From IMG/VR virus record IMGVR_UViG_3300048813_000140, positions 50,702-114,701 of that record: a stretch of DNA of 64,000 nucleotides; one strand, given 5' to 3'. This document shows, one piece after another, positions 1 to 64,000 of the stretch. Origin of the DNA: a virus. Taxonomy: Duplodnaviria > Heunggongvirae > Uroviricota > Caudoviricetes. A program made the position numbers and the translations under genes. The notes below the pieces were generated by a model. It made no database searches. It was given only the letters and a program-made list of their open reading frames with translations, and had not been told where the DNA came from. How positions within the stretch are numbered: the first letter of the stretch is position 1; each line of letters starts with the position of its first letter.

Positions 1-119
1 AAAGTAATGCGTTTAAAAAATCATTTTTTTGGATCGCGATTACTAATAGGGGAGTGGGTAAATTATTGTATTGTATAATCTATTAATAGAAAATCATTTT
101 TTTGGTGTATCATAATAGA

Positions 120-333
120 ACGTATGTAGTTTTTACATTGTTTATAAGTTCTACAATTGACTCAACTTATTGACTTCATTCTAATATAACCAAAATAAAG
201 CGTTGTATGACCATTAATTTGACATACGTATTAGAATGAGATCAAATAGAATTGAGGTGTTATCCTATTTAGTTTAGGTATACGCATTGCAATGATAGTC
301 TATATCGAAACTAACTAACGAAAGGGTTTTAAA
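120..333 (+). promoter_or_regulatory. Upstream cassette A ending in a sigma-54-like -24/-12 element (aGGtat-N5-TTGCA at 276-291)
   Basis: GG at 277-278 and GC at 289-290, the exact sigma-54 spacing. It shares the CAATAGAAT and AGTTCTACA blocks with six other cassettes. The ATG is at 334. Confidence 0.45.
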
Positions 334-1035
334 ATGAATACGATTAGACGTGACAAAAATGGTCGCCGTAGTTTTAAAGGCAAAACAACTAATAGTCCAG
401 GCAAGTCTCAAAACGAGGCATTCTATGACGCAGTTTTCTACGTCCATCTATACGCCTATCTTAAAGCTAACAAAAACGCAACGGCTCACATCTTAGTTGG
501 AGACGTATCAGGATTAGACAGACATATTGGCAGACTCCTTGCACTAGGCTTTTTAATTCAAAACATTTATATACACGAATTAGTTGACGAGTTAGCAGAT
601 AGTCTAAAACTCGCATGTCTCAAAAGGGGATATAAGTGTAAAGTTGAGACAGGTTGCATGATCTCAAAATTAGACAAATTTGGCATGGCTGGCATGAATA
701 TTGCATACGTAGAATTTGATGGTACGTCCAGTTATGGACGTTTTGAGTTTAAATTGTTTCAATTATGTAAAATATACAATATTCCATTTATTTTGACTGA
801 AGGCGCCTCACGCTATCAAGACGTTAACTTTAAGTCGTGGTGTCAATCCAATGGCATTAAAAAGACCATTGACGAAAGGCATGCATACGAAAACAGAGCG
901 CCTAGATATGAATTGGAACGTATAGCCCCAATAGTGGCTCAAAAAGAGATGAAAGGCTATGTATCTCATTACGAGACATATCAAGGCGTTAGTGGAATGT
1001 ATACTCAAGCATTTATAAATAAAAGGTATATCTAA
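334..1035 (+). CDS. hypothetical protein (233 aa)
   Basis: Long ORF directly downstream of cassette A. RBS aaaggg-N7-ATG. Contains the recurring in-frame SQNE and YET peptides. Confidence 0.6.
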   Translation: MNTIRRDKNGRRSFKGKTTNSPGKSQNEAFYDAVFYVHLYAYLKANKNATAHILVGDVSGLDRHIGRLLALGFLIQNIYIHELVDELADSLKLACLKRGYKCKVETGCMISKLDKFGMAGMNIAYVEFDGTSSYGRFEFKLFQLCKIYNIPFILTEGASRYQDVNFKSWCQSNGIKKTIDERHAYENRAPRYELERIAPIVAQKEMKGYVSHYETYQGVSGMYTQAFINKRYI

Positions 1036-1208
1036 TGAAAAAATCTGAACTAATTGAAAAAATCATTGAGGCGAGACTTAAAACCATGTCCTTAAAACAA
1101 TTGCAAGACCTATATCGCAAAAACTTTAGAGACATATATCAAGACTATGACTTATTGAGTCTAGAATTGGAGTATAAGAGACTAACTGAAAAAAGACTGG
1201 ATAACTGA
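1035..1208 (+). CDS. small hypothetical protein (57 aa)
   Basis: ATG overlaps the upstream stop (TAATG). Not in the ORF track because it is under 60 aa. The frame was checked by hand. Confidence 0.35.
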   Translation: MKKSELIEKIIEARLKTMSLKQLQDLYRKNFRDIYQDYDLLSLELEYKRLTEKRLDN

Positions 1209-1424
1209 CTAAGATTTTGACATTGGATAACAGTTCTACATAGTTGCCTAACTTATTGTAAACACTTGTAAAATATTGTAAAATGGTGATTAGTTGTTTA
1301 TAAGTTTTACACTGTATTGGTTTGAGACTCAATAGAATCGCGGTGTTATCCTATTGGTTTTGTGGCATATGCGTTGCATTGATATACTGTATCAAGACGT
1401 TAACAACTAACTAAGGGGATACCA
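1205..1424 (+). promoter_or_regulatory. Upstream cassette B with a sigma-54-like -24/-12 element (TGGCAT-atgcg-TTGCA at 1363-1378)
   Basis: Close match to TGGCAC-N5-TTGCA. Upstream TTGACATTGGATA...AGTTCTACA block and CAATAGAATCG block are present. A conserved leader (GATATACTGTATCAAGACGTTAACA) follows. RBS AAGGGGA. Confidence 0.55.
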
Positions 1425-1598
1425 TGCAACGCAAAACGCTAACTATAAATAATCTCACTTTCGATCTAGTGATTCATTCTATTGACGGCGAAGTCTCAGA
1501 AGTATACGCGTCTCATAATGGGATGGAAATTGCCTTCGCGTATGATCTTGAGTCAATAGACGACAAGTTAACTGAATTCGTTTCGAACTGGTCTTAAT
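1425..1598 (+). CDS. small hypothetical protein (57 aa)
   Basis: ATG follows an AAGGGGATACC RBS downstream of cassette B. The frame was translated by hand. Confidence 0.45.
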
Positions 1599-1673
1599 TT
1601 GATACAGTGGCGAGCGTCTCTGGATGGGACGTTCTCTAATGTACCAAAACAATACGTAACAAAGGGGGATTCT

Positions 1674-2033
1674 ATGTTTAGGGCTATCAATGGCTGGACT
1701 AAAGCTAGCATAATCGCGCACTTGACTCAAAATTGGAGAGGGAATAGTTTTACGGTCAAAGGGGGCAAGTTCTCATGTCGATACAGAGGTCCTGATAGCA
1801 AAAAATGTGCCGTTGGCATGTTTATACCTGATAGCCTATATGAGGCTAGTTTTGAGACGCTTCCCGTTAACAGAATTATAGGTCCTAACTGTACTGCGTT
1901 AGCGCTTGCAATGCCTCTCGAAACATATGCTTTGTCAATTTTGCAAGGAATACACGACTATCATGCCTCAGAATGGAACAGTGATGCGTTGCCCTTTTTG
2001 ATTCAATGGGTTGAAAAAAACGTGGAGGCGTAA
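1674..2033 (+). CDS. hypothetical protein (119 aa; the ORF-track frame begins at 1599)
   Basis: The internal ATG at 1674 has a strong AAGGGGGAT RBS. There is no RBS at 1599. Contains the SFET peptide. Confidence 0.55.
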   Translation: MFRAINGWTKASIIAHLTQNWRGNSFTVKGGKFSCRYRGPDSKKCAVGMFIPDSLYEASFETLPVNRIIGPNCTALALAMPLETYALSILQGIHDYHASEWNSDALPFLIQWVEKNVEA

Positions 2034-2034
2034 A

Positions 2035-2190
2035 ATGTGCCAAAATGATACATTGCAGTTGGGGCCTTTCAAGTATATAGTATTGCAACGCGTTGAATCA
2101 ATGGTCCTGTTAGGATGGAGAGATAGCATGTCCCATATTGAGAAAACGATGTGGGTCAATTTGAAACATTTACAAGGAGTATCAAAATGA
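2035..2190 (+). CDS. small hypothetical protein (51 aa)
   Basis: GGAGG RBS 6 nt before the ATG. The stop overlaps the next start (ATGA). Confidence 0.35.
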   Translation: MCQNDTLQLGPFKYIVLQRVESMVLLGWRDSMSHIEKTMWVNLKHLQGVSK

Positions 2191-2402
2191 TCAATCCCAA
2201 TAAGATACACAGTCGTGGTATTGTACGCTCTAAAGACCGATTTGGTGGCGGTACAATACAGATAGGTCCTAATATATTTGAAACGGCTTTAGGCGTTGAC
2301 CTGTCTCGTTTTGAGATTGGTGATGTGGTTTCAATTAGTTGTAGTTATCGCATTACTTCAGACCGATACGTTATTGACTCGGTTAGAAAGGTTAGGTCTT
2401 AA
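2187..2402 (+). CDS. hypothetical protein (71 aa)
   Basis: RBS plus start context CAAGGAGTATCAAAATG, a member of the recurring translation-initiation motif. The track used an upstream GTG. Confidence 0.5.
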   Translation: MINPNKIHSRGIVRSKDRFGGGTIQIGPNIFETALGVDLSRFEIGDVVSISCSYRITSDRYVIDSVRKVRS

Positions 2403-2627
2403 ATGGCGCGGTTAGCCGTTAGGAGAGACTATTGTAAAATATACAATATAATGGGGCGCTATTCGGACTTGTCCTATTGGATTGTAATGTATCATTCTGG
2501 GGCGTATGGTTTTGGATATATGGCCCAAGGCAGGTTTTGGTTGTCTCACGATGAGAAAGTGTCCCAAAATGAGATTGTTGACCTCATTGCGCGGCGCGAA
2601 TCTGAATTTGAGACAAGTGCCGACTAA
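2403..2627 (+). CDS. hypothetical protein (74 aa)
   Basis: The ORF abuts the upstream stop. Contains the SQNE and EFET peptides. Confidence 0.45.
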   Translation: MARLAVRRDYCKIYNIMGRYSDLSYWIVMYHSGAYGFGYMAQGRFWLSHDEKVSQNEIVDLIARRESEFETSAD

Positions 2628-2848
2628 GGTATTGACATTGTATAGTTGTTTTACATAGTTAGCTAACCTATTGTAAACAGTTGTAAAATGCTATAAAGTG
2701 CCATTTAATTGACCAATAGTTCGACAGTGTTTTGTTTTGATACTCAATAGAATCGCATGTTTAGGCCATTGATTTTATGGCACAACGCATGCAATAGACT
2801 AATACAGAGCGTTGCAATTAAGCGGCGCCTAACAAAAGGGGATTTAAT
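2628..2848 (+). promoter_or_regulatory. Upstream cassette C with a sigma-54-like -24/-12 element (TGGCAC-aacgc-ATGCA at 2778-2793)
   Basis: Exact GG-N10-GC spacing. TTGACATTGTATAG...TACATAG and CAATAGTTCGACA / CAATAGAATCG blocks lie upstream. The leader is ATAGACTAATACAGAGCG. RBS AAAGGGGAT. Confidence 0.55.
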
Positions 2849-3718
2849 ATGTCTTTAATTTTGAATTTGAATGGCCAACCTGTCTCAAAAACATCCTTTA
2901 CCCAAGACACAAAACATGACTCAAAAAGCGACAAATTTAAGGTCATCGTGCCGGAATATGGTCAAGAGTTGTTATCGGACTATGGTTATAAGCGTGTTTC
3001 ATTGCATACCGGTCGTGCGCGAAAATTGGAAAATGTCAATCACCAGACCACCATTGCAACGTATCAAAATGAGACTGCACTGAAAGTGGGCGACATTTTC
3101 CCGCGTATCACATTGAAAATTCCCCATATATATGGCGCAGTTGAGGCCTTTGCAGCGTTTTTGCGGTTAGCGTGTCTCAATGGCAACGCCTATCGCTTGA
3201 CCGATAGCGGTAAAACCAAAATTAGGCATACGGGCGATGCCCAGTCTCAATTTGAGGCAACTATTAAATTGCTGGTTGACCATACCGCCGAAATGAATGA
3301 CTCAATTCGGGAATTGCAAGCTCGTAACGTAACGCCCGATCAAGTAGCTGAATTCACTCAAGAAGTAGCTCGTCTCAGATTGGGATCTCTCCCAGGCGAC
3401 AAGGACTCAAACATCGTCTCAGTTCAATACGATGATCTTCTCAGAGTGAGACGTGCTGCTGACTCTGGACAAGACGCTTTCACAGTGTATCAAATTGAGC
3501 AGGAAAATGTTCTCAAATATGGCCTAAGATATATGACACGCTCAATTGACGAGGTAACAGGCCGTACCAATTTGAGACAGCTAGTTGCACGCCCTATTAC
3601 GAGAACAGCTCAGGGCGAAATTGAGACAGTGCGCAGTGTCGATATGAATGTCTCAATAATGGAATTAGCTCGTAAAATCCTATTAAATAAGTCGGTGCCT
3701 GTTAGTCAAGCAGCCTAA
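2849..3718 (+). CDS. hypothetical protein (289 aa)
   Basis: Long ORF with RBS AAAAGGGGA. Followed by a strong intrinsic terminator. Confidence 0.7.
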   Translation: MSLILNLNGQPVSKTSFTQDTKHDSKSDKFKVIVPEYGQELLSDYGYKRVSLHTGRARKLENVNHQTTIATYQNETALKVGDIFPRITLKIPHIYGAVEAFAAFLRLACLNGNAYRLTDSGKTKIRHTGDAQSQFEATIKLLVDHTAEMNDSIRELQARNVTPDQVAEFTQEVARLRLGSLPGDKDSNIVSVQYDDLLRVRRAADSGQDAFTVYQIEQENVLKYGLRYMTRSIDEVTGRTNLRQLVARPITRTAQGEIETVRSVDMNVSIMELARKILLNKSVPVSQAA

Positions 3719-3748
3719 CCGTATCGTTCTGATACGACCATAGTTTCG

Positions 3749-3778
3749 CCCTGTCTCGCAATGAGACGGGGCTTTTTT
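3749..3778 (+). terminator. Rho-independent terminator (CCCTGTCTC-gcaat-GAGACGGGG followed by TTTTTT)
   Basis: 9-bp GC-rich stem with one G:U pair, a 5-nt loop, and a T6 run immediately 3' of the stem. Confidence 0.7.
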
Positions 3779-3789
3779 GCGTTTTGTGG

Positions 3790-3900
3790 GCGCGTGCTAT
3801 CAATTGACTGGACTTATTGACTCAACGCCTTGACGGGCCTAACACGGGCCTGTATTGACCGACCTAACGCCTAGCTGTATTGACACAAAAACGTATTGTA
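3790..3900 (+). repeat. Iteron-like array: five (T)ATTGAC repeats interleaved with two CCTAACRC repeats
   Basis: attgactggac / ttattgactcaac / cttgacggg / tattgaccgac / tattgacac lie within about 100 bp. The word ATTGACTCAAC recurs in cassette A (163-173). Confidence 0.45.
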
Positions 3901-4119
3901 TTTTGTGGCACTGTATAAGGTTTTTGTTTCGCCTATAAGTTTTACAGCGTGTTATCCCATTGATTCTATTGCAATATAGCCAAAACCATTGAAAATAGTA
4001 CAATAGTTCGACACTGACTCAATATGCGACTCAATAGAATCAATGCGTTAGCCTATTGATTTTCGGCACGCTCTATGCATTGATATACTGTATCAAGACG
4101 TTAACAAAAAGGGGATAAC
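3880..4119 (+). promoter_or_regulatory. Upstream cassette D with a sigma-54-like -24/-12 element (CGGCAC-gctct-ATGCA at 4064-4079)
   Basis: GG at 4065-66 and GC at 4077-78. Two CAATAGTTCGACA / CAATAGAATC blocks lie upstream. The leader is identical to cassette B (GATATACTGTATCAAGACGTTAACA). Confidence 0.5.
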
Positions 4120-4323
4120 ATGGGAGCGCCGAAAAAAGTTGTATCAAGAGAAGAATATGTATCAAAATGGAACGCCCATTTGAGCCAAATGCTGTGGGTC
4201 AGTTTGGGACTGAATCAAAATGACACAGAGGACTATTTAAAGGCCATTGAGACATTGAGACATATCATAGACGTATCGGCCCAAGAACTGCCATCTCAAA
4301 ATGATACAGAGGAGTCGATATGA
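4120..4323 (+). CDS. hypothetical protein (67 aa)
   Basis: RBS AAAAAGGGGATAAC before the ATG. Contains two in-frame SQND / NQND peptides. Confidence 0.55.
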   Translation: MGAPKKVVSREEYVSKWNAHLSQMLWVSLGLNQNDTEDYLKAIETLRHIIDVSAQELPSQNDTEESI

Positions 4324-4404
4324 AAATCATATGGAACATGCTAGTGTTTTACAGTTTAGGCTATATGCTAGGCGTTTTAATAATTGCAAGTGGAGTATTA
4401 AAAT

Positions 4405-4558
4405 GAGACGCTATATTATTCTGTATCGTAATGCGTCAGGAGTCAAGCGTATCGAAATGATACGCGCATTGGATATAAATGACGCAACGTCTCAAGCTGA
4501 GAAATTCTGTTCCAAAATGGGTCGCACGTTATATGCGATAGATCGTGGATCGTTATGA
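4405..4558 (+). CDS. hypothetical protein (51 aa; the track extends the frame to 4301)
   Basis: The start context GTGGAGTATTAAAATGAGA matches the recurring translation-initiation motif. Confidence 0.35.
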
Positions 4559-4788
4559 GCCGTTTCATTATAAGACGTTATCGCTTTGGCTTTCGCATAG
4601 TTGAGGTAGTAGGACAAGGATCTCATTTTGGTACGCTGGCTATTCAATGGGATGGCCTGTTTCAAACTGAGAATAGAGCGGTATCTCATATCGAGACTGC
4701 TCTCAAAACTGAGCTATCGTATCAAAAAGGAGCGTATCATTATGAAAAAATTACAACTGGTAACGACTCAAAAAGAGACAATCGTTGA
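4555..4788 (+). CDS. hypothetical protein (77 aa)
   Basis: ATGA start/stop overlap. Contains the SHIET peptide. Overlaps the next gene in a different frame. Confidence 0.35.
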   Translation: MSRFIIRRYRFGFRIVEVVGQGSHFGTLAIQWDGLFQTENRAVSHIETALKTELSYQKGAYHYEKITTGNDSKRDNR

Positions 4789-4957
4789 ATATCATACTAA
4801 TACTATGGCCGTCGAGCGCCGCAAAAATGAGTTGTGCTCTAAGTTAGACATTGAATCGGTCGAGATAACAGATACAATACAGCACGTCGAAATAATTGAC
4901 ACGCCTAAAGCGACCATTGAAAAATATATTGATATAGAAGAGGAGGTCTCAAAATGA
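4742..4957 (+). CDS. hypothetical protein (71 aa; the track frame starts at 4628)
   Basis: AAAGGAG RBS 9 nt before the ATG at 4742. Confidence 0.4.
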   Translation: MKKLQLVTTQKETIVEYHTNTMAVERRKNELCSKLDIESVEITDTIQHVEIIDTPKATIEKYIDIEEEVSK

Positions 4958-5043
4958 TACTGTATGGGATTATCGGCACGTTTCTTGCAATATACCTAGC
5001 CTGTAGTTTTTACATGCTAGTCAAAAAACATGAGGAGTCTTAA
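4954..5043 (+). CDS. small hydrophobic peptide (29 aa, one TM helix)
   Basis: Start context GGAGGTCTCAAAATG. Hydrophobic core ILYGIIGTFLAIYLA. Under 60 aa, so not in the track. Confidence 0.3.
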   Translation: MILYGIIGTFLAIYLACSFYMLVKKHEES

Positions 5044-5044
5044 A

Positions 5045-5245
5045 ATGGGACTGGACGAAATTAAAGGCACCGCGTTTTATAAGTGGGCGTGTTTACAGAA
5101 TCCAGAGACACTATTCTATCATTTAATTGAGTGTCTTAAACAAGGCGGCGCTAACAATATTGTATGGGACTTGTTTACAGCGTTAGGTCTCAAGGCAGTG
5201 CACGCCGAGTCAATCATGGTTATGGTACGATTTTTGCAACAATAA
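5045..5245 (+). CDS. hypothetical protein (66 aa; the track lists 5030)
   Basis: Start context GAGGAGTCTTAAAATGGGA. Confidence 0.5.
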   Translation: MGLDEIKGTAFYKWACLQNPETLFYHLIECLKQGGANNIVWDLFTALGLKAVHAESIMVMVRFLQQ

Positions 5246-5434
5246 GAAAGTGAGACATTATGTATACTTGTGAATATAATGAAAAATTGAATGAATGGTC
5301 TATCTTTAGAGATAACGAAATATTTTGCCATTTATATGATACTGATTTTTGGATTTTTGTGTCAAAATGGCCCTGTGAAATAAAACAAATAAAATAAACC
5401 GTCCCATTATGGGACATAACAAGGGAGTATCAAA

Positions 5435-5899
5435 ATGGGATATACGCACTATTGGACTTTCAAAAAGGCACCGCGAGGCACTGCGGCTCAAACTGAGAAA
5501 GTGTACCAAAAAGCGATTAAAGAGTGTACCAAAGTGATACGTGACTATTCTGAGACATTTGGTGGCTTGTCGGGCTATTCGGCTCATTCTGATACATATG
5601 GTGGCGTGCTAGTCAATGGCTCAGAACGAGTCGGTCAATGCGAGCCGTTAGTCTTGAGGGAGCATTTTTCTCAAAATGAGGCATTTAATTTTTGCAAAAC
5701 GGGACAGTATCCCTATGATACAGTGGTCACAGCATGCCTTATCATTTTGAAACATCGGCTCGGTTCTTGCATTGACGTAACGTCTGACGGGCGTGCCGAT
5801 AATTGGAACGACGGTCTCATTTTGGTACAAAAGGTATTGGGTCTCAAAAAGGTACAGATTCCCGATACGATACGCAAAAATGAGAAAATCTCAGCTTGA
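5435..5899 (+). CDS. hypothetical protein (154 aa)
   Basis: Start context GGGAGTATCAAAATGGGA. Contains the SQNE and SETF peptides. Confidence 0.6.
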   Translation: MGYTHYWTFKKAPRGTAAQTEKVYQKAIKECTKVIRDYSETFGGLSGYSAHSDTYGGVLVNGSERVGQCEPLVLREHFSQNEAFNFCKTGQYPYDTVVTACLIILKHRLGSCIDVTSDGRADNWNDGLILVQKVLGLKKVQIPDTIRKNEKISA

Positions 5900-5967
5900 T
5901 ACAGTTCGGTGGCATCCTATCGGTGCCACTCATAGTGTATCAATATGACACACTAAAACAAGGGAGT

Positions 5968-6642
5968 ATTATGGGAAATCTATTGACTCAAAATGGGAAA
6001 ATGAAGAAATCGTCTCAAAATGGGATTACCAATGTTAACTGGACTATTCCAGCCTTTCAGTCCAGTACAGGACTAAAGACTTGTCCTAACGCTGGACTAT
6101 GTTCTATAGGATGTTATGCTAGGAGCGGTGCCTATATGTTCTCTAATGTAAAAAGAGCGCACGAGGCAAAACTTGCATTGACTCAATCTGATACATTCGT
6201 TGGTCTAATAATTGCAGACATAGACTTGTGGCTCAAAAAGAGAAACACAAAGCATCTCAAAGTGAGAATCCACGATGCGGGCGATTTTTATAGTGTCTCA
6301 TATTTAGACAAGTGGGTAAAAATAATGAACCATTTTGAAACAGATAGCCGTGTCTCATTTTACGCCTATACTAAACAAGTCGAATTGTTTAAGACTTCTA
6401 AAGGTATCCCGTCGAATTTTACAGTTATTTTCAGTCAAGGCGGTAAACAAGACCATTTAATTGACATAACTAAAGACCGACACGCGCGCGTATTCCAGAC
6501 CATTGAAGCACTTGAGTCGGCAGGGTATCAAAATGGGACAGAAGACGATATGGTCGCAGCGTGCGGAAAATCAAATAAAATCGGCCTAGTGTTTCACCAC
6601 GCAAAATCATGGGAAAATACAGCATGGGACAAGGTGGCTTAA
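5968..6642 (+). CDS. hypothetical protein (224 aa)
   Basis: The ATG at 5968 follows an AGGGAG RBS. The track's 5896 is a TTG start. The N-terminal motif W-x-I-P...CPNAGLCSIGCYARSGAY faintly resembles phage Gp37/Gp68 family N-termini (low confidence). Confidence 0.55.
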   Translation: MMGNLLTQNGKMKKSSQNGITNVNWTIPAFQSSTGLKTCPNAGLCSIGCYARSGAYMFSNVKRAHEAKLALTQSDTFVGLIIADIDLWLKKRNTKHLKVRIHDAGDFYSVSYLDKWVKIMNHFETDSRVSFYAYTKQVELFKTSKGIPSNFTVIFSQGGKQDHLIDITKDRHARVFQTIEALESAGYQNGTEDDMVAACGKSNKIGLVFHHAKSWENTAWDKVA

Positions 6643-6643
6643 T

Positions 6644-6844
6644 ATGGGACGTACCGATTTACTACGACTCAATGAATGCGCTCAATATTTGATTGACTCA
6701 GAACGAGACGATTTTTACGAATATGTCTTTAATGGAGAAGATCCTATAAATCATGTATTTTCGGTGGCCTATATAGCGTTGCATGGGGAGTCTGATTTTG
6801 AAACGTTAGTCAAAAACCTAAAGGAGTCTCAAAATGGGATCTGA
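6644..6844 (+). CDS. hypothetical protein (66 aa)
   Basis: Its C-terminal codons K-E-S-Q-N-G-I are the RBS plus start of the next gene. Confidence 0.5.
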   Translation: MGRTDLLRLNECAQYLIDSERDDFYEYVFNGEDPINHVFSVAYIALHGESDFETLVKNLKESQNGI

Positions 6845-7142
6845 TTCTATTTTCTTTAAAGTAAAGGGTAAAGCAAGTAAAGACGAAATTAATAAGGCAT
6901 TCAAGGCACGTCAAGAGTCCGATGCCGACGAAAATGGTCATAGACAAGGTTATAGCGGTGATTTTCAGACTGTACACAAAATAGACTTTAGATTGTATCA
7001 AACTGATACGTTCGAGTCTCTAAATGAGGCACAGGAATATTGTCTAAAGCATGCTGAAAAATTCCTAACCGTTATAGCCGTCTACTACAAGAACAAGGAT
7101 TCTCAAATTGATACACTCGTCGGTGGTTGGGGAGCGTGCTAG
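6834..7142 (+). CDS. hypothetical protein (102 aa)
   Basis: Start context AAGGAGTCTCAAAATGGGA. Confidence 0.5.
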   Translation: MGSDSIFFKVKGKASKDEINKAFKARQESDADENGHRQGYSGDFQTVHKIDFRLYQTDTFESLNEAQEYCLKHAEKFLTVIAVYYKNKDSQIDTLVGGWGAC

Positions 7143-7143
7143 A

Positions 7144-7311
7144 ATGGAACAGTATCAAATTGAGACCTATTGGTTTGGGCATGTTGTTTGCATGCGTAGA
7201 AATGGAATAGCCGTCTCAAAAGCGTACAAGACTCATAATGAGGCACAGCAGTATATTCTCAAACTGAGATTGTTAAGGAAATATAAACCGTCTCGATTTG
7301 AGACCAAATAG
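7144..7311 (+). CDS. hypothetical protein (55 aa; the track frame starts at 7108)
   Basis: The ATG follows GGGGAG. Contains the IETY and RFET peptides. Confidence 0.4.
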   Translation: MEQYQIETYWFGHVVCMRRNGIAVSKAYKTHNEAQQYILKLRLLRKYKPSRFETK

Positions 7312-7320
7312 GAGACCAAT

Positions 7321-7482
7321 ATGGAACGTATCGAATTGGATCAAGACGATTTTTGTCCTAATTGTTTGAGTGACAATATATCAAATGGAGACGACTCAAA
7401 TGAATACGGTGACATGCAATTAATATGCCATAATTGTAGCTATCAATGGGAAGTGCCTCAGAATGAGGCGTATAATGAATAG
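7321..7482 (+). CDS. small zinc-ribbon protein (53 aa; CPNC...CHNC)
   Basis: RBS TAGGAGACCAATATG. Two CxxC pairs. Confidence 0.4.
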   Translation: MERIELDQDDFCPNCLSDNISNGDDSNEYGDMQLICHNCSYQWEVPQNEAYNE

Positions 7483-7666
7483 ACATAAGTCTGGCACCAA
7501 AAGTGCATGCTTCAAACGTCTCAAAGTGGGACAGTATATTTATGATACATGGTATGGATCTGGCACAGTTATTGCTAAGAAAAAGACTCGCTGTATCATT
7601 AAGATACATTCTCAATCTGAGGCATGGACCTATGATATGTCTCATATTAGGATGTTTATTGAATAG
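7463..7666 (+). CDS. hypothetical protein (67 aa)
   Basis: ORF-track entry, overlapping the preceding gene. Confidence 0.3.
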   Translation: MRRIMNRHKSGTKSACFKRLKVGQYIYDTWYGSGTVIAKKKTRCIIKIHSQSEAWTYDMSHIRMFIE

Positions 7667-7789
7667 ATAGGTGAATAGGTAAAGCGTCCCATTTTGGGAT
7701 ACTTAGCATGGTATTGAATAGACTAGCGAATAGATAAAAAGTCTCAAATAGAGACAGAAATGGGGATACATTGAAAAATCTAATACTAA

Positions 7790-8060
7790 AGCATGGGGAT
7801 AACGTCAAGGCGTTACGAGACGTTAGCACGTCTTTAGGGGCGTTAACACGCGGCGCGACCTATCGCGTTGACTCCCTTGATAACGGGGCGTTAGTTGTTT
7901 TTACGTCGACCGGACCTATAGAACTAGTCGACTCGACGGGCGAAATAACCGATGCATGCCTTGACGTTAGGCGGTTAGCGCTTAGTGTCGCACTGCCTTT
8001 AGGCGCGTGCCCTATTTTTGACACGACTCGACGGCTAGGCTAGGCCGTTAGGACTTTAAA
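7790..8060 (+). repeat. Array of about 10 (G)CGTTAG / CGTTAAC / CGTTAGG repeats in a locally GC-rich stretch
   Basis: ggcgttacgagacgttagcacg, gggcgttaacacg, ggggcgttagttg, gacgttaggcggttagcgcttag, ggccgttaggac. The overlapping ORF 7771-8043 would need a TTG start. Confidence 0.4.
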
Positions 8061-8544
8061 ATAAATGCGACGTTATAAGCATAGATAAACTATAGACTTA
8101 TAGCGTTGTCTCAGCTTGAGAGTTTTTCTCATTTTGGGATTTTCAACCCTGTACTAGGCGCGTGCGATATAACGTATTTTTTACATTCATTGAATGGCGG
8201 ACCTATTAGAGCGTCAAGAGGCCATTCAATGTTAATATTCTATAATTGATTGATCCGTTTTGGTACGCCCTAATTTAGGACATATCGTTTTAAACGCGAT
8301 TAGAGAGGCAAGCGTAAAGCATTGATTTTATTGAGGATTCTCATACTGGGAGTATGCACATTCAATGCCAATATGTGCTGTCTCAATCTGGGATTTCGGG
8401 GTTGGCATTATACGTGCAAGCATTTTGATTTTGGCACCAAAAGTGCATATATGCACAATTCGTGCCATCCCATAGTGGGATTCTCAAAAATGAACGTCTC
8501 ATTCAGGGATTGTCTCATTTTGGGTCGAAAAATGGAGGATTTTT

Positions 8545-8790
8545 ATGGATAGGATTCAAAAAACATACTATGTTCTAGTCTATAGCAATAGAGAGAGCGC
8601 ATATGCTAGCCCTAATGAGGTAGGGCTATTATGTGGCATTGACGAGTCAAGTGGTGGTTATCCTTATGGCACCGATAAGCTGGGAAGTGCCTACATTTGG
8701 GACAACATGTCCGCACCAAAAAGATATATAGAACAATTCCCGTTCTTAGACTTAGCTATCTTGAATGTTAGGCTAGAGATATCAGATTAG
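8545..8790 (+). CDS. hypothetical protein (81 aa)
   Basis: RBS AAATGGAGGATTTTTATG. Confidence 0.45.
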   Translation: MDRIQKTYYVLVYSNRESAYASPNEVGLLCGIDESSGGYPYGTDKLGSAYIWDNMSAPKRYIEQFPFLDLAILNVRLEISD

Positions 8791-9078
8791 ACTGATAGGT
8801 CTAAAACGTCCTAATCCTGCTTATAGGGCTGCCTTTCAAGGTTGCCTTTGTCGTTTGTGGTATCTGAGTCAATCGTTGATTTAAAGGCCAATTTGTCCAT
8901 TTTATAGGCCTATGGAGTGGGTAACGGGGAGTGGGTTGACAGCCCTCTCCCTAAAATCGTTTTTCAGAAGTGTTTTTTCTCAAAATCGAATTTTTAGGTG
9001 TATATAGTGGTGACTAAGTTATAGAGCGCGAAGCGTCACACAGCATAGCGCAGCGTAACAAAACTTTACATCTATTTT

Positions 9079-9176
9079 TTTATATCATAAAAAGAACAAA
9101 TAAAAAGAATAAAAAATGACTAAATAACAAAATAAATTGTTTTTTGGCTCAAAATATTAAGAACAAATGAAGAAAA
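9079..9176 (+). repeat. AT-rich intergenic element of about 100 bp, copy 1 (copy 2 is at 28229-28326)
   Basis: Two near-identical blocks: ttatatcataaRaagaacaaataaaaaga and the 46-bp exact match aaataaattgttttttggctcaaaatattaagaacaaatgaagaaa. Confidence 0.6.
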
Positions 9177-9366
9177 ACCCCGATGTCTGTAAAGTTTACA
9201 CTCGCTCAGAAGTTTGACACGCTGCTAACGATATGAATACAGGCCCCTACTGGGTAAAATGGTAAAAACTGTCTATAAGTTCTCCAAAACCCTTTTTTCA
9301 GGTCTCTAATAAAATCAACGCATTGAGTCTGGCACGCTACCTGCATTAGATATCTGTACCCCTTGT

Positions 9367-9405
9367 CCCACAGATAGCTTGGACGGTGATTCTGTGGGTA
9401 TTTTT
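9367..9405 (+). terminator. Hairpin CCCACAGA-N16-TCTGTGGG followed by a T-rich run (terminator- or operator-like)
   Basis: 8-bp perfect inverted repeat followed by tattttta, 30 nt before the ATG at 9434. Confidence 0.35.
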
Positions 9406-9433
9406 AAATAAGGGCCTAACATGGGAGAATTAT

Positions 9434-9862
9434 ATGGGCGTAGATTCAAAACTTGTAATCAATTCTAGATATGGCGTGGGCGAAATACGTAAGCTAATCG
9501 AAGGCTTTGGTTTCAAAACTAAGGCAGACTATCAAGAAGACCACGCTTTTGTAACCGTTTCGTATCCAGGCCTAGACTTTACTACGTGGCTCTATATGGC
9601 TCGCTCTACGGAATATGGCGGACTTGATAGCACAGTGTTGTCATGTCGCATGAATAATCTAAATATTGCCCTCCTTAGACGCATAGCTGACGTTGTGGGC
9701 GGTTTTCTCAACGAAAACGATACAACATCGGATTGGGTAGACTTTCAAGACCCACACAATGGCTACGCACGATTTATTCTGGATCATGTCATTCTAGCAA
9801 AAGGTCTGACCAGTGGCTCAGAATTGGCCAAGAAACTAGTTAAAGCATTGGACTACGAATAA
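9434..9862 (+). CDS. hypothetical protein (142 aa; the track lists 9386)
   Basis: The ATG at 9434 follows a GGGAGAA RBS. Confidence 0.6.
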   Translation: MGVDSKLVINSRYGVGEIRKLIEGFGFKTKADYQEDHAFVTVSYPGLDFTTWLYMARSTEYGGLDSTVLSCRMNNLNIALLRRIADVVGGFLNENDTTSDWVDFQDPHNGYARFILDHVILAKGLTSGSELAKKLVKALDYE

Positions 9863-9878
9863 ACAAAGGGGAGGCAGT

Positions 9879-10466
9879 ATGATCCACAGAATTATTAAGC
9901 AAGCCATTGATAACTCTGGCATTATGTATATTGATGACATAAAAGAATTTGAGCGCATGCGTCCAAATATGCCAACGCCTTACTATAAAGCCATCTATAT
10001 CAACCCAGATATAGTGGAACAAGGTGTGGCAGTGGGCCATAAATTTAATGAATGGGAAAGAACAATGAAAACTGAAATGATAGTTATCAACAATGGCTTG
10101 TATCCCTATTCAGACGCCAAACTTGCCCAGTTATTCTTTCATGAATTGGCCCATGCAACGGGCAGAGAAGGACGACTTAATAGGGTAGGGCATACACAAT
10201 TCTTCAAAGGATCTCCACACATGAGAGAGGAAGAAGAATTGATTGCTGAGATAGCTAGTGGATTATTGATGGAGCATTTTGGTTTGGCTACCAAGGAAAC
10301 TAGAGTAAGTAATCAAGAATACTTAGAATTTCAACTAATGTGGATACCCACTTCATTGCTTACAGAACTAATGGCAACGACCAATAGGAGAGCGGGAGAG
10401 GCTACAGCATATATTTTAGATAACTGGATTAAGGAAATCGAATTTTTACAAGAGAAGGCGGCTTAG
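9879..10466 (+). CDS. zincin-like metallopeptidase domain protein (ArdC / MPTase-PolyVal-like)
   Basis: The motif FFHELAHATGREGRLNR matches the HExxHxTGxxxRLxR signature of ArdC-C-terminal-type zincins. RBS GGGGAGG. Confidence 0.6.
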   Translation: MIHRIIKQAIDNSGIMYIDDIKEFERMRPNMPTPYYKAIYINPDIVEQGVAVGHKFNEWERTMKTEMIVINNGLYPYSDAKLAQLFFHELAHATGREGRLNRVGHTQFFKGSPHMREEEELIAEIASGLLMEHFGLATKETRVSNQEYLEFQLMWIPTSLLTELMATTNRRAGEATAYILDNWIKEIEFLQEKAA

Positions 10467-10467
10467 T

Positions 10468-10640
10468 ATGGTACGATTTAATCTGATACTTATTCCATTC
10501 TCATCTAGGGATCTCTATACGCTAATAGATGGCGAGATAGATAAAGCATTTAGAGAGTACTTTTTCTTTGGCATAAGAATTGCAAGACTATCTAAGAATT
10601 TTGAGTTTCAATTTGCGAAACTAGGAAGTGGGCTAAAATG
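10468..10640 (+). CDS. small hypothetical protein (57 aa)
   Basis: Tight packing. Translated by hand. Under 60 aa. Confidence 0.3.
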
Positions 10641-10799
10641 AAACGAAGTACGTGGGCTACGTTGATAGTAATATGTATTGGAATGAATACGGTTTGTGCA
10701 ATTCAAGGCATTTTTTTGGATAACTTATGGATAATTTTAGTAAATCTTGCCGCATTACTATTCAATGCTCTTGTAGTTTTGCCAAAATTAATAGATTGA
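10638..10799 (+). CDS. small membrane protein (53 aa, 2 TM)
   Basis: RBS GGAAGTGGG. Hydrophobic throughout. Confidence 0.35.
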   Translation: MKRSTWATLIVICIGMNTVCAIQGIFLDNLWIILVNLAALLFNALVVLPKLID

Positions 10800-10811
10800 A
10801 AAGGAGACGTT

Positions 10812-10952
10812 ATGCAGATCTATTGTATCATTTTGTTAAGTCTTTCTCTAATTGGATTGGTTAACGAGGATGGAGACGATAGGCGCGTTGCCATATTCAT
10901 TAGGGCATTGATATACTTGCCGATCTATGGCAGAATTTTTGGGTGGTGGTGA
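10812..10952 (+). CDS. small membrane protein (46 aa)
   Basis: Strong RBS AAAGGAGACG. The stop overlaps the next start (TGAATG). Confidence 0.35.
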   Translation: MQIYCIILLSLSLIGLVNEDGDDRRVAIFIRALIYLPIYGRIFGWW

Positions 10953-11312
10953 ATGAAACAGGTAGTTTGTATTAAAAATTTTTGCTCACTAAGTAGTACA
11001 ACCTTGGACCTTACACTGGGTAAGGTATACGACGTCGTTAAAGAGCACAACTTAGGCCCTGGTGGATTTTCTGTAATGGTATATGATGTCATCGACGATA
11101 CGGGTAGAATCAATACATATAACCAGCAGTATTTCCAATACAATTTGCAGCCTACAGCGCAACCCTATCCAACAGACTGGCTTGATGCTATGAAGTACAC
11201 AACCCGGAAAATGCCAAATTTTGTAAAGAACATGTGTCAGCACAAATGGACGCATTATGTTGGGATTAGAGAAGAGTACGATTTTTGCAGTATTTGTGAC
11301 TTGAAGAAATAA
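10953..11312 (+). CDS. hypothetical Cys-containing protein (119 aa)
   Basis: ORF track. Coupled to the upstream gene. Confidence 0.6.
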   Translation: MKQVVCIKNFCSLSSTTLDLTLGKVYDVVKEHNLGPGGFSVMVYDVIDDTGRINTYNQQYFQYNLQPTAQPYPTDWLDAMKYTTRKMPNFVKNMCQHKWTHYVGIREEYDFCSICDLKK

Positions 11313-11332
11313 CATCTAACAAAGGAAAGTTT

Positions 11333-11560
11333 ATGAAGTATCTATTGATTGCCCTGGTAGCCTGTATTGGTTGCGCTCAACCACCACCACCCTATTGGAC
11401 TATGACATGGGCATGTGCGACTCAAAGCTGTGCGTACCATATGGGAGCATGGAATGGCGCTGGACAATTCAATCAAGAGAATGATTGTCTCGTTTGGGAG
11501 ACTGCATTTATTAACTCATATCAGGGCGCTACAGTTACGGCCTGTACGCAACACAACTAG
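11333..11560 (+). CDS. small lipoprotein (75 aa; lipobox LVAC)
   Basis: MKYLLIALVACIGCAQ is a signal peptide plus lipobox. RBS AAAGGAAAG. Confidence 0.55.
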   Translation: MKYLLIALVACIGCAQPPPPYWTMTWACATQSCAYHMGAWNGAGQFNQENDCLVWETAFINSYQGATVTACTQHN

Positions 11561-11568
11561 GAGGATAT

Positions 11569-11790
11569 ATGTTAGATCTAAAAAAGATCAACAATAAGGA
11601 AGAGTTGAAGCAGGGAATGGACGTGCTAGTAGTAGGCAGCCATGGCGGTGAGAGTCTAGAGCGCGTTGATTGTATCGACAATGAAGAAATATCGACTGTC
11701 AGTCCATTGAACGGCATACAAAAACGCTTTAAAAAATCAATTAGCGACTACGTACATAATAACGATGTATATGAAGTTAGAAAGAAATAA
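11569..11790 (+). CDS. hypothetical protein (73 aa)
   Basis: RBS TAGGAGGATATATG. Confidence 0.55.
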   Translation: MLDLKKINNKEELKQGMDVLVVGSHGGESLERVDCIDNEEISTVSPLNGIQKRFKKSISDYVHNNDVYEVRKK

Positions 11791-11799
11791 GGAGAATTT

Positions 11800-12189
11800 A
11801 TGAACGAGATTAAGGTTGGAACTATTGTTGTACCACAAGAAGAATTTACCAAATGGATTCAGGCTCTTAGATCTGGAGAGTACAAACAAACTACGGGACA
11901 ATTAAACAATAATGAAGGATTCTGCTGTCTAGGTGTGGCATGTAAAGTATTAATACCACAAGACAAACTGGAACCAGTAAGGCCTGGCAGTGGATATACT
12001 CCTGGCTTTATTGAGGGTAGAGTGCCAGCATATCACCCTAATGCTCCAGCGTGGTTAAGGTTCATAAATTTGGATTCAGGATCATGGTTGGGATTCAATT
12101 TGGCGTACCTAAATGATTGTGAGCATCTTACGTTCGACGAGATAGCGGACTTGCTCGAAGCAGTCTATATTGAGAAAGTCTTATCATGA
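11800..12189 (+). CDS. hypothetical protein, paralog family 1 (129 aa; KWIQALRSG...GFCCLGVAC...TFDEIADLLEAVYIEKVL)
   Basis: RBS AAGGAGAATTTATG. An intact paralog of the split gene at 17984-18402. Confidence 0.65.
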   Translation: MNEIKVGTIVVPQEEFTKWIQALRSGEYKQTTGQLNNNEGFCCLGVACKVLIPQDKLEPVRPGSGYTPGFIEGRVPAYHPNAPAWLRFINLDSGSWLGFNLAYLNDCEHLTFDEIADLLEAVYIEKVLS

Positions 12190-12425
12190 AATATAGCGAA
12201 TTGCTCGAATTTGTATTTAATGCCTACTTTCAAGACAGAAGTACCACGGCGACAATGTATGATATTAAGACAGCGCGACAGCGCGCGACAGGCCCAAACG
12301 ACAGACCGCGACAGCGCGGCGCGGTGGCTATTAAATCCCAGCTTGAGACAAAATGCGTCTCATTTTGGGACGGTTTGGGCTCTGGTTGGGCGCGTGCGAA
12401 AGTACGGGACGACATTATCAATTAG
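12186..12425 (+). CDS. hypothetical protein (79 aa); covers the GC-rich CGCGACAG x4 repeat
   Basis: ATGA overlap. Contains local GC-rich direct repeats and one GTCTC hairpin motif. Coding status uncertain. Confidence 0.35.
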   Translation: MKYSELLEFVFNAYFQDRSTTATMYDIKTARQRATGPNDRPRQRGAVAIKSQLETKCVSFWDGLGSGWARAKVRDDIIN

Positions 12426-12439
12426 TTACGCGCGACTAT

Positions 12440-12658
12440 CCCCAATAGGGATAACTGTCTAACCTTTGCAAGTTGTGCAATAGTTCGACACCACACTAAA
12501 TCATTCGAACTATACGGAAATTCCAGATAGTTCAATTCTCTGCTCAAAAGTTCTACACAATCCCACAAATAGAAACCAATAGATTCAATGCGTTATAATT
12601 GGCACGCGCTCTGCATTAGACTAATACAGAACGCGCTGATGCGGATTAAGGGGAGAAT
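12440..12658 (+). promoter_or_regulatory. Upstream cassette E with a sigma-54-like -24/-12 element (TGGCAC-gcgct-CTGCA at 12600-12615)
   Basis: CAATAGTTCGACA, AGTTCTACACAAT and CAATAGATTCAATGCG blocks lie upstream. The leader is TAGACTAATACAGAACGCG. RBS AAGGGGAGAATATG. Confidence 0.55.
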
Positions 12659-12904
12659 ATGTGCAATTGTAAAAAAGGGTGCTCTAGATGCTGTAATCAT
12701 TACCTAACTGGAACAGGATGGCACAACAAGCCTGTGACCATTGAAGATAAAATATCGAATTTGGATAGCCGTATCGAGATGTTGATAGGAGAGAAAAAGA
12801 ATCTGCTTTTAGAATATAAAAAGTTGGAAATAGCAGAAAAACTTAGAAAAAAAGCATTGAGCAAACTAACAGTAGCAGAAAAAGAAGCTTTAGGTCTAAA
12901 CTAA
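12659..12904 (+). CDS. Cys-rich N-terminus plus coiled-coil protein (81 aa)
   Basis: MCNCKKGCSRCCNH is followed by a heptad-like K/E-rich helix. Confidence 0.55.
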   Translation: MCNCKKGCSRCCNHYLTGTGWHNKPVTIEDKISNLDSRIEMLIGEKKNLLLEYKKLEIAEKLRKKALSKLTVAEKEALGLN

Positions 12905-12995
12905 AACTCCTTGTTGCTGCACAGGAGTGGGACGGTTTCCCCCGACTATCCTGCCCTGTGCGGCTTTTTAAGCAAGGTTAAACGTGGGGAAACTA

Positions 12996-13163
12996 GGAGT
13001 AGTTTATGCCTAATCATTGCAGTAATGATTTGCGAATCAGTGGGAGTAAAGAAGAAATCGCACGATTCTTTAATACTATTAAGAGCGAAGACAAACTAAT
13101 TGGCGCTTATTTGAATGAAAAGATAGGGCATGTAAAAATTATAGGCATATTCGAATCGGTTGA
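12996..13163 (+). CDS. small hypothetical protein (55 aa)
   Basis: RBS ACTAGGAGTAGTTTATG. Under 60 aa. Confidence 0.4.
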
Positions 13164-13394
13164 AGACTAACTTGATAGGAGACAGTGTGGACAAAGACAA
13201 TAGAGAAACGCATCCAGCATATGCTATAACATGCCATTCGTCCTAGAACAGTTCCAAGAGGGTACCACGCGAGTCGTAACGCAGGCCAAAGCAGAGATTG
13301 ACGCTTTCACTATGCATGTAGTGCAGAGCGCAGGATTTGAGGCTTTAAAATCTGGACATATACCAAGTTTATTAGGAGATGTAAAGGGTAAAAA

Positions 13395-13829
13395 ATGAAA
13401 TTCGATCAGAGCAAGCTAGAGATAGTAACGCTAAAGGGCGAAGAGATCACGGACGAATTTTTCGAGCTAACTAATAAATCGGCTGGCACAATCATGTATT
13501 GGATGATAAACAATCGTCCTTGGCTAACCGGCACCGCGATCAAGTACGAGGGCCAATTTATTGCTTGGTCTGTTCACATCATGCCTGAATTAAAGAATGC
13601 TATTGCGGCAGTACCATTAAAATGGAGGCGAGAGATAGCTGTAGATTTCAGCATTATAGTCAACGAATTAAGAAAGAGCGCTCTAGCCTGTACTCATAAC
13701 GCTAGGCATACATCGTACAATGGCAGAGAAGAGTGTCAATCGTGCGGTTGTCACAGAAACTTAGAGTTAGAAGACCAAAGTCCAAATTCATGGAATGAGC
13801 GTAAGGTTTGGTCAGAGTGGAAAGTCTAG
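13395..13829 (+). CDS. hypothetical protein (144 aa)
   Basis: ORF track. RBS AAAGGGTAAAAAATG. Confidence 0.6.
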   Translation: MKFDQSKLEIVTLKGEEITDEFFELTNKSAGTIMYWMINNRPWLTGTAIKYEGQFIAWSVHIMPELKNAIAAVPLKWRREIAVDFSIIVNELRKSALACTHNARHTSYNGREECQSCGCHRNLELEDQSPNSWNERKVWSEWKV

Positions 13830-13978
13830 ACATTGTATAGAAGTTCGACAGCTTGATTTTGTTCATTAATACTGAACATCGTACAAACATTGAACAGGAG
13901 GCTTGCGTCAAGTCCAATTAAATGATGACGCAGGCTGGCATGCCGATTGCTTTATAGTAATGTATCAAGGGAGAGTAT
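13830..13978 (+). promoter_or_regulatory. Upstream cassette F with a sigma-54-like -24/-12 element (TGGCAT-gccga-TTGCT at 13936-13951)
   Basis: GG-N10-GC spacing. The distal block is TAGACATTGTATAGAAGTTCGACA. The leader is TATAGTAATGTATCAAGGGAG. Confidence 0.5.
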
Positions 13979-16063
13979 ATGAAAATTGGAGAACATGACA
14001 ATACATTTGAAACAAATGCCAAAGTTAAATCGCAAGACTTCAGCGTGGGCAATTCAGCTAAGATCATTGGCATCTTGCGCAATCGGCTTTATGAGCACAA
14101 GGTGCGCTCTATGTGCCAAGAGATCATGTGCAATGGCCGTGACGCGCTCAGAGAGATCAAATCAAACAAACGTATTATCGTGTCTATCCCTAACCAAATG
14201 TCTCCCGTATTTAAAGTGAAAGACTTCGGTCCTGGCATTAGCCCAGATCGTATGGCTAACGTATTCATTCGCTATGGTACGTCCACCAAGGACGAGTCCA
14301 ACGAACAAACTGGCGGCCTAGGCATTGGTGCCAAGAGCCCATTCGCCTACACCGACTCATTCACCATTATCTCAATCACAGATGGCAAAAAACGTACATA
14401 TGTAGCACACATAGGCGTGAATAGCCAAGGTCGTCTCGATTTGATATCCACGGATGAGACAGATGAACAAAATGGGACAGAGATTAACGTAGCCGTGAAG
14501 CCTGGAGATCTGAACGAATTTAGGACTTCCATCTATCGCGCAGCTTACTTCTGGAAAGACGAAGAATATCCAGAGTTTAAAGGTATCGTGGCTTCAGATT
14601 TGCCTAAACGATATGTGCCTGGTATCAAAATTGGAAACTTCGAATTAGTAGCATCTATTCCCGACTTCATGGGCGCTAGCTACTATGGAGATAAGTATCT
14701 AGTTATTATTGATGGCATTCTTTATCCAGTCAATGAGAAACTAGCTAGAGAAGTCTCTACGGTTAAGCAGACCTTAGGCATGGCTAAACACATGTGCGTA
14801 CTGCACATTGGTAACGGAGTAGTTGAGGTAGCAGCATCCAGAGAATCTATCGCTGATAGCGAAATGACACGTACAAACTTGGCAGGGGTATCCCTCAAAG
14901 CCCTAAACGATTTAAACGCTTATCTGAAAACTGAATTTTCACTTGTCAAGTCTAACGCCGATTGGATCAAAACATACCACAGACTAAATCAATTGGTTAG
15001 CGTTGATGAGCATGCAGCCTACGGGGATTACAAAATTGTGCGCGGTATGGTAGAATCAAAACTGTTTTCTAAGGTCACTATGACTCGCATTGGATATTCT
15101 AGCTCTCGTCGTGGTGCTACCAAGTTTTACAGAGACGACGCTAACACTATCAATACGGATAATATTGATCAAGTCTTCCTATTAGATAACGTAATGGATT
15201 CAATCATTATCCAAAACAAACGTATTCGCGAATACCTCGAAAAGAACAAAAAGGGTGCCGTAATGCTGTTGAGTCTCAAGGTGTTACCTGACATCTTAGA
15301 CCAAACAACTAAGAAGGTGGTAAGCCCCGGTATTACCCAAAAAGAAACACAGACTGCTCTAAATAAGATCGTAAAGGACTTCGGTGCCCAAAACCTATCT
15401 ACGCTACCCTTCACGCCCACAGTGAGAGTGCCAAGGGCCAAGCAAGATCGCACCAAAGAGATGTTTACTATTCATGAGTGCGATAATAATGGTAAGCATC
15501 CGTTGACTACAACCTTAGCAGATGTAAGTGTCAAGGCACATACTTATCTATATGTAAACCTTAAGGATTACGATAAGTATAAAGATGAGTTTGCTAAAAT
15601 GGACGACTATTTGTACGCTTATCATTATAAGCCATGTGCTCTATCGGATGACTCTATCAAATTGGTACTCAATGGATCTAAGAAATTTGAGACATATGAG
15701 AATTGGAAGAAGAATTTCAATGCTGACTCCAAAACGCTCAAGGCTGCTAAAAATCAGAAGTATAAAAACCATAAGGTAATTGAGATCTTGAAACGTGCAG
15801 ATCAAAAGATTAAATGCAAGCATACTACTAAAATGATTGAGGAATATGATTCTGCAAAAGGTGGACACAATATCAATATCCCAGAACCAATCATCAAATT
15901 GGTTGCTAATGAGATAGCTTCATACATCGAAGACGATAAAAAGTTGACAGAACTAGTCGAAACAGAGTATCCTTTAATTCTGACAGTGAAAGAAGTGTCG
16001 GACTATAGGCTTCAGAAGAAAGACGCAAACGAATTAGTGTTTTATATCAATGCGAAACAATAG
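13979..16063 (+). CDS. GHKL-superfamily ATPase (Hsp90/HtpG- or MORC-like N-terminal Bergerat fold), 694 aa
   Basis: Motifs QEIMCNGRDA (E-x-x-x-N-x-x-D N-box), DFGPGIS (G1 box) and TGGLGIGAKS (G2 box) occur in the order typical of HATPase_c-type ATPases. Confidence 0.75.
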   Translation: MKIGEHDNTFETNAKVKSQDFSVGNSAKIIGILRNRLYEHKVRSMCQEIMCNGRDALREIKSNKRIIVSIPNQMSPVFKVKDFGPGISPDRMANVFIRYGTSTKDESNEQTGGLGIGAKSPFAYTDSFTIISITDGKKRTYVAHIGVNSQGRLDLISTDETDEQNGTEINVAVKPGDLNEFRTSIYRAAYFWKDEEYPEFKGIVASDLPKRYVPGIKIGNFELVASIPDFMGASYYGDKYLVIIDGILYPVNEKLAREVSTVKQTLGMAKHMCVLHIGNGVVEVAASRESIADSEMTRTNLAGVSLKALNDLNAYLKTEFSLVKSNADWIKTYHRLNQLVSVDEHAAYGDYKIVRGMVESKLFSKVTMTRIGYSSSRRGATKFYRDDANTINTDNIDQVFLLDNVMDSIIIQNKRIREYLEKNKKGAVMLLSLKVLPDILDQTTKKVVSPGITQKETQTALNKIVKDFGAQNLSTLPFTPTVRVPRAKQDRTKEMFTIHECDNNGKHPLTTTLADVSVKAHTYLYVNLKDYDKYKDEFAKMDDYLYAYHYKPCALSDDSIKLVLNGSKKFETYENWKKNFNADSKTLKAAKNQKYKNHKVIEILKRADQKIKCKHTTKMIEEYDSAKGGHNINIPEPIIKLVANEIASYIEDDKKLTELVETEYPLILTVKEVSDYRLQKKDANELVFYINAKQ

Positions 16064-16071
16064 GAGAACAT

Positions 16072-17223
16072 ATGAAATTTAAAGTAGGAGATAGAGTTAA
16101 GATCAAGAAGGCCAATTTAGACTCTGCATGGTCCCGCCATCATCCTGGTGAAATTGATACTATAGTTGAAATCGGAGATGGTTACGCTTTATTAGAAGAA
16201 GGGCTCAAAGCTGGTCACGGTGGCGGCGTACATTTGTATGAAATTAAACTAGTCAAGGAGAATAAAATGTCAAAGGTTACATTCTTAAAATTGAACGACT
16301 CAATCACGTTGCATTACAATGGTAAAACCAAAGTAGTAGCCAAAGACGATGAGCGCTTTGGGCGAGTCTTGCAGGCTATTCGCGATAATAACTTGGACTC
16401 TATTCCTAATATCGTTGAGTTAGAGAAACCTTTGCTACAGCAAGGCGTCGAAGTAGACGATGGCTTGGTTACGGTCAATGGGGAAGCAATGCCCGCAGAA
16501 CTAAATGCTCGTATCGTTGAGTATTCTAAAGAGAAACTCCCGTTCGAATCGCTCAAACTGTTTTGGGATAACCTTAGCCAAAACCCAAGCTTCAACTCTC
16601 GTAAGCGGTTGTTTAAGTTCTTGGAAAACAAAGGACATTCCATTACAGAGGATGGACACTTCATTGGTTATCGCGGCGTAACGGAAGACTTCAAAGACAG
16701 GCACACAAAGAAGTTTGATAACAAGCCTGGCTCAGTATGTGAAGTGCCACGAACTAGCGTTGACGATAATCCTAACAATACATGCTCTTATGGCCTACAT
16801 GTTGGCGGTTATGAATACGCCAAGGACTTCGGTAAAGACGGCAAGCTTGTCATGGTAAAGGTCCACCCAAAAGACGTGGTGGCCGTTCCCAACGACTATA
16901 ATGGCCAAAAGATGCGTGTGTGTCGGTTTGAAGTACTTCGTGAAGCTGAAGGCATACTGGAGAGTCCTGTGGTGGGTAGCAAGGGAGAAAAGAAATCATT
17001 CCCTGAAATCGCAAAAGCTATTGGTAAGGTAATTACGTACTCCGATGCTAAAGTTGTTGTCAATGGCAAAGAAGTGACTTCATTTTGGGAAGACGCGGAA
17101 GCCTTAATGAAAACAGCGCGTCGCGTACCCAACTATGCGAATAACCACAACAAACGCGATAAGTTTGGAAAGTTTGCATCCAAAAAGAAATCGGCTAAGG
17201 CTGCGAAAAGGAGCAGAAAATGA
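16072..17223 (+). CDS. hypothetical protein (383 aa) with an N-terminal KOW/SH3-like 'KVGDRVKIK' domain and a basic C-terminal tail
   Basis: RBS TAGGAGAACATATG. The N-domain is paralogous to the two repeats in gene 24240-25118. The central region has a weak R(YRG)...S(CSY)...E-x-E(EAE) pattern reminiscent of R-S-E ADP-ribosyltransferases (speculative). Confidence 0.7.
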   Translation: MKFKVGDRVKIKKANLDSAWSRHHPGEIDTIVEIGDGYALLEEGLKAGHGGGVHLYEIKLVKENKMSKVTFLKLNDSITLHYNGKTKVVAKDDERFGRVLQAIRDNNLDSIPNIVELEKPLLQQGVEVDDGLVTVNGEAMPAELNARIVEYSKEKLPFESLKLFWDNLSQNPSFNSRKRLFKFLENKGHSITEDGHFIGYRGVTEDFKDRHTKKFDNKPGSVCEVPRTSVDDNPNNTCSYGLHVGGYEYAKDFGKDGKLVMVKVHPKDVVAVPNDYNGQKMRVCRFEVLREAEGILESPVVGSKGEKKSFPEIAKAIGKVITYSDAKVVVNGKEVTSFWEDAEALMKTARRVPNYANNHNKRDKFGKFASKKKSAKAAKRSRK

Positions 17224-17507
17224 GCACTCTAGTGATCAAAAGGTACCAAAATCGTAAGCTATATAATACGGAAACCTCTAGCTACGTGACATTGAAGGAC
17301 ATTGCAGTACAGGTTGGACTCGGAAGAAACGTGCAAGTGATTGAGGCTAAGACTGGCGATGAAATAACGGGATCTATTTTGCTTAGGGCAATCGTAGAAT
17401 ATGAAGTCGACGAACTCAATTCAAAGGCTCCTATGTTCGTCGATATCATTAAGGCCGGTGGAATAGCCAATTATGTAGATAAAGTTAAGACACCTATCTA
17501 TGGCTAG
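17220..17507 (+). CDS. PhaR-like DNA-binding protein (PHB/PHA accumulation regulator N-terminal domain)
   Basis: RYQNRKLYNTETSSYVTLKDIAVQVGLGRNVQVIEAKTGDEITGSILLRAIVEYE closely follows the PhaR N-domain consensus (KKYPNRRLYDTETSSYITLEDI...V.D.KTGEDLT..IL.QII.E). Confidence 0.7.
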   Translation: MSTLVIKRYQNRKLYNTETSSYVTLKDIAVQVGLGRNVQVIEAKTGDEITGSILLRAIVEYEVDELNSKAPMFVDIIKAGGIANYVDKVKTPIYG

Positions 17508-17515
17508 GAGATAAA

Positions 17516-17668
17516 ATGGGATTCTTAAGTGCAAATTTAATAGCCTTGTTCAATTTGATATTGGGACTCTTTGTATTCCCCAGTCTCAGTACCTTTAAGA
17601 CCAAGGCTTATTTGCTGACTTTTCAAATAGCTCTATTTTTGCTGCAATTATATTGCATGTTAATGTGA
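17516..17668 (+). CDS. small membrane protein (50 aa)
   Basis: RBS TAGGAGATAAAATGGGA. Two hydrophobic segments. Confidence 0.35.
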   Translation: MGFLSANLIALFNLILGLFVFPSLSTFKTKAYLLTFQIALFLLQLYCMLM

Positions 17669-17677
17669 AAGGACTAT

Positions 17678-17974
17678 ATGGCTAAAATTACTAAACAATT
17701 TGATGAAATTGAACTGTTGAGTGGTAAAGTTGTGAATCTCAGCATTACAGTTACGGGCGAACATGAAACTAATCATGGTGCCGACGCCGCTGGCGCAAAA
17801 GGAATGGGCATTTGGCTTAAAGAATCGTGGAGTCATAAAGTTGACTGCGATGACGAATTAGAGGATGCCGACCTGGAAGAGATTTCCGATAAGGTAGAAG
17901 AGTTGGTTCAATCTGAGTCATGGGATTTTGATGACGCAGAGCAAGAAATTGAATTTGAAAACGAATACGACTAA
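17678..17974 (+). CDS. highly acidic small protein (98 aa; the C-terminal 45 aa are about 50% D/E)
   Basis: RBS AAAGGACTATATG. A DNA-mimic-like composition (inference only). Confidence 0.6.
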   Translation: MAKITKQFDEIELLSGKVVNLSITVTGEHETNHGADAAGAKGMGIWLKESWSHKVDCDDELEDADLEEISDKVEELVQSESWDFDDAEQEIEFENEYD

Positions 17975-17983
17975 GGAGAATTT

Positions 17984-18402
17984 ATGAAAATGATTGAAAT
18001 AGATGATACCAAAATATCAGTTAAAGATTTCTCAAAATGGATTCGAGCGCTCCGCTCTGGAAAATTTCAGCAAACTAGAGGAACCTAAATGATATGGCTG
18101 GTTTTTGCTGTCTTGGGGTGGCCTGTATGGTGTTTATTCCTGAGAATATAGCCAAAACACGCCCACGCTTTGGGGACGATAGTGGTAGAGAATTTTTAGT
18201 AGGTGATATGCCAGACAGTCAACCCCATGCACCAAAATGGGTAAATGATATTGACATGGATTTCGAATTGAGAACTGGAACGCCGCTAAGTTCGCTAAAT
18301 GATGGAAGTCTTGATCATGCGGCTCTCACGTTCGACGAGATTGCCGACGTTCTTGAGGCAGTATATCTAGAGAAGGTTTTAGATGAAGTCGATCCAGCTT
18401 GA
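17984..18402 (+). pseudogene. Split or frameshifted paralog of gene 11800-12189 (N-part 17984-18088, C-part 18094-18402 in a different frame)
   Basis: FSKWIRALRSGKFQQTRGT* aligns to FTKWIQALRSGEYKQTTGQ. After the stop, a different frame continues MAGFCCLGVACMV...TFDEIADVLEAVYLEKVL, homologous to the rest of the paralog. Confidence 0.5.
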
Positions 18403-18571
18403 GTGCGAAAAATGTGGGACAGTGCCAGACACTATCTATGTTATAGAGCCTTGGTATTGTTGCGAAGAATGCGCTCTCGCCGAAGTGAGACGGCAGCGTT
18501 TTGAAGAAGAAAATATTTTATTTGACAATGATAACGCAATGCAGGATAATGAGGTTGGAGGTATCAAATGA
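18383..18571 (+). CDS. small zinc-ribbon protein (62 aa; CEKC...CCEEC)
   Basis: ORF track. Two Cys pairs. Confidence 0.45.
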   Translation: MKSIQLECEKCGTVPDTIYVIEPWYCCEECALAEVRRQRFEEENILFDNDNAMQDNEVGGIK

Positions 18572-18795
18572 TCAGGACGATGGTCAATAAACAAGAATAT
18601 GATGTGATGTTCGAGGATATTGGAGCACATCAAAGACTTATAGTGTTTCAGGAAGGTAAGCGTATAGGTCACAGAGATCTAGGACTACTAACCGACACAG
18701 GACGTGGAGTGATTGATTACTGTATTAAAAAGATACTAATGGATATTGAGATGGAAGAATTTTTAACAAACCCAAATGGAGAAATTGTTATATGA
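18568..18795 (+). CDS. hypothetical protein (75 aa)
   Basis: ORF track. ATGA overlap. Confidence 0.5.
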   Translation: MIRTMVNKQEYDVMFEDIGAHQRLIVFQEGKRIGHRDLGLLTDTGRGVIDYCIKKILMDIEMEEFLTNPNGEIVI

Positions 18796-19610
18796 AATAT
18801 CTAAGCGTAATTATGTTTTTGTCTTTGGCTGGCTGTGGTACGGAATTTGCCACAGTGCAATACAAACCCGCACCATCTTGTACTACGGTAGATACTAGCA
18901 CTGGAGCGACAGTTACTTGTCCAGATGGCAGTACGTCTACTATTACCAATGGCACAAATGGTCAAAATGGAGCCACAGGTCAGGCAGGGGCTACAGGAGC
19001 TACAGGAGCTACTGGAGCCACGGGTCCATCCGCACCTACACCTCCCACAACGCCAGTGAGTACAATCGTATCAAACTACGACGAATATTTGGTTAGCCAG
19101 GGTAGCGATCCTTTAAGTCCAGGATTGAGATGCACGCTTTACAATGTTCCTAACTTGCCTGCTACGCCTTGCCTGCTATCTAGCAGCATCGTAGGATGCA
19201 CGCAGCTATCGACTACGGTTGGATACGCCACGGTAGCAACTTGGACCTATAACGGGACAATTAATCAAGCAAATGAAAATGGCACTGCTGGATTCAATAT
19301 GTTACCAACAGCACTACAGCCATTATATTCTTCAAACTTTGCAATCACTTGTACTGGATATATTGTCAATGCAGACTACAATTATCACGAATTTGACACA
19401 TCTAGTGATGACGGCTCATTGCTGTATATCGGTGGAAGTCTAGTGGTCAATAATGACGGCCTCCATTCAGTAGCCAATGTTAAGGCTGAGAAGTACCTAG
19501 AGGCTCAAGTTTATTCCTTTCAGATAAACTACTTCCAAGGCCCCGGACAAGTATCCCTGATCGCAAATATGGACGGCGCTCCAATCCCTGCGGCGAACTT
19601 CTACCACTAA
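18792..19610 (+). CDS. secreted lipoprotein with a collagen-like G-X-Y repeat (272 aa)
   Basis: MKYLSVIMFLSLAGCG is a perfect lipobox (LAGC). Nine consecutive GXY triplets GTNGQNGATGQAGATGATGATGATGPS. The C-terminal beta-rich domain is Cys-containing. Confidence 0.7.
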   Translation: MKYLSVIMFLSLAGCGTEFATVQYKPAPSCTTVDTSTGATVTCPDGSTSTITNGTNGQNGATGQAGATGATGATGATGPSAPTPPTTPVSTIVSNYDEYLVSQGSDPLSPGLRCTLYNVPNLPATPCLLSSSIVGCTQLSTTVGYATVATWTYNGTINQANENGTAGFNMLPTALQPLYSSNFAITCTGYIVNADYNYHEFDTSSDDGSLLYIGGSLVVNNDGLHSVANVKAEKYLEAQVYSFQINYFQGPGQVSLIANMDGAPIPAANFYH

Positions 19611-19612
19611 AA

Positions 19613-19795
19613 ATGCGCTGCGCTTATTGTTCTTCCATTCTTATCCCCTTAGATCCCGTCCAGCAAACTTCCGCTGGATGGGATAAACTATTTATAGTAT
19701 TAGATAAAAAGACTCTTTATTTCTGCTGCGTAGAATGTCAAGATAAATACCGTTTCAAACTAAAAACAAAGGTCATCGGCATATTCAGTCGTTAA
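19613..19795 (+). CDS. small Cys-rich protein (60 aa; CAYC...CCVEC)
   Basis: ORF track. Confidence 0.4.
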   Translation: MRCAYCSSILIPLDPVQQTSAGWDKLFIVLDKKTLYFCCVECQDKYRFKLKTKVIGIFSR

Positions 19796-19799
19796 TGGT

Positions 19800-19975
19800 T
19801 TTGACACTGTCTATAAATTCTACAATACACAAAATCTACACTAATTGCGATAACTTGCATTATAAAACTTAGATTCACGTATAAAAGTTCTACACCATCT
19901 CCTAATGATACTGTAATGAAATCAATAAGTTAAAGTTGGCACGGCTTCTGCATTAATAGTATATGTGAGGTGCGA
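19800..19975 (+). promoter_or_regulatory. Upstream cassette G with a sigma-54-like -24/-12 element (TGGCAC-ggctt-CTGCA at 19937-19952)
   Basis: TTGACACTGTCTATAAATTCTACAAT and AAGTTCTACACC blocks lie upstream. GAGGTG RBS. The ATG is at 19976. Confidence 0.5.
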
Positions 19976-20527
19976 ATGAAGAACTACAAGAATGTAGATA
20001 TGGCAGAAATACGAGAGTGGGTATATATAGCAGAAGACATTGTGGCCGATACAATTAAAAAAGAGAATATAGTAGACTATGGAACATGTGTATTGGGCGC
20101 TGGTATTAAAATTAACTTCATTTGGCCACGTTGTAGGAAGCCAAGAGAAAGAATACTTATCAGTCAACCATTCCAGGGTAATGTATCGAACTATAGAGCC
20201 CTTAAGACAGCATTGGATTATTTACAATCTAAAGGTGTTGACTGTTTCTATGACGACGGAAGGGTGGATCTTGGGGGACGAATGATAACCAAGGAACAAC
20301 TCGAAGCTTGGATCGAAAAGAAGGCCATAGATCACGCTACCTCACCATTGGGGTTCAGCGGTAGAGATCACTTCGACAGCCATGAGTATATCAATTTCAG
20401 AGGTGGTGCAATGATGATGCTATCGATGATTTTGATGTTATCTGATGGACTGCAAAAACTGTACTACGACGATGGGATTGGTAAGGGTATTTTAGATGAT
20501 ATAGCAAAAATGTTGGAGGAGAAATGA
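19976..20527 (+). CDS. hypothetical protein (183 aa; the track lists a GTG at 19970)
   Basis: The ATG is 4 nt after GAGGTG. Confidence 0.6.
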   Translation: MKNYKNVDMAEIREWVYIAEDIVADTIKKENIVDYGTCVLGAGIKINFIWPRCRKPRERILISQPFQGNVSNYRALKTALDYLQSKGVDCFYDDGRVDLGGRMITKEQLEAWIEKKAIDHATSPLGFSGRDHFDSHEYINFRGGAMMMLSMILMLSDGLQKLYYDDGIGKGILDDIAKMLEEK

Positions 20528-21591
20528 TCTTACTTACACTGCTTATCGTGCCGACTCTAGTTGCTTTGGGATTCTTCATCTTTGGAGGTAAGAAGGTTAC
20601 GTTCATAGAATTTGTTATCCAAAATGTAGTTCAAGTTGTTATAATGGCTTCGTTCTTAGCCTTTACGAGTTGTCAGAATACGGCTGATGTGGAGGTATGG
20701 AACGGTAAGGTAGCCTCAAAGGAACGCGTTAGAGTATCCTGTAGACATTCGTATTCTTGCAATTGCTACGAGAGTTGCAGCGGCAGTGGAAACAATAGGT
20801 CATGTCACCAAGTATGTCAGACATGCTACGAGCACGGCTACGATGTAGACTGGGACTTACACACAACCAATGGAGAAGGTATAGGTATTGACACCATAGA
20901 CAGACAGGGAGTAGAGGAACCTCCTAGATGGACAGCCGTAAAGGTTGGAGAGCCCACCGCAGTTACGCACAGCTTCAAGAACTACATCAAGGGTGCTCCT
21001 GACTCATTGTTCCGTAAACAGGGCTTATTGGAGCAATACAAGGATCAGATACCGGCTTACCCAGAAAGAGTATATGATTACTACCACTTGAATAGGTTGG
21101 TCACGGTAGGGGCCTCGGTAGAAGAACCTAATAAGTGGAACCAAGAGCTAGAAGTGATTAATGGGGAGCTAGGTGCCAGTAAGCAAGTGAATATCGTGAT
21201 GGTCGTGGTAAAGGGTAAGCCCGAAGAATACTTCTACGCACTAGAGCAGGCATGGCTTGGAGGAAAGAAGAACGATTTCATAGTGGTAGCGAACATTGAT
21301 GAGAACAATTACGTACAATGGGCCAAGGTAATGGCTTGGACCGACAACAAGGAAGCGGAAGTTAACACTGCGGATTATATGGTGAATCGTAAATTGCCAT
21401 TATCGCTGAGTGTTTTAGATAGTATAAAATATATCGTAATTGAGCACTACAAGCGCAAACCTATGAAGGACTTTGAGTATCTGTCCCACAATTCAAAGCC
21501 CACAATGGGACAGTGGATATTCGCAATGATCTTGGGATTAGGGATTTCAATTGGAATGGGTATAATGTTCGAAACAAACGATTTTAACTAA
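20524..21591 (+). CDS. membrane protein with an N-terminal TM, a Cys-rich ectodomain (CRHSYSCNCYESCSGSGNNRSCHQVCQTCYEHGY) and a C-terminal TM (355 aa)
   Basis: Hydrophobic N- and C-termini. Directly upstream of the LemA-like gene. Could be a TPM-like partner (inference). Confidence 0.7.
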   Translation: MILLTLLIVPTLVALGFFIFGGKKVTFIEFVIQNVVQVVIMASFLAFTSCQNTADVEVWNGKVASKERVRVSCRHSYSCNCYESCSGSGNNRSCHQVCQTCYEHGYDVDWDLHTTNGEGIGIDTIDRQGVEEPPRWTAVKVGEPTAVTHSFKNYIKGAPDSLFRKQGLLEQYKDQIPAYPERVYDYYHLNRLVTVGASVEEPNKWNQELEVINGELGASKQVNIVMVVVKGKPEEYFYALEQAWLGGKKNDFIVVANIDENNYVQWAKVMAWTDNKEAEVNTADYMVNRKLPLSLSVLDSIKYIVIEHYKRKPMKDFEYLSHNSKPTMGQWIFAMILGLGISIGMGIMFETNDFN

Positions 21592-21607
21592 TAACAAAGG
21601 AGAGAGT

Positions 21608-22174
21608 ATGAATGCAGCAGTAAAAGTTTTGTTGGGCCTTTTGGTTGTGGGAGCGCTATTTACAGGTATCGGAGTCATATCCTTTATCTCAATCAACAAT
21701 GAGCTAGTCGTACAGGAAGCGGGCCTAGATGCCCAGTACAAGCAGAATCAGAACAACTATGACAACTTCACCAAGAAGGTCGTGGAAGTAGCTCAAGTGC
21801 CTGCCATGATGCGCGACGACCTTGAGAAAGTGACCAAGGCGGCTATTCAAGGTCGTTATGGGGCCGATGGGTCAAAAGCGGTTTTTCAGTTCATCAAAGA
21901 ACAAAACCCTTCTATCAGTCCAGAGATCTATACCAAGATTCAACAGGTTATCGACTCAGGCCGTACAGCATTTGAATCAGAACAAAAGATGTTGCTTGAC
22001 AAGAAACGCGTATACCTGATCCAACTTAATAGTTTTCCCACAAACTTCGTAGCACGACTATTGGGCTTTCCCAAGCTTGATCTTACTAAGATCGACATCG
22101 TAACCAGTGATGATACTGACAAGGCATTTACATCAAAGAAAGCTGCACCACTGAAAGTCAGAGACGAAAAATGA
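21608..22174 (+). CDS. LemA-family-like membrane-anchored protein (188 aa)
   Basis: An N-terminal TM is followed by NNELVVQEAGLDAQYKQNQNNYDNF...VPAMMRDDL, resembling the LemA consensus (YN.LV......AW..I..QL.RR.DLIPNLV). RBS AAAGGAGAGAGTATG. Confidence 0.65.
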   Translation: MNAAVKVLLGLLVVGALFTGIGVISFISINNELVVQEAGLDAQYKQNQNNYDNFTKKVVEVAQVPAMMRDDLEKVTKAAIQGRYGADGSKAVFQFIKEQNPSISPEIYTKIQQVIDSGRTAFESEQKMLLDKKRVYLIQLNSFPTNFVARLLGFPKLDLTKIDIVTSDDTDKAFTSKKAAPLKVRDEK

Positions 22175-22386
22175 GTAGAAAATCTGATAACTTAGAGATA
22201 TTGAACCAATTAAGTGAGTATTTGTCCAAGAATCCAGACATTAGATTTGGGCAAGCATTGAGAAACATAGGTATTGTTTATGACCATCAAAAACCAGACG
22301 GTACAGTCGAATGGGCAAATCATTTCAATGAGGAACCCGATATGATGCTTAAACGTATGGAGAAACGAAAGAAAGGACATATATGA
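22171..22386 (+). CDS. hypothetical protein (71 aa)
   Basis: ORF track. ATGA coupling. Confidence 0.5.
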
Positions 22387-23057
22387 AAATTATTTCAGAA
22401 CAAGAACTAAAAGACATACTAGATAAACATGGTAAGTGGATTAGGAATGAAGAAGGTGGGTCTCGTGCGAACCTGTCTGGTGCGAACCTGTATTGTGCGA
22501 ACCTGTCTGGTGCGAACCTGTCTGATGCGGACCTGTCTGGTGCGGACCTGTATCGTGCGGACCTGTATCGTGCGGACCTGTCTCGTGCGAACCTGTCTGG
22601 TGCGAACCTGTCTGGTGCGAACCTGTCTGATGCGAACCTGTATCGTGCGAACCTGTATCGTGCGAACCTGTCTCGTGCGAACCTGTCTGGTGCGAACCTG
22701 TATCGTGCGAACCTGTATCGTGCGAACCTGTCTCGTGCGAACCTGTATTGTGCGAACCTGTCTGGTGCGAACCTGTCTGATGCGGACCTGTCTGGTGCGA
22801 ACCTGTATCGTGCGAACCTGAAGGAAACGGCATTAGCTGATAAAATTATAGTTAATTTCCAGCTTGGCCAACATACTGCCTCGTATATGGGATCGGACGA
22901 GATTGTCATTGGTTGTCATAAACATCCGATAAGTCATTGGATTGAGAACTACGAAAAAATAGGAAAAGACAATAATTACACCGAAGAACAAATCAAGCGA
23001 TATGGACAGTTTATAAAAAGTTGTCATAGGGACTTTAACAAAAACAAAGGAGAATAA
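22383..23057 (+). CDS. pentapeptide-repeat protein (about 28 tandem A(N/D)L(S/Y)xx repeats) with a C-terminal globular domain of about 85 aa; 224 aa
   Basis: [25 protein letters not shown]... is encoded by 15-bp tandem DNA repeats gcgaacctgtctggt (22456-22822). The same repeat family as Qnr / MfpA-type DNA mimics. Confidence 0.8.
22456..22822 (+). repeat. 15-bp tandem DNA repeat array (about 24 units), coding for the pentapeptide-repeat domain
   Basis: tgcgaacctgtctgg / tgcggacctgtatcg variants in register. This explains the artefactual ORFs on both strands at 22349-22909. Confidence 0.85.
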
Positions 23058-23059
23058 AA

Positions 23060-23221
23060 TGGGAATCACTAAAGCACAAAAAGCAGACAAACGTAAATCA
23101 GCCGAAGCACGTCAGGCAAAATATGACGCACTGACACTGGAGCAAAAACTTGCTAGCCCTACCCTTGGGTCAAGAGAGCGAACTAAGTTGTTAGCTAAAC
23201 AAAACCAAAAGCGAGGATAAC
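23060..23221 (+). CDS. small basic protein (53 aa)
   Basis: RBS AAAGGAGAATAAAATGGGA. Under 60 aa. Confidence 0.4.
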
Positions 23222-23554
23222 ATGGCTAAAATTTCAAACAAAAAACCGGCAATGTTTTTTCAACCAGGGAACCCCGATCTGCCTGATGATTTACTACACG
23301 GCGCTAGAATTAGAATATTCTACCCAGATGGTAAGGTGGAGTGGGCATCATTTTGGAAAATGCACTCCGAAGACGAATCCGAATCATATTTTTTTAGTGC
23401 AAAGCCATGCTGGTTCGATATTAACCATAATGAAGAAGATGGAACATTTACAAGAAGAACTCCGCCCAAAAGCATGAAAGAAGCTATTTCAAGAGCTAGA
23501 AAATATGACAGAGAACATGGCTTTCCCACAATGAAGTTGGTATCTGAGTTATGA
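23222..23554 (+). CDS. hypothetical protein (110 aa)
   Basis: ORF track. RBS AGCGAGGATAACATG. Confidence 0.6.
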   Translation: MAKISNKKPAMFFQPGNPDLPDDLLHGARIRIFYPDGKVEWASFWKMHSEDESESYFFSAKPCWFDINHNEEDGTFTRRTPPKSMKEAISRARKYDREHGFPTMKLVSEL

Positions 23555-23859
23555 GAACATTCGAAGAGCTAACAAGCCAAGAACAAACTAGAGCGCTAAA
23601 GGCTAGCGTGGCCTGGCTGACAGACGACATTGCACACGGCGTTCTAGAAGTAACCTTGATCAACCCAAGGCGTCAACATAGGCTGGATACAATCCTATCA
23701 GACGCAAGAGTTCGGGAGATGCCAAGATTAGGTAAGTTAGCGATTTTGAATGATAAAGTTCTGATGGAAGAGATCGGCAAATTAGCACTTGTGGATGCTT
23801 CAGAACACATATATAATGAATTTGGGGATAGAATGAAATCGGAAGGATACCTACAATGA
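23551..23859 (+). CDS. hypothetical protein (102 aa)
   Basis: ORF track. ATGA coupling. Confidence 0.55.
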   Translation: MRTFEELTSQEQTRALKASVAWLTDDIAHGVLEVTLINPRRQHRLDTILSDARVREMPRLGKLAILNDKVLMEEIGKLALVDASEHIYNEFGDRMKSEGYLQ

Positions 23860-24056
23860 AACTGATAAGCGTTAGTCTAGGAAGAACCAAAGAGTTTGAA
23901 GTTCGTGGTGTTGCGAATGTTACAACCAAAGAAGTGAAATTTCAGACCGTACTCAATGGCGTAGCTTACTATGAGAGCAAAGACTACGAGAAGGCCCGTA
24001 GAGCTATGATGACAGGGGTCCGTGTCAATACTACAAATAAGGAACGTGCCAATTGA
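23856..24056 (+). CDS. hypothetical protein (66 aa)
   Basis: ORF track. Confidence 0.45.
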   Translation: MKLISVSLGRTKEFEVRGVANVTTKEVKFQTVLNGVAYYESKDYEKARRAMMTGVRVNTTNKERAN

Positions 24057-24239
24057 AAACTGATTTTTGGGGAGTTGGAGACTACTGGCTACTGGAAGCG
24101 CAAGCGCTTAAAGCTGTTGGATTAACTAATCACCCAAAGGCAGGAGAGTTATATGCTCTTGCCTGGCACTATGGATGGCAGGGAGATATAGAGGAAGTAG
24201 TCAATGTTTTAGCAGATCTAGCAGAAATGGAGTTGGGTA

Positions 24240-25118
24240 ATGAGCAAGTTTAAAAGAGGCGATAAAGTAAAAGTAAAAGAGACTGGATTGCAAAGTTTTT
24301 CGTCTCAATGTCTCAGGGGCAGAGTATGCACAATAACGGCAGTATACGATAACTACGTATCTCTTGAAGAAGAGGCAGAAGTAAGGCCAGAGGATATATC
24401 TAAGGGATTTGGCGGAGTACACAATTGTGAGATTGAATTTTTGGAACCGGTAAAAGAGGAGACAAAAGTGAAAAAGTTTAAGGCTGGCGATAAGGTTAGA
24501 TTTATCAGAGACATATCGGATATCAGTTTTGGATTTGGTAAAATTTACAATTGTGTGGGCTTCACTCATTACGATTATTCCGGTGCGGGATGTGTCTCAG
24601 TAGAGAAGGATGATCAAGGCAGACCTAACGGTTGGTCTGGAGAATATTTTGAAGTAGTGAATGAAATCGAAACAGTAGAAGGAGTCGTAAATAAGCTAAA
24701 CGAATATCGAAAATTCGTAAGAGAAGTATTCAGTATATACGCAAATCAAATCGAGCGTAGAGAAAATACAGACTCAGCATGGACCAATGCCAGCGATGTT
24801 TCAGTTAGTAAGCACGAGTATCGCGTTAAGCCAACGCCTACGATGGTGCCTTGGAAGACCTCAAATGGTTGGGAAGTGTATCTAACAAATGACTTTACCA
24901 ATAGTACTAAGAGCAGGAATATTCGTATAGGATGCCAAGAATTTGATGTTAAGCGGTTGCGAGATACTTTAGAGTCATTAATCGAGAGTAACTCTACGTC
25001 ATCAACTTTTGATCATTTACGCTTGTCGGCTACTAGAAAGGGAGTTTACTGGAAGGAATACACATTACCTTGGGCAGACGCCGACCTTTTACTCAAAGAA
25101 TTGAAGAAGTTAGTATGA
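24240..25118 (+). CDS. hypothetical protein (292 aa) with two N-terminal 'K(R/A)GDKV(K/R)' SH3/KOW-like repeats
   Basis: MSKFKRGDKVKVKETG... and KKFKAGDKVRFIRD... are similar to the N-domain of gene 16072-17223. Confidence 0.7.
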   Translation: MSKFKRGDKVKVKETGLQSFSSQCLRGRVCTITAVYDNYVSLEEEAEVRPEDISKGFGGVHNCEIEFLEPVKEETKVKKFKAGDKVRFIRDISDISFGFGKIYNCVGFTHYDYSGAGCVSVEKDDQGRPNGWSGEYFEVVNEIETVEGVVNKLNEYRKFVREVFSIYANQIERRENTDSAWTNASDVSVSKHEYRVKPTPTMVPWKTSNGWEVYLTNDFTNSTKSRNIRIGCQEFDVKRLRDTLESLIESNSTSSTFDHLRLSATRKGVYWKEYTLPWADADLLLKELKKLV

Positions 25119-25381
25119 AATGGAATAAAGTAACCGAGGTATTGCCGCCCGATGGTACAGATGTATTGGTCTGGACAGGAACAAGATTTATAGTCTCCTA
25201 TGCTGAATATTACGGAATAGAAGAGTTATCCAAGAATATGGTTGGACAGAGACACGCAGAGGAAATAATCGCAAGTGCCAAGAAGGCACAGGGTAAGTTT
25301 AGAGAGTTTGGCGGAAGTTATTACTTTGACGACCCAAAAGTATACTGGGCCGAGTTGCCCACAAAACCGGAGGATGCATGA
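25115..25381 (+). CDS. hypothetical protein (88 aa; the track frame starts at 25070)
   Basis: The ATG at 25115 overlaps the upstream stop (ATGA). Confidence 0.55.
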   Translation: MKWNKVTEVLPPDGTDVLVWTGTRFIVSYAEYYGIEELSKNMVGQRHAEEIIASAKKAQGKFREFGGSYYFDDPKVYWAELPTKPEDA

Positions 25382-25845
25382 AGAAGGGTAAGCCACAAAA
25401 AATCAAATGGAAAGACTATGCTCATATATTTTTCCAGCATCCTACGCCATTGCACCCAGATGACGGTGCAGACTGTGGAGCATGGGCGTTACATGCCATA
25501 ACGAAGAAGCCTCTAAAGGGTATAATGAAGCTTTCCAAGAACGGACATTGGTCCAATGCGACAATGTTTAAGTACTTGAGAAAGAACGGTTTTGAAGTGA
25601 TACCGGTAACGATGGGCAATATGGTTGAGGCTCATAGCGTCAATAGTGGACGTAAGCCCATGCTTGGGAAATATCACGTAATGCTCATTGAGCAGCATTG
25701 CTACAAAGAAGAGAATACTTGGGCAGTCTTGCATAATAATGAGATTTCTCATTCTGGTGAATTATTGCCGCTAGATCCTCTGGAGATGATCAACTATCCA
25801 TTGGCGGCGGCATACTTGATTCACCACAAGAATTGGAGGTTTTAG
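25378..25845 (+). CDS. hypothetical protein (155 aa), possible Cys/His peptidase-like (DCGAWALHAI ... HNNE)
   Basis: ORF track. A Cys-then-His arrangement preceded by a small residue. Weak. Confidence 0.55.
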   Translation: MKKGKPQKIKWKDYAHIFFQHPTPLHPDDGADCGAWALHAITKKPLKGIMKLSKNGHWSNATMFKYLRKNGFEVIPVTMGNMVEAHSVNSGRKPMLGKYHVMLIEQHCYKEENTWAVLHNNEISHSGELLPLDPLEMINYPLAAAYLIHHKNWRF

Positions 25846-25951
25846 ATGTTAGTAATTGTTCCAATTTGGATTTTGGCCTACTTAACACCTTACCCGATAC
25901 TTACATCATGCGTATTAGTGATAGCGGCTTATGGATTTATGGGAGTACTAA

Positions 25952-26126
25952 AATGACACTCAGAGGATTATCAAAGAAAATTGCTAAGTTAGCCAAGAAA
26001 CATCCTGGAAAAAGGATTGAATGGATAAGTTCTTACTTTAGACCAGATGATTTGTCAAATGTAAGATACGTAGAAATAGACCTACACGAGGGGAAGTCTT
26101 TGAAAATTAAGCTGGAGGTAAAATGA
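25952..26126 (+). CDS. hypothetical protein (58 aa; the track extends to a TTG at 25833; a 36-aa TM peptide at 25846-25956 in another frame is an alternative)
   Basis: The internal ATG at 25952 is preceded by an AAAATGA junction. TTGGAGG-N7-ATG at 25846 starts the hydrophobic peptide MLVIVPIWILAYL... Confidence 0.35.
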
Positions 26127-26329
26127 GAATCATTTTTTTAGTTGCCATATGGATAGGGAGTGGATTGTGTACTATTGGTTTACGATCTGCCTATGATCCG
26201 AGACCTGTTACTCTCCAAGAGTCGGTCGTTTTCGTTGCCGGTGGTCCTGTGTTTCTCTCAATAGCTCTGCTACTTACCGCAGCACATCACAGCGACTATT
26301 GTGTGGCCAACTGTAAGGGAGCTAAGTAA
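26123..26329 (+). CDS. small membrane protein (68 aa, 2 TM)
   Basis: ORF track. Hydrophobic. Confidence 0.45.
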   Translation: MRIIFLVAIWIGSGLCTIGLRSAYDPRPVTLQESVVFVAGGPVFLSIALLLTAAHHSDYCVANCKGAK

Positions 26330-26487
26330 TGGATTTCTTTTCATATGCTGTGCTGTTATTCATTGCCTATCAGGTTCATCGTATAGGTAAGTATGTCAAG
26401 GTTATTATAGCGATAAAGCTTGGTATGGTGCCAGAATCCAGAGAAGAACTTGTAAAAAGAAATATCGAAAGACTGGATGAGTTATGA
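26329..26487 (+). CDS. small membrane protein (52 aa)
   Basis: ATG overlapping the TAATG junction. Hydrophobic N-terminus. Confidence 0.35.
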   Translation: MDFFSYAVLLFIAYQVHRIGKYVKVIIAIKLGMVPESREELVKRNIERLDEL

Positions 26488-26649
26488 GTGATAAATGCAA
26501 CCATGTGTGGTGTAGAGTTTGGAAGGCCGCAAAGGGTTATAAAGAATCGTTTTTCTGCAAGTTATGCTGGAAAGAGAAGGATGTATGATAATAGTATTGC
26601 TTATAATCATTATTTTGATAATAATCTAACACAAACTAGGAGAATAACA

Positions 26650-26820
26650 TGACAAAACAAGAAAAAATCACCGCACTCAACGTATACGCAGAAGGACTCA
26701 AACGACGGCTAGCTGGCGATGTACCGCCAAGACATCAGAAGGCTCCACATGCATTTAAACAGATGCTGGAGATTGATCTCAAAAAGACACTAGCAGACAT
26801 CGAAAAGCTGCGAGCCTAAA
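26650..26820 (+). CDS. hypothetical protein (56 aa)
   Basis: RBS CTAGGAGAATAACATG. Confidence 0.4.
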
Positions 26821-26965
26821 GTGAAAAGCCAATTTTACGTAGCAGGGATGCTACAGCAGGCACGACGAGAATTAAGAAATGTATCTTGGTGGCAATTCAG
26901 TAAAAAGGCCAGAATCAAGACATGGATCGAAGTCTGCGAAATCGTTCTAGACTTGGAGTGGTACA

Positions 26966-27166
26966 ATGAATAAGTATTTAGTCACAATGAGATCAGGAGG
27001 TACAGGAAGTACTCACAATAGTGGTATCAAACAATATGAGGTATGGGCCGATGGATTCAATGTCAATACGCTCATAACTTTTTACGTAAAAGATATAGAC
27101 CCAGTCTTTTGGGTATCTCCTATCAACTTACTGTCGATAGAACTGATACAAACTAGTAAGCGTTAA
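26966..27166 (+). CDS. hypothetical protein (66 aa)
   Basis: ORF track. Its stop overlaps the stop of the convergent minus-strand gene (gcgTTAAcc). Confidence 0.45.
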   Translation: MNKYLVTMRSGGTGSTHNSGIKQYEVWADGFNVNTLITFYVKDIDPVFWVSPINLLSIELIQTSKR

Positions 27167-27633
27167 CCTTCAGAGTCCTGCTTTGAAAGATAGGCAAGGT
27201 TTACGAACCCCTCAGTGGGCAGATTTGGATCTTGCCTAGGCAGCTCCGTGAGAATTGTTTTTTTGATAGGAGTCGGAACAGGCTTACCCTCTTTAAGGCG
27301 TAGGCGTTCCGCTTCGTTAGCGCGTCTGACGAACTCACGTATCTCTAGCTCTTTAGCTGAATCGTAGTTAGGGTCTTCGATGGTATAGATCATGTCCATC
27401 AGTTCTTCTAAGTCTTCTTCGATATCCACAGCTTCCATTTGGTCTTCAAACAGCGTAGATAGTACAAACTCTGGAGACATTTCAAGGACTTGCTCGTAGG
27501 GAGTATGGAATATCTTAGAGTACTTTCGACAGTAAGATCTCCATCGGTACTCAATGGTAGGAACGAGTCGTAAAGCTATTGACTCGGCGTGACAGACTTC
27601 TACAATGTCTAATAACTGTAATGTGTCAGCCAC
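27163..27633 (-). CDS. acidic hypothetical protein (156 aa), second gene of a minus-strand pair
   Basis: ORF track. Translationally coupled to 27633-28121. Confidence 0.6.
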   Translation of the reverse strand: MADTLQLLDIVEVCHAESIALRLVPTIEYRWRSYCRKYSKIFHTPYEQVLEMSPEFVLSTLFEDQMEAVDIEEDLEELMDMIYTIEDPNYDSAKELEIREFVRRANEAERLRLKEGKPVPTPIKKTILTELPRQDPNLPTEGFVNLAYLSKQDSEG

Positions 27634-28121
27634 TAGTCCTCTTGATTAGCTTTCTCGTCAGCTTCATCTTGTTCTTTTTGTTTCTTAAGGATAGCTTCAT
27701 GTGCTTTTCTAGCTTTATCTATTGCATTTAACTTACGTTTTACGATATCTTGCTTATAGATAGCTTCTGCGTCAAATGCGGCATTCAATATCACTGAAAT
27801 AACCTCTTCATCCGAAATATTGCCAGATATAAAACCAGAAGAATCTGCAGTTGACCAAAATGGTGGAGCAGAAATTATTCTAAATTTTAATTGACACAAT
27901 GCAAATGCAAGGAAACGTTCACTTTCTCCGGCAAGGGCCAAATTGGCCCCAAGGAGTTCCCTCTCCTCACGCCCTGCTGCTATTTTCTGTAATGGGGTAA
28001 GGAATGTCTTAAACTTGAACGTTCCAATGTAGGTGCCATTGATGTTGCCTACCGTGTTGATTTCCCAGGTAGCGGTAGATCCTTCAATCCTAATATCTTC
28101 TCGTACGATTTCGTCTGCCAT
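27633..28121 (-). CDS. hypothetical protein (162 aa), first gene of a minus-strand pair
   Basis: ORF track. Palindromes lie upstream (28165-28195). Confidence 0.6.
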   Translation of the reverse strand: MADEIVREDIRIEGSTATWEINTVGNINGTYIGTFKFKTFLTPLQKIAAGREERELLGANLALAGESERFLAFALCQLKFRIISAPPFWSTADSSGFISGNISDEEVISVILNAAFDAEAIYKQDIVKRKLNAIDKARKAHEAILKKQKEQDEADEKANQED

Positions 28122-28164
28122 TTTCTACCCTTTTTGTAAAAATTTCAAAATTCACTATATAGTC

Positions 28165-28195
28165 ACCCACTAAGTCTTCGACCTCGAAGAGGTCC
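28165..28195. promoter_or_regulatory. Overlapping perfect palindromes CTTCGACCTCGAAG and GACCTCGAAGAGGTC, upstream of the minus-strand gene pair
   Basis: 14-bp and 15-bp perfect inverted repeats sharing a core. Operator-like. Confidence 0.4.
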
Positions 28196-28228
28196 GAAGC
28201 GTAGCTTAACAAAATATTTCGTTACCCT

Positions 28229-28326
28229 TTTATATCATAAGAAGAACAAATAAAAAGACTAAAAAGATGAAAAAACTAAAAATAAATTGTTTTTTGGCTC
28301 AAAATATTAAGAACAAATGAAGAAAT
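28229..28326 (+). repeat. AT-rich intergenic element, copy 2 (see 9079-9176)
   Basis: 46-bp exact match plus a second near-identical block. Confidence 0.6.
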
Positions 28327-28347
28327 TCCAATTTTTCAATTTTTCTC

Positions 28348-28375
28348 TTGCACATTTTACAAAATGTGGTAAAAT
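28348..28375 (+). promoter_or_regulatory. sigma-70-like promoter TTGCAC-N16-TAAAAT with the palindrome CACATTTTacAAAATGTG in the spacer
   Basis: Good -35 and -10 hexamers at the correct spacing, about 18 nt upstream of the GGAGG RBS of gene 28393. An 8-bp-arm inverted repeat overlaps the spacer (operator-like). Confidence 0.55.
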
Positions 28376-28392
28376 AGGGTCTGGAGGTTCAA

Positions 28393-28662
28393 ATGCTACA
28401 AGAATCCAAGAAAATCCTGGGATACACTTTACATGAAAAACGTACACACTGGGAACTGCAGACGCCTAACTTGGTTGTTCATGGCTCCCTAACCAAGATA
28501 AAGAAGCTTGCCGTAGAAACTCTGGGATTTTCTTCAGATGAGTTTGATCTCGGAGTTCTTACGATGAATGAACATTTCCACAACAGCGCCGAATTTGGAT
28601 TCCAGAAACGATTTATTTACTCTTTTGATCAAGAAGAGCATGATATAAGCGTTAGGAATTGA
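28393..28662 (+). CDS. hypothetical protein (89 aa)
   Basis: RBS TCTGGAGGTTCAAATG. Confidence 0.6.
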   Translation: MLQESKKILGYTLHEKRTHWELQTPNLVVHGSLTKIKKLAVETLGFSSDEFDLGVLTMNEHFHNSAEFGFQKRFIYSFDQEEHDISVRN

Positions 28663-28663
28663 T

Positions 28664-29161
28664 ATGAATAGGGCAGAACGACGTAAGCAAGCCAAGCTGG
28701 AGAAAAAGATGCGTAAAACAGGTGAAATACCTGAAGGATTGAGCCTAAACACTATCGCGGCATGGAAAGCTCAATATCAAAAGCAACATCCAAAAGAAGA
28801 AGAAAATAGCGGAGAGTGGCACGCTTACAGTTGTCCAAAACCAGACCCAGAACCAAGGGAGCCAGAAGTTCCAGGAATCAACGCACCGCCCGTAGATCCT
28901 GAGTTTGAAGCCAGAGTAAATCGTAATTCTTGGCATAATAGGGAAGAACTGGCAGCATTCATGGATCTTATATGGAATCAGTCTGATGAAGAGTCCTTAA
29001 CTAACGAATGGTCTTGGTCCAGGAATTGGGATTGTAAGTATGTAGATATTCGATTCGATATGCGTGATGGCGGTTTTACGGTGCGTAATAGAGAAGGCAA
29101 ACGAATTAGTTTGGAACAATTGAAATGGCAATATAAATCCTTGCCAAAGGAGACGACATGA
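28664..29161 (+). CDS. hypothetical protein (165 aa)
   Basis: ORF track. Confidence 0.65.
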   Translation: MNRAERRKQAKLEKKMRKTGEIPEGLSLNTIAAWKAQYQKQHPKEEENSGEWHAYSCPKPDPEPREPEVPGINAPPVDPEFEARVNRNSWHNREELAAFMDLIWNQSDEESLTNEWSWSRNWDCKYVDIRFDMRDGGFTVRNREGKRISLEQLKWQYKSLPKETT

Positions 29162-29400
29162 GTCAAGAGTTAATCGATAGGGCTAATCGGCTTTTGTTGA
29201 ATACAGACAAAGAGTTCTATAAAAATCAATCCAATACCGTAATCCGACTTTTAGTAAAAGAACTTGTAACTAGGTTACCAAAAGTCGCAGATACTCACGA
29301 GAGCCTGTTAAGAGAGATGCTAATTAGTTACAATGATCATGGGGTAAATCTTGAAGAAACTGCTAATTTTATGAAAAGAGCTAAGGAGTTATTAAAATGA
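29158..29400 (+). CDS. hypothetical protein (80 aa)
   Basis: ATGA coupling. Confidence 0.5.
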   Translation: MSQELIDRANRLLLNTDKEFYKNQSNTVIRLLVKELVTRLPKVADTHESLLREMLISYNDHGVNLEETANFMKRAKELLK

Positions 29401-29627
29401 CCATACAAGAATACAGAGACAAGTTGGCTGAGGAGTATGACTCAAAATCCAAGCGAGAATGTTTTCAAGATGGCTTCGACGCAGCGGCTGAGCACATTGA
29501 GAAACTTGAGAAGGTTTTGGATCTTTACGCAGATCAAAAGTGCCTTTGGCTTGAGGTTGAAGATGTGCTCGCCGCACTTCCATGGCGCATCAATCCCGGT
29601 CGGGAATTTATGAGGCAAAGCAAATGA
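29397..29627 (+). CDS. hypothetical protein (76 aa)
   Basis: ATGA coupling. Confidence 0.5.
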   Translation: MTIQEYRDKLAEEYDSKSKRECFQDGFDAAAEHIEKLEKVLDLYADQKCLWLEVEDVLAALPWRINPGREFMRQSK

Positions 29628-29899
29628 GCAAAGTCAGAGACGATATGGCTGATAAATATATCGAAGAACAAGAAGAGGTCGGATACATTGCTGAAGCCAT
29701 TGTTAAATGGGCATATGTAGAAGCTTGGGACGAATGCTTGAGATCTGAGCCGAGAGTGTTGGCGCTGGTCGAGGCTTTGGAGTTGTTACCTTGCTTGGTA
29801 ATAAAAACAAGCGGTGGTTTTGGAGACGCGGATAAAATAAAACATTCTCATGACTGTTTAAAATGCAAGGCACTCGCAGCGTTCAAGGAGGGGAAATGA
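29625..29899 (+). CDS. hypothetical protein (91 aa; the track frame starts at 29582)
   Basis: The ATG at 29625 overlaps the upstream stop. Confidence 0.5.
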
Positions 29900-29966
29900 C
29901 CGCACTTCAAACTTTGATTCAAGCGTTGAGAGAGGCGAGGGAGAAAACTGATGAGGAGAAAATACA

Positions 29967-30185
29967 ATGAGCGATGAGGAGGAAACAATGATAAAGCGAG
30001 TCTCAAGGATGCAGGTCAAATTTAGAGTTATGTATTATAACTCGGTTCAAAACAAATACACTATAATGTTTTCCTCAGACGACTATTCTTCGTGTGAGGC
30101 TTTTTGTTGGGATTATACGGGTCCAGGCGAATTGGAAATTGTTAAGGTTTGGGTGCAAAAGCCAACGGCGGTTATAGATGATTAA
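29967..30185 (+). CDS. hypothetical protein (72 aa)
   Basis: ORF track. Confidence 0.45.
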   Translation: MSDEEETMIKRVSRMQVKFRVMYYNSVQNKYTIMFSSDDYSSCEAFCWDYTGPGELEIVKVWVQKPTAVIDD

Positions 30186-30206
30186 AAAGATTACAGAGAG
30201 GAATTT

Positions 30207-30431
30207 ATGAGTTTTTGGTTATTAGAAGAAAAACGGCGACCCTTGTTTCTTGGTGTTTCCTGTGGCCGGTTCAAGTATTCAGTCGGGCTTGAAGAAGCCT
30301 TGAAATTCTTCTCGAAAGAAGATGCGGAGAATTTTGCTATTGCCATGGATGATGTTTTAAAAGCAGAAACCGACCCGTTGCTAAAGCACTATGGCGCGGT
30401 AGAACATATGTTTATGGACGCAAACACATGA
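30207..30431 (+). CDS. hypothetical protein (74 aa)
   Basis: RBS AGAGAGGAATTTATG. Confidence 0.5.
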   Translation: MSFWLLEEKRRPLFLGVSCGRFKYSVGLEEALKFFSKEDAENFAIAMDDVLKAETDPLLKHYGAVEHMFMDANT

Positions 30432-30634
30432 CGCAAGACAGATTGAAAGAAATGTGGTGCTCCTTAAATGCTTGGGCCACTCCTCAAGAGTTTCCAAGAC
30501 ATTTATCTGAATCTGAAATATCAGGAGCTCTTTTGGCCATAGGCCTCATGTTTAAATATAGCGATTTGATGAGCACATGGAACAAGAAAATTGATTGGAA
30601 AAATTATAAAACTAAAAAAGGAAAAGATTTATGA
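30428..30634 (+). CDS. hypothetical protein (68 aa)
   Basis: ATGA coupling. Confidence 0.45.
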   Translation: MTQDRLKEMWCSLNAWATPQEFPRHLSESEISGALLAIGLMFKYSDLMSTWNKKIDWKNYKTKKGKDL

Positions 30635-30643
30635 AGGGAATTT

Positions 30644-30922
30644 ATGAGCAAAGATTGGAATGAAGTAGATCAGGCTAATTTAAACGCGGCCGGTAAGTTA
30701 TATGAAGCCAACGCCATGCGCTTTAGTGCTGAACAAAATGACAACTATGAACGTGGCAGACCGTCGAATATTTACCGACCCGTTTTATCAATAGACGGAA
30801 ACCAATGGTGCGCTTTGTATGGGAAAAACTTAATGGAAGGTGTTGCCGGTTTTGGGGATAGCCCCGCTGAGGCATACCTCGATTTCGATAAACAATGGAC
30901 TGAGAAGCTACCAATTCTATAG
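30644..30922 (+). CDS. hypothetical protein (92 aa)
   Basis: RBS AAGGGAATTTATG. Confidence 0.5.
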   Translation: MSKDWNEVDQANLNAAGKLYEANAMRFSAEQNDNYERGRPSNIYRPVLSIDGNQWCALYGKNLMEGVAGFGDSPAEAYLDFDKQWTEKLPIL

Positions 30923-30938
30923 GCAGGGAATGCGAGAT

Positions 30939-31085
30939 ATGATTCCTATTGTTTTGGAATTAACCAAATATTTAGATCATTTAGCATTTAAGTGCAGTTG
31001 TAATAATGTAAAGAAAGATATGCAGTGTTCTGCCATGGCCAAAGAAGCCTTGGATAAATTGGATAAAATGTTGGAGGAAAAATGA
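30939..31085 (+). CDS. hypothetical protein (48 aa; the track frame starts at 30840)
   Basis: The ATG at 30939 follows a GGGAATG context. Confidence 0.35.
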   Translation: MIPIVLELTKYLDHLAFKCSCNNVKKDMQCSAMAKEALDKLDKMLEEK

Positions 31086-31351
31086 CAGAAGAAGAAACAA
31101 AGGTACTAGATGAAGCTTATGAAGTGGGCTGTGAAGCTGAACAAGCGCTAGCTGATGATATCATATCGAAGATCGGCGAAAATGAAGTCAATAAGCTTGA
31201 TGTAGCCTTTCAGGGAGCCTATGCCCAATTTACGGGACGTATGCTTCGGTTCTTTCCTAAGGAATTACTGATAGATATGATCAATGATATTGATGCTGGA
31301 CTTGTTGGCGATAGTACGATAGAATACACAGACAAAGAAGATATGAACTAA
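31082..31351 (+). CDS. acidic hypothetical protein (89 aa)
   Basis: ATGA coupling. Confidence 0.5.
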   Translation: MTEEETKVLDEAYEVGCEAEQALADDIISKIGENEVNKLDVAFQGAYAQFTGRMLRFFPKELLIDMINDIDAGLVGDSTIEYTDKEDMN

Positions 31352-31376
31352 ACCGCCGTAAGGCATAGGAGAAGTT

Positions 31377-31616
31377 GTGAGTAGATTTGATTATGTGAAG
31401 TATGATGATGAGGCAATTCAGCTACAAGCTGCGTTTAAGGGAAACCTACAGTCCGTTGAGGGCTTTATTGAGGCTTCACTTATGTCGCCAAGAGCTAAGG
31501 CTCTTGCGTTGACCAAGCTTGAAGAAGCTTATATGTGGATAGGTAAAGCTATTCGCGACGATCAGATTGCTAGGAACGAAAAAACTGAATTACAAGAAGA
31601 AAGAGGACAATTATGA
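31377..31616 (+). CDS. hypothetical protein (79 aa, GTG start)
   Basis: RBS TAGGAGAAGTTGTG. Confidence 0.45.
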   Translation: MSRFDYVKYDDEAIQLQAAFKGNLQSVEGFIEASLMSPRAKALALTKLEEAYMWIGKAIRDDQIARNEKTELQEERGQL

Positions 31617-32416
31617 AAATGTTGCTATTGGCCCTTATGGGCATTACGATGATTGGCTGTTCTGTTATCCAACCTGGAGAGTCAGGGGTGGTCTTTAATC
31701 GCATTACTGGCGGATTACATACGGAATCGCAAGGAACCATCTTCGTCATTCCTGGAGTCACTACAGTCGAACCATACCCTATCTCCCTGCGGACTTACAC
31801 AATGGTACAACGTGAAGGTGAAGGATCTTCCAAGACAGATGACAGTATCGATCTCCCAAGTAAGGAAGGTCAGCACATTCGTCAAGATATTTCAATTACT
31901 TACAATACTTCCCCAGATAAAGCTGCCGATGTATATAAGTCGTTCAATGGCCAGGACATTGCTGATATCGAGAATAGTTTTATCCGCCGAACCACTATCA
32001 CGGTGGCCCAGACTGCTGCTGGAACCATGTCGTTGACAGAGTTGATCTCGACACGTCGCGATGAATTGCAGCAAGCTATTCAGGTTAAGCTAGCAGAAGA
32101 ATTAGCTAAACGTGGATTTATCCTTGACAAGGTAAACCTTGGTGCAGCACATTTGCCCCCTTCAGTTGAACAACAGATGCAAGCAAAGATGGCAGCTCAG
32201 CAAGACGCTCAACGAGCTGAATACGAATTGATCAAACAAGGCACACTAGCTAAAGCACGAGTAGCTGAAGCTGAAGGTATTGCCAAGGCCAACCAAATCA
32301 TGCAACAATCGTTGACACCCGCTGTATTGGAAAAGATGAAGCTTGAAAAATGGGATGGTGCCCTTCCTACCTATCAAGGTACTGGCGGCGGCATCATGTT
32401 GAATCTGAATAAGTAG
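31613..32416 (+). CDS. SPFH/band-7 (stomatin/prohibitin/HflKC-like) domain lipoprotein (267 aa)
   Basis: Lipoprotein signal MKMLLLALMGITMIGCS. An SPFH core (…ISITYNTSPDKAADVYKSF…LTELISTRRDELQQAIQVKLAEELAKRGFILDKVNLGAAHLPP) is followed by an Ala/Gln-rich coiled coil (QAKMAAQQDAQRAEYELIKQGTLAKARVAEAEGIAKANQIM). Confidence 0.8.
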   Translation: MKMLLLALMGITMIGCSVIQPGESGVVFNRITGGLHTESQGTIFVIPGVTTVEPYPISLRTYTMVQREGEGSSKTDDSIDLPSKEGQHIRQDISITYNTSPDKAADVYKSFNGQDIADIENSFIRRTTITVAQTAAGTMSLTELISTRRDELQQAIQVKLAEELAKRGFILDKVNLGAAHLPPSVEQQMQAKMAAQQDAQRAEYELIKQGTLAKARVAEAEGIAKANQIMQQSLTPAVLEKMKLEKWDGALPTYQGTGGGIMLNLNK

Positions 32417-32426
32417 GAGAATTTTA

Positions 32427-32516
32427 TGAGCACCTACGAGTTTATGGGTAACCACCCAGTATTGACATTCTTTTTGGCTTACTTGGTGGCCGCCATATTG
32501 TCAAATATTTTTTAGA
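32427..32516 (+). CDS. small hydrophobic peptide (29 aa) immediately after the SPFH gene
   Basis: RBS TAGGAGAATTTTATG. Single TM helix. Under 60 aa. Confidence 0.3.
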
Positions 32517-32557
32517 AACAAGAAAATTTGCAGTAAATGCAAAAGAAAGTGGGAAGA

Positions 32558-32857
32558 ATGAGCAAACAAAACGCACATCTAGATAACTGGTCAGTTATGG
32601 GATTCTCAACAAGTCCATATGCTGCCCCGGAACAAGCTTCATTGGGATTGGTAGGTACCGTAAAGGGTCATCCCTTGTTGGCTGATGATACAGTAGTTCA
32701 CACATCTGAAGTTAAGATGATTAGCTACAAGAAGAAGCTTGCTGTGACCAGAAATACGATCTATACCCTTGGCGAGCCAGACGCAGATTTCGTTAGGTTC
32801 TTAGCCGAAGGTGGCCATAACATCGAAGATTATGAATTCGGGAAAATGGATCAATAA
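32558..32857 (+). CDS. hypothetical protein (99 aa; the track frame starts at 32537)
   Basis: ORF track. The internal ATG has a GGGAAGA RBS. Confidence 0.5.
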   Translation: MSKQNAHLDNWSVMGFSTSPYAAPEQASLGLVGTVKGHPLLADDTVVHTSEVKMISYKKKLAVTRNTIYTLGEPDADFVRFLAEGGHNIEDYEFGKMDQ

Positions 32858-33054
32858 TGGAATTCGTACTCTCAGACGAACAACAACAAAAGGTAGCAGA
32901 CTGGATGGATTCTCTTCCAGAGACCGAATCTGTGGGAGCCATAGGTGGCAGATATCAGTTTGTTTTTACGCCAAATTCATTGGGGTGCAGCATTGTAGTT
33001 CTAGATCTGTGCTCAGATAGACAGCTAGACGTAACAGATTTTGATAGCTGGTGA
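32857..33054 (+). CDS. hypothetical protein (65 aa)
   Basis: ATAATGG overlap. Confidence 0.45.
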   Translation: MEFVLSDEQQQKVADWMDSLPETESVGAIGGRYQFVFTPNSLGCSIVVLDLCSDRQLDVTDFDSW

Positions 33055-33432
33055 TTACTTGTCTATTAATTTAGACAGTAGATTAACTAAGCTAGCGTTT
33101 TGATTACGTAACTCATCGCGCAGAATCTCTATGCGTTGACCAATATTCTTCAATTCCATTGCATGAGACTCTTTTAAGTAATCGATATCTTTATCGATAT
33201 TGGTTTTTAGATTTACAAACTGGGCAGATAATGCCTCAATTTTGGATTCCAACTCTGCTTTTACCGTAGAGTCAGCTTCCTTAGCGGCTTGTAGGATCTT
33301 GGCAGATTCTTCTTCTCTAGACTTTTTTGTACTTTTTACAATTTTCTGGTAAATATGATACAAAGTCGCCATAGCGATTAGGGAGCCTACTGGGACCATA
33401 GTATTCATCAGAGACAGATCTGGTATTTCCAT
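33055..33432 (-). CDS. membrane-anchored coiled-coil protein (125 aa) downstream of the HNH gene
   Basis: The N-terminal TM (MVPVGSLIAMATLYHIY) is followed by a long heptad-rich helix. Confidence 0.55.
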   Translation of the reverse strand: MEIPDLSLMNTMVPVGSLIAMATLYHIYQKIVKSTKKSREEESAKILQAAKEADSTVKAELESKIEALSAQFVNLKTNIDKDIDYLKESHAMELKNIGQRIEILRDELRNQNASLVNLLSKLIDK

Positions 33433-33447
33433 GTAATAAAGATTGCT

Positions 33448-34098
33448 TTAGACTTTTAAGGACTTATTATCTTCTATTGTTTTGGAAATATGGTCTTCTT
33501 GCCATAAAGGTTGTAGGTTGGTGTAATGACAAGCTTTCAATAGTTCTTCTCTGTTGGTTAGGTCAAATTTCGCTAGCGGAATTATATGGTCTATGTGCCA
33601 TCCAAAAACTCCTCTATTTCCCCAAGACATAACTTCTCCTGTTGCGGGATTAGGATAAAACAAAGATTCTAAATGAGCCATAAATTCTTGTGGAGTACAT
33701 CCTAGGTCTCTTACGGCAGATCCGGCCTTAAACCCTCCAGTTATTACCTTGGATAGTCTGGTTCTCAAATTTGCACATAACGCAAATATAGGATCTTTCT
33801 TACGCCTTATTTTGCATGATTCATTCTGACGCTTAGAGTTACGTTCTTTGTTTCTTTCTTTGTACGATTTTACTTTAGTTTCCTTATGCTTTATCCACCA
33901 GGCACTCTTCTGGGTAGAAATTTTATCTTTATTTAATTTTCTGTATTCCTTGTCATAATCTGCTTTTTTAGATCGTTTTTCAGCATTGTTTGTATTAGAA
34001 TTTATCTTAGAAATGCATGTTTTGCAAGTTTTACGTCTTTTATAAAAATCATTTATAGGTTTTATATCATTACATTCTTGACACTGTTTGGTTTCCAT
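33448..34098 (-). CDS. HNH homing endonuclease (free-standing), paralog of 47464-48021
   Basis: N-terminal C-x2-C...C-x2-C zinc motif, a Lys/Arg-rich middle region, and a C-terminal GWHIDHIIPLAKFDLTNREELLKACHYTNLQPLW HNH signature. Opposite strand to its neighbours. Confidence 0.8.
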   Translation of the reverse strand: METKQCQECNDIKPINDFYKRRKTCKTCISKINSNTNNAEKRSKKADYDKEYRKLNKDKISTQKSAWWIKHKETKVKSYKERNKERNSKRQNESCKIRRKKDPIFALCANLRTRLSKVITGGFKAGSAVRDLGCTPQEFMAHLESLFYPNPATGEVMSWGNRGVFGWHIDHIIPLAKFDLTNREELLKACHYTNLQPLWQEDHISKTIEDNKSLKV

Positions 34099-34111
34099 GA
34101 ATTAAAGATTG

Positions 34112-34140
34112 TTGCGCACTTCACAAAGTTGTGATATACT
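34112..34140 (+). promoter_or_regulatory. sigma-70-like promoter TTGCGC-N17-TATACT with an extended TG
   Basis: Hexamers at the correct spacing, 17 nt upstream of the GGAGAA RBS of gene 34158. Confidence 0.5.
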
Positions 34141-34157
34141 ACTAATAGGAGAACAAA

Positions 34158-34466
34158 ATGAAAGCAAAAATGTTAGAATTGATAGCCCTAATCTCAGGAA
34201 TGCGCAAGACTCTTGTAATGTTCCTTCTTATTGTCTTGGGAGTAGCCTTCCGCTTGACGAATTATATAGACGGTGGCCAGTTCGTGGATCTCCTCAAAGG
34301 GACCGTAATCGCTTTTTTCTCTGCGAATTCCATAGAGCACATTGGTGCTACCATTAAAGAATTTATTAATGCTAAGGGTCAAAAAGTAGATGAATTTACA
34401 ACAGATGAAGGCGTTAAAGTGGACGAAGTAGAAGATCAAGGAGCCACCAGTGGACCTAAACTTTAA
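34158..34466 (+). CDS. holin-like membrane protein (102 aa, 2 TM, acidic C-terminus)
   Basis: TM segments LVMFLLIVLGVAF and GTVIAFFSANSIEHIGA with a charged tail. First of a cluster of membrane or secreted proteins. Confidence 0.55.
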   Translation: MKAKMLELIALISGMRKTLVMFLLIVLGVAFRLTNYIDGGQFVDLLKGTVIAFFSANSIEHIGATIKEFINAKGQKVDEFTTDEGVKVDEVEDQGATSGPKL

Positions 34467-34752
34467 AGCTCTACTGTCAGGTGCAGGATCATTCTTTAAA
34501 GGAATCTGGGATTCTAGTAAAGGAGTCATCATTGCGATTGTCTCTATATTTCTGGTCGTAAAATATAAAGAACTTCTTATGCAATATCTAGTAGCATCAT
34601 CCAAAAAGACTGTAGACAAAGCAGAAGCCAAAAGTGATCAACTGCAGCAACAAGAGACCCAAGCCAACAATGCAGCAGATGCCTTGGTTAAGCAGGCTAG
34701 CGAATTACCAGCACTAGAACAACCTGTTTCGGCAGACTGGAACAAGAAATAA
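34450..34752 (+). CDS. membrane protein (100 aa; N-terminal TM plus Gln/Ala-rich helix)
   Basis: ORF track. Spanin- or holin-like topology (inference). Confidence 0.5.
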   Translation: MDLNFKALLSGAGSFFKGIWDSSKGVIIAIVSIFLVVKYKELLMQYLVASSKKTVDKAEAKSDQLQQQETQANNAADALVKQASELPALEQPVSADWNKK

Positions 34753-35063
34753 TGAGCTACCCAAAAACGCTTCTCATCATGGGTTTATTTGGTTGCTTTA
34801 TCTTAACAAGCAGCAGTCTCTATAGATTCCTCTATAATCATGTTCCAGTTACCCGTGAAGGCAAATGTCTTACAGTAAGTCTAGACGGTAAAGAAAAATA
34901 CAAGATTTTTGTAACTAAGAACCATCCAGTACAGGGACAATGTGAAGTTACGCTAGAAATGCCGGTAGATGGCCAAAAGTACTACTTGCCCCTGTCGGCA
35001 ACTTATGAAAATCTAAGAGACATGGATGCTACTAGGGTGGATTGCAATGAAAAAATCAATTAG
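34752..35063 (+). CDS. membrane or secreted protein (103 aa)
   Basis: N-terminal hydrophobic segment LLIMGLFGCFILTSSSL. Confidence 0.5.
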   Translation: MSYPKTLLIMGLFGCFILTSSSLYRFLYNHVPVTREGKCLTVSLDGKEKYKIFVTKNHPVQGQCEVTLEMPVDGQKYYLPLSATYENLRDMDATRVDCNEKIN

Positions 35064-35436
35064 TGCAGTATTGGGAATCATTTTTTTGGGTAACGCAGCC
35101 CTTGCTGACTGTGACTTCAGTACCATTAAGGTTAACCCAGATGGGTCCAGAACATACTCCCTAGCACAACATATCTGTGTGGGTCAAGCCGTACAGGCTA
35201 ATACCACCAAAGACTTGCAGATTCAAGATCTTACCGGCGCTGTGAATCTAAAAGATATAGCACTCAAAGCAGCCGATCAACGAGCAGATACTTGGATGAA
35301 TGCTGATCTAAAACTAGAAAGCAATATCCAGAGCATAGATAAAAATAAGAAAGATAACGAATACTTAGCTTTTGGTTTAGGAATATTGGTGACCTATCTA
35401 GCAGTAAGTGCAGCCGCAAAACTTTCAGGGAGATAG
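35047..35436 (+). CDS. secreted protein (129 aa; signal peptide MKKSISAVLGIIFLGNAALA)
   Basis: Internal ATG of track ORF 35026. A C-terminal hydrophobic anchor. Confidence 0.5.
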   Translation: MKKSISAVLGIIFLGNAALADCDFSTIKVNPDGSRTYSLAQHICVGQAVQANTTKDLQIQDLTGAVNLKDIALKAADQRADTWMNADLKLESNIQSIDKNKKDNEYLAFGLGILVTYLAVSAAAKLSGR

Positions 35437-35437
35437 T

Positions 35438-35947
35438 ATGAAAAAAGCACTGATATTTTTTGTAATATTCTTTTTGCCATTTCTATTAGTTTTTCATGGC
35501 GGTTATGGACCAGGAAGAGGTCGTCCAGGTGGACCTGGAATGGGTAGACCTGGCGGAGGCAGACCAGAATACCACGGACATGGACCCGGAAGAGTTGGCA
35601 ATCCCATACGTTTAAATCTTCCTCCGGCACCAGTTGGTGGCTGGAGAGGAAACGGATATTTTTATGGTGGACATAACTACTTTGTGTGGGGATGGGCTCC
35701 ATACGCACCCTTTTACGGATGGTCGTACTATTATGGTTGGCACGTGGGACTCTTTTACTATGTACCAGAAGGCTTAAGATGCTATTCGGACAATCCGGTA
35801 GTTCCGGGTAGTTGGACAGGGAATGAAGCTTATTATTCGTCGGAAGATGCTATAAATTCAGCATTGGGATATTGTGAGAATTTTCCAGACGTCATAAACG
35901 CTAATGCACAATCTCAATGTAGAATCAGGAATTGTGTTAGATTTTAA
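35438..35947 (+). CDS. secreted Gly/Pro/Tyr/Trp-rich low-complexity protein (169 aa)
   Basis: Signal peptide MKKALIFFVIFFLPFLLVF. GRPGGPGMGRPGGGRP repeats. Aromatic-rich WGWAPYAPFYGWSYYYGW. Confidence 0.55.
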   Translation: MKKALIFFVIFFLPFLLVFHGGYGPGRGRPGGPGMGRPGGGRPEYHGHGPGRVGNPIRLNLPPAPVGGWRGNGYFYGGHNYFVWGWAPYAPFYGWSYYYGWHVGLFYYVPEGLRCYSDNPVVPGSWTGNEAYYSSEDAINSALGYCENFPDVINANAQSQCRIRNCVRF

Positions 35948-36468
35948 GCAGATGTTATAGTAGCTGGTAATGCATTTATTACAGGAAATAAATCTGCCGG
36001 TGTCATATTGTTCAGATTAGTGCCAGACAAAGCGGGTACATTTGCGTTTTGTAAGAGTGCGGCCACAAATTGTGAGCAAACATAGGTAGATCCAACATCT
36101 GTAAACGGATTACTTATTAATTTTCCAAATTTTCTATTTAAAAGAACCCAGGCAAGACCAAATGACTCTTCCACTCCGTATGGAACTCCAAGCTTGCTTA
36201 TGGCAAAAGCCTTGAAATCTTTTTGTAATTTATCATCAATCTGAAATGTAAATTTATTAATAATTTGTTCTTGGCTCAACCACTGAGGTTCGCCCATACA
36301 GTTGACCATTGTATGGCTTGCCTGATAATATACCGGTAGACCTGTTTCATCATCAATCATTCTGACTGAAACATGTGAATATGCAGTGTCTTCTCCCCAC
36401 ATAATAGCCCAGGAGAAGGGTGCAAATTTTGCAGTAGATTTAGAGAATACAATTTGTATAGTTTTCAT
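35944..36468 (-). CDS. hypothetical protein (174 aa), last gene of the minus-strand late module; possible His...Cys peptidase-like fold
   Basis: ORF track. Candidate catalytic residues are YSHVSV and TYVCSQFV. Weak. Confidence 0.55.
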   Translation of the reverse strand: MKTIQIVFSKSTAKFAPFSWAIMWGEDTAYSHVSVRMIDDETGLPVYYQASHTMVNCMGEPQWLSQEQIINKFTFQIDDKLQKDFKAFAISKLGVPYGVEESFGLAWVLLNRKFGKLISNPFTDVGSTYVCSQFVAALLQNANVPALSGTNLNNMTPADLFPVINALPATITSA

Positions 36469-37109
36469 TATTTCACCTGGTTCAAGATAAAGTTAATACC
36501 AATTGTTTTGTTAGAGATTGACGTGTATGATATCTTGATTTGCATGTTTTGATATAAAGTTGCCGTGTATGGGGATTCAAAGATATACTCTCCTGCTGGT
36601 AAATTAACAGCATATCCAAATTGATTTAGGACGTAATTAGCATGGCCTGAATATGTGCCGGTGGTAGAGTCTAATACGTAAAGAGATGCTATATCTAACG
36701 CTTCGGATCCAATTATGTGTATTCCACTAATTTCGGATTGAGCATACGGAACAGTGAACAGTATGTCTTGAGCGCCAGTAGTTACCGCTTGCTGCATCCC
36801 AGTAATGGCTACGTAAAGGGCTTTAGTTCCCAATGCATTAGTCGCAAATGCTGGAGCGGCTGGTAGCGTAGTTACGCTTACGGGTTGAACAGTTGTTGTA
36901 GTTAGCGGTAAACCATTATTAGCAGCCACATCAGCATCAACTTGAGTCCAATCCGCCATATCTGATAAGAAAGCAATGGTAAGTTGATCTCCAAGAAGAT
37001 TAGTGTTTGTTAAATCTAAAGCTATTGTTATAGCAGAATCGTGTTGAATTGTTGAGATCATACTGCCGAGATCGCATGGAGATTTTGTATAAACTTTGCT
37101 TAAAGCCAT
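36468..37109 (-). CDS. tail-fibre-associated protein (213 aa)
   Basis: Coupled to the upstream fibre genes. Thr/Ala-rich. Confidence 0.55.
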   Translation of the reverse strand: MALSKVYTKSPCDLGSMISTIQHDSAITIALDLTNTNLLGDQLTIAFLSDMADWTQVDADVAANNGLPLTTTTVQPVSVTTLPAAPAFATNALGTKALYVAITGMQQAVTTGAQDILFTVPYAQSEISGIHIIGSEALDIASLYVLDSTTGTYSGHANYVLNQFGYAVNLPAGEYIFESPYTATLYQNMQIKISYTSISNKTIGINFILNQVK

Positions 37110-37110
37110 A

Positions 37111-37950
37111 TTATGTTCCTAATCTTATCAAAAGAAGACTGCGTGAGTTCACTGTAAGATTTTGCCCACTAGATGAATTAATTCTTACATCAATAGCTTG
37201 ACTTCCAGTTACTTGAGTAATTGTTTGAGTACACATTAAAGCAGGATTTAAGGATTGAACTGGAGAAATTCCTCTAATTGAGTCTGTAACGACTGTTCCT
37301 CCCTTATAAATAGAAACCGTTTCAACGTTTCCAGGACCAGCTTGGGGAGTCCAAGTTCCGTTAACCCAAACAGCATAAGTTCCAGCTTGAGGAGTAACAG
37401 TAAAACCAGTAATCACCACATCTGTAGTAGAAGAAGTAGAAAATCCAGTAGAAGATACCACATTATAGCTGGTTATTCCAGAAGCTGTGTTTAATTGCGT
37501 TTGGTAATACAACCAAGTTCCACCTGCGCTTCCTCCAGCCTGTAAATAGAGAAAACCAAAAGAATCCTGAGCAAGAGTGAAAAGTGTGCCGCCAGAATTA
37601 TCTTGAATTGCCACTATTTGTGTAGATGTATTAGCAATAATGTATTCTGAACCAACCGTAATAGTCAGTGCACTTGGCATTTTAACCGTGAATCCAGCAG
37701 CAGTTCCAGTTAGAATTTGAAAAGTGGTACTGGTAGCACCTTCCGATTGGCCACCAGCTATGGGAGAGGATAAGGTTAACGTACCACTCGCTGTGGTTGC
37801 AGTACTTTGAGCATCATGTATGTCATAGCTTCTAATTTCTTGAAGAGCAGATTGTACATCTGAACCAATAAATCCATCATTCGTAGTGTTATCAAATGGA
37901 GTGGAAGAAGCAACTTGAGTTGAGGCTATATACGCTTTATTTAGAGGCAT
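37111..37950 (-). CDS. putative tail fibre or receptor-binding distal protein (279 aa, Ser/Thr/Gly-rich beta-rich)
   Basis: ORF track. Coupled to (1 nt after) the 593-aa fibre gene. Confidence 0.6.
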   Translation of the reverse strand: MPLNKAYIASTQVASSTPFDNTTNDGFIGSDVQSALQEIRSYDIHDAQSTATTASGTLTLSSPIAGGQSEGATSTTFQILTGTAAGFTVKMPSALTITVGSEYIIANTSTQIVAIQDNSGGTLFTLAQDSFGFLYLQAGGSAGGTWLYYQTQLNTASGITSYNVVSSTGFSTSSTTDVVITGFTVTPQAGTYAVWVNGTWTPQAGPGNVETVSIYKGGTVVTDSIRGISPVQSLNPALMCTQTITQVTGSQAIDVRINSSSGQNLTVNSRSLLLIRLGT

Positions 37951-37951
37951 A

Positions 37952-39733
37952 CTATGAACCCTCTGTTATTCTAGAATCAGTCGTAGCCGCAGCTATCAGC
38001 CATACGTGAACATTGGCACCAATTGCAAAACTAACAGTTTGATTTTTAAAAATTGGAGTTCCTGTAGTGGTAGTAACAGCGTTTGAAAAACCCCAATAAA
38101 TAGTTCCATTCGTTGGAGTTATCGTTAGTGATTTTCTGTTAGCTAAAATTGTTGCTGCACCCAACGCTTCAGCAGCTGTAGTGGTGACCGACTGTGCTCT
38201 ATACTGTCCTGCTGTATTAATTATATCTGCTGTTCTTAGGTCTCCATCAATCGTAAGAGATAGTGAATCGGTTTGTCCAGTTGTATATGCTGGAGGATTC
38301 GTTGTCACAGCGCCAAGGGTTAAACTTCCAGCTTGCCCAGAAGTAGTACTTCCTTGAGCCAAAGCGGTGGGAGATATTATTAGACGACCTGAAGAGTCAA
38401 CTTGTAAACCGACCTGTTGACCATTAGTTAACGTTGGCAATGTGGTATTGTAAATACCACCTGCAAGGTTAGAACTTGTACCAGCTGCACCGCCAGTAAC
38501 AGAACCAATTGGATTATCAATCAATTGTAAGGATGTAATTTCCGTAGATTGATTTGCGGAAGTCGCAGCGCCTGTTGGAAGAGAGATTGTGCCAGAAATA
38601 TTATTAATATTAAAATTATCTACACCAGTAGCAACTATTAAAGCGCCGCGTGCCGTAGACTGAGCTTCAACCGTTTGACCAGTAGTTACGGTAGGTTGAG
38701 TTGTATTGAACACTCCACCAATCTGAACTGGATTACCAGCTTTTGAAGCTCCACTTGCAGAATCGCCTTGAATGGTCCAAGGTGGAGTTCCTTGTTGAAC
38801 AGTCCATGTGCCAGATTGTGTTGCGGCTACAGTGCCAGATACAGGTTGGGTAGTTTGCCAGAATGTGCCAGATACAGGTTGAGTAGTTTGCCAAAAAGTT
38901 CCAGTGACCGGAATAGCAGCTTGATTTGTGGCGATGACTACCCGTAGAGTTTGAGCACTCGAATTGCCTGCCGCAAAATCAGCAGCACCTGTAGCATTAC
39001 CGATTTGGGATGCAGTGCGTAAAGTATTTACACCAACGGTACCGTAGTTATGATCTTCAGCTAATATGCCTTGAGTTGTAGGAGCAATAATTAAACGACC
39101 ACTTGCGTCCAACTGAATAGCTGATTGTTGGCCCGTGGTTAATGTCGGAAGAGCCGTATTAAATTGACCACCGGCAAGCTGTGAAAAGCTGGCGACAGTG
39201 CCAGGAGTAACAGGACCATCTGATTGATCCTTTGTGACCCATGGCGAAGTACCCTGATTTGCCGTAACGGTACCCGATACTGGCTGTGTTGTTTGCCAAA
39301 ACGTTCCCGTAACCGCAACAGGGTTAGTGATCGAGGTTAGCGTACCTATATTCCAAGTGCCAGATTGTACCGCAGAAACTGAATCAGTTCCTGAAGCCAA
39401 AGTCCAAGTACGTCCAGTGGTCCAAGTACCGCTTTGTGCTGCTGATACTACATCTGCAGAAGTAAGAGGTCTAATAATTAAACGACCGCTTGAATCTACT
39501 TGAATGGCCGATTGTTGTGTGTTTGTTAAAGTAGGCAGTGCAGTGTTGAATTGGCCACCAATCAAATTGGAAGCGGCGGCCACCGCACCAGGAGTAACAG
39601 GTCCGTTGGAATACGGCTTAACTAGCATATTCCCATTAGCGTCCGCACTAACATAATTGACGCTATCGCCCGTAGAATCTTGGCCGACTATCTTAGTTTC
39701 GGCTGTTCTGTCAATATAATTTTGATCTGCCAT
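37952..39733 (-). CDS. tail fibre protein (593 aa) with internal repeats about 30 aa long
   Basis: The repeat 'GGQFNTALPTLT(N/T)xQQSAIQ(V/L)D(S/A)SGRLII' occurs twice. The modules 'LRTASQIGNATGAADF' and 'TGTFWQTTQPVSGT' are shared with the adjacent 455-aa fibre. Confidence 0.75.
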   Translation of the reverse strand: MADQNYIDRTAETKIVGQDSTGDSVNYVSADANGNMLVKPYSNGPVTPGAVAAASNLIGGQFNTALPTLTNTQQSAIQVDSSGRLIIRPLTSADVVSAAQSGTWTTGRTWTLASGTDSVSAVQSGTWNIGTLTSITNPVAVTGTFWQTTQPVSGTVTANQGTSPWVTKDQSDGPVTPGTVASFSQLAGGQFNTALPTLTTGQQSAIQLDASGRLIIAPTTQGILAEDHNYGTVGVNTLRTASQIGNATGAADFAAGNSSAQTLRVVIATNQAAIPVTGTFWQTTQPVSGTFWQTTQPVSGTVAATQSGTWTVQQGTPPWTIQGDSASGASKAGNPVQIGGVFNTTQPTVTTGQTVEAQSTARGALIVATGVDNFNINNISGTISLPTGAATSANQSTEITSLQLIDNPIGSVTGGAAGTSSNLAGGIYNTTLPTLTNGQQVGLQVDSSGRLIISPTALAQGSTTSGQAGSLTLGAVTTNPPAYTTGQTDSLSLTIDGDLRTADIINTAGQYRAQSVTTTAAEALGAATILANRKSLTITPTNGTIYWGFSNAVTTTTGTPIFKNQTVSFAIGANVHVWLIAAATTDSRITEGS

Positions 39734-39815
39734 ATCGTTTTATATCACATTTCACAAAAAAGGCCATGTCTTTTTAGAACATGGCCTGATTATTATTTCT
39801 AATTGATTAATAGAA

Positions 39816-41183
39816 TTAGACTTCAGTTCCACTTATGGTAGAATACAGATCCATTGGTTTTTTGTCTAAATTTGTGCAAATAACTCTGATTTTGGCACCA
39901 GTTCCTGATTCCAGGAATACCATTTCGTCAAGTTGAATATCGATGTTTGGGGTAGCGGTACTATTAAATCCAACCCATTTTGAGGTAAACGTTGTTCCAT
40001 CTGGAGAAATTTGAACTTCGATTTTCATTAAACCTGAAGCAGATGCCCAGATCATTTTCCCTTGAAACGTCTTGCTGGTAGTTATCGTATAGTCATGATT
40101 GTCAGTGGCGCCAGCAGCTATTGCGGTAGCGTCTTTGTAATCATTTACTGGAGTGCCCAATGGAGCATTTGAAAAAGAAACGGGAATTGGGTTAGTACTA
40201 GAAACGTTAGCGCCAGCAACAGCCAAGTTAGCGGCGACTCTTAGGGTCTGAGCATCAGTAGCACCATTGTTGAAATCAGCAGCGCCGGTAGCGTTACCAA
40301 TCTGCGAAGCAGTGCGTAATGTATTTGAGCCGACAGTACCATAGTTATGATCTTCAGAAAGACCGACAGTCCAAGTACCAGATTGGGTAGCGGCGACGGT
40401 CCAAGATCCAGATTGGGTAGCAGCAACAGTTCCAGAGATGACCCAAGGAGAAGTACCTTGATTGACAGAACCGATAACATTCGTACCAGCAGGAAGAGCA
40501 GATGCTACCGTGACATTAAGAGCACCAGCAGCAGTTACGGTGGCATTATTAGTGCCATCTGTAATTTCTGTAAACCATGCATTGGCATTGGTATTTGGAG
40601 CGCCTTGGTTAGCAACAACTCTTAAGGTCTGAGCGCTAGTTGCGCCAGCATTAAAGTCTGCAGCGCCAGTAGCATTACCAATCTGCGAAGCAGTGCGTAA
40701 AGTTTGGGCACCAACTGCGCCGTAGTTAAAGTCTGCAGCACCAGTGGCATTACCTATTTGTGAGGCAGTTCTTAATGTACTTGCACCTACAACGCCGTAG
40801 TTTTCGTCGTATGAAAGGGTCGTAGTAGTTAAAATTCTACCATGAGAATCAACCTGAATCGCCGATTGTTGACCAGTAGTCAGGGTAGGCAGGGTCGAAT
40901 TGTATTGACCGCCGATTAACTCCGAAAAGCTAGCAGCCGTACCTGGAGATACAGGACCAGCAGATTGATCATTAACTTGTAGAGCTTGAACGCCACCGTT
41001 CGCTACAGTAGTGACCGCGTTGCCAGAAGCATCCGCAATCACACTATATTGACTACCGTGAGTGTCAACTTTGGCTACTTGTGATGGTGTAGTTCCATCG
41101 CCTAATTTAACAATTACGTCGTCGTAATTTGCTTGCCCAGGTAACTGGGTTCTAATTGGTAGTTCACTTGAAATATCACTCAC
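39816..41183 (-). CDS. tail fibre protein (455 aa) sharing repeat modules with 37952-39733
   Basis: 'TLRTASQIGNATGAADFN' occurs three times, and 'IGGQYNSTLPTLTTGQQSAIQVDSHGRIL' once. Confidence 0.75.
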   Translation of the reverse strand: MSDISSELPIRTQLPGQANYDDVIVKLGDGTTPSQVAKVDTHGSQYSVIADASGNAVTTVANGGVQALQVNDQSAGPVSPGTAASFSELIGGQYNSTLPTLTTGQQSAIQVDSHGRILTTTTLSYDENYGVVGASTLRTASQIGNATGAADFNYGAVGAQTLRTASQIGNATGAADFNAGATSAQTLRVVANQGAPNTNANAWFTEITDGTNNATVTAAGALNVTVASALPAGTNVIGSVNQGTSPWVISGTVAATQSGSWTVAATQSGTWTVGLSEDHNYGTVGSNTLRTASQIGNATGAADFNNGATDAQTLRVAANLAVAGANVSSTNPIPVSFSNAPLGTPVNDYKDATAIAAGATDNHDYTITTSKTFQGKMIWASASGLMKIEVQISPDGTTFTSKWVGFNSTATPNIDIQLDEMVFLESGTGAKIRVICTNLDKKPMDLYSTISGTEV

Positions 41184-41201
41184 GTTTAAATCTCCTTAAA
41201 A

Positions 41202-41396
41202 TTATTTAGTTTCTTTTTCCATATCTTGAATTAATTGCGTTAATTCTTGTTCTTTAGCCTCAGAGACTTTTATGTGCTCCAATACTCTATCGATCTCTTC
41301 TTGTCTTTCATGCACGCGAAGCTCTAATTCGGCTTTAGCGGAAGAAACTCTTAAAAGTTCCACTTTTTTACGTTTGATATCCAATTGTGATGCCAT
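41202..41396 (-). CDS. small coiled-coil protein (64 aa)
   Basis: ORF track. Heptad K/E pattern. Confidence 0.45.
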   Translation of the reverse strand: MASQLDIKRKKVELLRVSSAKAELELRVHERQEEIDRVLEHIKVSEAKEQELTQLIQDMEKETK

Positions 41397-41449
41397 GTGT
41401 TACCTCTTTGGGTTAAAGATTAGGTCTATCATAGTTCTGCCATATAAAA

Positions 41450-42355
41450 CTAGATAATTTCAAGTACTTGGATGCGCCCGTCGAATGTCCCGACAAAGGG
41501 TCTGCTATGTAGCACCTTAATCGATATGGTATCTCCAGAATTTAAGACAAATCCAGCATTTGTACCTGTCGTATACTCAAAACCTGCATTAAAATCGCTA
41601 TACCAAGTTCTTTTGGTGTCGAATGGGGCACCATTCAAAAATACGTCATATCTGGCAAAATTGTCACCAGAAACCACTGCTCTTTGTAAAATAGCCGTAT
41701 AAGAAGGAGGAACAGTGTAAAACGTTATCTGGGTCTGTACTCCAGAGGCGACATTCGTGATTTCATTGTAGATGCTTTTTACGGTTTGCCCAGAAATTGG
41801 TGTTTCGACCACATTTACGTTTATTGAGCCGTCCGCATTGACGTTTAAATCGAATCCGCTTGGAGATCCTTGTACCGTGACTGTCCCAAGTGATATGGTG
41901 CCTTCAAGAGCTACCGGTAGGGGATTGGTCGGACTGTAAAAATTACCATACTGATCAACCCCAGTAGTGCGCAGGGCTACCGTAGGCTCTTGCTCATATA
42001 CGGCAACTATGATATCTTCTGGTTTTAATTGAGATTTTGGCTGTTCACCAGCATATATAAAAGCCCCCGCCGCAACTGTATAGGCCGATATATCAATACG
42101 TCTAGATAGGAGTTGGGCACCCTCTTGTCTTTGTGGAGGCTGTAGAGAGGCGGGAATCGGACCAACTATAAGTTGACCAGGGGAAACTACTCTTTTGACT
42201 TGTACTTGTAGGTCGGGCAATCCTGTGGCGGATAAGACAACGCTCTGTTTTACTTTAAAACCAGCCGTGTTTGAAATATTTACAACGCCTTGCGCGTTGC
42301 CATTTGTAGTGAGTGCTTGTGGCGCTACTGCCAACCAAGTGCGTTCTACGGCCAT
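41450..42355 (-). CDS. tail structural protein (301 aa)
   Basis: ORF track. Downstream of the tube candidate. Confidence 0.6.
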   Translation of the reverse strand: MAVERTWLAVAPQALTTNGNAQGVVNISNTAGFKVKQSVVLSATGLPDLQVQVKRVVSPGQLIVGPIPASLQPPQRQEGAQLLSRRIDISAYTVAAGAFIYAGEQPKSQLKPEDIIVAVYEQEPTVALRTTGVDQYGNFYSPTNPLPVALEGTISLGTVTVQGSPSGFDLNVNADGSINVNVVETPISGQTVKSIYNEITNVASGVQTQITFYTVPPSYTAILQRAVVSGDNFARYDVFLNGAPFDTKRTWYSDFNAGFEYTTGTNAGFVLNSGDTISIKVLHSRPFVGTFDGRIQVLEII

Positions 42356-42466
42356 TTAACCATACCCTTGCCTAAAGCTTACCCATGTAAGCTATACTAA
42401 GATTCAGGCGCAAAACGAAAAAAGGCCGCACAAAGCAGCCTTTTCATTAAAAATTTACGAAAGTGA

Positions 42467-42988
42467 TTATGGCAGGGTTGCCGCTCCAGAACCTTCGCCG
42501 TCAACAGGATTACTTTCATCCGTAAGCATAGTGCCTTTGTATGAAATATTTACCTTGCTGGTTGCGCGAGAATTGAAGTTCTCATTATTGTTTTCCGGTA
42601 CGCAGTTGATGATGGTAGCCAACGGGTTATTATTGGTATTAGCAGCCTGACCAGGATTATACACAGGAGGAGTCGTACTCGTAGCGGGTGCAGTAGCTTC
42701 CCTGTCCACTATAGTGATAGTGAAAGGTTGGAAGGTCAATAATTCGCCAACTAATGGAAACGAACCACCTTTTAGCGTTTTTGCGCCAGCTCCAGCCACT
42801 CTAAATCCAGTACAGTTTACGGTAACAGAATTATAACTAGTGATAGCTATTTCTTGAGGACCATAAGCTCCAAGAATATGAATGTCTTCGGTACCAAGTG
42901 ACTCCGTAACGGTAGCTGAATCGAAAATCCCGATCAACTGTCCATTTACGTAGCACATTGCGCGTCCGCCTACTATAACTTTTGACAT
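42467..42988 (-). CDS. tail tube protein candidate (173 aa)
   Basis: A small beta-rich protein immediately downstream of the sheath candidate, the canonical sheath-tube order. Confidence 0.55.
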   Translation of the reverse strand: MSKVIVGGRAMCYVNGQLIGIFDSATVTESLGTEDIHILGAYGPQEIAITSYNSVTVNCTGFRVAGAGAKTLKGGSFPLVGELLTFQPFTITIVDREATAPATSTTPPVYNPGQAANTNNNPLATIINCVPENNNENFNSRATSKVNISYKGTMLTDESNPVDGEGSGAATLP

Positions 42989-43014
42989 ATTAAATTCTCC
43001 CTATATTCCTAAGA

Positions 43015-45165
43015 TTACGCTGATTGCTGAACAGCTGAAATGCTGATACTGATTGGTATGAAGTAAATAGCGGTTGCTAATTTAATTTCAACTGCTACGG
43101 TCATAGTAGGAGCAGAAATTGTAATTTTTCCATTTTTCCATCCTGCAGGCGCATCACTCGAAGCGGCGATAAGTTTTAAATTCTTATAACCACTCATTTT
43201 TTGAGCCAAGAAGCTTAAACCGTCAGCAGCATTTACGTCGGCCAAAGATTTACCAACGAAAGCGGACTGGAAGCTAGCAGCCAAATCCAAAGAAAGGATG
43301 TCTGAGTCATAAACAGCTTGAATGCTGTTATAGACGAAGTTACTGTCAAATCCATAAGTTGTTTGATCGCTTACCCACAAATTTCCACCAGGGATTTGGG
43401 TCAGGATCAAAAGACCTGCATTTAGTGCATCTTCAACATCGCCAGGATCGCCAGAGCTAAATCCAGAAGGATCGGTGAAAGTAGTTACATTGGCAAGTTT
43501 GTTACAGATTGACTGATAAAATCCACCAGCTTGCATACCGGCAGCAACCACTGCGGTGTACCAGGGCATAAAGCTAGTAATGACACCAAGAGAGTTTTCT
43601 TGGGTTGATTGTTGGATAGCCAAAGAGCATCTGTAATTCGACAAGCCTTGAGAAGCCGATTTTGCGTTCGCATAAGTTCCCCAGAAAGACATGACACCAA
43701 TTCGATTACGTTTGAGTTTAGGAGTACTGTAAGCGATACAATGATTTTTAAGACCCGTATTCACAGCTGCGATAGTATAAGTAGAGCTAGGATCGGTAAG
43801 TCCCAAAGCAATATCGGCAGTAGCATCTTCAGAGAAGAGAGGAACTATGATATTTGTTTGGATAGCGCCCAAAGAGTCGATTACGTTCAAAACGTCCACA
43901 GCAGCTGTACCGCCTTGTGATCCGCCAGCTAAGAAAGCTGGAGCAGACATAGGAGCGGGAAGTCCTGAGGTAGCACTTGGCGTAAACGAAACAGCCGCAG
44001 TGCTCAAGTTTTGGTTAAATTGATATAGAGCATCTTTAATTCTGCCAGGCATCAAACTAGCAGCGGTAGAGGCGATCCCAATTGCCGTGACAGCATCCAA
44101 CGAACTAGTTGGCAAGTTGTTAGCGGAAGGAGCAGAAACAGCGGTATATCCAGTTTGAGAATCAATAAAAGCGGCCAAAGTAGCAATAGTCGTGTATTGA
44201 CTGATTGGTATCGACAGAGCTGCGCCAGATCCGCCAGTTACGACAGTAGTGAGCATCCCAGTAGCTTGATTGATAGTAAGAGTGGCAGTAGTACCCTGAT
44301 AACCTACGCTTAATACGATTACGGGAGTAACATCCAGTGTTTGGTTTACGTTATTTTGAGTGTTACTCAAAGAGAATTCAATTTCAGGTTCTTGCGAAGA
44401 TACGGTAATTCCAGCGACCAAAGCTAAGGAAGCCAAATCACCAGGAGTAGAATCGACCAATTCGAAAGATTTGCCCCAACCTTTTGCGTAAGCCAAGGCG
44501 TCTGGAGACATAGTTAAGGTGAAACTTGCAGTAGGATTGCTTAAGCTAGCTGTGGCTACGATACCAGCAGGAAGAACTGTGTTGAGTTCGACGACTAAGG
44601 TAGCGATGCTGTTGTGTAATGCAGGGGTAGCACTCAAGGTTACGACGGTAGCGGCAAGGCCGTTCAGTCGTATTGTAAAACTTGCAGAATTCAAAGGAGC
44701 GCCAAATGCAGGAACTACTCCGCTTGTTACCGTAGGAGCTACTTCAGCAGCTAGCGACGTGATTTGAGTCATGTAGCTATTACCTTGAACTCCATAGTTT
44801 CTATCTTGCAACAGACCATAACTAGCCAAGGTAAACGAAGCTTGAGGGCTTGTATTGGTTTTGGAGATGTAGATGAAATTGGCCGTAGCTTGAATCGCAG
44901 GATCATTAGAAGGATCAGAAAGAGCGCTAAAAGCATCAACGATAGGTCCGCTGATATACAGCTGTTTTACTTTATCCAATTGACTTGGAGTAAATACGTT
45001 GTTAGCTAATACGGTTTGCGTATAGCTAGGTCCGCCAGTGGCTTCACCAAATATGGTGATAATGCCGGAAGAACCCAACCCAATAGGTTGACTTTGTACC
45101 GTCACGTCAGGATAAGCACCAGGGATATTCGTTTGTACGAAATCGGTTACTAATTGTTGTGCCAT
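43015..45165 (-). CDS. contractile tail sheath protein candidate (716 aa)
   Basis: The N-terminus 'NIPGAYPDVTVQSQPIGLGSSGIITIFGEATGGP' follows the sheath N-terminal pattern (xPGxYxxExxxSxxxxxxGxxxxAxxGxAxxGP, cf. T4 gp18). Its size, and the tube-sized gene that follows, support the call. Confidence 0.65.
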   Translation of the reverse strand: MAQQLVTDFVQTNIPGAYPDVTVQSQPIGLGSSGIITIFGEATGGPSYTQTVLANNVFTPSQLDKVKQLYISGPIVDAFSALSDPSNDPAIQATANFIYISKTNTSPQASFTLASYGLLQDRNYGVQGNSYMTQITSLAAEVAPTVTSGVVPAFGAPLNSASFTIRLNGLAATVVTLSATPALHNSIATLVVELNTVLPAGIVATASLSNPTASFTLTMSPDALAYAKGWGKSFELVDSTPGDLASLALVAGITVSSQEPEIEFSLSNTQNNVNQTLDVTPVIVLSVGYQGTTATLTINQATGMLTTVVTGGSGAALSIPISQYTTIATLAAFIDSQTGYTAVSAPSANNLPTSSLDAVTAIGIASTAASLMPGRIKDALYQFNQNLSTAAVSFTPSATSGLPAPMSAPAFLAGGSQGGTAAVDVLNVIDSLGAIQTNIIVPLFSEDATADIALGLTDPSSTYTIAAVNTGLKNHCIAYSTPKLKRNRIGVMSFWGTYANAKSASQGLSNYRCSLAIQQSTQENSLGVITSFMPWYTAVVAAGMQAGGFYQSICNKLANVTTFTDPSGFSSGDPGDVEDALNAGLLILTQIPGGNLWVSDQTTYGFDSNFVYNSIQAVYDSDILSLDLAASFQSAFVGKSLADVNAADGLSFLAQKMSGYKNLKLIAASSDAPAGWKNGKITISAPTMTVAVEIKLATAIYFIPISISISAVQQSA

Positions 45166-45184
45166 ATTTTAAGCTCCTTAATTA

Positions 45185-45463
45185 TTAAATTTCTTTTAGT
45201 CCGAAGTGTTTTATTCCAGACTCAAATTTTTCTGGTTCATCCATCTTTACGGCCTTCAGGTGCAACCACAAGATTGGTTCAATGTCTTTGGACTTTCCAT
45301 ACTTTTTTCTGTTTTGAGTCCAAAATACCCTAAATAGTTCTCTTTTTTCTTTATCAGATAACGTTTTTACGGGTGGAACGTACAATGAGGCCCGAAAAGC
45401 TTTCGACTCTTCTGCTGTCATCTCTTTGTCTTCCATGTTTTCCACTCTTTCTTTTTTAGCCAT
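45185..45463 (-). CDS. hypothetical protein (92 aa)
   Basis: ORF track. Confidence 0.5.
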   Translation of the reverse strand: MAKKERVENMEDKEMTAEESKAFRASLYVPPVKTLSDKEKRELFRVFWTQNRKKYGKSKDIEPILWLHLKAVKMDEPEKFESGIKHFGLKEI

Positions 45464-45465
45464 AA

Positions 45466-46329
45466 TTACTTCGGTAGGCTAGCTTTATGATATTCAACGG
45501 TATGCATGCCAGATCTTTGGCTTTTTACCATTTTGTCCTTACCAGACGTACTAAAATTTGCCGGTTCGTCAGGAGCAGCAACCGCAGCCGCTGGGGCAGC
45601 TACAGGGGCAGTAGGCTCTTCAGTGCCATCTTCTTCGTTAGAACCCTTTTTGGGTCCACCTTTTACGTTAGGGAGTTTTTTGGCTTGTCCACCCTCAGAT
45701 TTATTCATTTTAATTTCAGATCTAGCCATATCTGGCTCAGAAGCCTGTACGGCTTTCTGTGAAGCAGATCTTTTGCCGTCCATCATTCCTCTGAAATGCA
45801 TCAACTTGTGAACGCCTTTTTTCTGGGGAACCGTACCAGCCTGAGGATTGTTGCCTTCAATTTGCTCTTTAGGATTAGCGCCCGGAGCTGGTTGGGAAGC
45901 TTGTCTATGGTCTGGAGCTGGAGCATTTCCTGGTTTTGTTTCAAAATCGTTGAAATCTCTTTCAGTTGGTTTCTGTTTGATTTCGGGCTTCATAGGATTA
46001 CTAGGAGCAGCCTTATTTTCAGCCTTAAGTAAGACTTCTAAATCACCAAGATCAGCATAAAGTTCTTTAAATTCAGACTTTTGCATGCTTTTGCACATAA
46101 GGCAAGCTTCTTGCTTCACCATTTTGTGGCCTTCTTTTTTCTCAGCCGACTTGTTTTCCATCATATGCTTTTCGCAGAGGCCTTCTACTTTTTCACCAAG
46201 TGCGGCATCCTGCTTTTCATCAGGATTTTCCTTTTTGGTCATCATTTCTGACTTCTTAAGGATTTCTTCAGCCTTTCTGAGTACGGCAAGTGCTGCTTCT
46301 TTAGCTGTATATTTCTTTTCTTCGGCCAT
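45466..46329 (-). CDS. Lys/Glu/Pro-rich low-complexity protein (287 aa)
   Basis: ORF track. The many plus-strand ORFs inside it (45487-46393) are compositional artefacts. Confidence 0.6.
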   Translation of the reverse strand: MAEEKKYTAKEAALAVLRKAEEILKKSEMMTKKENPDEKQDAALGEKVEGLCEKHMMENKSAEKKEGHKMVKQEACLMCKSMQKSEFKELYADLGDLEVLLKAENKAAPSNPMKPEIKQKPTERDFNDFETKPGNAPAPDHRQASQPAPGANPKEQIEGNNPQAGTVPQKKGVHKLMHFRGMMDGKRSASQKAVQASEPDMARSEIKMNKSEGGQAKKLPNVKGGPKKGSNEEDGTEEPTAPVAAPAAAVAAPDEPANFSTSGKDKMVKSQRSGMHTVEYHKASLPK

Positions 46330-46451
46330 AGTTAAACCTCTTCTATACCTTATAGATTGTGTTCGGGACGATTTTGTCGATATAAGTAGTTGATTTCATT
46401 AATTTTACGTTCACTTCGTGTTATTCTCTACTCTTATACTATTAAGATTGC

Positions 46452-47492
46452 TTAAGATTCCTCAGATTCAGTTACTGGGAACCAATTTTGATTCTCTTGT
46501 TGTTGCAGTGTGTCAGGCTCTGTATTGCTTATTATCTTGATTCCACCCGTATAGTCATCACAGTTGACCCTATCGGTTAATTCAGCTATTTCTATGACTC
46601 TATGAGGAGCTTTAATGAAAGTCTGCTCCACTTGACCAGTTATTGTGATAATTTTGACGTAAGCCTCTTCTCCGCCAGGACCTTCATAGTTGGGGTCTTC
46701 CATGATCTCTCCACTGTTTATGACAGATTCAGAGAATCCATTAGCCTCTAAAAGACTTTCTTTATATCTTAGAATCGTGTATAGGGCTATAGTATGTAAC
46801 CAAATCAGGGCTTGAGGGTCTCCATGTGCGTGTATGCCAACCGTATAAGACTCTGAAGCAAAAATATGTTCAATTCTAGCTACATAGTACTGATATTTCG
46901 GAACTATCGCTAGTCTAGAAGCATCCAACCGAATGTTGGGTTCAATATAGAGGCCTTCTCCATTGATATTCTGTATTATGAAGCCTTCCCCTTTATCTGG
47001 GTCGACAAGGATCTGACCTGGAGTAACATTTTGAAATCCGACTACATCGTCTCCAAAGGTTATCAATCCGGTAGAAGGATCATACCCAGTAGGAACAAAG
47101 GGCTTCACTATATAGGCTATAGGTCTTCCTATTTCTTGCGGAAGAAGTATGATGGTTTCAGCAGACAAATCGGCCATGTGCTTCATTTCAGGCTTTTCGT
47201 TTGAATTATTCTGAAATATCGTTATGCATGGCAATATATCTTTGTCCTTACGGGGACGCATGTATATCTCTACGTTGTTATTAAGAAACCATTCTTGCAT
47301 TGCATTGATATTGCTTTTGCCACTTTTGTCGGCTAAAAATTTTACGTTAGTAAGTCCCTGATTCATATGCTGTAGAATCCACGGATTTTTACGAACTTCT
47401 TCAAGTCCTTGCACTAATAGGTTTCTAAGAATAAAATCGCCTTGAAAAATTCCGATGACACACCTACCTATTGCTTTTCTTAATGTTGTCAA
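46452..47492 (-). CDS. virion structural protein (346 aa)
   Basis: ORF track. The C-terminus overlaps the HNH gene start by 29 nt. Confidence 0.6.
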   Translation of the reverse strand: MTTLRKAIGRCVIGIFQGDFILRNLLVQGLEEVRKNPWILQHMNQGLTNVKFLADKSGKSNINAMQEWFLNNNVEIYMRPRKDKDILPCITIFQNNSNEKPEMKHMADLSAETIILLPQEIGRPIAYIVKPFVPTGYDPSTGLITFGDDVVGFQNVTPGQILVDPDKGEGFIIQNINGEGLYIEPNIRLDASRLAIVPKYQYYVARIEHIFASESYTVGIHAHGDPQALIWLHTIALYTILRYKESLLEANGFSESVINSGEIMEDPNYEGPGGEEAYVKIITITGQVEQTFIKAPHRVIEIAELTDRVNCDDYTGGIKIISNTEPDTLQQQENQNWFPVTESEES

Positions 47493-48021
47493 CCGCCCAC
47501 AATGGCTGAAGATTAGTATAATGACATGCTACTAAAATTTGTTCTTTTTGTGTAAGGTCAAAACTGGACAGAGGCACAATGTGGTCAATATGCCATTTTC
47601 CGTGATTTGACCATTCCATTCCTTCGACAAATTTTGATTCCAGATAAGTTTTTAAAAAAGAAATGTTACACCCTAAATCACTTACAGCGGACCCACCCTT
47701 ATATGAATTTTTGAGTGCTTTCCTCAATCTATCTCTTAACAATCTACGTAATTTGAATTCTGTATCTTCTTGTTTTTTTCTTTTCTCGTATTCTGCTGAC
47801 TTTTTATTAAGAGCTAGTCTGTTTTTTTTGCGATATTCTTTCAAATACTCAGCACTTTTTTCTTTTCTACTATCTCTATACATTTTGAGATGATCTGTTT
47901 TATTTTCCACATATTCACGAATACATGACTTACATTTATACCCAATTCCATCTTTTCTGGATGAATCTCTATGAAAAAAAGACAAATCTTTGTATAATTT
48001 ACAAATTGTGCATTTTTTCAT
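47464..48021 (-). CDS. HNH homing endonuclease (free-standing), paralog of 33448-34098
   Basis: CTICK...CKSC zinc motif. HNH signature 'GKWHIDHIVPLSSFDLTQKEQILVACHYTNLQPLWAVDNIKKSNR'. Inserted between structural genes. Confidence 0.8.
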   Translation of the reverse strand: MKKCTICKLYKDLSFFHRDSSRKDGIGYKCKSCIREYVENKTDHLKMYRDSRKEKSAEYLKEYRKKNRLALNKKSAEYEKRKKQEDTEFKLRRLLRDRLRKALKNSYKGGSAVSDLGCNISFLKTYLESKFVEGMEWSNHGKWHIDHIVPLSSFDLTQKEQILVACHYTNLQPLWAVDNIKKSNR

Positions 48022-48791
48022 TATTTACCCCAATCCTCTTGGATTTTAGGCCAAATCTTGTCATCCCATATTTTTTGAGCTTCGTCCATAGCTTTATCCA
48101 TGTATTTTTTAGCGTCACTTCCGGGGTGCATCCATTTTCCTTCACTTCCAGGCCCACTAGATACGGTTCTGAAAGTTAGGATATCACGTCTAACATTGCC
48201 ACTCTTTGTTAGGGTTTGATATACGCTGACACCCTTCATTACTGGAGTATTACCTTTGCCAGGTATTTTTCCTCCAAAATCGAATGAATGAAGCTTCCCG
48301 ACTTTTGGACTTCCGTTAGCGTTATATTCTATTTTTTTGAAAGGTATATTCTTTTTCTTCAATTCTTTTCTTATGTCGTTGACCACATTTTGAGTATATG
48401 GAGTATTATCTTGAGGAGCCTTGTCGTAATGAAATGGAATAACTTTGTACGTGTATTTATTGCCTCTTTTACCTTTCTTCAAAAGGTCAGGCTTCATATC
48501 GTGAGGCTTGAGTCCTTCTTCTATGAATAAGGCAGGTTCAGCCAAAGATATGACGTAGACCCCATCGCCGGTCTGTTCTGGATTCGACAGATTAGAGAGA
48601 TATATGTTTCTAGTAGAGCCGAGCCCCTTTGCGTTAGGGCCTTCTCCTTCATTGACCAAATCAATTATTCTGGCTTTTACAGTTTCTGCTAAAGCCCCAA
48701 CAGCCTTCTTGATGTCAGCCTCAATTTGGTCTCTAAGTTCTCCAAATTGTGAGGCCAAGGCTTCGGCGTCTACGTGAAATTTAAGCGCCAT
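48021..48791 (-). CDS. virion structural protein (256 aa)
   Basis: ORF track. ATGA-coupled to the HNH gene. Confidence 0.6.
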   Translation of the reverse strand: MALKFHVDAEALASQFGELRDQIEADIKKAVGALAETVKARIIDLVNEGEGPNAKGLGSTRNIYLSNLSNPEQTGDGVYVISLAEPALFIEEGLKPHDMKPDLLKKGKRGNKYTYKVIPFHYDKAPQDNTPYTQNVVNDIRKELKKKNIPFKKIEYNANGSPKVGKLHSFDFGGKIPGKGNTPVMKGVSVYQTLTKSGNVRRDILTFRTVSSGPGSEGKWMHPGSDAKKYMDKAMDEAQKIWDDKIWPKIQEDWGK

Positions 48792-49010
48792 CTTTATTCT
48801 CGTTTACGGGTTTTACTGGAACTCCAGTAGGACTCTTTACTTTAGCTTCTTTCATGTCAATCCATCGAGTCTTTTTAGTTACGGGATCGATTACTTTTTT
48901 TTGACCCTTGTCGTTTACTGCATTTTCCATATATGGAGTTCTAGCGACATGCTCTGTCGTCCATTTGGTTGGCAGCTTTCCGACCGGTTGGCCAATAGAA
49001 CCTTCTTGTC

Positions 49011-50579
49011 CTACTGGCCCAGCGTTTTTGGGCCATTTGAGCCCGCCCCTGTTGGTTGGGGTTGAGAAGGCTGAGCTGGAGTCGGTGGAGCCGACCCAAG
49101 CGGACTACTATCTAGCTGTTGTTCTTGGTCTAAACCAAGCAACTTGGCCATTTCGATCATGGCCTTAAGCATAGCAATAGAAGACGCATACAGCTGTGGA
49201 GCTTGTTCTCTTGCCTTTTCAATTATATTTTTACAGGCCTTAAATCCCTCAAGAGCTTGGCCTACCATTTCTAGTACGCGTTCTCTTTGAATGCTATCGG
49301 CGTGATTATCTAAACCCTCTTGCAAAACAGAAGTAATGTCTGGAACGTGCTGATCGCCTAATCCCAAATCTGAAGGAGTATTTTGGCTATATCCTTCTGG
49401 TCGACTGACATTGCCTTCCATATTGGTACCATCAGGCATATTAGCTGCATCATCTTGATTGACCTGAGTTCTTTGAGCTTGTTCGTTTGGAGGAATGTTG
49501 TCGATTTCTCCAAGAATACTTTCTACGGTACCTGTATTTTCTGGATTTACGGTCTGGCCAGGAGCAATTACGTTGCTTCCGTTTTCGCCTCCAGCTACCC
49601 CTGTACCCATATTAACTTCGGCAAGTTTTCTATTTTCATTCGTAGCAACGTCGGTATTTATTCCTAGTCCTGAAGGAGTAGACGATATTGCGGGAGGCTT
49701 ATCCATACTAGGACGAGCCTGATCCTGACCTAGATAGTTTTCACCATCTTGAGTAGTGGGCAATACTTGCGTCGAAGGAGGATTTGGCGATATAGATTGA
49801 TCGTCTCCCGCCATTCCCCCGCCATTTTGGCGGGATTGCTGACAATACGGACAATCCTGAGAATGACCGTCTTCAGCTGGATTATGTTCTGCCATTTCCA
49901 TACAATATGGACAATCTTGAGCATGTCCATCTTCTGCTGGATTATGGTTGAGTCTAGCGCAATACGGACAATCGGATGGATGACCATCTTCTGTAGGATT
50001 ATGAGCCGCACAGTAAGGACATTCGTGATCTAGATTCTTCTCCGAAATGGTTTGGCAATAAGGACAGTCATGTTCTTGAGGTTTATTTATTTTCATATTG
50101 TTTTCCATATCAACTTCTTCCGATTTGAAATAAGCGTTGCCCTGCTTCTGTTCCTCGGCGTTTGCCGTTCCCTGTACCAAACTTAGTTTAAGTTTATCTA
50201 GCTCTTGTTCTACGATAGCGTCGTATACCACTATCATATTTTTTCCACGAGCCTTACCTATCAGGAGTGCTTTACCTGCTTCTGATAAAGTTCTGCCTAC
50301 TCCAACCGTAACAGTCATTCCGGTAGCAAATTCGTAATCTCTACGCATTTCTTCAATATTTGACTTGGCCTGTTCTTTTACTGCGTATAGTCCTTGATCC
50401 CCACCTGAAGAATAGATAATGCCACCGTATTGTGCGGCCCATCTATTCCAGAGTTCATTACCTAACTCTATCTTCTCAGAAACGGTCTTAAGCTCAATAG
50501 GATTGTCAGAAAGAATAGCTTGACCTACTCGATTGCCGATTCCATCGCCGTCAAAGGCCACATAGATCAAATTATCCAT
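49011..50579 (-). CDS. multidomain protein (522 aa): an N-terminal GGDEF/mCpol-like palm domain, five CPYC repeats, and a P/S/Q/G-rich low-complexity C-terminus
   Basis: The N-terminus 'VAFDGDGIGNRVG' ... (about 45 aa) ... 'YSSGGDQGLYAV' mirrors the D-x-D plus GGD(E/D) motif pair of nucleotide-cyclase / minimal-polymerase palm domains. Repeats 'NPAEDGH(A/S)QDCPYC'. Confidence 0.7.
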   Translation of the reverse strand: MDNLIYVAFDGDGIGNRVGQAILSDNPIELKTVSEKIELGNELWNRWAAQYGGIIYSSGGDQGLYAVKEQAKSNIEEMRRDYEFATGMTVTVGVGRTLSEAGKALLIGKARGKNMIVVYDAIVEQELDKLKLSLVQGTANAEEQKQGNAYFKSEEVDMENNMKINKPQEHDCPYCQTISEKNLDHECPYCAAHNPTEDGHPSDCPYCARLNHNPAEDGHAQDCPYCMEMAEHNPAEDGHSQDCPYCQQSRQNGGGMAGDDQSISPNPPSTQVLPTTQDGENYLGQDQARPSMDKPPAISSTPSGLGINTDVATNENRKLAEVNMGTGVAGGENGSNVIAPGQTVNPENTGTVESILGEIDNIPPNEQAQRTQVNQDDAANMPDGTNMEGNVSRPEGYSQNTPSDLGLGDQHVPDITSVLQEGLDNHADSIQRERVLEMVGQALEGFKACKNIIEKAREQAPQLYASSIAMLKAMIEMAKLLGLDQEQQLDSSPLGSAPPTPAQPSQPQPTGAGSNGPKTLGQ

Positions 50580-51504
50580 GTTTCCCTCTTTTTAGGACTT
50601 CTAGGAACATTTCAATATTATCTTTTTCCCAAGACTTACCGAAACGTACTTTAATTCCATCTTCTGTCTTTTTGATATATACCTTACTGTCTTGATCATC
50701 ACCGAAACAAACGCACGTAGAAAACACTTTGCCATCAAAAATGTCATGATTACAATCTGGACAAGTAACAGACTCACTTTTGGCCAAAAAGACAACATTT
50801 TCATTCTTCTTGAATTTGTTTCTCTTTTTTTCTAAGAAATCCTTTACAGGGGATATCTTTTTTACCTTGTGCTCAATTTTCGTCACTTTACCATCTTCTA
50901 TGGTCGTGGTTTTGGTTTTCTCTTTTTCGTATCTAGGAGCTTCTTTTGCTTTGTTAGCTTCTGTAATTTTTGCAAGTATCAATTGTTGTACTGCGTCACG
51001 CTCTGAGATTTTTTTGTCGACTACTTTTCCTATAAGATCATGAAGAGCCATACGCTCATCTATCATATGTTGAACTTTATCTAAAACGTCCGTAGTCAAT
51101 TGCGATTTGGGTTGTTTACCTAAATCATCTGCAGAATACAATTCAAAAGTTGACATAACACATAGACCAACTCCAGGAATTGGCCTAAATTTGAATTCTG
51201 CAATTTTCTTATTTTCCTGTTCTATATCGCCACTAAAAACGTCTGGGCCATGTTTGTCAACCCTTAGTTTGCAATTTCCATCCAAAGGTAGTGCTATATC
51301 TTTATGCTCTCCAACATTCATTGGAGTTAATTCTCTAATCAAAAAAGACATTATGGTTCTAGGAACGATCTTTAGACCTAAATGTATGTCTTCAAGATCG
51401 GTTACAGATTTGGTGTCCTTTTTCCATAATTCAAACTTGTTTAAAGATTCCATGAAATCTTCACCCAAGGTTTTATTTAAAAAGAAGTTAGCATTAGAAG
51501 ACAC
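50572..51504 (-). CDS. hypothetical protein (310 aa) with a zinc-ribbon-like 'CPDCNHD...CVCFGDD' motif
   Basis: ORF track. Confidence 0.6.
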   Translation of the reverse strand: MSSNANFFLNKTLGEDFMESLNKFELWKKDTKSVTDLEDIHLGLKIVPRTIMSFLIRELTPMNVGEHKDIALPLDGNCKLRVDKHGPDVFSGDIEQENKKIAEFKFRPIPGVGLCVMSTFELYSADDLGKQPKSQLTTDVLDKVQHMIDERMALHDLIGKVVDKKISERDAVQQLILAKITEANKAKEAPRYEKEKTKTTTIEDGKVTKIEHKVKKISPVKDFLEKKRNKFKKNENVVFLAKSESVTCPDCNHDIFDGKVFSTCVCFGDDQDSKVYIKKTEDGIKVRFGKSWEKDNIEMFLEVLKRGKHG

Positions 51505-51516
51505 TTCGTTCCCCTA

Positions 51517-52011
51517 TTACGTGTTTTCAGGACCAGTAGTTTGCTGCGCATTACTTGAGTTGGTCTGAGGCTGCACGACAACGTAGCTAGGATCATCAAT
51601 AACGAATACTAGTAAGCTAGCATTGCTGGTTCCAACATATTGCCATATACCGGAGGCTACATAGGTCCAAGAATTTGGGGTACAAGGAATACCTACGAAT
51701 GGTGCATTAGCGCCTGTTTGTACGATGCCCGCCGCTTGAGGAGCCATAGTGCTATCTCCAAAGGTCACGGCCTGTACGGTTCCACTATTATTGTAAATGG
51801 CTAAATTTAAACCAGCAGCCTGCAACACTCTAACCGTAGACGCATCAGTGGTAAAGCCACCAGCACCGTTATTCAGCGGAATAAGGTATTTACCTACTTC
51901 CGTGACTTTTCTGGCTCCAGCTCTTTCATTGTAGGTAATATTGTCAATCGCCGATGGATCTCGCGTTTGATCACTTTGCCAATTACGATTTTTAATTTGA
52001 GGGAGTGCCAT
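51517..52011 (-). CDS. virion structural protein (164 aa)
   Basis: ORF track. Confidence 0.55.
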   Translation of the reverse strand: MALPQIKNRNWQSDQTRDPSAIDNITYNERAGARKVTEVGKYLIPLNNGAGGFTTDASTVRVLQAAGLNLAIYNNSGTVQAVTFGDSTMAPQAAGIVQTGANAPFVGIPCTPNSWTYVASGIWQYVGTSNASLLVFVIDDPSYVVVQPQTNSSNAQQTTGPENT

Positions 52012-52041
52012 ATTATTGATTTCCTTTATTTTTGTTCATGA

Positions 52042-53001
52042 TTAAGATTGTTCCTCGTCGTCCTCAGGATCGCCAAAACTGGACATTTCCACAGGAATTG
52101 CATACTTAGACGGGTTTATAGGCTCGATTGGAGCCTTATCGACCCTCTTTGGATCTTTAGGTTTGAGCTGGTTGGTAGAATCGCCCCTGTTTTGATTGTG
52201 GAAAACATATTCGCGCTGCGCTATAGCGTGATAAGGCATGCGTTCGGGGGTTCTTTCGCCATTTTCAGTGACATTAGTGACCCTGACTTCCTTCAAAAGG
52301 ATGGTAATATACCAATATGCCCTATAAAGATAACGCACTGAGTAAACTCTACCCTTGCCGGTGTCTGGGTCTATTCCTGGATTACTTCCACCAGAAACCC
52401 ACTGGATATTGCCGTCTTTAGTGATTTCATAATCGACGCCTTGTCGGTATTCGTACCCACGGCTGTCTATCACTGGAACTTCCATTTCGACTATAGCGAA
52501 CATGGGAACATTGTCTATGCCGTCTTGGTAGTCCATTTTTTGAGGATTTGACACTAATACATCAACTGTTGGGTCCGCTACGTATATTCGGTCTCCTGGA
52601 GACAAATAGATCCTTTTTCCAGCCGCTAGACCTTGTTCATTGTTATAAAAGCGAGGCATCACAAGCTTTGATTCTGATGGGTCAAGCATACCAGCGCCAG
52701 TTTGGTCTCTTTTTCGACTTCTACTGTTGTCAGTCATTACGGCTGTAAATTTGCCAGCTAAAGAGTAAATCATACCATTTGAGGTTATAGTGTCGACTCC
52801 ATCGGAACGTCTGTAAGAACCCCTATCATTTTGCCCAATGGGTGAGGGAACACCCTTATAATGTAAAAACTCCACACCTAAACCGACGACAAAATCTTCC
52901 AACCTGTCTAGATCGAATGACTCCTGAACGTAATCGCCATCCCTAGGAATGGTGTCTATCTGTAAATCAGAATTTGGTGTTAAGGGCTTGTTATTTGACA
53001 T
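52042..53001 (-). CDS. virion structural protein (319 aa)
   Basis: ORF track. Acidic C-terminal tail. Confidence 0.6.
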   Translation of the reverse strand: MSNNKPLTPNSDLQIDTIPRDGDYVQESFDLDRLEDFVVGLGVEFLHYKGVPSPIGQNDRGSYRRSDGVDTITSNGMIYSLAGKFTAVMTDNSRSRKRDQTGAGMLDPSESKLVMPRFYNNEQGLAAGKRIYLSPGDRIYVADPTVDVLVSNPQKMDYQDGIDNVPMFAIVEMEVPVIDSRGYEYRQGVDYEITKDGNIQWVSGGSNPGIDPDTGKGRVYSVRYLYRAYWYITILLKEVRVTNVTENGERTPERMPYHAIAQREYVFHNQNRGDSTNQLKPKDPKRVDKAPIEPINPSKYAIPVEMSSFGDPEDDEEQS

Positions 53002-53398
53002 CTATTTCTCTTTTTGAGCACATTGAAGACAGTTCTTCTAGTTTTTTGTCGGTATCTAAGTGATTTAGTACCATCAATTTAACCACTTCATTAATCTTTA
53101 TATCAGTGTTTACCTTGTCGAATTCCTTCTTTGTTTTGAATCCAGAAAAAGAATCCCCATACTGAACCTTGATGTTTAGATTTGGATTTACTCCACTATT
53201 GACACATAGTTCCATTTCTTTTAAAAACGTATCTATTTGCTCATCGTCGGGTTTGTATTTTACTATAACTTGCGTAGATCCACAGAATTGTTCAAGAAAT
53301 GGTCTTCCTGTATCATACTCACACTCTAAATTGTCTTTTATAATTTTGACGCACATGTTATTTGGCCTGAATTTTGATTTTCTTAGCGCCGCAAGCAA
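52991..53398 (-). CDS. hypothetical protein (135 aa)
   Basis: ORF track. Confidence 0.5.
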   Translation of the reverse strand: MLAALRKSKFRPNNMCVKIIKDNLECEYDTGRPFLEQFCGSTQVIVKYKPDDEQIDTFLKEMELCVNSGVNPNLNIKVQYGDSFSGFKTKKEFDKVNTDIKINEVVKLMVLNHLDTDKKLEELSSMCSKREIDVK

Positions 53399-53867
53399 GT
53401 GCTTTCTCAGCAGTAGCGCCAGCTAAGGCTCTAGAAAATTCTCTTCCAATTTTTAGTTCATTGAAAATGATATTTCCATTATCGAAGCTACTAAAAACAG
53501 ATGCAATTTTTGAATTATGCTTAGTTATTTGAAATTCAATGCCACCAATAGACTGAACCGAATATATGTCATGTCCAGATTTTCTCAATTCATCAGAAAG
53601 AAAGTGTGAGTGTTTTTCAACTCTTGTGGGGCCTGCAATTAGTTCACTCTTCATCATGTTAGGTTGAAATTCGGGATATTGACGCTCAAGATTATATTTG
53701 ACTATGGCTGGGTGAGACCCTGCGGCCAACGCTTCGTCTGCGATCTTTCCTCTGGCATGACCTACACAAATATGAAAGCCTCCCTTGGTCTTGATCATCT
53801 TGACCGGTTTCCCATTCATCATTCCAATGTCTTCAACTGATTGAATTTCATTTGGGGTTAACTGCAT
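53358..53867 (-). CDS. hypothetical protein (169 aa), possible peptidase M15-like (HxxGxxAD motif 'GHARGKIAD')
   Basis: 'VGHARGKIADEAL' resembles the H-x-x-G-x-A-x-D zinc-ligand motif of LAS/M15 peptidases. A downstream His is at 'VEKHSHF'. Weak. Confidence 0.5.
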   Translation of the reverse strand: MQLTPNEIQSVEDIGMMNGKPVKMIKTKGGFHICVGHARGKIADEALAAGSHPAIVKYNLERQYPEFQPNMMKSELIAGPTRVEKHSHFLSDELRKSGHDIYSVQSIGGIEFQITKHNSKIASVFSSFDNGNIIFNELKIGREFSRALAGATAEKALACGAKKIKIQAK

Positions 53868-53868
53868 T

Positions 53869-54567
53869 TTATTCTCCTAATTTCTTCGCTACGATAGCTT
53901 CTAATTGCGGGTTATCTTCCAGGTATCTCTTAAGGTCATCTCCGCGCAATGCCATGGCTTTCTGGTAGTTTTGCTTTAAGGTATAATCCGTATTTACGAT
54001 CTCACGAACTTCCGATGGAATCAATTTAAGTTGACCTATTGGGAACTCAGCATCATGTTTTTCAGATTTCTCTAATGTCTCTTCAAATGTATATACGGTA
54101 TTGTTCGCACCATCCTCAATTGTAAGGGGTCCGAATTTTAAATTGTAAGGGGTCAATCCATTTTCTTTGATTTCGTCGTAAAGCTCTTTATTGATTGTTA
54201 TGTGAGCCATGAACTTTTTATGAGTAATCCCTCTGCCATCGAAATACTTGTAGAATTTTTCATAAGCAGGATCGGCATTTTTAATAGATAACATATAGTA
54301 ATCTGTGTCGGTATGTTCAGAATGAAAAATAGTGGCTTCAAATTCAAGCTTTTTTGGGTCAGGCGATTTTATGTTGAGATCTTTTACGAGTCTTCTAACT
54401 TCTTTGAAGGAAAACTCTTTAATGTCATTGAAAACTTTTAAAGACATATGTAGTGGGATTTCATCGCTTAACTTTTTGACACCCTTTATGCTTACCTTAA
54501 ACAGGATGTCGCAATGTTCTCTAGCTTTGTTTTTGTAGTCAGAACCTATATCCTTTTTCGCAGCCAT
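53869..54567 (-). CDS. 2H phosphoesterase-like protein (232 aa; two H-x-(S/T)-x motifs)
   Basis: 'PLHMSLKVF' and 'MAHITINKE' are about 90 aa apart, the hallmark tandem HxT/S pattern of the LigT / Acb1-type 2H superfamily. Confidence 0.6.
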   Translation of the reverse strand: MAAKKDIGSDYKNKAREHCDILFKVSIKGVKKLSDEIPLHMSLKVFNDIKEFSFKEVRRLVKDLNIKSPDPKKLEFEATIFHSEHTDTDYYMLSIKNADPAYEKFYKYFDGRGITHKKFMAHITINKELYDEIKENGLTPYNLKFGPLTIEDGANNTVYTFEETLEKSEKHDAEFPIGQLKLIPSEVREIVNTDYTLKQNYQKAMALRGDDLKRYLEDNPQLEAIVAKKLGE

Positions 54568-55430
54568 TATATACTTCCAATTATATACCTAGTGGAGAAA
54601 ATGGATCTTAGCTGTTTCACTAGTTTATCTCGTTGATCTGACAAATCTTGTAGGCGTCTAGCGTAGACATTTGGTCCGGGACCGCTAGATGACTGACTGA
54701 TGCCGTCTTGAGTTTGGGATTGTGAGTTGTAAATAAAAGTAGCGGCAATTTGGCTAATTACGTCAATTGCTGCAACGGCTCCTATCAACTGATTTACTGG
54801 GATCGGTACTTGCCCCTCTGTATTTGATAGTCCAGCCGTGTATTTTATCTGCCAATAAGCAGGAACGAAATTAAGTCCATCCATAACGGTCAAAAATGCG
54901 ATACCGGCATTGCCGACCGCACCGCCCACAGAATTTACGCCATAGGCTGCCAATAGAGGAATGACGTTGATTAGTCGTTTGGAAAAGTTTGTAGTTTCTA
55001 TCCAGTCTGCGGGAAGATTGAATATGTTATTATTGTCAGCACTTACGATTGCGATTTCCGAAAGAGTGACTATAGGACCCTTTTCGGCCATAATATGAAT
55101 GTAGGATTTATAAAGGGTATAATCGAATGCAACTTTATGCCTAAAGTGTTCTGTCATTATGGGAGACCCAATCAAGAGTTCAACCTCATTCATTGCCCAG
55201 TTCAATTTTTTCTTTAGATCTCTGTCCGTAATTACGTCGCCGTTTCTTAGTTTTAAATTTATCCCTTTTAGGAACAAGCTTTTGAACTCATCAACGTCGA
55301 GTAATGGCTCACACCTAGTAAGCAGCCCAGACATATGTTCGGCATGAACTGGATAGACCGCAGTCCCAGATCTCTTTACGCCGCTATTTCCATCATTATC
55401 GTTACCAAAAAACATTAGCAACCACCACAA
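54567..55430 (-). CDS. virion structural protein (287 aa)
   Basis: ORF track. Confidence 0.6.
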   Translation of the reverse strand: MWWLLMFFGNDNDGNSGVKRSGTAVYPVHAEHMSGLLTRCEPLLDVDEFKSLFLKGINLKLRNGDVITDRDLKKKLNWAMNEVELLIGSPIMTEHFRHKVAFDYTLYKSYIHIMAEKGPIVTLSEIAIVSADNNNIFNLPADWIETTNFSKRLINVIPLLAAYGVNSVGGAVGNAGIAFLTVMDGLNFVPAYWQIKYTAGLSNTEGQVPIPVNQLIGAVAAIDVISQIAATFIYNSQSQTQDGISQSSSGPGPNVYARRLQDLSDQRDKLVKQLRSIFSTRYIIGSI

Positions 55431-55840
55431 TCGCTACCGGTATATTCGATAGAAAGAGCATTTAAGAGTTTAAAGTGTCTTCTGTTGTTTCCTTCAATTA
55501 CGGTAAATGAAACATTGCCTGTAGCACAGATTTGGCTAGGCAAAATAGTAACTTGCCAAATAGAGCTATCCGCAGGACTTGCCTGAATTGCTTGGATAAT
55601 CAGCTCTTTGCTTGGGTCGTTTGAGGCAAACTTGACAAATACACTATAGGGTTGATTTGCAGATCCCACACCCAACATATACCGTAAATCGGTGTCTGGG
55701 CACGATAAAGGCTGATCCAGGTCGATTATCTGAAAATACAGCGTAATTGTGTCTGCAGCTCTAACTTTCCATTGGTTAGGCTCGTAAGAGAATTGATTTA
55801 TGTTTGCATAATTTACAATTAAGGTAGCACTCAAACGCAT
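55415..55840 (-). CDS. hypothetical protein (141 aa), first gene of this minus-strand transcription unit
   Basis: ORF track. Confidence 0.55.
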   Translation of the reverse strand: MRLSATLIVNYANINQFSYEPNQWKVRAADTITLYFQIIDLDQPLSCPDTDLRYMLGVGSANQPYSVFVKFASNDPSKELIIQAIQASPADSSIWQVTILPSQICATGNVSFTVIEGNNRRHFKLLNALSIEYTGSDCGGC

Positions 55841-55954
55841 ATTTTGTTCTCCGATAGACGTATATCATTAAGATTGCTCCGTATTGTCCATATATCGCAT
55901 AATATATTGAAATGATTGAATATTTGTTATTTTTCAATCAGTTAGAGATTTTGA

Positions 55955-55983
55955 TTGCTTTTTTGAGACACTTATGTGATAAT
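55955..55983 (+). promoter_or_regulatory. sigma-70-like promoter TTGCTT-N17-(TGt)GATAAT
   Basis: About 12 nt upstream of the GAGGTG RBS of the plus-strand two-gene insert. Confidence 0.45.
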
Positions 55984-56002
55984 ATGAGACAGTGAGGTGA
56001 AA

Positions 56003-56410
56003 ATGAGTAATGAAGCGGCAGAGACGATAAAAGAGGCGGTAAAAGAGGGTGCCCTTAGATTTGATAAGGATAAGCCCAAATTTGAACTAATTTCTCCAAT
56101 CGCAATGGAAGGATTAGCTGGAATATTGACGTTTGGTGCCAAAAAATATGCAGCACACAATTGGCGCAAGGGAATGGCCTGGAGTAGAGCATTGGGATCT
56201 CTTAAAAGACATCTTATCGAGTTCGAAAAAGGTAATGACTATGATTATGATGAAAACTGTGAAGGATGCAAGGAAAAACATTGCCTGGACCATACAGGCC
56301 TATTACACATCGATCAGGTACTTTGCAATGCTATGTTTTTGTCTGAATATGCCAGAACACATCCAGAGCTTGATGATAGATATAAAGTGAAGATTGAAGA
56401 CAAAAAATGA
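56003..56410 (+). CDS. nucleotide pyrophosphohydrolase-like protein (dATP/dGTP diphosphohydrolase N-terminal-domain-like), 135 aa
   Basis: 'RFDKDKPKFELISPIAMEGLAGILTFGAKKYAAHNWRKG...GSLKRHL...GLLHIDQVLCNAMFL' matches the signature of a phage dNTP pyrophosphohydrolase domain recalled from memory. The track start at 55997 is a GTG. Confidence 0.6.
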   Translation: MSNEAAETIKEAVKEGALRFDKDKPKFELISPIAMEGLAGILTFGAKKYAAHNWRKGMAWSRALGSLKRHLIEFEKGNDYDYDENCEGCKEKHCLDHTGLLHIDQVLCNAMFLSEYARTHPELDDRYKVKIEDKK

Positions 56411-57063
56411 AAATTGTAGCTATTTCTGATGCCCATGGAAAATGGGGAAAGCTTAAAATTCCTGAATGCGACCTTTTAATCAGTGCTGGCGACTACAGTT
56501 TCCGTGGGGAACGCCATATGGTTAAGGACTTTCATAAGTGGCTAAACGACCAAGATGCTGGGTATATTATAAGTGTACAGGGCAACCACGAAGTTCAAGT
56601 CCAGCACAATTTCCAAGAAATGAAAGAATTGGCAGAAAGTGTCTGCCCAGGACTACACTTTATTGAAGAGGGTCTAATAGACATTGAGGGAGTCAAGATT
56701 TGGTGCTCTGCTTGGCAGCCATGGTTCCATGATTGGGCATACAATGCCCACAGAGGAGCAGATATAAAGCGTCACTGGGATCTAATCCCTGACGATACAG
56801 ATGTACTGGTTACCCATGGACCTCCATATGGAATTCTAGATGAACTCGTAAAAATAGATGGCACGCCAAAGGGTCAGTTTGTTGGATGTCAAGATTTAAT
56901 GGATGCTGTTAAGAGAACCAAGCCCGATATCCACATTTTCGGCCATATCCACTGCGGATACGGCGAAAAGCATGTAGATGGGACGAGTTTTTATAATGCG
57001 GCAGTTTGTGACGAGATGTATTGTGCTACAAACTCGCCACATGTGATCGACTATATTAAGTAG
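56407..57063 (+). CDS. calcineurin-like metallophosphoesterase (218 aa)
   Basis: MPP motifs DAHG, GDYSFRG, GNHE, VTHGPP and GHIH occur in canonical order. Confidence 0.85.
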   Translation: MKIVAISDAHGKWGKLKIPECDLLISAGDYSFRGERHMVKDFHKWLNDQDAGYIISVQGNHEVQVQHNFQEMKELAESVCPGLHFIEEGLIDIEGVKIWCSAWQPWFHDWAYNAHRGADIKRHWDLIPDDTDVLVTHGPPYGILDELVKIDGTPKGQFVGCQDLMDAVKRTKPDIHIFGHIHCGYGEKHVDGTSFYNAAVCDEMYCATNSPHVIDYIK

Positions 57064-59035
57064 GGGTAATCGTGCTGTGATCCAGCGTGACAGCTGTCTG
57101 AGCATATAGGCTTCCATGAACCGTAGCAGTTGTTTGGACTGCAATATTCGTTTGGCCTAAGATGATACCTTCAAATACAGAGCTGACTCCGAGAGTGACC
57201 GCTCCTGCTACAACCCAGAAAATATTCGTTGCAACTACGCCACCGCTAAGGATGATACTTGTAGATGCACTGATATTTAATGTTCCTGCTATCTGGAAGA
57301 TAAATACATCACTAGGTCCACCAGAAACCGTACAATTGGTAGGAATCGTTACGCCGGTAGTCCATTTATATAGACCTGGAGTAAGAGTGAGTCCGCCTAG
57401 ATTGCCTGATGCGAGGTTGGTGAAATTAGGGCTGGTTCTGCCTTGTCCATTCGTATATGCAGTTCCCATGTCTCCAATAGCCGTAGTTAATGTGGCAGGA
57501 GTTGGAGCGCTGTAATCGGCAGCATAAATGTCGCCGGTAACGTTAGGTGCTGTAGAGAATTGTCCAGAGCCGTCTAGAGTCAGAACGAATCCAGTAATAG
57601 CTGTGTGGGCAATAGGACTTACGGCCATTTTACCAGTGATCGCGCTTCCGCTAGTATCGCTGATTCCACTTTCTGATAGGATCGTGTAGTTTGCAGCGGT
57701 AGCTAGGTTAATAGGAGCTAAACCGTTTGAAATGTTGAAGGAAGTACTGTAACCTACCAATACGCCAGCGCCTGATGTTGCAGATTTGGTAGCACTAATG
57801 ATTTTAGCTCCATTAAGGCTGATTTGCAAATTTGCAGCAGAGAAATTGGCTACACCAGCAACCGCATTCATAGATACTGTTCCGAGTAGGGTGCCAGTAC
57901 CAGAAGAAATTGCTAAAGTAACCAAAGCGGTAGAATCGGGACCAGTAGTAACAGTAGCGTTCGATGAGTTTTGGATCGCTACAATAGGCATTGTGGCAAA
58001 ATTTACATTTTGTGCAGCACCTACGGGTTCTGTAGTAAATACCATTTGAGTAGCAAGACTAGGAGATGCACTGATTGTGTAAGTAGCAGATGCTACTGCA
58101 GAATTAGAGAATCCAGGATTAACAGCTATAGCTTTGATGGTTTGCGTTGCCCCGACCGTAATTGGACCAACATATGGAGTGCTGCTAGTTGTAGGTGTAG
58201 ATCCGTTTGTGGTATAATAAATGGATGCAGTGGCCGTAGGAGACGAAATTGTGATTATTTGAGCAGCGCTATAAGTGGCCGAAGGTAATGAAAATGCAGG
58301 AGTCCCAGCTTGAGCGATTACAGCATTGATGATCACAGTAACCACGTTTGAAGCTACGCTAGAAGTCATACCAGCTACAGCTGCAGCAATGGCGGCCTGA
58401 GTAGCAGTGGCGATAGCTGCGGAGGTCTCACCGGATGTAATAGTTACTTCAATGCCAGTAAATCCGGCAGGAGTTGGATTTGTGTTTGATCCGCCAGTTA
58501 CATTGTACCAAACCGTGTATGAATTTGCATTTCCAGCGTTAAACAACTGAAAGGATGCACCAGGACCGGTAGAAGCAAAAGTGCTTCCGGCAGGCAGATT
58601 CAATTGAACTTGCTGTATGGCTGTCTGACCAACGGTTGACGTAAAAAACGTAAAAGCAGAAGGCATCGAAATATTTGCCGGAGCATTTGTAGGAATAATC
58701 GGATTTGGTTGAATTGGCATGATCGAGGTAATGAATGGAAGTGCGCTAGCCAAAATACCACCAGCCACATTTGCAGCTACATTCGCGGCAATGCCGGAAT
58801 TTGTGAATCCATCAACCATGAACCTTAAATCGGTCAAATTGAGAGCTTTAGTGCCCAAAATTGCGGCCTGAATGTCAGCGGCGACTTCTTCATTACTCAT
58901 TGCTGTAATAAGTCTTCGGTAAGTATAGTTTGAAAGAACGGAACCATTTACAATTGCAGCAGACAGTTCAAGTCCAGCGCGGACGCTCGTGAGATCGTCT
59001 ATAAGATCGTTGATAGTTTGATTGGATAAAGCCAT
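57056..59035 (-). CDS. virion-associated protein (659 aa) with a chitobiase/beta-hexosaminidase-C-like domain and a C-terminal ice-binding-like DUF3494 domain
   Basis: 'TPYVGPITVGATQTIKAIAVNPGFSNSAVASATYTI' is a CHB_HEX_C-type motif. The C-terminus 'ATAANYTILSESGISDTSGSAITG...LGGLTLTPGLYKWTTGVTI...SDVFIFQIAGTLNISASTSIILSGGVVATNIFWVVAGAVTLGVSSVFEGIILGQTNIAVQTTATVHGSLYAQTAVTLDHSTI' follows the DUF3494 consensus closely. Confidence 0.8.
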   Translation of the reverse strand: MALSNQTINDLIDDLTSVRAGLELSAAIVNGSVLSNYTYRRLITAMSNEEVAADIQAAILGTKALNLTDLRFMVDGFTNSGIAANVAANVAGGILASALPFITSIMPIQPNPIIPTNAPANISMPSAFTFFTSTVGQTAIQQVQLNLPAGSTFASTGPGASFQLFNAGNANSYTVWYNVTGGSNTNPTPAGFTGIEVTITSGETSAAIATATQAAIAAAVAGMTSSVASNVVTVIINAVIAQAGTPAFSLPSATYSAAQIITISSPTATASIYYTTNGSTPTTSSTPYVGPITVGATQTIKAIAVNPGFSNSAVASATYTISASPSLATQMVFTTEPVGAAQNVNFATMPIVAIQNSSNATVTTGPDSTALVTLAISSGTGTLLGTVSMNAVAGVANFSAANLQISLNGAKIISATKSATSGAGVLVGYSTSFNISNGLAPINLATAANYTILSESGISDTSGSAITGKMAVSPIAHTAITGFVLTLDGSGQFSTAPNVTGDIYAADYSAPTPATLTTAIGDMGTAYTNGQGRTSPNFTNLASGNLGGLTLTPGLYKWTTGVTIPTNCTVSGGPSDVFIFQIAGTLNISASTSIILSGGVVATNIFWVVAGAVTLGVSSVFEGIILGQTNIAVQTTATVHGSLYAQTAVTLDHSTITPT

Positions 59036-59297
59036 GGAATCTCCTTAAGTTTACTGGTAATTACTCCAGTAGATATATCTGAACTAAAGATTGTGTCGCC
59101 ACATTATATTCTATTACCCTTCTTGTTGTTTTCTAAGGCCAGTAAATATTGCAAATTCCAAGGAACATGTAAACACTTGACTTCTTTACCTTTTAATGGA
59201 ATTGTGTTATCCACTTGAAATCCTTTTGTAAAAATAAAAAGGCCCTTAGTTTTCACTAAGAGCCTTAAATACTTAACTATTTGAATTTACTAACTAA

Positions 59298-60701
59298 TTA
59301 GTATCCAGCACCAGGAATCAATTGGCCTGTGATGTTTTCCAAGAGCACGTTTTTGCGTGGTTGGTAAGCAGCCAAGGACAAGAATCTGAAATGCGCTTCA
59401 GGCAAAGACAAATCTTGAACAGCAAGTTTTAGTTTGCTGTAAGGAGCCAATTGAGCAAAGCCCATTGTGTTTCCTTGGATCAAGAAGCCAGTAACCGAGC
59501 CAGGTTGACGATTGCCCAAATCGATGAAGATCGGGTTTCCGTTACCTTGAGCAATTCTACCGATGAATTTTGCAGAACTTGCAGATCCACCAACAGCAGA
59601 GCGATAAACGTTGTAATATTGAGCGCTAGCAGCAGAAGTGATCGTTACATTAACTTGATCACCAGCAACCAATACAGCTACAGAAGCTGCAGGAGAAGGA
59701 TACGACTCACCGCGCATACTGACTGAAGTAACATAGTACCAGTAAGTACCAGCAGACAACAGCGAACCAGCTGCTCCTGCGTCGGCCAAAGTGGGAACTG
59801 CGGGAGCAGCAGGAGAACCTGATCTTGCTCGTGCAGGCCTGGTTTTGCCAGACAAGAAACGTGAACCTTCTAAACTAACGATTGCAGAAGATGTCCACTG
59901 TGTTCGCAAATGAGCGCCAGTAGCTTCTTGAGCAGACCCAGCCAACATAATACGTTCTTTGGCATGAGCAATTTTGTTATAAGCAGACAAGCTGATAGGA
60001 TCAAGGATCAAACGATCAGCAGCGCCCATGTTCATTGCTGAACGAACAGACGAGTCTTCGATAATGGACTGAGTAAGAGTTCCACCGACCGACAGAACCA
60101 CAGTTTGGTCAGAACCAAATTCTGCGAACATCAAGTCTTGTGTGTTGGATTGAGCATCCGACTGTCTAACTTGTTGGTCAACACCAATCATGTTAGGGAC
60201 TTTAGCTACGGCAAGGGGGTTACCGTTAAAAACACCCATATTTGAGAAATCAGCTTGACCACGGAAAGAATCGAATTCGATGTCTCCGGCAAGTTTCATG
60301 GCAGCATCAGCAGAGGCTCTGTCTTCGGCTTTTGTACCGTCGAAAGCACCGATCATATTTGATGCAACTGTCACCCGACGAGTTGTGCTGTAATATGCCA
60401 TGGGCACTACTGCACGAACGTAGTTTGACGTGTCTTCTTCGCCTACGCCACCTTCGAACTGGGCAGACCCACCGAAGATACCATAGTCAAGTTGACGGTT
60501 AAATTGATGCAATTGTGACTTCACATCTTTCGAGGGCAACACCTTTTGAAGTTTGATGTGGCTATCGTCAAAAGTGACGTTTTGCATAACAGGTGACATG
60601 TCCTCAATCATGAGGGCAGCGCCTTGTACGAGCCTGTCTGGCGATGCAAGGTAACTACCTGCTTCCAGGGCTTTCATTAGGCCTTGAAGTTGTTCGATCA
60701 T
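59298..60701 (-). CDS. major capsid protein candidate (467 aa)
   Basis: A large protein immediately downstream of an acidic scaffold-like gene, upstream of the rest of the structural module. No family-level motif could be verified by eye. Confidence 0.55.
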   Translation of the reverse strand: MIEQLQGLMKALEAGSYLASPDRLVQGAALMIEDMSPVMQNVTFDDSHIKLQKVLPSKDVKSQLHQFNRQLDYGIFGGSAQFEGGVGEEDTSNYVRAVVPMAYYSTTRRVTVASNMIGAFDGTKAEDRASADAAMKLAGDIEFDSFRGQADFSNMGVFNGNPLAVAKVPNMIGVDQQVRQSDAQSNTQDLMFAEFGSDQTVVLSVGGTLTQSIIEDSSVRSAMNMGAADRLILDPISLSAYNKIAHAKERIMLAGSAQEATGAHLRTQWTSSAIVSLEGSRFLSGKTRPARARSGSPAAPAVPTLADAGAAGSLLSAGTYWYYVTSVSMRGESYPSPAASVAVLVAGDQVNVTITSAASAQYYNVYRSAVGGSASSAKFIGRIAQGNGNPIFIDLGNRQPGSVTGFLIQGNTMGFAQLAPYSKLKLAVQDLSLPEAHFRFLSLAAYQPRKNVLLENITGQLIPGAGY

Positions 60702-60724
60702 TGTATTTCTCCTTTTATCGCCGC

Positions 60725-61915
60725 TTATTTAAGCAAGTGGCTAATTTTATTAAAGTTTTTATCACCCAGATAGAAGTCATTAATTGCATCTCTATCCGAT
60801 TTAGCTAACGTAGATTCACCAGCTTTTTTGTTCAAAATCTTATTGATTTCTGTTTCCGAAAGCTCAGTTGTACTTTTGGTATCTTCGCTCTTGGCAACAA
60901 CACCTAATTCAGTGATTGCTTTTCCTTGAGGGACTTTTTTAACCAATTTGGTCAAAAATTCTTGGATACCATCCAAATTCTTCTTCATTTCTGCGGTTTT
61001 AGCTTTTTCAGCTTCAAGCTCAGATTTAGCGAGTTCTAATTCAGTATTGTCCATTTGATTTCCTTCACTTTTATTAAGCTTGGTCCCGCTAGCAGTATCA
61101 AAGGGTGCTTTAGCGCCAGGAGAATTATGAGGAGTCGATCCATCAATTTTCCCACCGTTACGTCTTGCAGGTTCACCTTTGTTCAATTTCGTACCACTTG
61201 CAGTGCTAAAAGGTGCTTTAGCGCCAGGGGAATTTTTGACACTTTGTCCTTCAATTCCGCCATTTTGTGGATCTGGAAACATGTTGTCGCCTTTATCTGT
61301 AGGATGCGAATTAAGCGTAGGATTTTCATTGCTAAGTTCGCTATGACCAGGCTTTTCAGCCTTACCCATCATAGAGGTACCACATTTGTCGATTCCAGCA
61401 CCGGGAGCGGCAGCAGGAGGTTGTCCAGCAGCGGGAGCTTGTTGAGCACCGCCTTGAGCGTCTAAGGCTCTGCGAACAGCATCATGATGTGCCATCAATT
61501 CTTCATATGACATGCTCATGTACATTTCGTCCATGTGGGCCATGTCTTCTTCGTCGTATCCGTTACCAGCACCTTCAGCACCCGGAATAGGGGCTTGAGC
61601 AGCGGGATTAGGTTGACCTTCAGCAGGAGCAGCCGGAGCTTCTCCACCTTCGGGTGGCATTTCTTCAGCAGGGGCTTCTGGAGCGCCTTCTTCAGCAGCT
61701 GGGGCTTCCTTAGATGCAGCAGGCGGTTTGCCTTTTTCATCTTTAGGTTTAGATTCTTCCTTTTTCGGAGGTTTAGAATCTTCAGCCTTAGCCAATTCGA
61801 TAGACGCAGTACCAGAAGAAGCTTTGAAGACTTCTTCTGCTTTACTTAAATGAGAGGTGAACTCTTGTTCCACCGTCTCGATGAGCTTTGCAAGCTCTGT
61901 TTCTGTATACTGCAT
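60725..61915 (-). CDS. scaffold-like acidic Ala/Pro/Glu-rich protein (396 aa) with an internal duplication
   Basis: The low-complexity 'AAPAEGQPNPAAQAPIPGAEGAG' is followed by the duplicated 'SPGAKAPF(S/D)TASGTKLNK' module and a coiled-coil C-terminus. Confidence 0.6.
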   Translation of the reverse strand: MQYTETELAKLIETVEQEFTSHLSKAEEVFKASSGTASIELAKAEDSKPPKKEESKPKDEKGKPPAASKEAPAAEEGAPEAPAEEMPPEGGEAPAAPAEGQPNPAAQAPIPGAEGAGNGYDEEDMAHMDEMYMSMSYEELMAHHDAVRRALDAQGGAQQAPAAGQPPAAAPGAGIDKCGTSMMGKAEKPGHSELSNENPTLNSHPTDKGDNMFPDPQNGGIEGQSVKNSPGAKAPFSTASGTKLNKGEPARRNGGKIDGSTPHNSPGAKAPFDTASGTKLNKSEGNQMDNTELELAKSELEAEKAKTAEMKKNLDGIQEFLTKLVKKVPQGKAITELGVVAKSEDTKSTTELSETEINKILNKKAGESTLAKSDRDAINDFYLGDKNFNKISHLLK

Positions 61916-61945
61916 TTTATTCTCCTAAGTTGTTTGCGTTTAAAA

Positions 61946-62680
61946 TTAAACAGACTTAGTTGGCCAGTAGAGAGGTTGAATATCGACAAGGGGAGCAGCA
62001 GCATTAACAGTTGCGCCGGTAACAGCAGTGCCGTTAGCCAATTCAATTAGTTGCCATTCACAGCCACATGTTTGAGCTTCAAATTCGATAGTAGCCAAAT
62101 CCGAGTGAGCAGGGATTGGATTCGTAGCACCTGTAAAGAGGTTGTCCGAGAAAGCAGAGAAAGTGATGGTTGCATCGCCAGTACCGCTGATTTTGTTCAG
62201 CGTACCAGATACGGATGGATTTCCGCCTCTACCAGCTGTTACTAAAGTAGTGCCGCTCACTAGTGTTGAGCCAACCAAAAATTGTTGACCAGTAACACTA
62301 TCTTGGTATATCGCGCCTGCCGTAGCATTTGCAGAAGTTACCGTAAATGTATAAGCACCAGCTGCGCCAGTCAACTCGTAACCGAGCATCAAGACTGTAG
62401 GAGCATATGCGTATGTCGAATTTCCAAAAATATCTTTACTTACAGCGTCAACGTTTGAAAGTTGAATATAGACAACAGGCTGACCTTCAGCTGCATTGCC
62501 ATTATGTGTCAACATGAGGTAAGGCCATTGAGCTACGTTATTGCCACCAGAAGCTTCAACGATAGTTTGTGTATAAAACCCTTGGCTAATGGTATTGAGG
62601 CCAGCATTTGCTGCCAGTCTAACGGTCAATCGGTCAGCTAAATCTCTAATAAGCGCTTCGGCTTTAGCATTACTGTACAT
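61946..62680 (-). CDS. virion structural protein (244 aa), first gene of the minus-strand late operon
   Basis: ORF track. A divergent promoter region lies upstream (62681-62854). Confidence 0.6.
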   Translation of the reverse strand: MYSNAKAEALIRDLADRLTVRLAANAGLNTISQGFYTQTIVEASGGNNVAQWPYLMLTHNGNAAEGQPVVYIQLSNVDAVSKDIFGNSTYAYAPTVLMLGYELTGAAGAYTFTVTSANATAGAIYQDSVTGQQFLVGSTLVSGTTLVTAGRGGNPSVSGTLNKISGTGDATITFSAFSDNLFTGATNPIPAHSDLATIEFEAQTCGCEWQLIELANGTAVTGATVNAAAPLVDIQPLYWPTKSV

Positions 62681-62854
62681 TTTATTTCTCCTTTAAAGGT
62701 TATATTCCACATCAGTGGTAAACCATTGAATACTCTAGGAAGTTTACTATTCAAAAAAAAACACTCTAGTTTCAAGTACTTAGATGTCAAATCTCCGCAG
62801 ATTACGGATTTCGCAAGTATGTGATATAATTGAAACGGAGCAATCTTATACGGT

Positions 62855-64000
62855 ATGAGCACATATGTTGATGGAATAGGCGCAAGCCAAAATATAGATA
62901 GCAGTGGTGAGATAGTCGATATTGCAGGTTTAGATATCAGCAGCCTCGAATATGATGGTTCTTTAAATTGGGAACACAAAAAAGATGTGCCAGATCAACT
63001 AGTTGGAAAGATCTTAAAAGCTAAGAAGATATTCTCCGACAAAGACTGCGAAGATGACAGACAAAAATACTTCTGGGAAAAATGTAAAGTTCCGTATCTC
63101 TATATATTAGGTGAATTATTTGATGACTATACTGATTCGGCCAGAACTGTGGCTGGATTGTTCAGATATGATTCAGATCGTCGTGGTAAAAACGAAAGAG
63201 ATGTAATAGGATTCAGCGTTGAGGGTGCCCAGTTACCTGGAGCCAAAAGCGGTATGACTATTACGAGGTCCATAGCTCGTAAGATCACTATCACAAATTT
63301 TCCTTGCAACAAACAGGCCTTTGCAGAGATGGTCCCATCTACAGCTAAGAAACCAAAAGACAGTCTTGATAATATTTTCAAAACCGAGAGCATGGTAGAG
63401 ATTGAAATTGTCAAAGTAGAAAACAATCCTAACATATTAGATTTGTTGAAAAAAGAAGATATCAAAAAACGCGTCAATAATTTGACTCTCAAAAAAGACA
63501 GCATGACTGCAAATCCAGGTCTTTCCTATGGTGCATCAAATGCTTTAGGTGGTGGCGCTCCTAGCTCTCCCTCCTTGGCGTGTTCGGAATCCAAACCGAT
63601 TAAAAAGGCTTTAGAAGCAGGTAGTTACAATGTTGCACCCAATATGTTGTCTGGTGGAGCTGCACTGGGAAAAGAAAATTTAGTAGGCACTAAAAAAGCG
63701 GAAAACGGTGGCGTAAAACCTCCGAAACCTAGCAAAAATTACCAACCAGGACCTGCACCGTCTACCAATCCAGGAACAGTAAGAGTTCAAGACACTACCC
63801 CTAAACCCTGGTTCCCTAAAACTGGAATCAAAACCACAAAAAGTGAAGTAGATATAAGAGGAAGAGACGAAGCTTCTACTGGTCCTCAACAAGTTCTTGG
63901 TCAAGGTAAGCTTGGAGCTGCGGTAAAGCAAAACGGAACATCTTTATCTGGAAATCAGAATAACACAAAGTTGACCAATCCCACCACCATTAAGCCTCCA
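62855..64000 (+). CDS. hypothetical protein, 5' partial view (at least 382 aa, open to the window end): a globular N-domain plus a Pro/Gly/Lys-rich low-complexity region
   Basis: Hand-verified open reading frame from the ATG at 62855 to position 64000 with no stop. It is missing from the ORF track because it has no stop in the window. An extended -10 (TGTGATATAAT) lies upstream. Confidence 0.55.
   Translation, partial: MSTYVDGIGASQNIDSSGEIVDIAGLDISSLEYDGSLNWEHKKDVPDQLVGKILKAKKIFSDKDCEDDRQKYFWEKCKVPYLYILGELFDDYTDSARTVAGLFRYDSDRRGKNERDVIGFSVEGAQLPGAKSGMTITRSIARKITITNFPCNKQAFAEMVPSTAKKPKDSLDNIFKTESMVEIEIVKVENNPNILDLLKKEDIKKRVNNLTLKKDSMTANPGLSYGASNALGGGAPSSPSLACSESKPIKKALEAGSYNVAPNMLSGGAALGKENLVGTKKAENGGVKPPKPSKNYQPGPAPSTNPGTVRVQDTTPKPWFPKTGIKTTKSEVDIRGRDEASTGPQQVLGQGKLGAAVKQNGTSLSGNQNNTKLTNPTTIKPP

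Follow-up and report, generated by a model that had tools for sequence, protein, structure and literature searches.

Early-region promoter cassettes with a sigma-54-type -24/-12 signature in a large uncultured phage and its relatives

The pspA promoter of Escherichia coli, which belongs with Pu of Pseudomonas putida and nifH of Klebsiella to the IHF-assisted sigma-54 promoters, carries a TGGCAC-N5-TTGCW core. The start of its A/T-rich AATCAAAAAGATA, which we take for the IHF site, is 19 nt upstream of TGGCACG, with the PspF site presumably some 63-80 nt upstream of TGGCAC. The cassettes described here, from the early region of a large uncultured phage, have the same core, and their IHF-like sequence AATCAAnnnnTTA starts 17 nt before TGGCA; as in pspA, a sequence of protein-binding type, in this case a box 42-52 nt before TGGCA, exists a few helical turns upstream. 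They differ from the bacterial IHF-assisted promoters in that the upstream AAAAGTTCTACA box is a single, asymmetric sequence of 10-12 bp at a rigid distance, unlike the dyads usually bound by enhancer-binding proteins, and in that they are viral, number at least eight within 20 kb, and are not linked to a gene for a cognate activator. To our knowledge, the AAAAGTTCTACA box matches no site of a known enhancer-binding protein; the nearest is the NifA site, TGT-N10-ACA, and some of the phage boxes read TGT-N11-ACA.

Repeated cassettes are also known from large lytic phages, in the form of the early and the MotA-dependent middle promoters of T4, which consist of sigma-70 -10/-35 sites or combine a MotA box at -30 with a -10 hexamer. 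The present phage is T4-like in that multiple similar cassettes are distributed across small early genes, including rIIA and rIIB, but its cassettes contain two conserved blocks 11-12 bp apart that match RpoN, and neither MotA- nor AsiA-type families were detected in a Pfam scan of 84 early-region proteins. The sole precedent we found for the use of sigma-54 by a phage is Pseudomonas aeruginosa YuA, a siphovirus unrelated to the present phage. In the accounts consulted, the development of YuA is reported to depend on the host sigma-54, and one sigma-54-like promoter region (P015) is described beside sigma-70-like and phage-specific ones (Ceyssens et al. 2008, as cited in PMC5053324 and PMC10914365). 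Compared with YuA as portrayed there, the motif of the present phage precedes eight or more early transcription units, comes with a conserved enhancer-like architecture, and is lineage-wide.

The window, i.e., the whole 64,000-nt stretch of DNA analyzed, was scored against the consensus TGGCACG-N4-TTGCW (12 positions, GG and GC fixed) with a cut-off of at least 10/12. The 23 matches stand well above the 3.05 ± 1.87 expected from 200 dinucleotide shuffles, a comparison of the kind that the preliminary description of this sequence had proposed as a check; at 11/12 or better there were nine matches against 0.3 in shuffles, and the strict pattern TGGCAY-N5-YTGCW gave nine against 0.28 expected, which corresponds to an enrichment of 7- to 30-fold. 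The matches at 10/12 or better are biased toward the plus strand (20/23) and toward the first 20 kb of the window (21/23). Related loci, pooled to 163 kb, contained 68 matches against 7.4 in shuffles. Eight correctly oriented copies, at 276 (weak), 1363, 2778, 4064, 9330, 12600, 13936, and 19937, lie 23-88 nt before start codons, an orientation and position right for promoters; about 10 more plus-strand matches sit within ORFs, which counts against a sigma-54 reading.

The seven cassettes listed in the preliminary description are all present, and GG-N10-GC, with the two dinucleotides 12 nt apart, is found upstream of every start codon it named. The pattern TGGCAY-N5-YTGCW, which had been attributed to all seven, holds for four plus-strand elements: TGGCATATGCGTTGCA at 1363-1378, 45 nt upstream of the ATG at 1424; TGGCACGCGCTCTGCA at 12600-12615 (11/12), separated by 43 nt from the ATG at 12659; TGGCATGCCGATTGCT at 13936-13951 (11/12), 27 nt before the rIIA ATG at 13979 and with a counterpart in 10 other phages; and TGGCACGGCTTCTGCA at 19937-19952 (11/12), 23 nt before the ATG at 19976, downstream of which a plus-strand gene run with few intergenic gaps extends to about 27.2 kb. 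The other three, likewise on the plus strand, deviate. AGGTATACGCATTGCA at 276-291 has a weak -24 block (AGGTAT-N5-TTGCA, 8/12 to the consensus) 42 nt upstream of the ATG at 334, TGGCACAACGCATGCA at 2778-2793 reads TGGCAC-N5-ATGCA and precedes the ATG of a DUF932 gene at 2849 by 55 nt, and CGGCACGCTCTATGCA at 4064-4079, which is preceded by a terminator-like hairpin at 3748-3772, reads CGGCAC-N5-ATGCA and lies 40 nt from the ATG at 4120. The gap between element and ATG is thus 23-55 nt for the seven, rather than 24-55 nt. One of the best copies had been missed: TGGCACGCTACCTGCA at 9330-9345 (plus strand, 11/12) is separated by 88 nt from the ATG at 9434, is followed by a long leader that contains a hairpin and a T-run, and has positional counterparts in the related loci L012 (at 9106) and L018 (at 4643). 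A candidate extra element, CGGCACGTTTCTTGCA at 4974-4989 (plus strand, 11/12), is located 40 nt before the ATG at 5030 and is not accompanied by an upstream box.

The anatomy of the cassettes is modular, with the AAAAGTTCTACA box followed by the IHF-like AATCAAnnnnTTA and then by the -24/-12 element, the first two placed at fixed, helically phased distances. We aligned 32 gene-proximal elements from 13 sources, i.e., the window and 12 related loci. Two blocks, TGGCAY and TGCW, spaced by exactly one helical turn, hold the information, and the unconstrained 5-6-nt spacer between them has almost none. The gap from the end of the box to TGGCA is 41-43 nt in 13 of the 32 promoters and 50-51 nt in three, which makes two classes about one helical turn apart. 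In the window, the proximal plus-strand boxes are AAGTTCTACA at 12548-12557 and those at 19885-19894 (gap 42 nt for both), 9277-9286 (43 nt), 1302-1311 and 2717-2726 (51 nt each), and 4004-4013 (50 nt). The IHF-like core starts exactly 17 nt before TGGCA in 12/32 promoters and is almost absent elsewhere within the range scanned, 13-110 nt; plus-strand examples are AATCAATAAGTTA (WATCAANNNNTTR) at 19920-19932, starting at that distance, an exact core at 9313-9325, one with a single mismatch at 12583-12595, and an exact one with an offset of 26 at 4038-4050.

The distal blocks that had been described as shared are real. The two-part block TTGACA-N11/12-TTCTACA is found on the plus strand at 19801-19824 (repeat family D4), with equivalents at 132-155, 1217-1240, 2632-2655, 9195-9219, and 13827-13850. 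A second class of cassettes contains the module CTCAATAGAATC, at 1328-1339 on the plus strand, after which come CCTATTGRTTTT and the -24 element, in that order; further copies are at 2743-2754 and 4030-4041, with a degenerate one at 242-253 (families D2, D3, and D7), and the module is found in L012 too, at 2993 and 4899. In some cassettes, a second site, which is sigma-70-like, is found upstream (TTGACA-N16-CATAGT, at 1217 and at 2632). The cassettes themselves form repeat families, among them one of 161 nt at 75% and one of 73 nt at 71%, and the leader reported as conserved is common only to the pairs 1424/4120 and 2849/12659 because these cassettes are paralogous; in relatives it is reduced to the TA right after the -12 block, which is conserved in the 32-element alignment and where TAGATA- or TATAGT-like hexamers are frequent.

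The element upstream of rIIA is found at -42 to -66 from the start codon in 11 phages whose GC content ranges from 37 to 50% and whose rIIA proteins are 34-100% identical, with the blocks conserved and the spacer free. At the same position, other relatives have sigma-70-type promoters, TTGACA-N17/18-TATAGT or TAAAAT, and further relatives have a perfect sigma-28-type TAAAGTTT-N11-GCCGATAA. These substitutions argue that the position is a promoter slot and that this group of phages uses consensus sites of host sigma factors.

The motif matches the extended RpoN consensus, and we consider it reasonably probable that the cassettes are genuine promoters of the host sigma-54 (RpoN) class, from which the sigma-54 RNA polymerase of the host would read the early-region operons of this lytic phage, about 176 kb in size. 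The earlier proposal of sigma-54-type promoters with activator-like sites fits everything computed here, save for the deviation of three of the seven elements, the leader, and a palindromic array described below. As judged from the motif, sigma-54 holoenzyme would bind TGGCAY-N5-nTGCW as a closed complex, which an activator bound to the AAAAGTTCTACA boxes, including further copies one or more helical turns above the proximal one, would open, while a bend at the IHF-like AATCAAnnnnTTA abutting the -24 block might carry the activator to the polymerase. Transcription would then start 11-13 nt after GC, giving leaders of 13-78 nt. As the preliminary description had stated, the window shows no activator: neither an enhancer-binding ATPase nor RpoN was detected there. 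No such ATPase was found in any of the related loci analyzed, and a pattern-limited scan of related full-length IMG/VR contigs detected neither protein. The missing ATPase is counted against the sigma-54 reading. Because no canonical activator was found, this role most likely falls to an enhancer-binding protein of the host or to a phage protein of a non-canonical kind. The box is conserved in phages whose hosts presumably differ, which is easier to reconcile with a binder encoded by the phage than with one from the host.

An unlikely, but the most serious, alternative is that the cassettes are phage-specific promoters with a reader other than RpoN and that their -24/-12 likeness is convergent. 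The reader could be a phage-encoded sigma factor; alternatively, a phage factor recognizing TGGCA-N6-TGCA would redirect the polymerase of the host, core or sigma-70, with the TA-rich hexamer just downstream serving as a -10 element. The conserved TA, the TATACT, TAGACT, or TATAGT hexamers in many copies, and a TGn extended -10 in three window copies agree with this idea, as does the sigma-70 promoter of L019, which has TATAGT at an equal distance from the rIIA start. However, no -35 hexamer was found at 16-18 nt and, in our reading of the alignment, only about 40% of the copies have the last T of the would-be -10 hexamer, which also leaves a plain sigma-70 reading weak, and we know of no sigma-70-family factor that uses two blocks merely 11-12 bp apart. 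The failure to find an enhancer-binding ATPase and the lineage-wide conservation of the box, as expected of a co-evolving phage factor, would suit a non-RpoN reader. In addition, the related phage Mx1 has an annotated sigma-70-family protein, a homolog of which may lie outside the window, but the Pfam scan of the early-region proteins detected no MotA- or AsiA-type family. Many independent copies match the universal RpoN consensus at 10-11/12 positions, among them the G that follows TGGCAC, which speaks against such a reader, and so does the exact sigma-28 consensus in sister phages, which favors direct use of host alternative sigma factors.

Another possibility, which we regard as distinctly improbable, is that the TGGCA-N6-TGCA sites are not promoters but operators of a symmetric DNA-binding regulator of phage or host origin, single sites being half-operators beside promoters and palindromes full operators. 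The weaker eighth copy of the preliminary description, at 8403-8418, exists but belongs to a group of four TGGCA-N6-GTGCA sites on both strands upstream of an 81-aa gene at 8545: 8355-8370 (minus), 8403-8418 (plus), 8432-8447 (plus), and 8452-8467 (minus). The last two face each other as an imperfect palindrome, TGGCAC-N5-TTGCAT/ATGCAA-N5-GTGCCA, which recurs at the orthologous position of both L012 and L018 and has counterparts in the arrays of L083 (three) and L048 (several). Its blocks are symmetric and its spacers are not complementary, which points to recognition by a protein rather than to RNA structure, and such double sites are more reminiscent of operators bound by a symmetric protein; the array at 8355-8467 is beyond what a simple promoter model explains. 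An identical 17-mer at 7492 and 8432 (family D17) and a PhaR-type DNA-binding protein encoded at 17220-17507 would agree with operators, but a PhaR-like gene also occurs in relatives without such sites, and a palindrome of two -24/-12 elements could equally be a compact divergent pair of sigma-54 promoters. Most copies are, moreover, single, asymmetric, always gene-oriented, and separated from start codons by a short, fixed distance, with no other recognizable promoter between them and the gene, and sigma-70- or sigma-28-type promoters substitute at the same slot in relatives. That the motif is a functionless passenger of recent duplications of one intergenic segment is very hard to credit: the cassettes are clearly paralogous, with identical stretches downstream of the element in the two pairs named above, but the comparative data already contradict it, since GG and GC are constant in the window despite differing spacers, the element persists at orthologous positions with free spacers and flanks not recognizably similar where proteins are 34-57% identical, and the enrichment holds over the 163 kb of related loci.

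The design is kept in about 10 distant relatives, and under the sigma-54 reading the whole motif-bearing lineage, composed of phages of about 165-177 kb, therefore seems to run its early program through sigma-54, a sigma factor that is almost never used by phages.

The seven cassettes for which the preliminary description had proposed sigma-54 (RpoN) promoters are all present, each with GG-N10-GC upstream of its start codon (copies starting at 276, 1363, 2778, 4064, 12600, 13936 and 19937), and the consensus scan against shuffled sequence, run on the window, gave matches far above the shuffles. When every position with GG and GC fixed was scored against TGGCACG-N4-TTGCW, 23 sites matched at 10/12 or better versus 3.05 ± 1.87 in 200 dinucleotide-preserving shuffles, and 9 matched at 11/12 or better versus 0.3, with counts that cover N10 spacing only because the GG-GC spacing was fixed in the scans. 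Of these 23 sites, the + strand carries 20 and the first 20 kb contains 21. The stricter form TGGCAY-N5-YTGCW, claimed for all seven cassettes, holds for four: at 2778 and 4064 the -12 block reads ATGCA, the 4064 copy begins with CGGCAC, and the copy at 276 reads AGGTAT...TTGCA, which is 8/12 to the full consensus. Gene 9434 is also preceded by a strong copy, TGGCACGCTACCTGCA at 9330-9345, that had been missed, and the gap from element to ATG, previously put at 24-55 nt, measures 23-55 nt for the original seven and 88 nt for this copy. Seven of the eight gene-proximal window copies score at least 10/12, the GG-N10-GC geometry is found in all eight and in 24 copies from relatives, and two perfect 12/12 copies occur in L012, a comparison locus from a related phage. 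The cassettes themselves constitute repeat families, e.g., 161 nt at 75% and 73 nt at 71%. Further sense-strand matches of at least 10/12 fall inside early-region ORFs (528, 690, 5756, 7177, 7561, 10569 and 18836, + strand), and intragenic matches to the sigma-54 consensus are more frequent in the early than in the late region. At least one of them in relatives (L012 7194 and L018 2355, the latter a second comparison locus) apparently lies in orthologous coding sequence; coding constraint may explain some of these intragenic matches, and the remaining ones could be internal promoters.

Alignment of the eight window cassettes with the 24 gene-proximal copies from relatives, 32 promoters in all, revealed a modular order, from 5' to 3', of a box AAAAGTTCTACA, an IHF-like core, the -24/-12 element, and a conserved TA. 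The box occurs within one mismatch of AAGTTCTACA in 16 window copies versus 5.7 expected, with 10 of these in the first 20 kb and in + orientation. Its 3' end lies 41-43 nt from the T of TGGCA in 13 of the 32 promoters and 50-51 nt in 3, and the two gaps thus define classes about one helical turn apart. An additional box-like copy is found at 84-85 nt in 5 of the 32, and in the eight cassettes of the window further copies, mostly TTGACA-N11/12-TTCTACA, end 85-122 nt before TGGCA. The IHF-like core, with at most one mismatch to the consensus WATCAANNNNTTR, begins exactly 17 nt 5' of TGGCA in 12 of the 32 promoters and is almost absent elsewhere in the scanned range of 13-110 nt. In a second class of cassettes (those of genes 334, 1424, 2849 and 4120), CTCAATAGAATC and CCTATTGRTTTT follow the box and precede the -24 block. 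The leader that had been described as conserved in the cassettes in general turned out to be common only to paralogous pairs. Among the bacterial architectures checked, the closest is that of Escherichia coli pspA, in which TGGCACG is preceded by an A/T-rich core, AATCAAAAAGATA, beginning 19 nt 5' of it, and another conserved sequence is located further upstream; we take the former to be the IHF site and the latter the PspF site. The promoter at 9330 is followed by a leader (9346-9433) containing the hairpin CCCACAGA...TCTGTGGG and then TATTTTT (-23.1 kcal/mol, z = -1.75), which, on the basis of its predicted folding, could be an attenuator or a small RNA; in L012 (9106) and L018 (4643), the counterpart promoters also have leaders of about this length.

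Homologues of rIIA led to many metagenomic relatives, several of them on contigs of 161-177 kb. In 11 phages, whose rIIA is 34-100% identical to that of the window and whose GC content is 37-50%, the rIIA start is preceded, at a distance of 42-66 nt, by a TGGCAY-N5-nTGCW element. Spacer sequences vary from phage to phage (ATGCCGA, ACGACGC, ACACTGG, ACGGCAA and others), and in the information profile of the 32 promoters the signal resides in TGGCAY and TGCW, with almost none in the spacer. Thirteen related loci (163 kb) contain 68 matches of at least 10/12, 47 of them on the gene strand, versus 7.4 in shuffles, and the box and the IHF-like core are found at the same distances in relatives. The orthologous elements with free spacers, together with the enrichment in relatives, rule out chance and passive duplication, and the pattern shows selection acting on what would be exactly the two blocks that RpoN reads. 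The motif, its anatomy, its enrichment, and its conservation are direct observations.

The window has a GC content of 41%, and its genes, mostly small ORFs, are on the + strand from 1 to ~33 kb, including those for a DUF932 protein (2849-3718), rIIA (13979-16063), rIIB (16072-17223), a PhaR-type DNA-binding protein (17220-17507), and an SPFH protein, followed by structural genes on the - strand at ~33-64 kb. The exact rIIA protein is encoded on a 175,837-bp JGI contig, suggesting that the genome is roughly 176 kb and that the window represents about one-third of it; in Logan, the window proteins are carried only by short contigs. No near-identical sequence to window 1-20 kb was found among GenBank phages, and the best rIIA matches among isolates are 28-33% identical over about half of the protein, which indicates that the phage has no cultured relative and no published transcriptome. 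The capsid protein is 53% identical to that of Myxococcus phage Mx1, which was considered as a comparator; Mx1 has no rIIA/rIIB and shows 6 matches of at least 10/12 in 170 kb, a background level, so the system is not shared.

Several other features were observed. No Rfam family matched anywhere in the window. Early-region proteins assigned by Pfam (members of alignment A3, placed within 1-37 kb as a whole) include Acb2/Tad1 hairpin-domain, pentapeptide-repeat, and GP88-family proteins, the first belonging to a family of anti-defence sponges, and a 522-aa protein with an mCpol domain is encoded at 49011-50579 among the - strand genes. Paralogous DUF8296 genes at 11800-12189 and 18094-18402 are linked by a 70-nt coding repeat that is 76% identical (12114-12183 and 18312-18381). 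An A-rich repeat of ~75 nt occurs in two long non-coding regions (9095-9170 and 28290-28365), and the Logan assembly breaks at one copy. Repeats of GGGGAGTGGGT at several places and three tandem copies of ATGTATTTCATTGT just 5' of the window start account between them for 49-60 and 8915-8935 in the window and for 311-352 and 466-480 in comparison locus L005, and 8790-9434 is a stretch of ~645 nt with no convincing ORF. The motif GTCTCA-WWWW-GRGAY, an imperfect hairpin with a 5-bp stem, appears in ~35 strand-specific copies on the + strand of window 400-8600 (e.g., 5401, 7290, 7741 and 12357), both inside ORFs and just 5' of ribosome-binding sites; 24 of the 36 window copies of GTCTCA are in the first 8 kb, and the motif also adjoins promoter elements in L012 and L018.

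We consider it fairly probable that the elements are promoters for host sigma-54 that drive the early operons with an activator at the box and a bend at the IHF-like site. The host sigma-54 holoenzyme would bind the -24/-12 elements, and an activator at the phased AAAAGTTCTACA boxes, aided by the bend at the IHF-like site, would open the complex, with transcripts starting ~12 nt after the GC. Such control would extend to the early operons at 334, 1424, 2849, 4120, 9434, 12659, 13979 (rIIA, rIIB and the genes after them), and from 19976 on. It is by inference that we name the sigma factor, assign roles to the box and the IHF-like site, and invoke an activator.

Polymerase containing sigma-54 is unable to start transcription alone and needs an ATP-driven activator. 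As the preliminary description had stated, no such enhancer-binding AAA+ ATPase (bEBP) is visible in the window: in its six frames, neither a GAFTGA-like loop nor a Walker A motif of the bEBP type (G[EA][ST]G[TSV]GK) was found, and the RpoN box (ARRTVAKYR) is likewise absent. A phmmer search with PspF, for which the positive control scored 5.9e-65, gave no match in the window, in the complete genome of Mx1, or in ~1 Mb of comparison loci. Pfam analysis of 84 early-region proteins detected no AAA+ or sigma-54 family, and their sole DNA-binding domain was that of the PhaR-type protein; as a candidate binder of the box, this protein (17220-17507) has homologues also in relatives without these promoters, which leaves no specific link. 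In pattern-limited scans of IMG/VR, 76 of 2.9 million contigs encode a bEBP by two peptide patterns, none of them being related full-length contigs, and the back-translated RpoN box was found in 7 contigs, none from this lineage. The tblastn matches of PspF in GenBank phage records are apparently to bacterial or mislabelled contigs, judging from record titles and annotations, and the cassette pattern had four matches in IMG/VR, all by chance inside coding sequence. A host regulon being mimicked was not found: across 185,579 bacterial and archaeal genomes, the box plus -24/-12 pattern had two matches, one of which is inside a protease gene. The other, the only convincing one, is a box-42 nt-TGGCAT-N6-TGCA composite (L097 7425-7493) on CAZIWB010000034.1, a phage-like 55 kb contig that encodes helicase-like and ClpP-like proteins and is binned with an uncultured Cellvibrionaceae genome. 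That contig has no tblastx similarity to the window or eight related loci, and the match may give a weak hint at Cellvibrionaceae as the host group. Another possibility, which we consider unlikely, is that a phage-specific factor recognizes a motif that mimics the sigma-54 consensus.

It is still less probable that the sites serve solely as operators, an idea on which their palindromic arrangements bear. The weaker eighth copy reported at 8403 exists, and belongs to a group of four sites, in both orientations, at 8355-8467. At 8432-8467, two elements stand face to face in an imperfect palindrome, TGGCAC-N5-GTGCA TATA TGCAC-N5-GTGCCA. Imperfect 34-bp palindromes of the general form TGGCAC-N5-TTGCAT/ATGCAA-N5-GTGCCA precede an 81-aa gene in the window and its equivalent in L012 (~8518-8550), with counterparts at the aligned position in L018 (3398-3430 and ~3470-3505), and palindrome arrays are also found in more distant phages (L083 3535-3709 and L048 2154-2700). 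Because the blocks are symmetric and the spacers non-complementary, recognition of DNA by a protein is indicated and an RNA hairpin is ruled out. Such a palindrome could represent either a compact pair of divergent sigma-54 promoters or an operator for a symmetric protein.

A sigma-70 reading was also weighed, in which the TA-rich hexamer that follows the -12 block (TATACT, TAGACT, TATAGT) would act as a -10 element. Such promoters are expected to have TTGACA 16-18 bp upstream of TATAAT, with A at position 2 and T at position 6 nearly invariant; however, there is no -35 hexamer 16-18 nt from the TA-rich hexamer, the terminal T is present, as we read the alignment, in only ~40% of the 32 promoters, and sigma-70-like sites are not enriched in window 1-20 kb (66 versus 57.1). 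A separate distal TTGACA-N16-CATAGT in two cassettes may be an additional sigma-70 promoter. The box does not make a sigma-70 promoter, since the TTGACA-N14-TACA spacing is wrong, nor a sigma-28 promoter, since no GCCGATAA follows it. A T4-type middle promoter, which would have a MotA box (TGCTTtA) centred at -30 and 11-13 bp from the -10 element along with genes for MotA and AsiA, was rejected because the TTGCW block is at most 3 nt from the TA-rich hexamer and no MotA/AsiA family was among the Pfam hits. That the motif is a passenger is scarcely credible, given that its conservation in relatives excludes passive duplication.

The position upstream of rIIA is occupied in other relatives by sites of other sigma types. 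It holds TTGACA-N18-TATAGT in L019 (~7970-8000) and TTGACA-N17-TAAAAT in L023 (~1140-1175), and in L101, L103, L105, and L115 it holds TAAAGTTT-N11-GCCGATAA, with zero mismatches to the sigma-28 (FliA) consensus. In the latter four loci, the gene strand has 10-12 sigma-28-type sites, all of them a short distance 5' of a ribosome-binding site (e.g., L101 665; L103 9929, 12 sites; L105 1370; L115, identical to L032, 9927, 10 sites), and perfect or near-perfect sites also exist in L025/L026, L028, L033, L061, and L082. In these sister phages, whose rIIA is 28-37% identical where full-length matches exist, the pattern is T(A/C)AAGTTT-N11-(G/A)CCGATAA, nearly always on the gene strand and 20-50 nt before ribosome-binding sites. 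In the window, sigma-28 matches have at least 3 mismatches and none is upstream of genes. The occurrence of sigma-70-, sigma-54-, or sigma-28-type sites at one orthologous place suggests that the rIIA-upstream position is a promoter slot, and, as far as comparison of sequences can tell, this would be hard to explain unless each site is a working promoter and host sigma factors are used directly. Elsewhere in the window, the operon starting at 28393 is preceded by a good sigma-70 promoter (TTGCAC-N16-TGgTAAAAT, 28340-28392) that has an extended -10, suggesting that the phage also uses standard host promoters.

The use of sigma-54 by phages has been called "rare" but "not unprecedented" in a 2016 paper, which cites YuA as strictly dependent on host sigma-54 (PMC5053324), and a 2024 study of transcript starts linked one YuA promoter to a sigma-54-like region (PMC10914365); our literature search found nothing comparable beyond YuA. 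Sigma-54 promoters are of a known kind with one phage precedent. What appears to be new is an early-gene regulon that is multi-copy, spans the lineage, and has a conserved upstream architecture of its own, with no canonical activator in sight, and with sister lineages that have sigma-28-type sites at the same positions. We put forward, tentatively, the broader proposal that a lineage of uncultured phages with genomes of ~165-177 kb uses host sigma-54 for its early programme and does without a canonical bEBP, relying on a new box-bound phage protein or a host activator switched on by infection or motility, and that sister lineages do likewise with sigma-28.

A virus with most of its early genes behind sigma-54 promoters must solve the problem of activation within minutes of entry. 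The defined architecture of box, IHF-like site, and -24/-12 element conserved in many related genomes, together with the natural contrasts offered by relatives with sigma-70- or sigma-28-type promoters at the same position, opens two matters to testing: how phages choose a host sigma factor, and whether that choice couples infection to a state of the host such as motility or membrane stress. A further possible use of the promoters is as expression parts with tight gating. If the proposal is true, early promoters in this group of phages have switched repeatedly from one host sigma factor to another, and reliance on sigma-54 or sigma-28 could confine infection to motile cells with flagella.

Follow-up and report, generated by a model that had tools for sequence, protein, structure and literature searches.

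A repeated word in the first 8 kb of the window

The window, that is, the whole 64-kb stretch of DNA analysed, comes from an uncultured large phage and begins with ~24 small co-oriented genes which, according to the gene map, form 4-5 operons followed by a non-coding tail. A PWM scan revealed ~66 copies of one word in these first 8 kb, most of them intragenic. The word is a quasi-palindrome of 15 bases, y-GTCTC-A-WWW-T-GRG-A-Y, in which the spacing is fixed at 5 nt: on the + strand of the first 8 kb, CTC-N5-G[AG]G occurs 33 times, while loops of 3, 4, 6 or 7 nt give 1-2 occurrences each, and CTC (CTC/GAG) is the sole outlier among all 64 three-base stems.

Firstly, we compared the counts with dinucleotide shuffles, the test of refutation set beforehand. 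The 14-mer GTCTCAAAATGGGA has 24 matches with at most two mismatches against 0.65 expected, and 21 of them are located in 617-8393. The hits at 4946, 5037, 5427, 5985, 6012, 6525, 6826, 7687 and 12336/12358 match positions cited in the initial annotation; its further copies at 17090, 18040 and 23350 proved to be sub-threshold near-matches only. The core TCAAAATG, for which less than one occurrence had been anticipated, is in fact expected ~5.2 times in the window and was observed 22 times. Secondly, a 17-nt PWM, which would score 1.3 hits on average in a shuffled window, gave 69 sites in 64 kb, namely 66 in 404-8511 (~1 per 123 bp), two at 12334/12356 and a weak one at 58301. The word is thus pervasive in the first 8 kb, as first noticed, and its family is broader than described. 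The features are as follows.

404..8527, +, motif-rich block with 66/69 PWM sites of the window (PWM scan, strict pattern, gene map)
405..419, +, site GTCTCAAAACGAGGC, within gene 334-1035
617..631, +, site GTCTCAAAAGGGGAT, U.G type
936..950, +, site GGCTCAAAAAGAGAT
963..977, +, site ATCTCATTACGAGAC
1510..1524, +, site GTCTCATAATGGGAT
1616..1630, +, site GTCTCTGGATGGGAC, intergenic
2303..2317, +, site GTCTCGTTTTGAGAT
2543..2557, +, site GTCTCACGATGAGAA
2561..2575, +, site GTCCCAAAATGAGAT, rare C.A type (GTCTCAAAATGGGA matches, PWM scan)
3244..3258, +, site GTCTCAATTTGAGGC, within DUF932 gene
3299..3313, +, site GACTCAATTCGGGAA
3372..3386, +, site GTCTCAGATTGGGAT
3438..3452, +, site TTCTCAGAGTGAGAC
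3748..3782, +, operon-end intrinsic terminator with the motif as stem core, GCCCT-GTCTCGCAATGAGAC-GGGGC plus T-run
4489..4503, +, site GTCTCAAGCTGAGAA
4683..4697, +, site ATCTCATATCGAGAC
4765..4779, +, site GACTCAAAAAGAGAC
4946..4960, +, start-codon copy GTCTCAAAATGATAC, gene 4954, fold not predicted
5037..5051, +, start-codon copy GTCTTAAAATGGGAC, gene 5045, predicted fold -2.3 kcal/mol
5401..5415, +, site GTCCCATTATGGGAC, C-G type, intergenic (PWM scan)
5427..5441, +, start-codon word GTATCAAAATGGGAT, gene 5435, non-folding ribosome-binding-site variant
5485..5499, +, site GGCTCAAACTGAGAA
5618..5632, +, site GGCTCAGAACGAGTC
5668..5682, +, site TTCTCAAAATGAGGC
5985..5999, +, site GACTCAAAATGGGAA, GP88-like gene +16
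6012..6026, +, site GTCTCAAAATGGGAT, GP88-like gene +43, kept in 4 phages
6230..6244, +, site GGCTCAAAAAGAGAA, +261, kept in 4 phages; L123/L125 code the same peptide differently
6254..6268, +, site ATCTCAAAGTGAGAA, +285, peptide HLKVRI, synonymous-codon contrast with L123/L125
6695..6709, +, site GACTCAGAACGAGAC
6826..6840, +, start-codon copy GTCTCAAAATGGGAT, gene 6834, full consensus, predicted fold -3.1 kcal/mol
7016..7030, +, site GTCTCTAAATGAGGC
7230..7244, +, site GACTCATAATGAGGC
7256..7270, +, site TTCTCAAACTGAGAT
7290..7304, +, site GTCTCGATTTGAGAC
7455..7469, +, site GCCTCAGAATGAGGC
7518..7532, +, site GTCTCAAAGTGGGAC, top PWM score 21.4 (PWM scan)
7609..7623, +, site TTCTCAATCTGAGGC
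7686..7700, +, site GTCCCATTTTGGGAT, C-G type, intergenic (GTCTCAAAATGGGA matches, PWM scan)
7741..7755, +, site GTCTCAAATAGAGAC, intergenic
8108..8140, +, adjacent pair GTCTCAGCTTGAGAG and TTCTCATTTTGGGAT, T-run after each, directly 3' of gene 7771-8043
8338..8352, +, site TTCTCATACTGGGAG, non-coding
8380..8394, +, site GTCTCAATCTGGGAT, non-coding
8467..8526, +, tandem cluster in the leader of gene 8545: ATCCCATAGTGGGAT, (TTCTCAAAAATGAAC), GTCTCATTCAGGGAT, GTCTCATTTTGGGTC
12335..12371, +, ATCCCAGCTTGAGAC (reverse polarity) and GTCTCATTTTGGGAC, the only strong extra-block sites (PWM scan), 230-270 bp before a sigma54-like promoter at 12601

The block ends in a mostly non-coding stretch of ~0.9 kb with ~9 sites. 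Besides lying within genes, the word forms the core of operon-end terminators, one of which (3748..3782) has its equivalent at 3970-3995 of the related phage L121, and the tandem cluster in a 5' leader. The proposal that it constitutes a translation-initiation region held in part: ~8 start codons lie inside motif-like words, and a fold is predicted for only two of these words (genes starting 5045 and 6834). The rest are the non-folding GGAGTATCAAAATG, apparently a ribosome-binding-site word that these genes share and that overlaps the hairpin word.

Selection on the word within coding sequence

Sites are present in non-coding DNA and in all three reading frames (19/7/7), and the ~70% that are intragenic have scattered relative positions within their genes (0.02-0.92). 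The recurrent peptides S-Q-N-G/E and F-E-T reported initially do exist, because one frame is favoured, with all frames in use. In precisely the frame that would turn T+GA into a stop codon, the last loop base switches from T to C or A. Synonymous opportunities for the word were used in 30 of 70 cases (43%) in the block versus 6 of 275 (2%) elsewhere, and the block's coding sequence contains 31 sites where codon resampling predicts 3.7-4.6, a count that 0 of 200 simulations reached. Outside the block, avoidance of the word was not detectable (6 observed, 9.7 expected), a point against the tag reading favoured below.

The word is conserved in the clade. Four related metagenomic phages (L121, L122/L189, L124/L188 and L190) have it at the same or higher density, 10-17 sites/kb, in largely non-homologous small genes and with sharp block boundaries. 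Relatives at 44–70% identity are without it and encode identical peptides by other codons; HLKVRI, WLKKR and RVSFY are written in motif-forming codons in the four motif phages and in other codons in L123 and L125. In conserved genes, the sites owe their origin to synonymous point substitutions and involve no indels. Strong nucleotide-level selection acts on the word, and synonymous codon choice keeps copies inside genes.

Duplication as the origin of the sites was rejected: their flanks are random (identity 0.269 versus 0.262 expected, no pair reaching 0.6), and the genes that carry them are not paralogues, the block's 24 proteins including one marginal paralogue pair. No single duplicated gene family thus accounts for the word. 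PeSL-like recombination junctions at which small genes are shuffled, or a side effect of the shared ribosome-binding-site word, would agree with block gene order and content that differ greatly among the five phages and with the GGAGT[AC]T[CT]AAAATG common to ~8 start regions. However, the sites are mostly intragenic in all frames, they came about by point substitution with random flanks, 66 intragenic repeats would favour deleterious deletions, and the ribosome-binding-site variant (GTATC) leaves the intragenic hairpins unexplained, so that this explanation, including the modular shuffling suggested at first, is largely refuted and very improbable. A promoter for a non-host RNA polymerase, also put forward initially, was rejected on the density of the sites (one per ~75-125 bp), their scattered intragenic positions in all frames and their random spacing.

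Strand polarity and the probable medium of the word

We then considered the two strands. CTC-N5-GGG occurs 40 times on the + strand and 6 times on the - strand. With the peptide controlled for, 51% of TA and 25% of TG opportunities are realised (both ~20x background), against 3% for CA. Forced U.G positions are realised in 30 of 95 cases against 1 of 21 for the mirror C.A (p=0.013) and, at the next pair, in 13 of 46 against 8 of 76 (p=0.024); non-coding DNA of the window has TG 6, CG 3-4, TA 3 and CA 0. The polarity of the word follows the coding strand: variants that allow U·G show the same enrichment as the consensus, and their mirror images show none. Only the first A and the last T of the loop are conserved, not a fixed A4U or AU4 as first described, and the fold prediction accordingly gives a 6-bp stem capped by a triloop that varies but is A/T-rich. 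Predicted RNA folds reach -3 to -5 kcal/mol, compared with -0.5 for the minus-strand version of GGG-type sites, for which the in-context pairing probability is 0.40 on + RNA versus 0.11 on - RNA.

Other observations count against an RNA hairpin. Local hairpins in context are marginally stable (mean probability 0.42) with flanks that are not optimised, neighbouring copies are predicted to be able to pair with one another, and the minus strand scores better in the PWM scan at 16 of 67 sites, about a quarter. A scan of ~60 window proteins recognised no nuclease or RNA-binding protein, and no RegB homologue was seen. Compensatory covariation is absent (C-G versus C.A at the middle pair, 6 versus 6; outer pairs vary independently), and what is conserved is the sequence of the arms, not just their ability to pair. 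Two variants that cannot pair, GTATC...GAGAC and GTCTC...GATAC, abolish the predicted hairpin yet are tolerated symmetrically (19 versus 20 raw; 21% versus 27% of forced positions). In phase 0, mirror positions 6 and 18, both synonymous, show 2 versus 3 changes in 29, hence G.U is not freely used there.

These data bear on the main rival, which we consider unlikely: a double-stranded DNA operator array, in which a dimeric phage or host DNA-binding protein would bind the palindrome (half-site GTCTCA, 3-bp A/T spacer) and coat, silence, activate or anchor the block DNA, for instance as a repressor or roadblock that shuts the block off, as an enhancer-binding protein acting on sigma54-like promoters, or as a domain marker of the matS/SlmA/Noc type. 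Such an array would fit arms conserved as sequence without covariation, symmetric tolerance of GTATC and GTTTC half-site variants, equally conserved mirror positions, and lone half-sites, which are enriched and conserved. Conserved arms flanking a variable A/T-rich centre are met more typically where a dimer binds DNA than where a protein recognises an RNA hairpin. It would also fit the four direct ATGAGAC repeats with one full site in an L126 intergenic region, the TTGTCCCAAT arrays in non-coding DNA following the L121 block, the position of the only strong extra-block sites, with a sigma54-like promoter 160-270 bp downstream of them, and the gene for a PhaR-type DNA-binding protein that adjoins rIIB and is conserved in L121 and L122. 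Yet a symmetric dimer would be blind to GTCTC-N5-GGGAC versus its reverse complement, of which, peptide controlled, one is ~20x enriched and the other not; a perfect left arm with an imperfect right arm is found at 120 sites, the reverse at 57; L124 and L190 have few sigma54-like sites despite their full blocks; and the spacing of sites is random, with no helical or array periodicity.

A + strand single-stranded DNA hairpin or extruded cruciform used by a DNA-level machine, such as an N4 virion RNA polymerase-like hairpin promoter, a nicking or primase site, or R-loop stabilisation in early replication, would accommodate both the polarity and the T.G tolerance. N4 early promoters have the same geometry, a 6-bp stem and a 3-nt loop. 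We nevertheless hold this to be quite improbable: one site per 75-125 bp within genes is unlike promoters, N4-type promoters use the template strand, where ~30% of sites would have C.A mismatches, predicted GGG-type DNA hairpins are barely stable (-0.1 to -1.0 kcal/mol), and the longest window ORF (<=716 aa) leaves no N4-like giant polymerase in the window.

Polarity with the transcript would equally suit an RNA decoy or sponge, by which highly expressed first transcripts would titrate an RNA-binding protein of the host or a defence component that recognises RNA. The sites lie in what would be the first-expressed block, and a benefit scaling with copy number would explain the maintenance of ~66 redundant sites. 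Against this, the search for a match among host RNA elements and Rfam families gave none, and 5' arm sequence conservation is equally expected with a phage-encoded reader; we regard a sponge as improbable.

We favour, with a probability of roughly 0.45, a dispersed cis tag on the block's transcripts, which a putative sequence-specific factor would recognise as an RNA hairpin. In this explanation the phage is an uncultured myovirus, a distant relative of Myxococcus phage Mx1, and the block presumably comprises its earliest, host-takeover genes. Point substitution, largely synonymous, would write the word into coding and non-coding sequence, and its reading would most likely take place on the sense strand, in the form of a short hairpin in block transcripts, with a sequence-specific 5' arm GUCUC(A), a 3' arm consisting of anything that pairs with it, G.U included, and an A/U-rich triloop. 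The putative factor would treat the whole transcript class as one unit, the most probable effect being that these mRNAs are inactivated, repressed or otherwise controlled at a developmental switch, as RegB does with GGAG. The sequences demonstrate that the word exists, together with its density, boundaries, nucleotide-level selection, clade conservation and strand polarity; RNA as the medium, the trans factor, the shut-off effect and the 'early' status of the block are what we infer. Of the classes proposed in the initial annotation, a site for an RNA- or DNA-binding factor is the one favoured by selection, sequence conservation, polarity and restriction to the block.

Comparison with known systems

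A comparable hairpin-word pattern has not been described so far. Lambda-type boxB/nut, bound by N protein, is a 15-nt RNA hairpin of early transcripts in which a 5-bp stem carries an A-rich pentaloop; it occurs once per operon, its loop is the conserved determinant and its stems vary. The present word shares the size and, presumptively, the early transcripts and a phage-protein reader; unlike boxB, its stem is conserved, its loop is variable and it has dozens of copies. In MS2-type ssRNA phages, dispersed coat-protein-binding stem-loops are packaging signals that serve assembly of an RNA genome, each weak and acting collectively via one binding protein. Many degenerate small-hairpin copies in coding sequence are common to both cases, but ours is a dsDNA phage whose sites stay within a single gene block. 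Chi, KOPS, DNA uptake sequences and matS/SlmA/Noc sites mark whole bacterial chromosomes or macrodomains, act on DNA and depend on number and distribution for function. They resemble the word in their selection-driven excess in coding sequence and in being often polar or palindromic, whereas the word marks an 8-kb phage block and has a variant spectrum that fits RNA wobble pairing.

The T5 first-step-transfer region is a terminal ~8-10 kb with small pre-early genes, a repeat- and palindrome-rich long untranslated end and an injection stop signal (10.1101/866236). The block likewise ends in its mostly non-coding, site-bearing stretch; in T5, however, DnaA boxes and large palindromes make up the repeats and do not extend beyond the untranslated region (10.1101/866236), while here the word runs through genes. 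The PeSL of T4-type phages are repeated stem-loop motifs in hyperplastic early regions of large myoviruses with many small ORFan genes, as here, but they are longer composite promoter-terminator cassettes between genes, proposed as recombination mediators (PMC2839356, PMC4122927), whereas this word is 15 nt long, mostly intragenic and made by point substitution.

T4 RegB recognises a 4-nt single-stranded word, GGAG, mainly in Shine-Dalgarno regions of early mRNAs (PMC1702504, PMC3014915). The word described here differs in being a 15-nt hairpin word, ~70% intragenic and present once per ~120 nt, and in this respect it departs from the RegB-like target suggested in the initial annotation. It would be analogous to the RegB/GGAG system rather than a member of it, with two likenesses (PMC1702504, PMC3014915): a short cis word concentrated in one, here presumptive, temporal class of phage transcripts, and an overlap with some translation-initiation regions, by virtue of which one factor could inactivate the class.

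Source of the window and its left-end genes

No nucleotide match to the window was found among 50,697 deposited phage genomes (megablast). Myxococcus phage Mx1 is the closest isolate, with 53% identity in the major capsid protein (59298-60701, minus strand); the likeness of this protein to the capsids of SPO1-like and Bacteroides phages is far lower. The left 13 kb carries small plus-strand genes, almost none of which falls into a recognisable family. The main features, among them the three exceptions (DUF932, GP88 and ArdC-type), are:

404-8527, plus strand: the block, about 24 small co-oriented genes and a non-coding tail
2849-3718: DUF932 gene
5971-6642: GP88 gene
9879-10466: ArdC-type metallopeptidase domain
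13979-17223: rIIA and rIIB homologues

Judging from the lack of a match in deposited genomes, the Mx1-related capsid, the rIIA and rIIB homologues and the left-end gene content, the source is an uncultured large myovirus. The block region looks like a host-takeover or early module, "early" being read from its architecture. Searches with the GP88-like, rIIA and rIIB proteins found no cultured member of the clade; rIIA recovered nothing from viral contigs, and an exact-protein look-up of the GP88-like protein returned no record. The middle of the window encodes a PA14/collagen-like protein (18792-19610), a pentapeptide-repeat protein (22383-23057) and an SPFH/Band 7 protein (31613-32416).

A hairpin-forming word concentrated in one gene block

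The excess of a 14-mer in the early region, reported in the initial annotation, was reproduced at the same positions: 24 matches with at most two mismatches against 0.65 expected, 21 of them within 617-8393. Reading the sequence reveals a broader family, CTC followed by five bases and GAG or GGG. CTC-N5-G[AG]G has 33 plus-strand copies in the first 8 kb, 9 in the following 8 kb and 0-3 per 8 kb elsewhere, against just 1-2 copies with loops of 3, 4, 6 or 7 bases, and CTC/GAG is the sole outlier when all 64 three-base stems are compared at a loop length of 5. A pool of 140 instances, drawn from four phages, gave the consensus y-G-T-C-T-C-A-W-W-W-T-G-R-G-A-C/T. As RNA, the word and its mirror read:

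Hairpin of the word: GUCUCAAAAUGGGAC
Mirror form: GUCCCAAAAUGAGAC

Scanning with a 17-nt weight matrix, its threshold set where a shuffled window yields 1.3 hits, we detected 69 sites: 66 in 404-8511, two at 12334 and 12356 and a weak one at 58301. The boundary is very sharp, and site density in the block reaches one per 123 bp. Periodic or cooperative spacing is ruled out, since the inter-site gaps are random (median 132 nt) and look exponential. The exact 14-mer had only single, chance-level matches in viral contigs, Rfam 15 gave no gathering-score match anywhere in the window, and literature searches returned no description of the word, of anything comparable or of phage early regions densely filled with intragenic palindromes.

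The word is selected as nucleotide sequence

About 70% of the copies are intragenic and use all three frames (19, 7 and 7), and about 9-12 more are intergenic. In the one frame where a final loop T would complete a stop codon with the following GA, that position is C or A. Synonymous opportunities for the core were realised in 30 of 70 cases in the block, against 6 of 275 in 50 other genes of the window, and block genes contain 31 sites where synonymous codon resampling predicts 3.7-4.6, a number not attained in any of 200 simulations. Outside the block, codon resampling showed no significant avoidance of the word (6 observed, 9.7 expected).

The sequences flanking the sites are unrelated, with a mean identity of 0.269 against a composition expectation of 0.262 and no pair of sites reaching 0.6, and the 24 block proteins are not paralogous to one another. 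These two observations, together with the lack of indels at sites in the orthologue alignment, rule out a duplicated gene family or a mobile mini-element. The counts exceed those of shuffled sequence and no single duplicated family lies behind the sites, the two points on which the initial annotation had made its proposal depend. The word is a nucleotide-level signal, neither a peptide nor a duplicated gene.

Relatives with and without the word

We recovered related metagenomic phage contigs by searching with block-encoded proteins. In four of them (L121; L122, the same contig as L189; L124, the same contig as L188; and L190) the word recurs at a density of 10-17 sites per kb, within a block whose limits are sharp; the upstream boundary of the block is visible in L124 and L190. 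Their small genes are mostly non-homologous to those of the window; hence the word has been written independently into different genes. It is absent from L123, L125 and L191-L196, relatives with 44-70% identity for the same proteins, and L126 (55% identity) shows a weak excess only, 8-9 copies against 3.1 in the control.

The clearest single result comes from aligning the GP88-like gene codon by codon. Three of its peptides, H-L-K-V-R-I, W-L-K-K-R and R-V-S-F-Y, are identical across all phages; their codons read CTC AAA GTG AGA and so on in the phages with the word, against CTT AAG GTT AGA or TTA AAA GTT CGT in L123 and L125. Of the sites in this gene, three are common to all four aligned phages with the word, and others were gained or lost always by substitution, never by insertion. 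Recombination junctions for gene shuffling, also put forward in the initial annotation, are very improbable in our view: the sites arise by substitution and their flanks are random.

We searched the relatives lacking the word for another dispersed hairpin word and found none. Their over-represented words, considered as analogues, proved instead to be tandem arrays (L123, L125, L196), start-codon contexts (L192, L252) or, in L191, a context-free hexamer on both strands. Counts of this hexamer, TAGCCG, over the whole L191 locus are 17 on one strand and 9 on the other, where about 1.5 are expected; its copies share no context, and it may represent selection on another kind of word in a related phage. 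The tandem arrays lie at 10900-11283 in L123, at 34-60, 1750-1880 and 4330-4480 in L196, and at 3120-3200 in L125; L123 and L196 share an 18-bp unit (approximately GGTATACGGCGACGCTCG), and the L125 unit is 11 bp (GTAAGAACATT). Non-coding arrays akin to half-sites of the word occur in L126 (4186-4283, four direct ATGAGAC repeats and one full site) and L121 (4540-4640, repeats of TGTCGCAATA and TTGTCCCAAT, including one inverted pair).

A 154-aa protein (5435-5899) at first appeared specific to phages with the word and was considered as its co-occurring reader; it was rejected, being also present in phages without it. A small-protein family that starts with MG, contains GH..GYSG.F and often ends in WGAC recurs in several copies, and members occur in both kinds of phage (window 6834-7142 and 9434-9862; L121 4919-5203; L124 11922-12524; L192 around 3769).

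RNA hairpin or DNA site

The asymmetry of the consensus runs as wobble pairing predicts: in the four blocks CTC-N5-GGG, with a U.G pair mid-stem, has 40 plus-strand and 6 minus-strand copies. Variable positions of the 5' arm are synonymous in the dominant frame, whereas those of the 3' arm are non-synonymous, and TGA avoidance forces some of the GGG sites. Coding constraints could therefore yield part of the asymmetry, and the peptide was controlled for in further tests. At peptide-compatible positions, a T-A middle pair is realised in 51% and T.G in 25%, both about 20-fold over background, and the mirror C.A in 3%, with no enrichment. Where the peptide forbids the consensus, the forced U.G pair is realised at 30 of 95 positions, against 1 of 21 for forced C.A (p=0.013). 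The adjacent stem pair behaves likewise (13 of 46 for forced U.G, 8 of 76 for the mirror; p=0.024), and the innermost pair shows no such difference at forced positions. Sites in the window's non-coding DNA have T.G as their middle pair in six cases, C-G in three or four, T-A in three and C.A in none. A coding artefact is thus part of the polarity, through stop-codon avoidance and frame effects, and is excluded as its whole explanation by the peptide-controlled tests. For the 15-mers as RNA, the predicted structure is a 6-bp stem capped by a triloop, with a folding energy of -3 to -5 kcal/mol; for GGG-type sites the complementary-strand version does not fold, and DNA versions are predicted to be barely stable.

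A double-stranded DNA operator array is a serious alternative, to which we give perhaps one chance in four. Equivalent half-sites, as expected for a symmetric dimer, are seen in the non-pairing variant GTATC, tolerated equally in either arm (ATC/GAT 19 versus 20), and in phase 0, where both mirror positions are synonymous and equally conserved (2 versus 3 changes), but the main variant is strongly asymmetric. These symmetries and several further findings speak against a purely structural RNA element. About a quarter of the sites score higher on the minus strand, and lone half-sites are enriched and conserved. Compensatory covariation is absent, the arms being nearly invariant and the varying pairs showing no compensated excess; wobble-type asymmetry is the one feature of the sequence that argues for pairing. 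Within their surrounding sequence the hairpins reach a mean pairing probability of just 0.42 with flanks that are not optimised, thermodynamic z-scores of longer stretches are unremarkable, and neighbouring copies are predicted to be able to pair with each other. No opposite-strand gene within the blocks was usable for polarity, every minus-strand ORF overlapping a real plus-strand gene.

The evidence for a plus-strand hairpin points to RNA; a hairpin in single-stranded DNA, which would share the plus-strand polarity and would have to fold from the barely stable DNA form, is less likely and indeed improbable. In the RNA hairpin, the 5' arm would be recognised as sequence, the 3' arm would largely have to pair with it, and a protein would stabilise the structure.

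Putative promoters, leaders and possible boundary elements

Against an expectation of 1.07, the window holds 17 matches to the sigma54-type -24/-12 promoter pattern GGCAY-N6-TGCA, 15 of them within its first 12.6 kb:

691-12615: sigma54-type matches of the left end, for example 1364-1378, 2779-2793, 4065-4079, 9331-9345 and 12601-12615

Several stand 45-60 nt upstream of the first ATG of an operon. L121 has 10 (for example at 4799), L122 has 21, and L124 and L190 have 2 each. This distribution suggests that a subclade of these phages uses the host sigma54 polymerase, for which an activator would then be needed. Coupling of the word to such promoters is ruled out by L124 and L190, which have blocks and almost no such sites.

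Four homologous leaders of about 220 nt (72% mean identity) precede block operons, at 120-336, 1205-1426, 2620-2851 and 3900-4122; within them a 32-nt stretch is identical at 1375-1406 and 4076-4107, and partial copies lie at 8301-8331, 12461-12491 and 13821-13850, the last upstream of rIIA. An element, GGGGAGTGGGTAA...AAAATCrTTTTTT, brackets the block (45-110 and 8905-8990) and recurs after the block of L121 (4686-4760); the exact 9-mer GGAGTGGGT is found only at 51, 8914 and 8928 of the window. It could be a class boundary, the edge of a terminal repeat or another type of promoter. Between the block and the next genes, a 430-bp non-coding stretch (9000-9430), very A/T-rich at about 9070-9180, could be an origin or a repeat boundary. 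ORF 7771-8043, the only sizeable block ORF without any site, is G+C-rich, contains many short repeats (CCTTGAC, GTTAGGC) and has a 50%-identical ORF in L121 (3677-3933); alternatively, the stretch may be a DNA element such as iterons. Just after rIIB, a 95-aa protein (17220-17507) conserved in L121 and L122 strongly matches the PhaR-type DNA-binding domain (PHB_acc_N, E=3e-22) and is a candidate regulator.

Discussion

The word is a real, statistically overwhelming and clade-conserved feature kept by selection at synonymous sites, which supports in general the idea of a recognition site envisaged by the initial annotation. The early promoter for a non-host polymerase, suggested alongside, is rejected on site density, intragenic position and frame independence. 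Of the copies thought to form translation starts, those of genes 5045 and 6834 do enclose the start codon in a foldable hairpin; most of the others belong to a separate ribosome-binding-site word.

Only one co-oriented gene block is marked by the word, which lies in nearly every cistron, roughly in proportion to cistron length. It also forms the core of operon-end terminators (3748-3782, core 3753-3767; in L121 around 3975) and, upstream of gene 8545, a cluster of tandem copies in the 5' leader. About 66 redundant copies are maintained, so the benefit should scale with copy number. The most economical model, to which we assign a probability of roughly 0.45, is a class-specific tag on the block transcripts through which one factor acts on all of them. 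The reader of this tag would inactivate or repress the transcripts at the switch to the next phase, or would mediate protection or titration. An RNA decoy, in which the transcripts would serve as bait, is also compatible with many copies spread over the block; we consider it improbable, at about one in ten.

More speculatively, the whole host-takeover block may be "barcoded" through synonymous codons with dozens of hairpins, served by a dedicated hairpin-specific reader and with function carried by site number, a previously undescribed mode of phage gene-class control; this is possible, at clearly worse than even odds. The reader might then be a new family of RNase or repressor, or a host factor or defence component titrated by the transcripts.

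If a single reader recognises the word, it would offer a handle on how a large uncharted phage group switches off or protects its first-expressed genes, and a second, mechanistically different case of the RegB principle, a class tag on early mRNAs acted on by one factor. The finding also shows that a set of protein-coding genes can bear a regulatory code, imposed by strong selection, over about 20% of its nucleotides; recoding such genes would erase the signal, which matters for annotation, synonymous recoding and phage engineering. The word is a cheap sequence marker delimiting this gene class in metagenomic contigs of the clade, and the hairpin a ready-made bait for isolating its reader.

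In T4, RegB targets GGAG in early mRNAs (PMC1702504, PMC3014915). The tag would work as RegB and its targets do, without membership in that system, from which it differs in word, structure and location: RegB acts on single-stranded GGAG, mainly in Shine-Dalgarno regions of early genes, whereas y-GTCTC-AWWWT-GRG-AY is mostly intragenic. No Pfam or PHROG match to a RegB-family or other nuclease was found among about 60 proteins of the window, which is part of the genome and whose proteins mostly lack a family. PeSLs (PMC2839356, PMC4122927) are intergenic cassettes of early promoter and terminator stem-loop flanking mobile genes; unlike them, most sites of the word lie inside genes without promoter hexamers, and few copies are terminator cores (as at 3753-3767). 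N4 has a small number of hairpin promoters, placed on the template strand ahead of its early operons and dependent on a giant virion RNA polymerase, whereas here 66 sites are mostly intragenic, the stable hairpin is on the non-template strand, and the largest ORF has 716 aa, so that a giant N4-type polymerase is absent from the window. Lambda N/boxB relies on a hairpin present once or twice per operon, whose GNRA-like pentaloop is conserved; here loop positions 2-4 vary, the stem is conserved and copies run to dozens. In T5, the first-step-transfer repeats are found solely within an untranslated region (10.1101/866236). The logic of a dispersed, selected word is shared by Chi, KOPS, uptake sequences and matS-type sites, but their target is bacterial DNA.

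Follow-up and report, generated by a model that had tools for sequence, protein, structure and literature searches.

A predicted mCpol cyclase domain joined to a C-terminal module of two putative lengths, encoded among the head, neck, and tail genes of an uncultured Mx1-like myovirus

In the literature searched (PMC12657218, PMC12657230, and PMC13577387), mCpol was characterized only as the signal synthase of the host defence system Panoptes and was called relatively rare. The Panoptes synthase OptS is a stand-alone protein of approximately 120–130 aa, encoded in a two-gene host defence operon together with a 2TM-beta or CARF-TM effector. The sole viral entry of Supplementary Table 3 in PMC12657218 is WNM70340.1, listed as 'mCpol+?'. 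For some of the capsid-packaged 'polyvalent proteins' of phages, a nucleotide-cyclase (GGDEF) cargo was proposed previously (PMC5512222).

The gene described here lies in the window, by which is meant the whole 64,000-nt stretch of viral DNA that was analysed, and belongs to an uncultured myovirus of about 176 kb. As an earlier note on this DNA had reported, the ORF list shows a minus-strand frame of 522 aa at 49011–50579. Its product, the predicted short isoform, was identical to JGI protein P0001 (175,837-bp contig), and the whole protein is strongly acidic, with a net charge of -39. The window encodes a major capsid protein at 59298–60701 and a tail sheath protein at 43015–45165; the gene is located between these two, in agreement with the late-module position assigned to it previously. 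Gene order from the capsid to the tail tube was co-linear with that of the related contigs L001, L002, and L010 and of phage Mx1, and the slot between the capsid and tail-sheath genes, with its overlapping start codon, was fixed across more than 200 lineages. The stop codon of an upstream 310-aa gene (50572–51504, minus strand) overlaps the ATG of the gene by 8 nt (ATGGATAA), an overlap that points to translational coupling. This upstream gene has a C-terminal CPDC...CxC motif and 243 homologues at 50–60% identity; its AlphaFold model (pLDDT 68) gave no informative fold match by Foldseek against the PDB (best E value, 0.08). Genes for an HNH endonuclease, a MazZ-like domain, and a phosphoesterase, which are non-structural, were also observed inside the same operon.

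The N-terminal 120 aa (50220–50579, minus strand) were identified as an mCpol palm by Pfam, by profile and structure matches to the PDB, and by invariant alignment columns. Pfam PF18182 (mCpol) matched aa 6–119 over profile positions 1–114 of 114 with 52.3 bits (cutoff, 26.4; E=8.8e-14), and this domain was present in all listed homologues. A profile of the family matched OptS structures in the PDB at E=8e-15. The AlphaFold model showed an RRM-like palm fold (pLDDT 91–98), and Foldseek aligned it to OptS 9mnr, 9pd0, and 9nwn with E values of 1e-9 to 7e-8, TM scores of 0.86–0.89, and rmsd of 1.7–2.0 Å. These matches far exceed what chance would give. The earlier note had described a GGDEF/mCpol-like palm; of the GGDEF, mCpol, and Cas10 profiles, mCpol was the only one above threshold, and the assignment can thus be sharpened to the mCpol type. 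No Pfam match to PF00990 (GGDEF) was found in the protein even at E<=10, the motif here being GGDQGL, and GGDEF structures showed likeness at the fold level alone (Foldseek E about 2e-5, TM 0.55–0.59). The Cas10 palm2 profile PF22335 scored 13.8 bits, below its cutoff of 27, and the protein showed neither an HD nor a D4 domain and no second palm.

The palm resembles OptS in fold, in approximate size, and in 28–30% sequence identity, and the D-x-D strand, the beta-hairpin Asp, and the G-x-G...K..GK motifs of OptS all have their match in it. In contrast to OptS, it forms the N-terminus of a 522/599-aa phage protein encoded in a capsid-to-tail operon, with a helical extension, a CPYC array, an acidic linker, and a C-terminal module in addition. 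Members of Panoptes types I and II have an adjacent 2TM-beta OptE or CARF-TM effector and a setting in a cellular genome or defence island, often next to CBASS; neither effector adjoined the present gene, and its setting is viral. No effector-like TM segment was found in the eight genes on either side of the palm gene, and the neighbouring genes had no Pfam or PADLOC effector match. Pfam searches of approximately 50 larger ORFs of the window, covering all of the structural operon and most of the rest, revealed no nucleotide receptor, sponge, or effector.

The active-site residues of the palm, as defined by alignment, are D10, D12, the hairpin G59-G60-D61-Q62, K109, and K113; the two motifs that contain the aspartates are VAFDGDGIGNRVG at aa 7–19 and YSSGGDQGLYAV at aa 56–67. 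Residues D10, D12, G59, G60, D61, K109, and K113 were invariant in an alignment of 77 homologues, which bears out the conserved aspartates (D10 and D61) on which the palm assignment had been made to depend. In the larger set, D12, D61, K109, and K113 were retained in 193 of 194 palm-bearing relatives; D61 was present in every one except Mx1, and position 10 was N in one subclade. The active site is under purifying selection. D10 and D61 align to Asp6 and Asp57 of KpOptS, which were reported as active-site residues (PMC12657218). The position matching the base-contacting N34 of KpOptS varies across the palm homologues, and the product of the putative cyclase is therefore not predictable.

The palm is followed by a helical extension packed against it (aa 121–164; 50088–50219, minus strand), recognized from the conservation map and modelled at pLDDT 91–97 as helices H121-136, H141-150, and H152-164, with a conserved G-x-A-S-x-E-E-x-K-x-G-x-A-Y-L at aa ~137–152. 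Next are five H-x(0-3)-C-P-Y-C knuckles at aa 170–248 (49836–50072, minus strand), confirming the five CPYC motifs counted earlier; they begin at C172, C187, C204, C223, and C243, each with a His nearby. The units are well conserved, as NP(A/T)EDGHxxDCPYC, around three of the motifs and degenerate around the other two, and C172/175, C204/207, and C243/246 were kept in at least 90% of relatives. The zf-CHCC profile gave 18.8 bits (cutoff, 27), DnaJ/RING zinc-finger matches had E>0.1, and the array was modelled at pLDDT 58–78. The H..CPYC array probably binds metal. CPYC is also the active-site motif of glutaredoxin; a redox enzyme is an unlikely reading, since the model shows short helices only and no thioredoxin fold.

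The remainder of the frame had been described as a disordered tail of roughly 250 aa. This holds for the variable acidic linker at aa 249–384 (49428–49835, minus strand; ~136 aa), which is rich in G/N/P/Q/T/S, has a net charge of -12, is low in both alignment occupancy and conservation, and was modelled mostly at pLDDT <60. It does not hold for aa ~385–483 (49131–49427, minus strand), a conserved helical domain (pLDDT 76–92) recognized by column identity and profile search. This C-terminal module consists of the motif NVSRP..Y..N.P.DMGL and, after it, a domain of three helices (..QAPQLY.SSIAMLKAMIEMAK.LGL), and its mean column identity was 57%, versus 23% for the whole protein. A word-indexed homology search with the C-terminal domain alone gave 6 candidates; an exhaustive HMMER profile search was used instead and detected the module in 235 cluster representatives (50% identity clusters). 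One match of this profile, the NACHT-LRR protein P0206, was rejected as a low-complexity false positive. No match to the module was found in the PDB (profile search), Pfam, or PHROGs, per-member PHROG scans giving no consistent family, and Pfam and PHROG searches of the protein and the module showed no MuF, portal, MPTase, scaffold, or other recognized packaging domain. The module is the best-conserved part of the protein and the family's constant core.

The coding region had been taken to end at 49011. The ORF does end there, but a predicted -1 frameshift would carry coding on to 48781. A slippery heptamer C_CCA_AAA (Pro517-Lys518; 49026–49032, minus strand) sits 4 codons ahead of the frame-0 stop, and shifting at this site would add a -1-frame extension of 81 aa plus stop (48781–49026, minus strand; computed net charge +5), giving a long isoform of 599 aa with the junction peptide ...SNGPK|NAGPVGQEGSIGQPVGK. 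The extension has the motif IGQPVGKLPT...GQKKVIDP.TKKTRWIDMKEAKV.SPTGVPVKP and was recognized by homology to proteins in which it is fused in frame (L005, L007, and at least 37 relatives). This homology starts upstream of the ATG of a 49-aa 'ORF' at 48781–48930, before any start codon; the 49-aa frame corresponds to the 3′ part of the extension. A predicted stimulatory hairpin (48981–49024, minus strand) begins 1–2 nt past the slippery site, with a folding energy of -26.0 kcal/mol (z=-2.9 versus shuffled sequences). The heptamer C_CCA_AAR with a -1-frame tail was conserved in the related contigs L001, L002/L003, L006, and L009, which come from different samples, and 87 relatives end in P-K-x(2-9)-stop. 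Hairpins within 1–7 nt were predicted at 4 of 5 loci (the window, L002 with z=-2.8, L006, and L009) and were weak in L001. A sequencing error as the cause of the split tail was ruled out by five independent contigs that share both the heptamer and the arrangement of the frames. C_CCA_AAA, with a candidate stimulatory hairpin downstream, is a conserved heptamer predicted to direct -1 frameshifting, and the family offers a new conserved site of this kind.

Among phages, programmed frameshifts occur mainly in genes for structural and assembly proteins, such as those for the tail chaperone G/GT and T7 10A/10B. The present site resembles lambda G/GT and T7 10A/10B in having an X_XXY_YYZ heptamer near the 3′ end, with a predicted hairpin downstream and a predicted short and C-terminally extended isoform, and in its conservation among relatives. 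It differs from them in belonging to another gene family and an enzyme-bearing protein, and in that the extension is, in some relatives, continuous with the main frame or an ORF of its own.

The family forms a large uncultured clade, with Myxococcus phage Mx1 as the sole cultured relative. Searches by tblastn against GenBank phages gave no match at E<=1e-5 for the protein or its homologue P0102 (none at E<=1 for P0102), and the Mx1 orthologue, WNM70340.1, was located by synteny only. It shares the flanking genes, the fold of the palm, and the C-terminal helix with the present protein; it differs in carrying D10S, D61A, K109Q, and K113G and in having no CPYC array. With these replacements the Mx1 palm is predicted to be dead. 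Mx1 additionally has a separate GGDEF cyclase adjoining its prohead protease; the window ORF at 61946–62680 was considered as a counterpart of this 'nucleotide cyclase' and showed no correspondence.

Orthologues without a palm occupy the same slot in L007, L009, and L010, as checked at the DNA level, and such forms are scattered among palm-bearing relatives. Approximately 85% of complete family members carry the palm, and the Cys array, like the palm, is missing in some lineages. A 185-aa palm-less protein of L011 (P0210) proved to be an artefact of a scaffold N-gap, and the real gene there has a palm. The palm has been lost repeatedly and the C-terminal module retained every time; the repeated loss shows that the enzyme is not essential. 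A natural series of palms that are putatively active, dead, or absent on a constant scaffold offers a means of separating structural from enzymatic roles.

The reading that we favour, with confidence and doubt evenly balanced, is that of a modular virion-associated protein, minor structural or morphogenetic, that carries an enzymatic cargo. Its constant part is the C-terminal helical domain, to which the predicted -1 frameshift would add the basic 81-aa extension in a fraction of molecules. Through this module, we infer, the protein docks into the head or neck assembly, the two isoforms being present at a fixed ratio. The N-terminal cargo would be a catalytically competent mCpol palm that pairs with another palm, as OptS does, and makes a cyclic di- or tri-nucleotide by condensing NTPs, of which ATP is the probable one, and the H..CPYC array, by probable metal binding, may help oligomerization. 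The enzyme would act in the host cell, where it would arrive with the phage DNA or function at a late stage of infection, and its likely purpose would be interference with host cyclic-nucleotide immune signalling. In having an enzyme domain on a virion-module protein encoded among structural genes, and an enzymatic part that is variable or swappable next to a constant part, the protein resembles T4 Alt, P1 Dar, the MuF-toxin fusions, and the polyvalent proteins. Unlike these, it has no MuF, portal, or MPTase domain, and its constant module is C-terminal and without a match to any known family; no virion proteomics of Mx1 or its relatives was found in the literature searched.

Several of these observations could also fit a soluble, late-expressed cyclase outside the virion, for which the operon slot serves timing only and the C-terminal domain is an oligomerization or regulatory module. 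Such an enzyme would act late in the infected cell, in anti-defence, superinfection exclusion, or lysis timing, and the conserved active site, the lack of any known virion-anchoring domain among those searched for, and the presence of HNH endonuclease, MazZ-like, and phosphoesterase genes within the operon are all consistent with it. We nevertheless consider it somewhat unlikely. Timing alone does not account well for a fixed slot with an overlapping start codon in more than 200 lineages, and the C-terminal module is better conserved than the enzyme and outlasts the palm where the latter is dead or gone, whereas a regulatory tail would have no reason to outlive an absent enzyme. The conserved -1 frameshift, which would set an isoform ratio, is moreover typical of assembly proteins.

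A more specific purpose can be proposed for a virion-associated or late-made mCpol, namely to supply Panoptes-type guard systems with their inhibitory 'all-is-well' cyclic nucleotide. The phage enzyme would then be a viral mimic of the antitoxin-synthesizing enzyme, and OptE or CARF-TM effectors would be held off during host shutdown or the deployment of nucleotide sponges. This proposal is doubtful; if true, it would represent the first counter-counter-defence by signal synthesis rather than signal depletion, by an enzyme that rides on a virion protein with its dose set by a programmed frameshift. More broadly, a large uncultured viral family builds an intact-looking mCpol into a protein of its virion morphogenesis operon. 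Should the enzyme prove active, these phages would make cyclic nucleotides of the same class as host immune signals, raising the question of whether production of the guarded signal is a viral means of countering "guard" systems.

The fourth hairpin residue is replaced by Q in this protein (GGDQ), which had been taken as a possible sign of a non-catalytic domain. A purely structural protein can be envisaged on this basis, in which the palm of the GGDQ subclade is a pseudo-enzyme serving as a folded spacer or ligand-binding domain; the dead palm tolerated in Mx1 and the existence of palm-less forms point the same way. The residue pattern of the subclade speaks against this reading, and we consider it quite improbable. 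GGDQ is a conserved subclade state, found in 37 of the 194 palm-bearing proteins, and these keep D10, D12, G59, G60, D61, G93, G95, K109, G112, and K113, the full pattern being present in 35 of the 37. The biochemically active KpOptS, with whose catalytic aspartates D10 and D61 align, has AADG at this hairpin, i.e., G where Q stands here (PMC12657218), and truly dead palms resemble that of Mx1, with several replacements. GGDQ would thus mark a subclade rather than decay.

A nucleic-acid polymerase or end-processing enzyme that primes, tails, or protects the ends of the phage DNA, in the capsid or at injection, is very improbable: the palm fold is common to Thg1 and polymerases, weak Foldseek matches to viral polymerases were obtained (E>5e-3), the Cys knuckles adjoin the palm, and head and neck genes are close by, but cyclases were by far the best matches (OptS with TM 0.88, then GGDEF), the minimal ~120-aa domain has no fingers or thumb, the net charge of -39 argues against DNA binding, and some lineages do without the palm and some without the Cys array.

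A scan of GTDB genomes for hosts of the family returned four MAG contigs only, under the labels Deltaproteobacteria and Flavobacteriaceae. These contigs probably represent phage DNA that was mis-binned, and no host can therefore be assigned. At the DNA level, the array had been described as encoded by 51-bp repeats at about 49830–50065, which requires correction. Tandem Repeats Finder made no call on the region, the copies being too divergent and too few. The repeats are three direct copies of a 45-nt core at 49842–50003, spaced by 60 and 57 nt and 78–87% identical, and they encode the three best-conserved CPYC units.

An ORF of 522 aa occupies 49011–50579 on the minus strand of the window, and the two motifs that the earlier note had read as a D-x-D / GGD pair were located at aa 7–19 and aa 56–67 of its product. 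Comparison with Pfam, proposed in that note against GGDEF, mCpol and Cas10 models, gave an end-to-end match only to mCpol, the minimal CRISPR polymerase (PF18182, profile positions 1–114 of 114; score 52.3 bits, cutoff 26.4; E = 8.8e-14); Cas10 palm2 stayed below threshold and the GGDEF model did not match. A profile from 77 homologues matched the whole domain of the solved Panoptes OptS/mCpol chains 9mnr, 9pd0 and 9nwn (E = 8e-15). An AlphaFold2 model, with pLDDT 91–98 for aa 1–150, superposed on these chains with TM 0.86–0.89 and rmsd 1.7–2.0 Å, and structure matches to GGDEF domains and Cas10 ranked well below them. Taken together, these matches place the motif pair beyond chance and identify the N-terminus as an mCpol-type palm.

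No GenBank phage resembled the window at the DNA level. The major capsid protein (59298–60701, phrog_752) and the 716-aa tail sheath (43015–45165) were 53% and 43% identical, respectively, to those of Myxococcus phage Mx1. The genes running from capsid to tail tube were co-linear in the window, the related contigs L001, L002 and L010, and Mx1, with the mCpol gene in a constant slot between capsid and sheath, which upholds its earlier placement among virion genes. Its ATG and the stop codon of the gene upstream, which is conserved and encodes 310 aa, overlap by 8 nt, suggesting translational coupling. Clustering at 90% left 201 homologous matches, many of them carried by 150–177 kb contigs; in genome scans the family was found only on MAG contigs. 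Between the window and L001, identity was 91% for the capsid protein, 48–64% for neck-region proteins, 56% for the mCpol protein and 65% for the sheath, indicating that the head-to-tail region is mosaic or fast-evolving relative to the capsid gene; the hairpin reads GGDQ in the window and GGDE in L001.

Conservation mapping and the AlphaFold2 model divided the protein into the palm (aa 1–120), a helical extension, modelled with confidence, that contains the conserved motif G.AS.EE.K.G.AYL (aa 121–164), a CPYC array of moderate model confidence (aa 170–248), a variable, acidic, low-complexity linker (aa 249–384) and a C-terminal domain, here called the C-module, with an NVSRP..Y..N.P.DMGL motif and three helices (aa ~385–483). 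The five CPYC motifs noted previously are present, three of them within well-conserved NP(A/T)EDGHxxDCPYC units; the DNA period is not 51 bp, since these three units are encoded by 45-nt direct repeats at 49842–50003 whose periods are 60 and 57 nt and which Tandem Repeats Finder does not call. Similarly, the disordered tail described in the earlier note holds for the linker and not for the C-module, which is modelled as helical and is the best-conserved stretch of the protein (57% mean column identity, 23% overall). The C-module had no match in Pfam, PHROGs or PDB and was carried by 235 representatives at 50% clustering.

The palm was retained in about 85% of complete members. No palm is present in the orthologues on L007 (481 aa), L010 (289 aa) and L009 (448 aa, where the N-terminus is unrelated), which occupy the same slot, abutting or overlapping the same upstream gene; an apparent short form on L011 was an assembly-gap artefact. 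The nearest C-module relatives of palm-less forms were palm-bearing proteins of several subclades (60–82% identity), which indicates repeated palm loss. In Mx1, the orthologue WNM70340.1 retains the palm fold (a sub-threshold mCpol match) and the C-terminal helix; the CPYC array is absent, and positions 10, 61, 109 and 113 are occupied by S, A, Q and G. The palm is thus an accessory part and the C-module the family core.

The L009 form (1656–3002, P0183) belongs to a coherent subclade with P0174, P0184, P0187, P0190, P0194, P0197 and P0198, in which the palm is swapped for a Cys/His-rich N-terminus (MKKLCK.H..K.C.LHK...) without a Pfam match, while the CxxC repeats and C-module are kept. In P0163 (838 aa, outside the window), a weak, sub-threshold methyltransferase-like segment (aa ~280–350) lies between mCpol palm and C-module and may be a second cargo domain. 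Mx1 also encodes a GGDEF "nucleotide cyclase", WNM70324.1 (3174–3905 of the Mx1 locus, 17173–17904 of record OR576727.2; PF00990, E = 1.3e-9), whose gene lies between those for the prohead protease and the capsid; it may functionally replace the degenerate Mx1 mCpol. In the window, ORF 61946–62680 gave no counterpart.

A conserved programmed −1 frameshift (window 48781–49032, minus strand) is predicted to extend the gene at its 3′ end. A canonical slippery heptamer, C_CCA_AAA (49026–49032), lies four codons before the frame-0 stop, across which the −1 frame stays open. The 49-aa ORF at 48781–48930 (minus) is no independent gene; it is the 3′ part of the extension and is homologous to the C-terminal ~40 residues of at least 37 longer family members, which carry it as an in-frame fusion. 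Likeness to these relatives starts upstream of its ATG (window, SIGQPVGKLPTKWTTEHVARTP; L007, TIGQPIGKLPTSATTEHVARTP). The extension is fused in L005 and L007 and a separate ORF in L010. C_CCA_AAR with a matching −1-frame tail recurred in L001, L002/L003, L006 and L009, from different samples, whose proteins are 30–56% identical to that of the window. A predicted hairpin starts 1–2 nt past the window heptamer (−26 kcal/mol, z = −2.9), with similar hairpins in 3 of the 4 other loci. Given that heptamer and frame layout recur, homopolymer sequencing error does not account for the split. A P-K-x(2–9)-stop ending was present in 87 relatives, exactly PK+4 in 46. The predicted long isoform has 599 aa (518 + 81), and the extension carries a net charge of +5 against −39 for the remainder. 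Frameshifting would set the ratio of the two isoforms.

The fixed structural-operon slot, upstream coupling, constant C-module, losable or swappable enzyme and frameshift point to a virion-associated protein with cyclase cargo, a reading to which we give roughly even chances. The main rival, a soluble late enzyme, has a distinctly lower probability. The concept that comes nearest is the capsid-packaged effector, or "polyvalent" protein; published proposals give such proteins GGDEF cargo domains and a part in disturbing host nucleotide signalling (PMC5512222).

In the searchable literature mCpol is described solely as the host Panoptes signal synthase (PMC12657218, PMC12657230, PMC13577387), making 2′,3′-c-di-AMP or cA3 that keeps a membrane effector inactive. 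The phage protein shares the palm but none of the defining context of Panoptes: the eight genes on each side contained no 2TM or CARF effector, a defence island was absent, and PADLOC recognised only the palm. That the phage itself supplies the Panoptes-type inhibitory nucleotide is unlikely. The sole literature trace of the viral family is one line, given without comment, in Supplementary Table 3 of PMC12657218 ("WNM70340.1 mCpol+? ... Myxococcus phage Mx1"), which is the catalytically degenerate member.

The GGDQ hairpin had been taken as a possible sign of a non-catalytic domain. In the 77-sequence alignment, D10, D12 and D61 were invariant, as the homologue check sought, together with G59, G60, G93, G95, K109, G112 and K113. 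Sorting 194 palm-bearing relatives by residues at these positions gave GGDE in 127, GGDQ in 37 and N-x-D/SGDE in 29; D12, D61, K109 and K113 were present in every one except Mx1. The reported active-site residues of the biochemically active KpOptS, Asp6 and Asp57 (PMC12657218), correspond to D10 and D61, and KpOptS reads AADG at the GGDQ position, so the fourth position need not be acidic. GGDQ is therefore a conserved subclade state and does not signal inactivation. A pseudo-enzyme in the GGDQ subclade is improbable, and less likely than a soluble late enzyme. The palm is likely catalytically active, with a nucleotide product not predictable from sequence. A nucleic-acid polymerase role, although it too would use a palm, is very improbable beside the cyclase match.

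Other genes were also observed. An HNH/endonuclease VII-like gene (47464–48021, minus; phrog_1035, E = 2.5e-18), in all probability coding for a mobile homing endonuclease, is inserted between two conserved genes of 256 aa and 346 aa and overlaps both; L002 has a 29% identical HNH at the same junction, and L001, L010 and Mx1 have none there. Of two opposite-strand genes within the late operon (55997–57063, plus), one encodes a MazZ-type dATP/dGTP diphosphohydrolase N-terminal domain (PF18909, E = 1.6e-26), the other a calcineurin-like phosphoesterase (PF00149). Both domains recur in the L001 capsid-to-tail region, separated there by the ice-binding gene, and hint at editing of the dNTP pool or at a pathway for modified bases; the scanned ORFs included no PurZ-like gene. 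Directly after the capsid gene, 57056–59035 (minus) encodes 659 aa with chitobiase C-terminal/Fn3-associated domains and an ice-binding-like domain present in full (PF11999, E = 9e-65). This protein, kept in L001 (58% identity), is possibly an adhesin or head fibre. The early/middle region (plus strand) encodes a pentapeptide-repeat protein (22383–23057; PF00805, E = 6e-44), an SPFH/Band-7 protein (31613–32416; E = 3e-29), a PA14 protein (18792–19610) and an MPTase-PolyVal zincin (9879–10466), a domain that is a signature of "polyvalent" delivered proteins.
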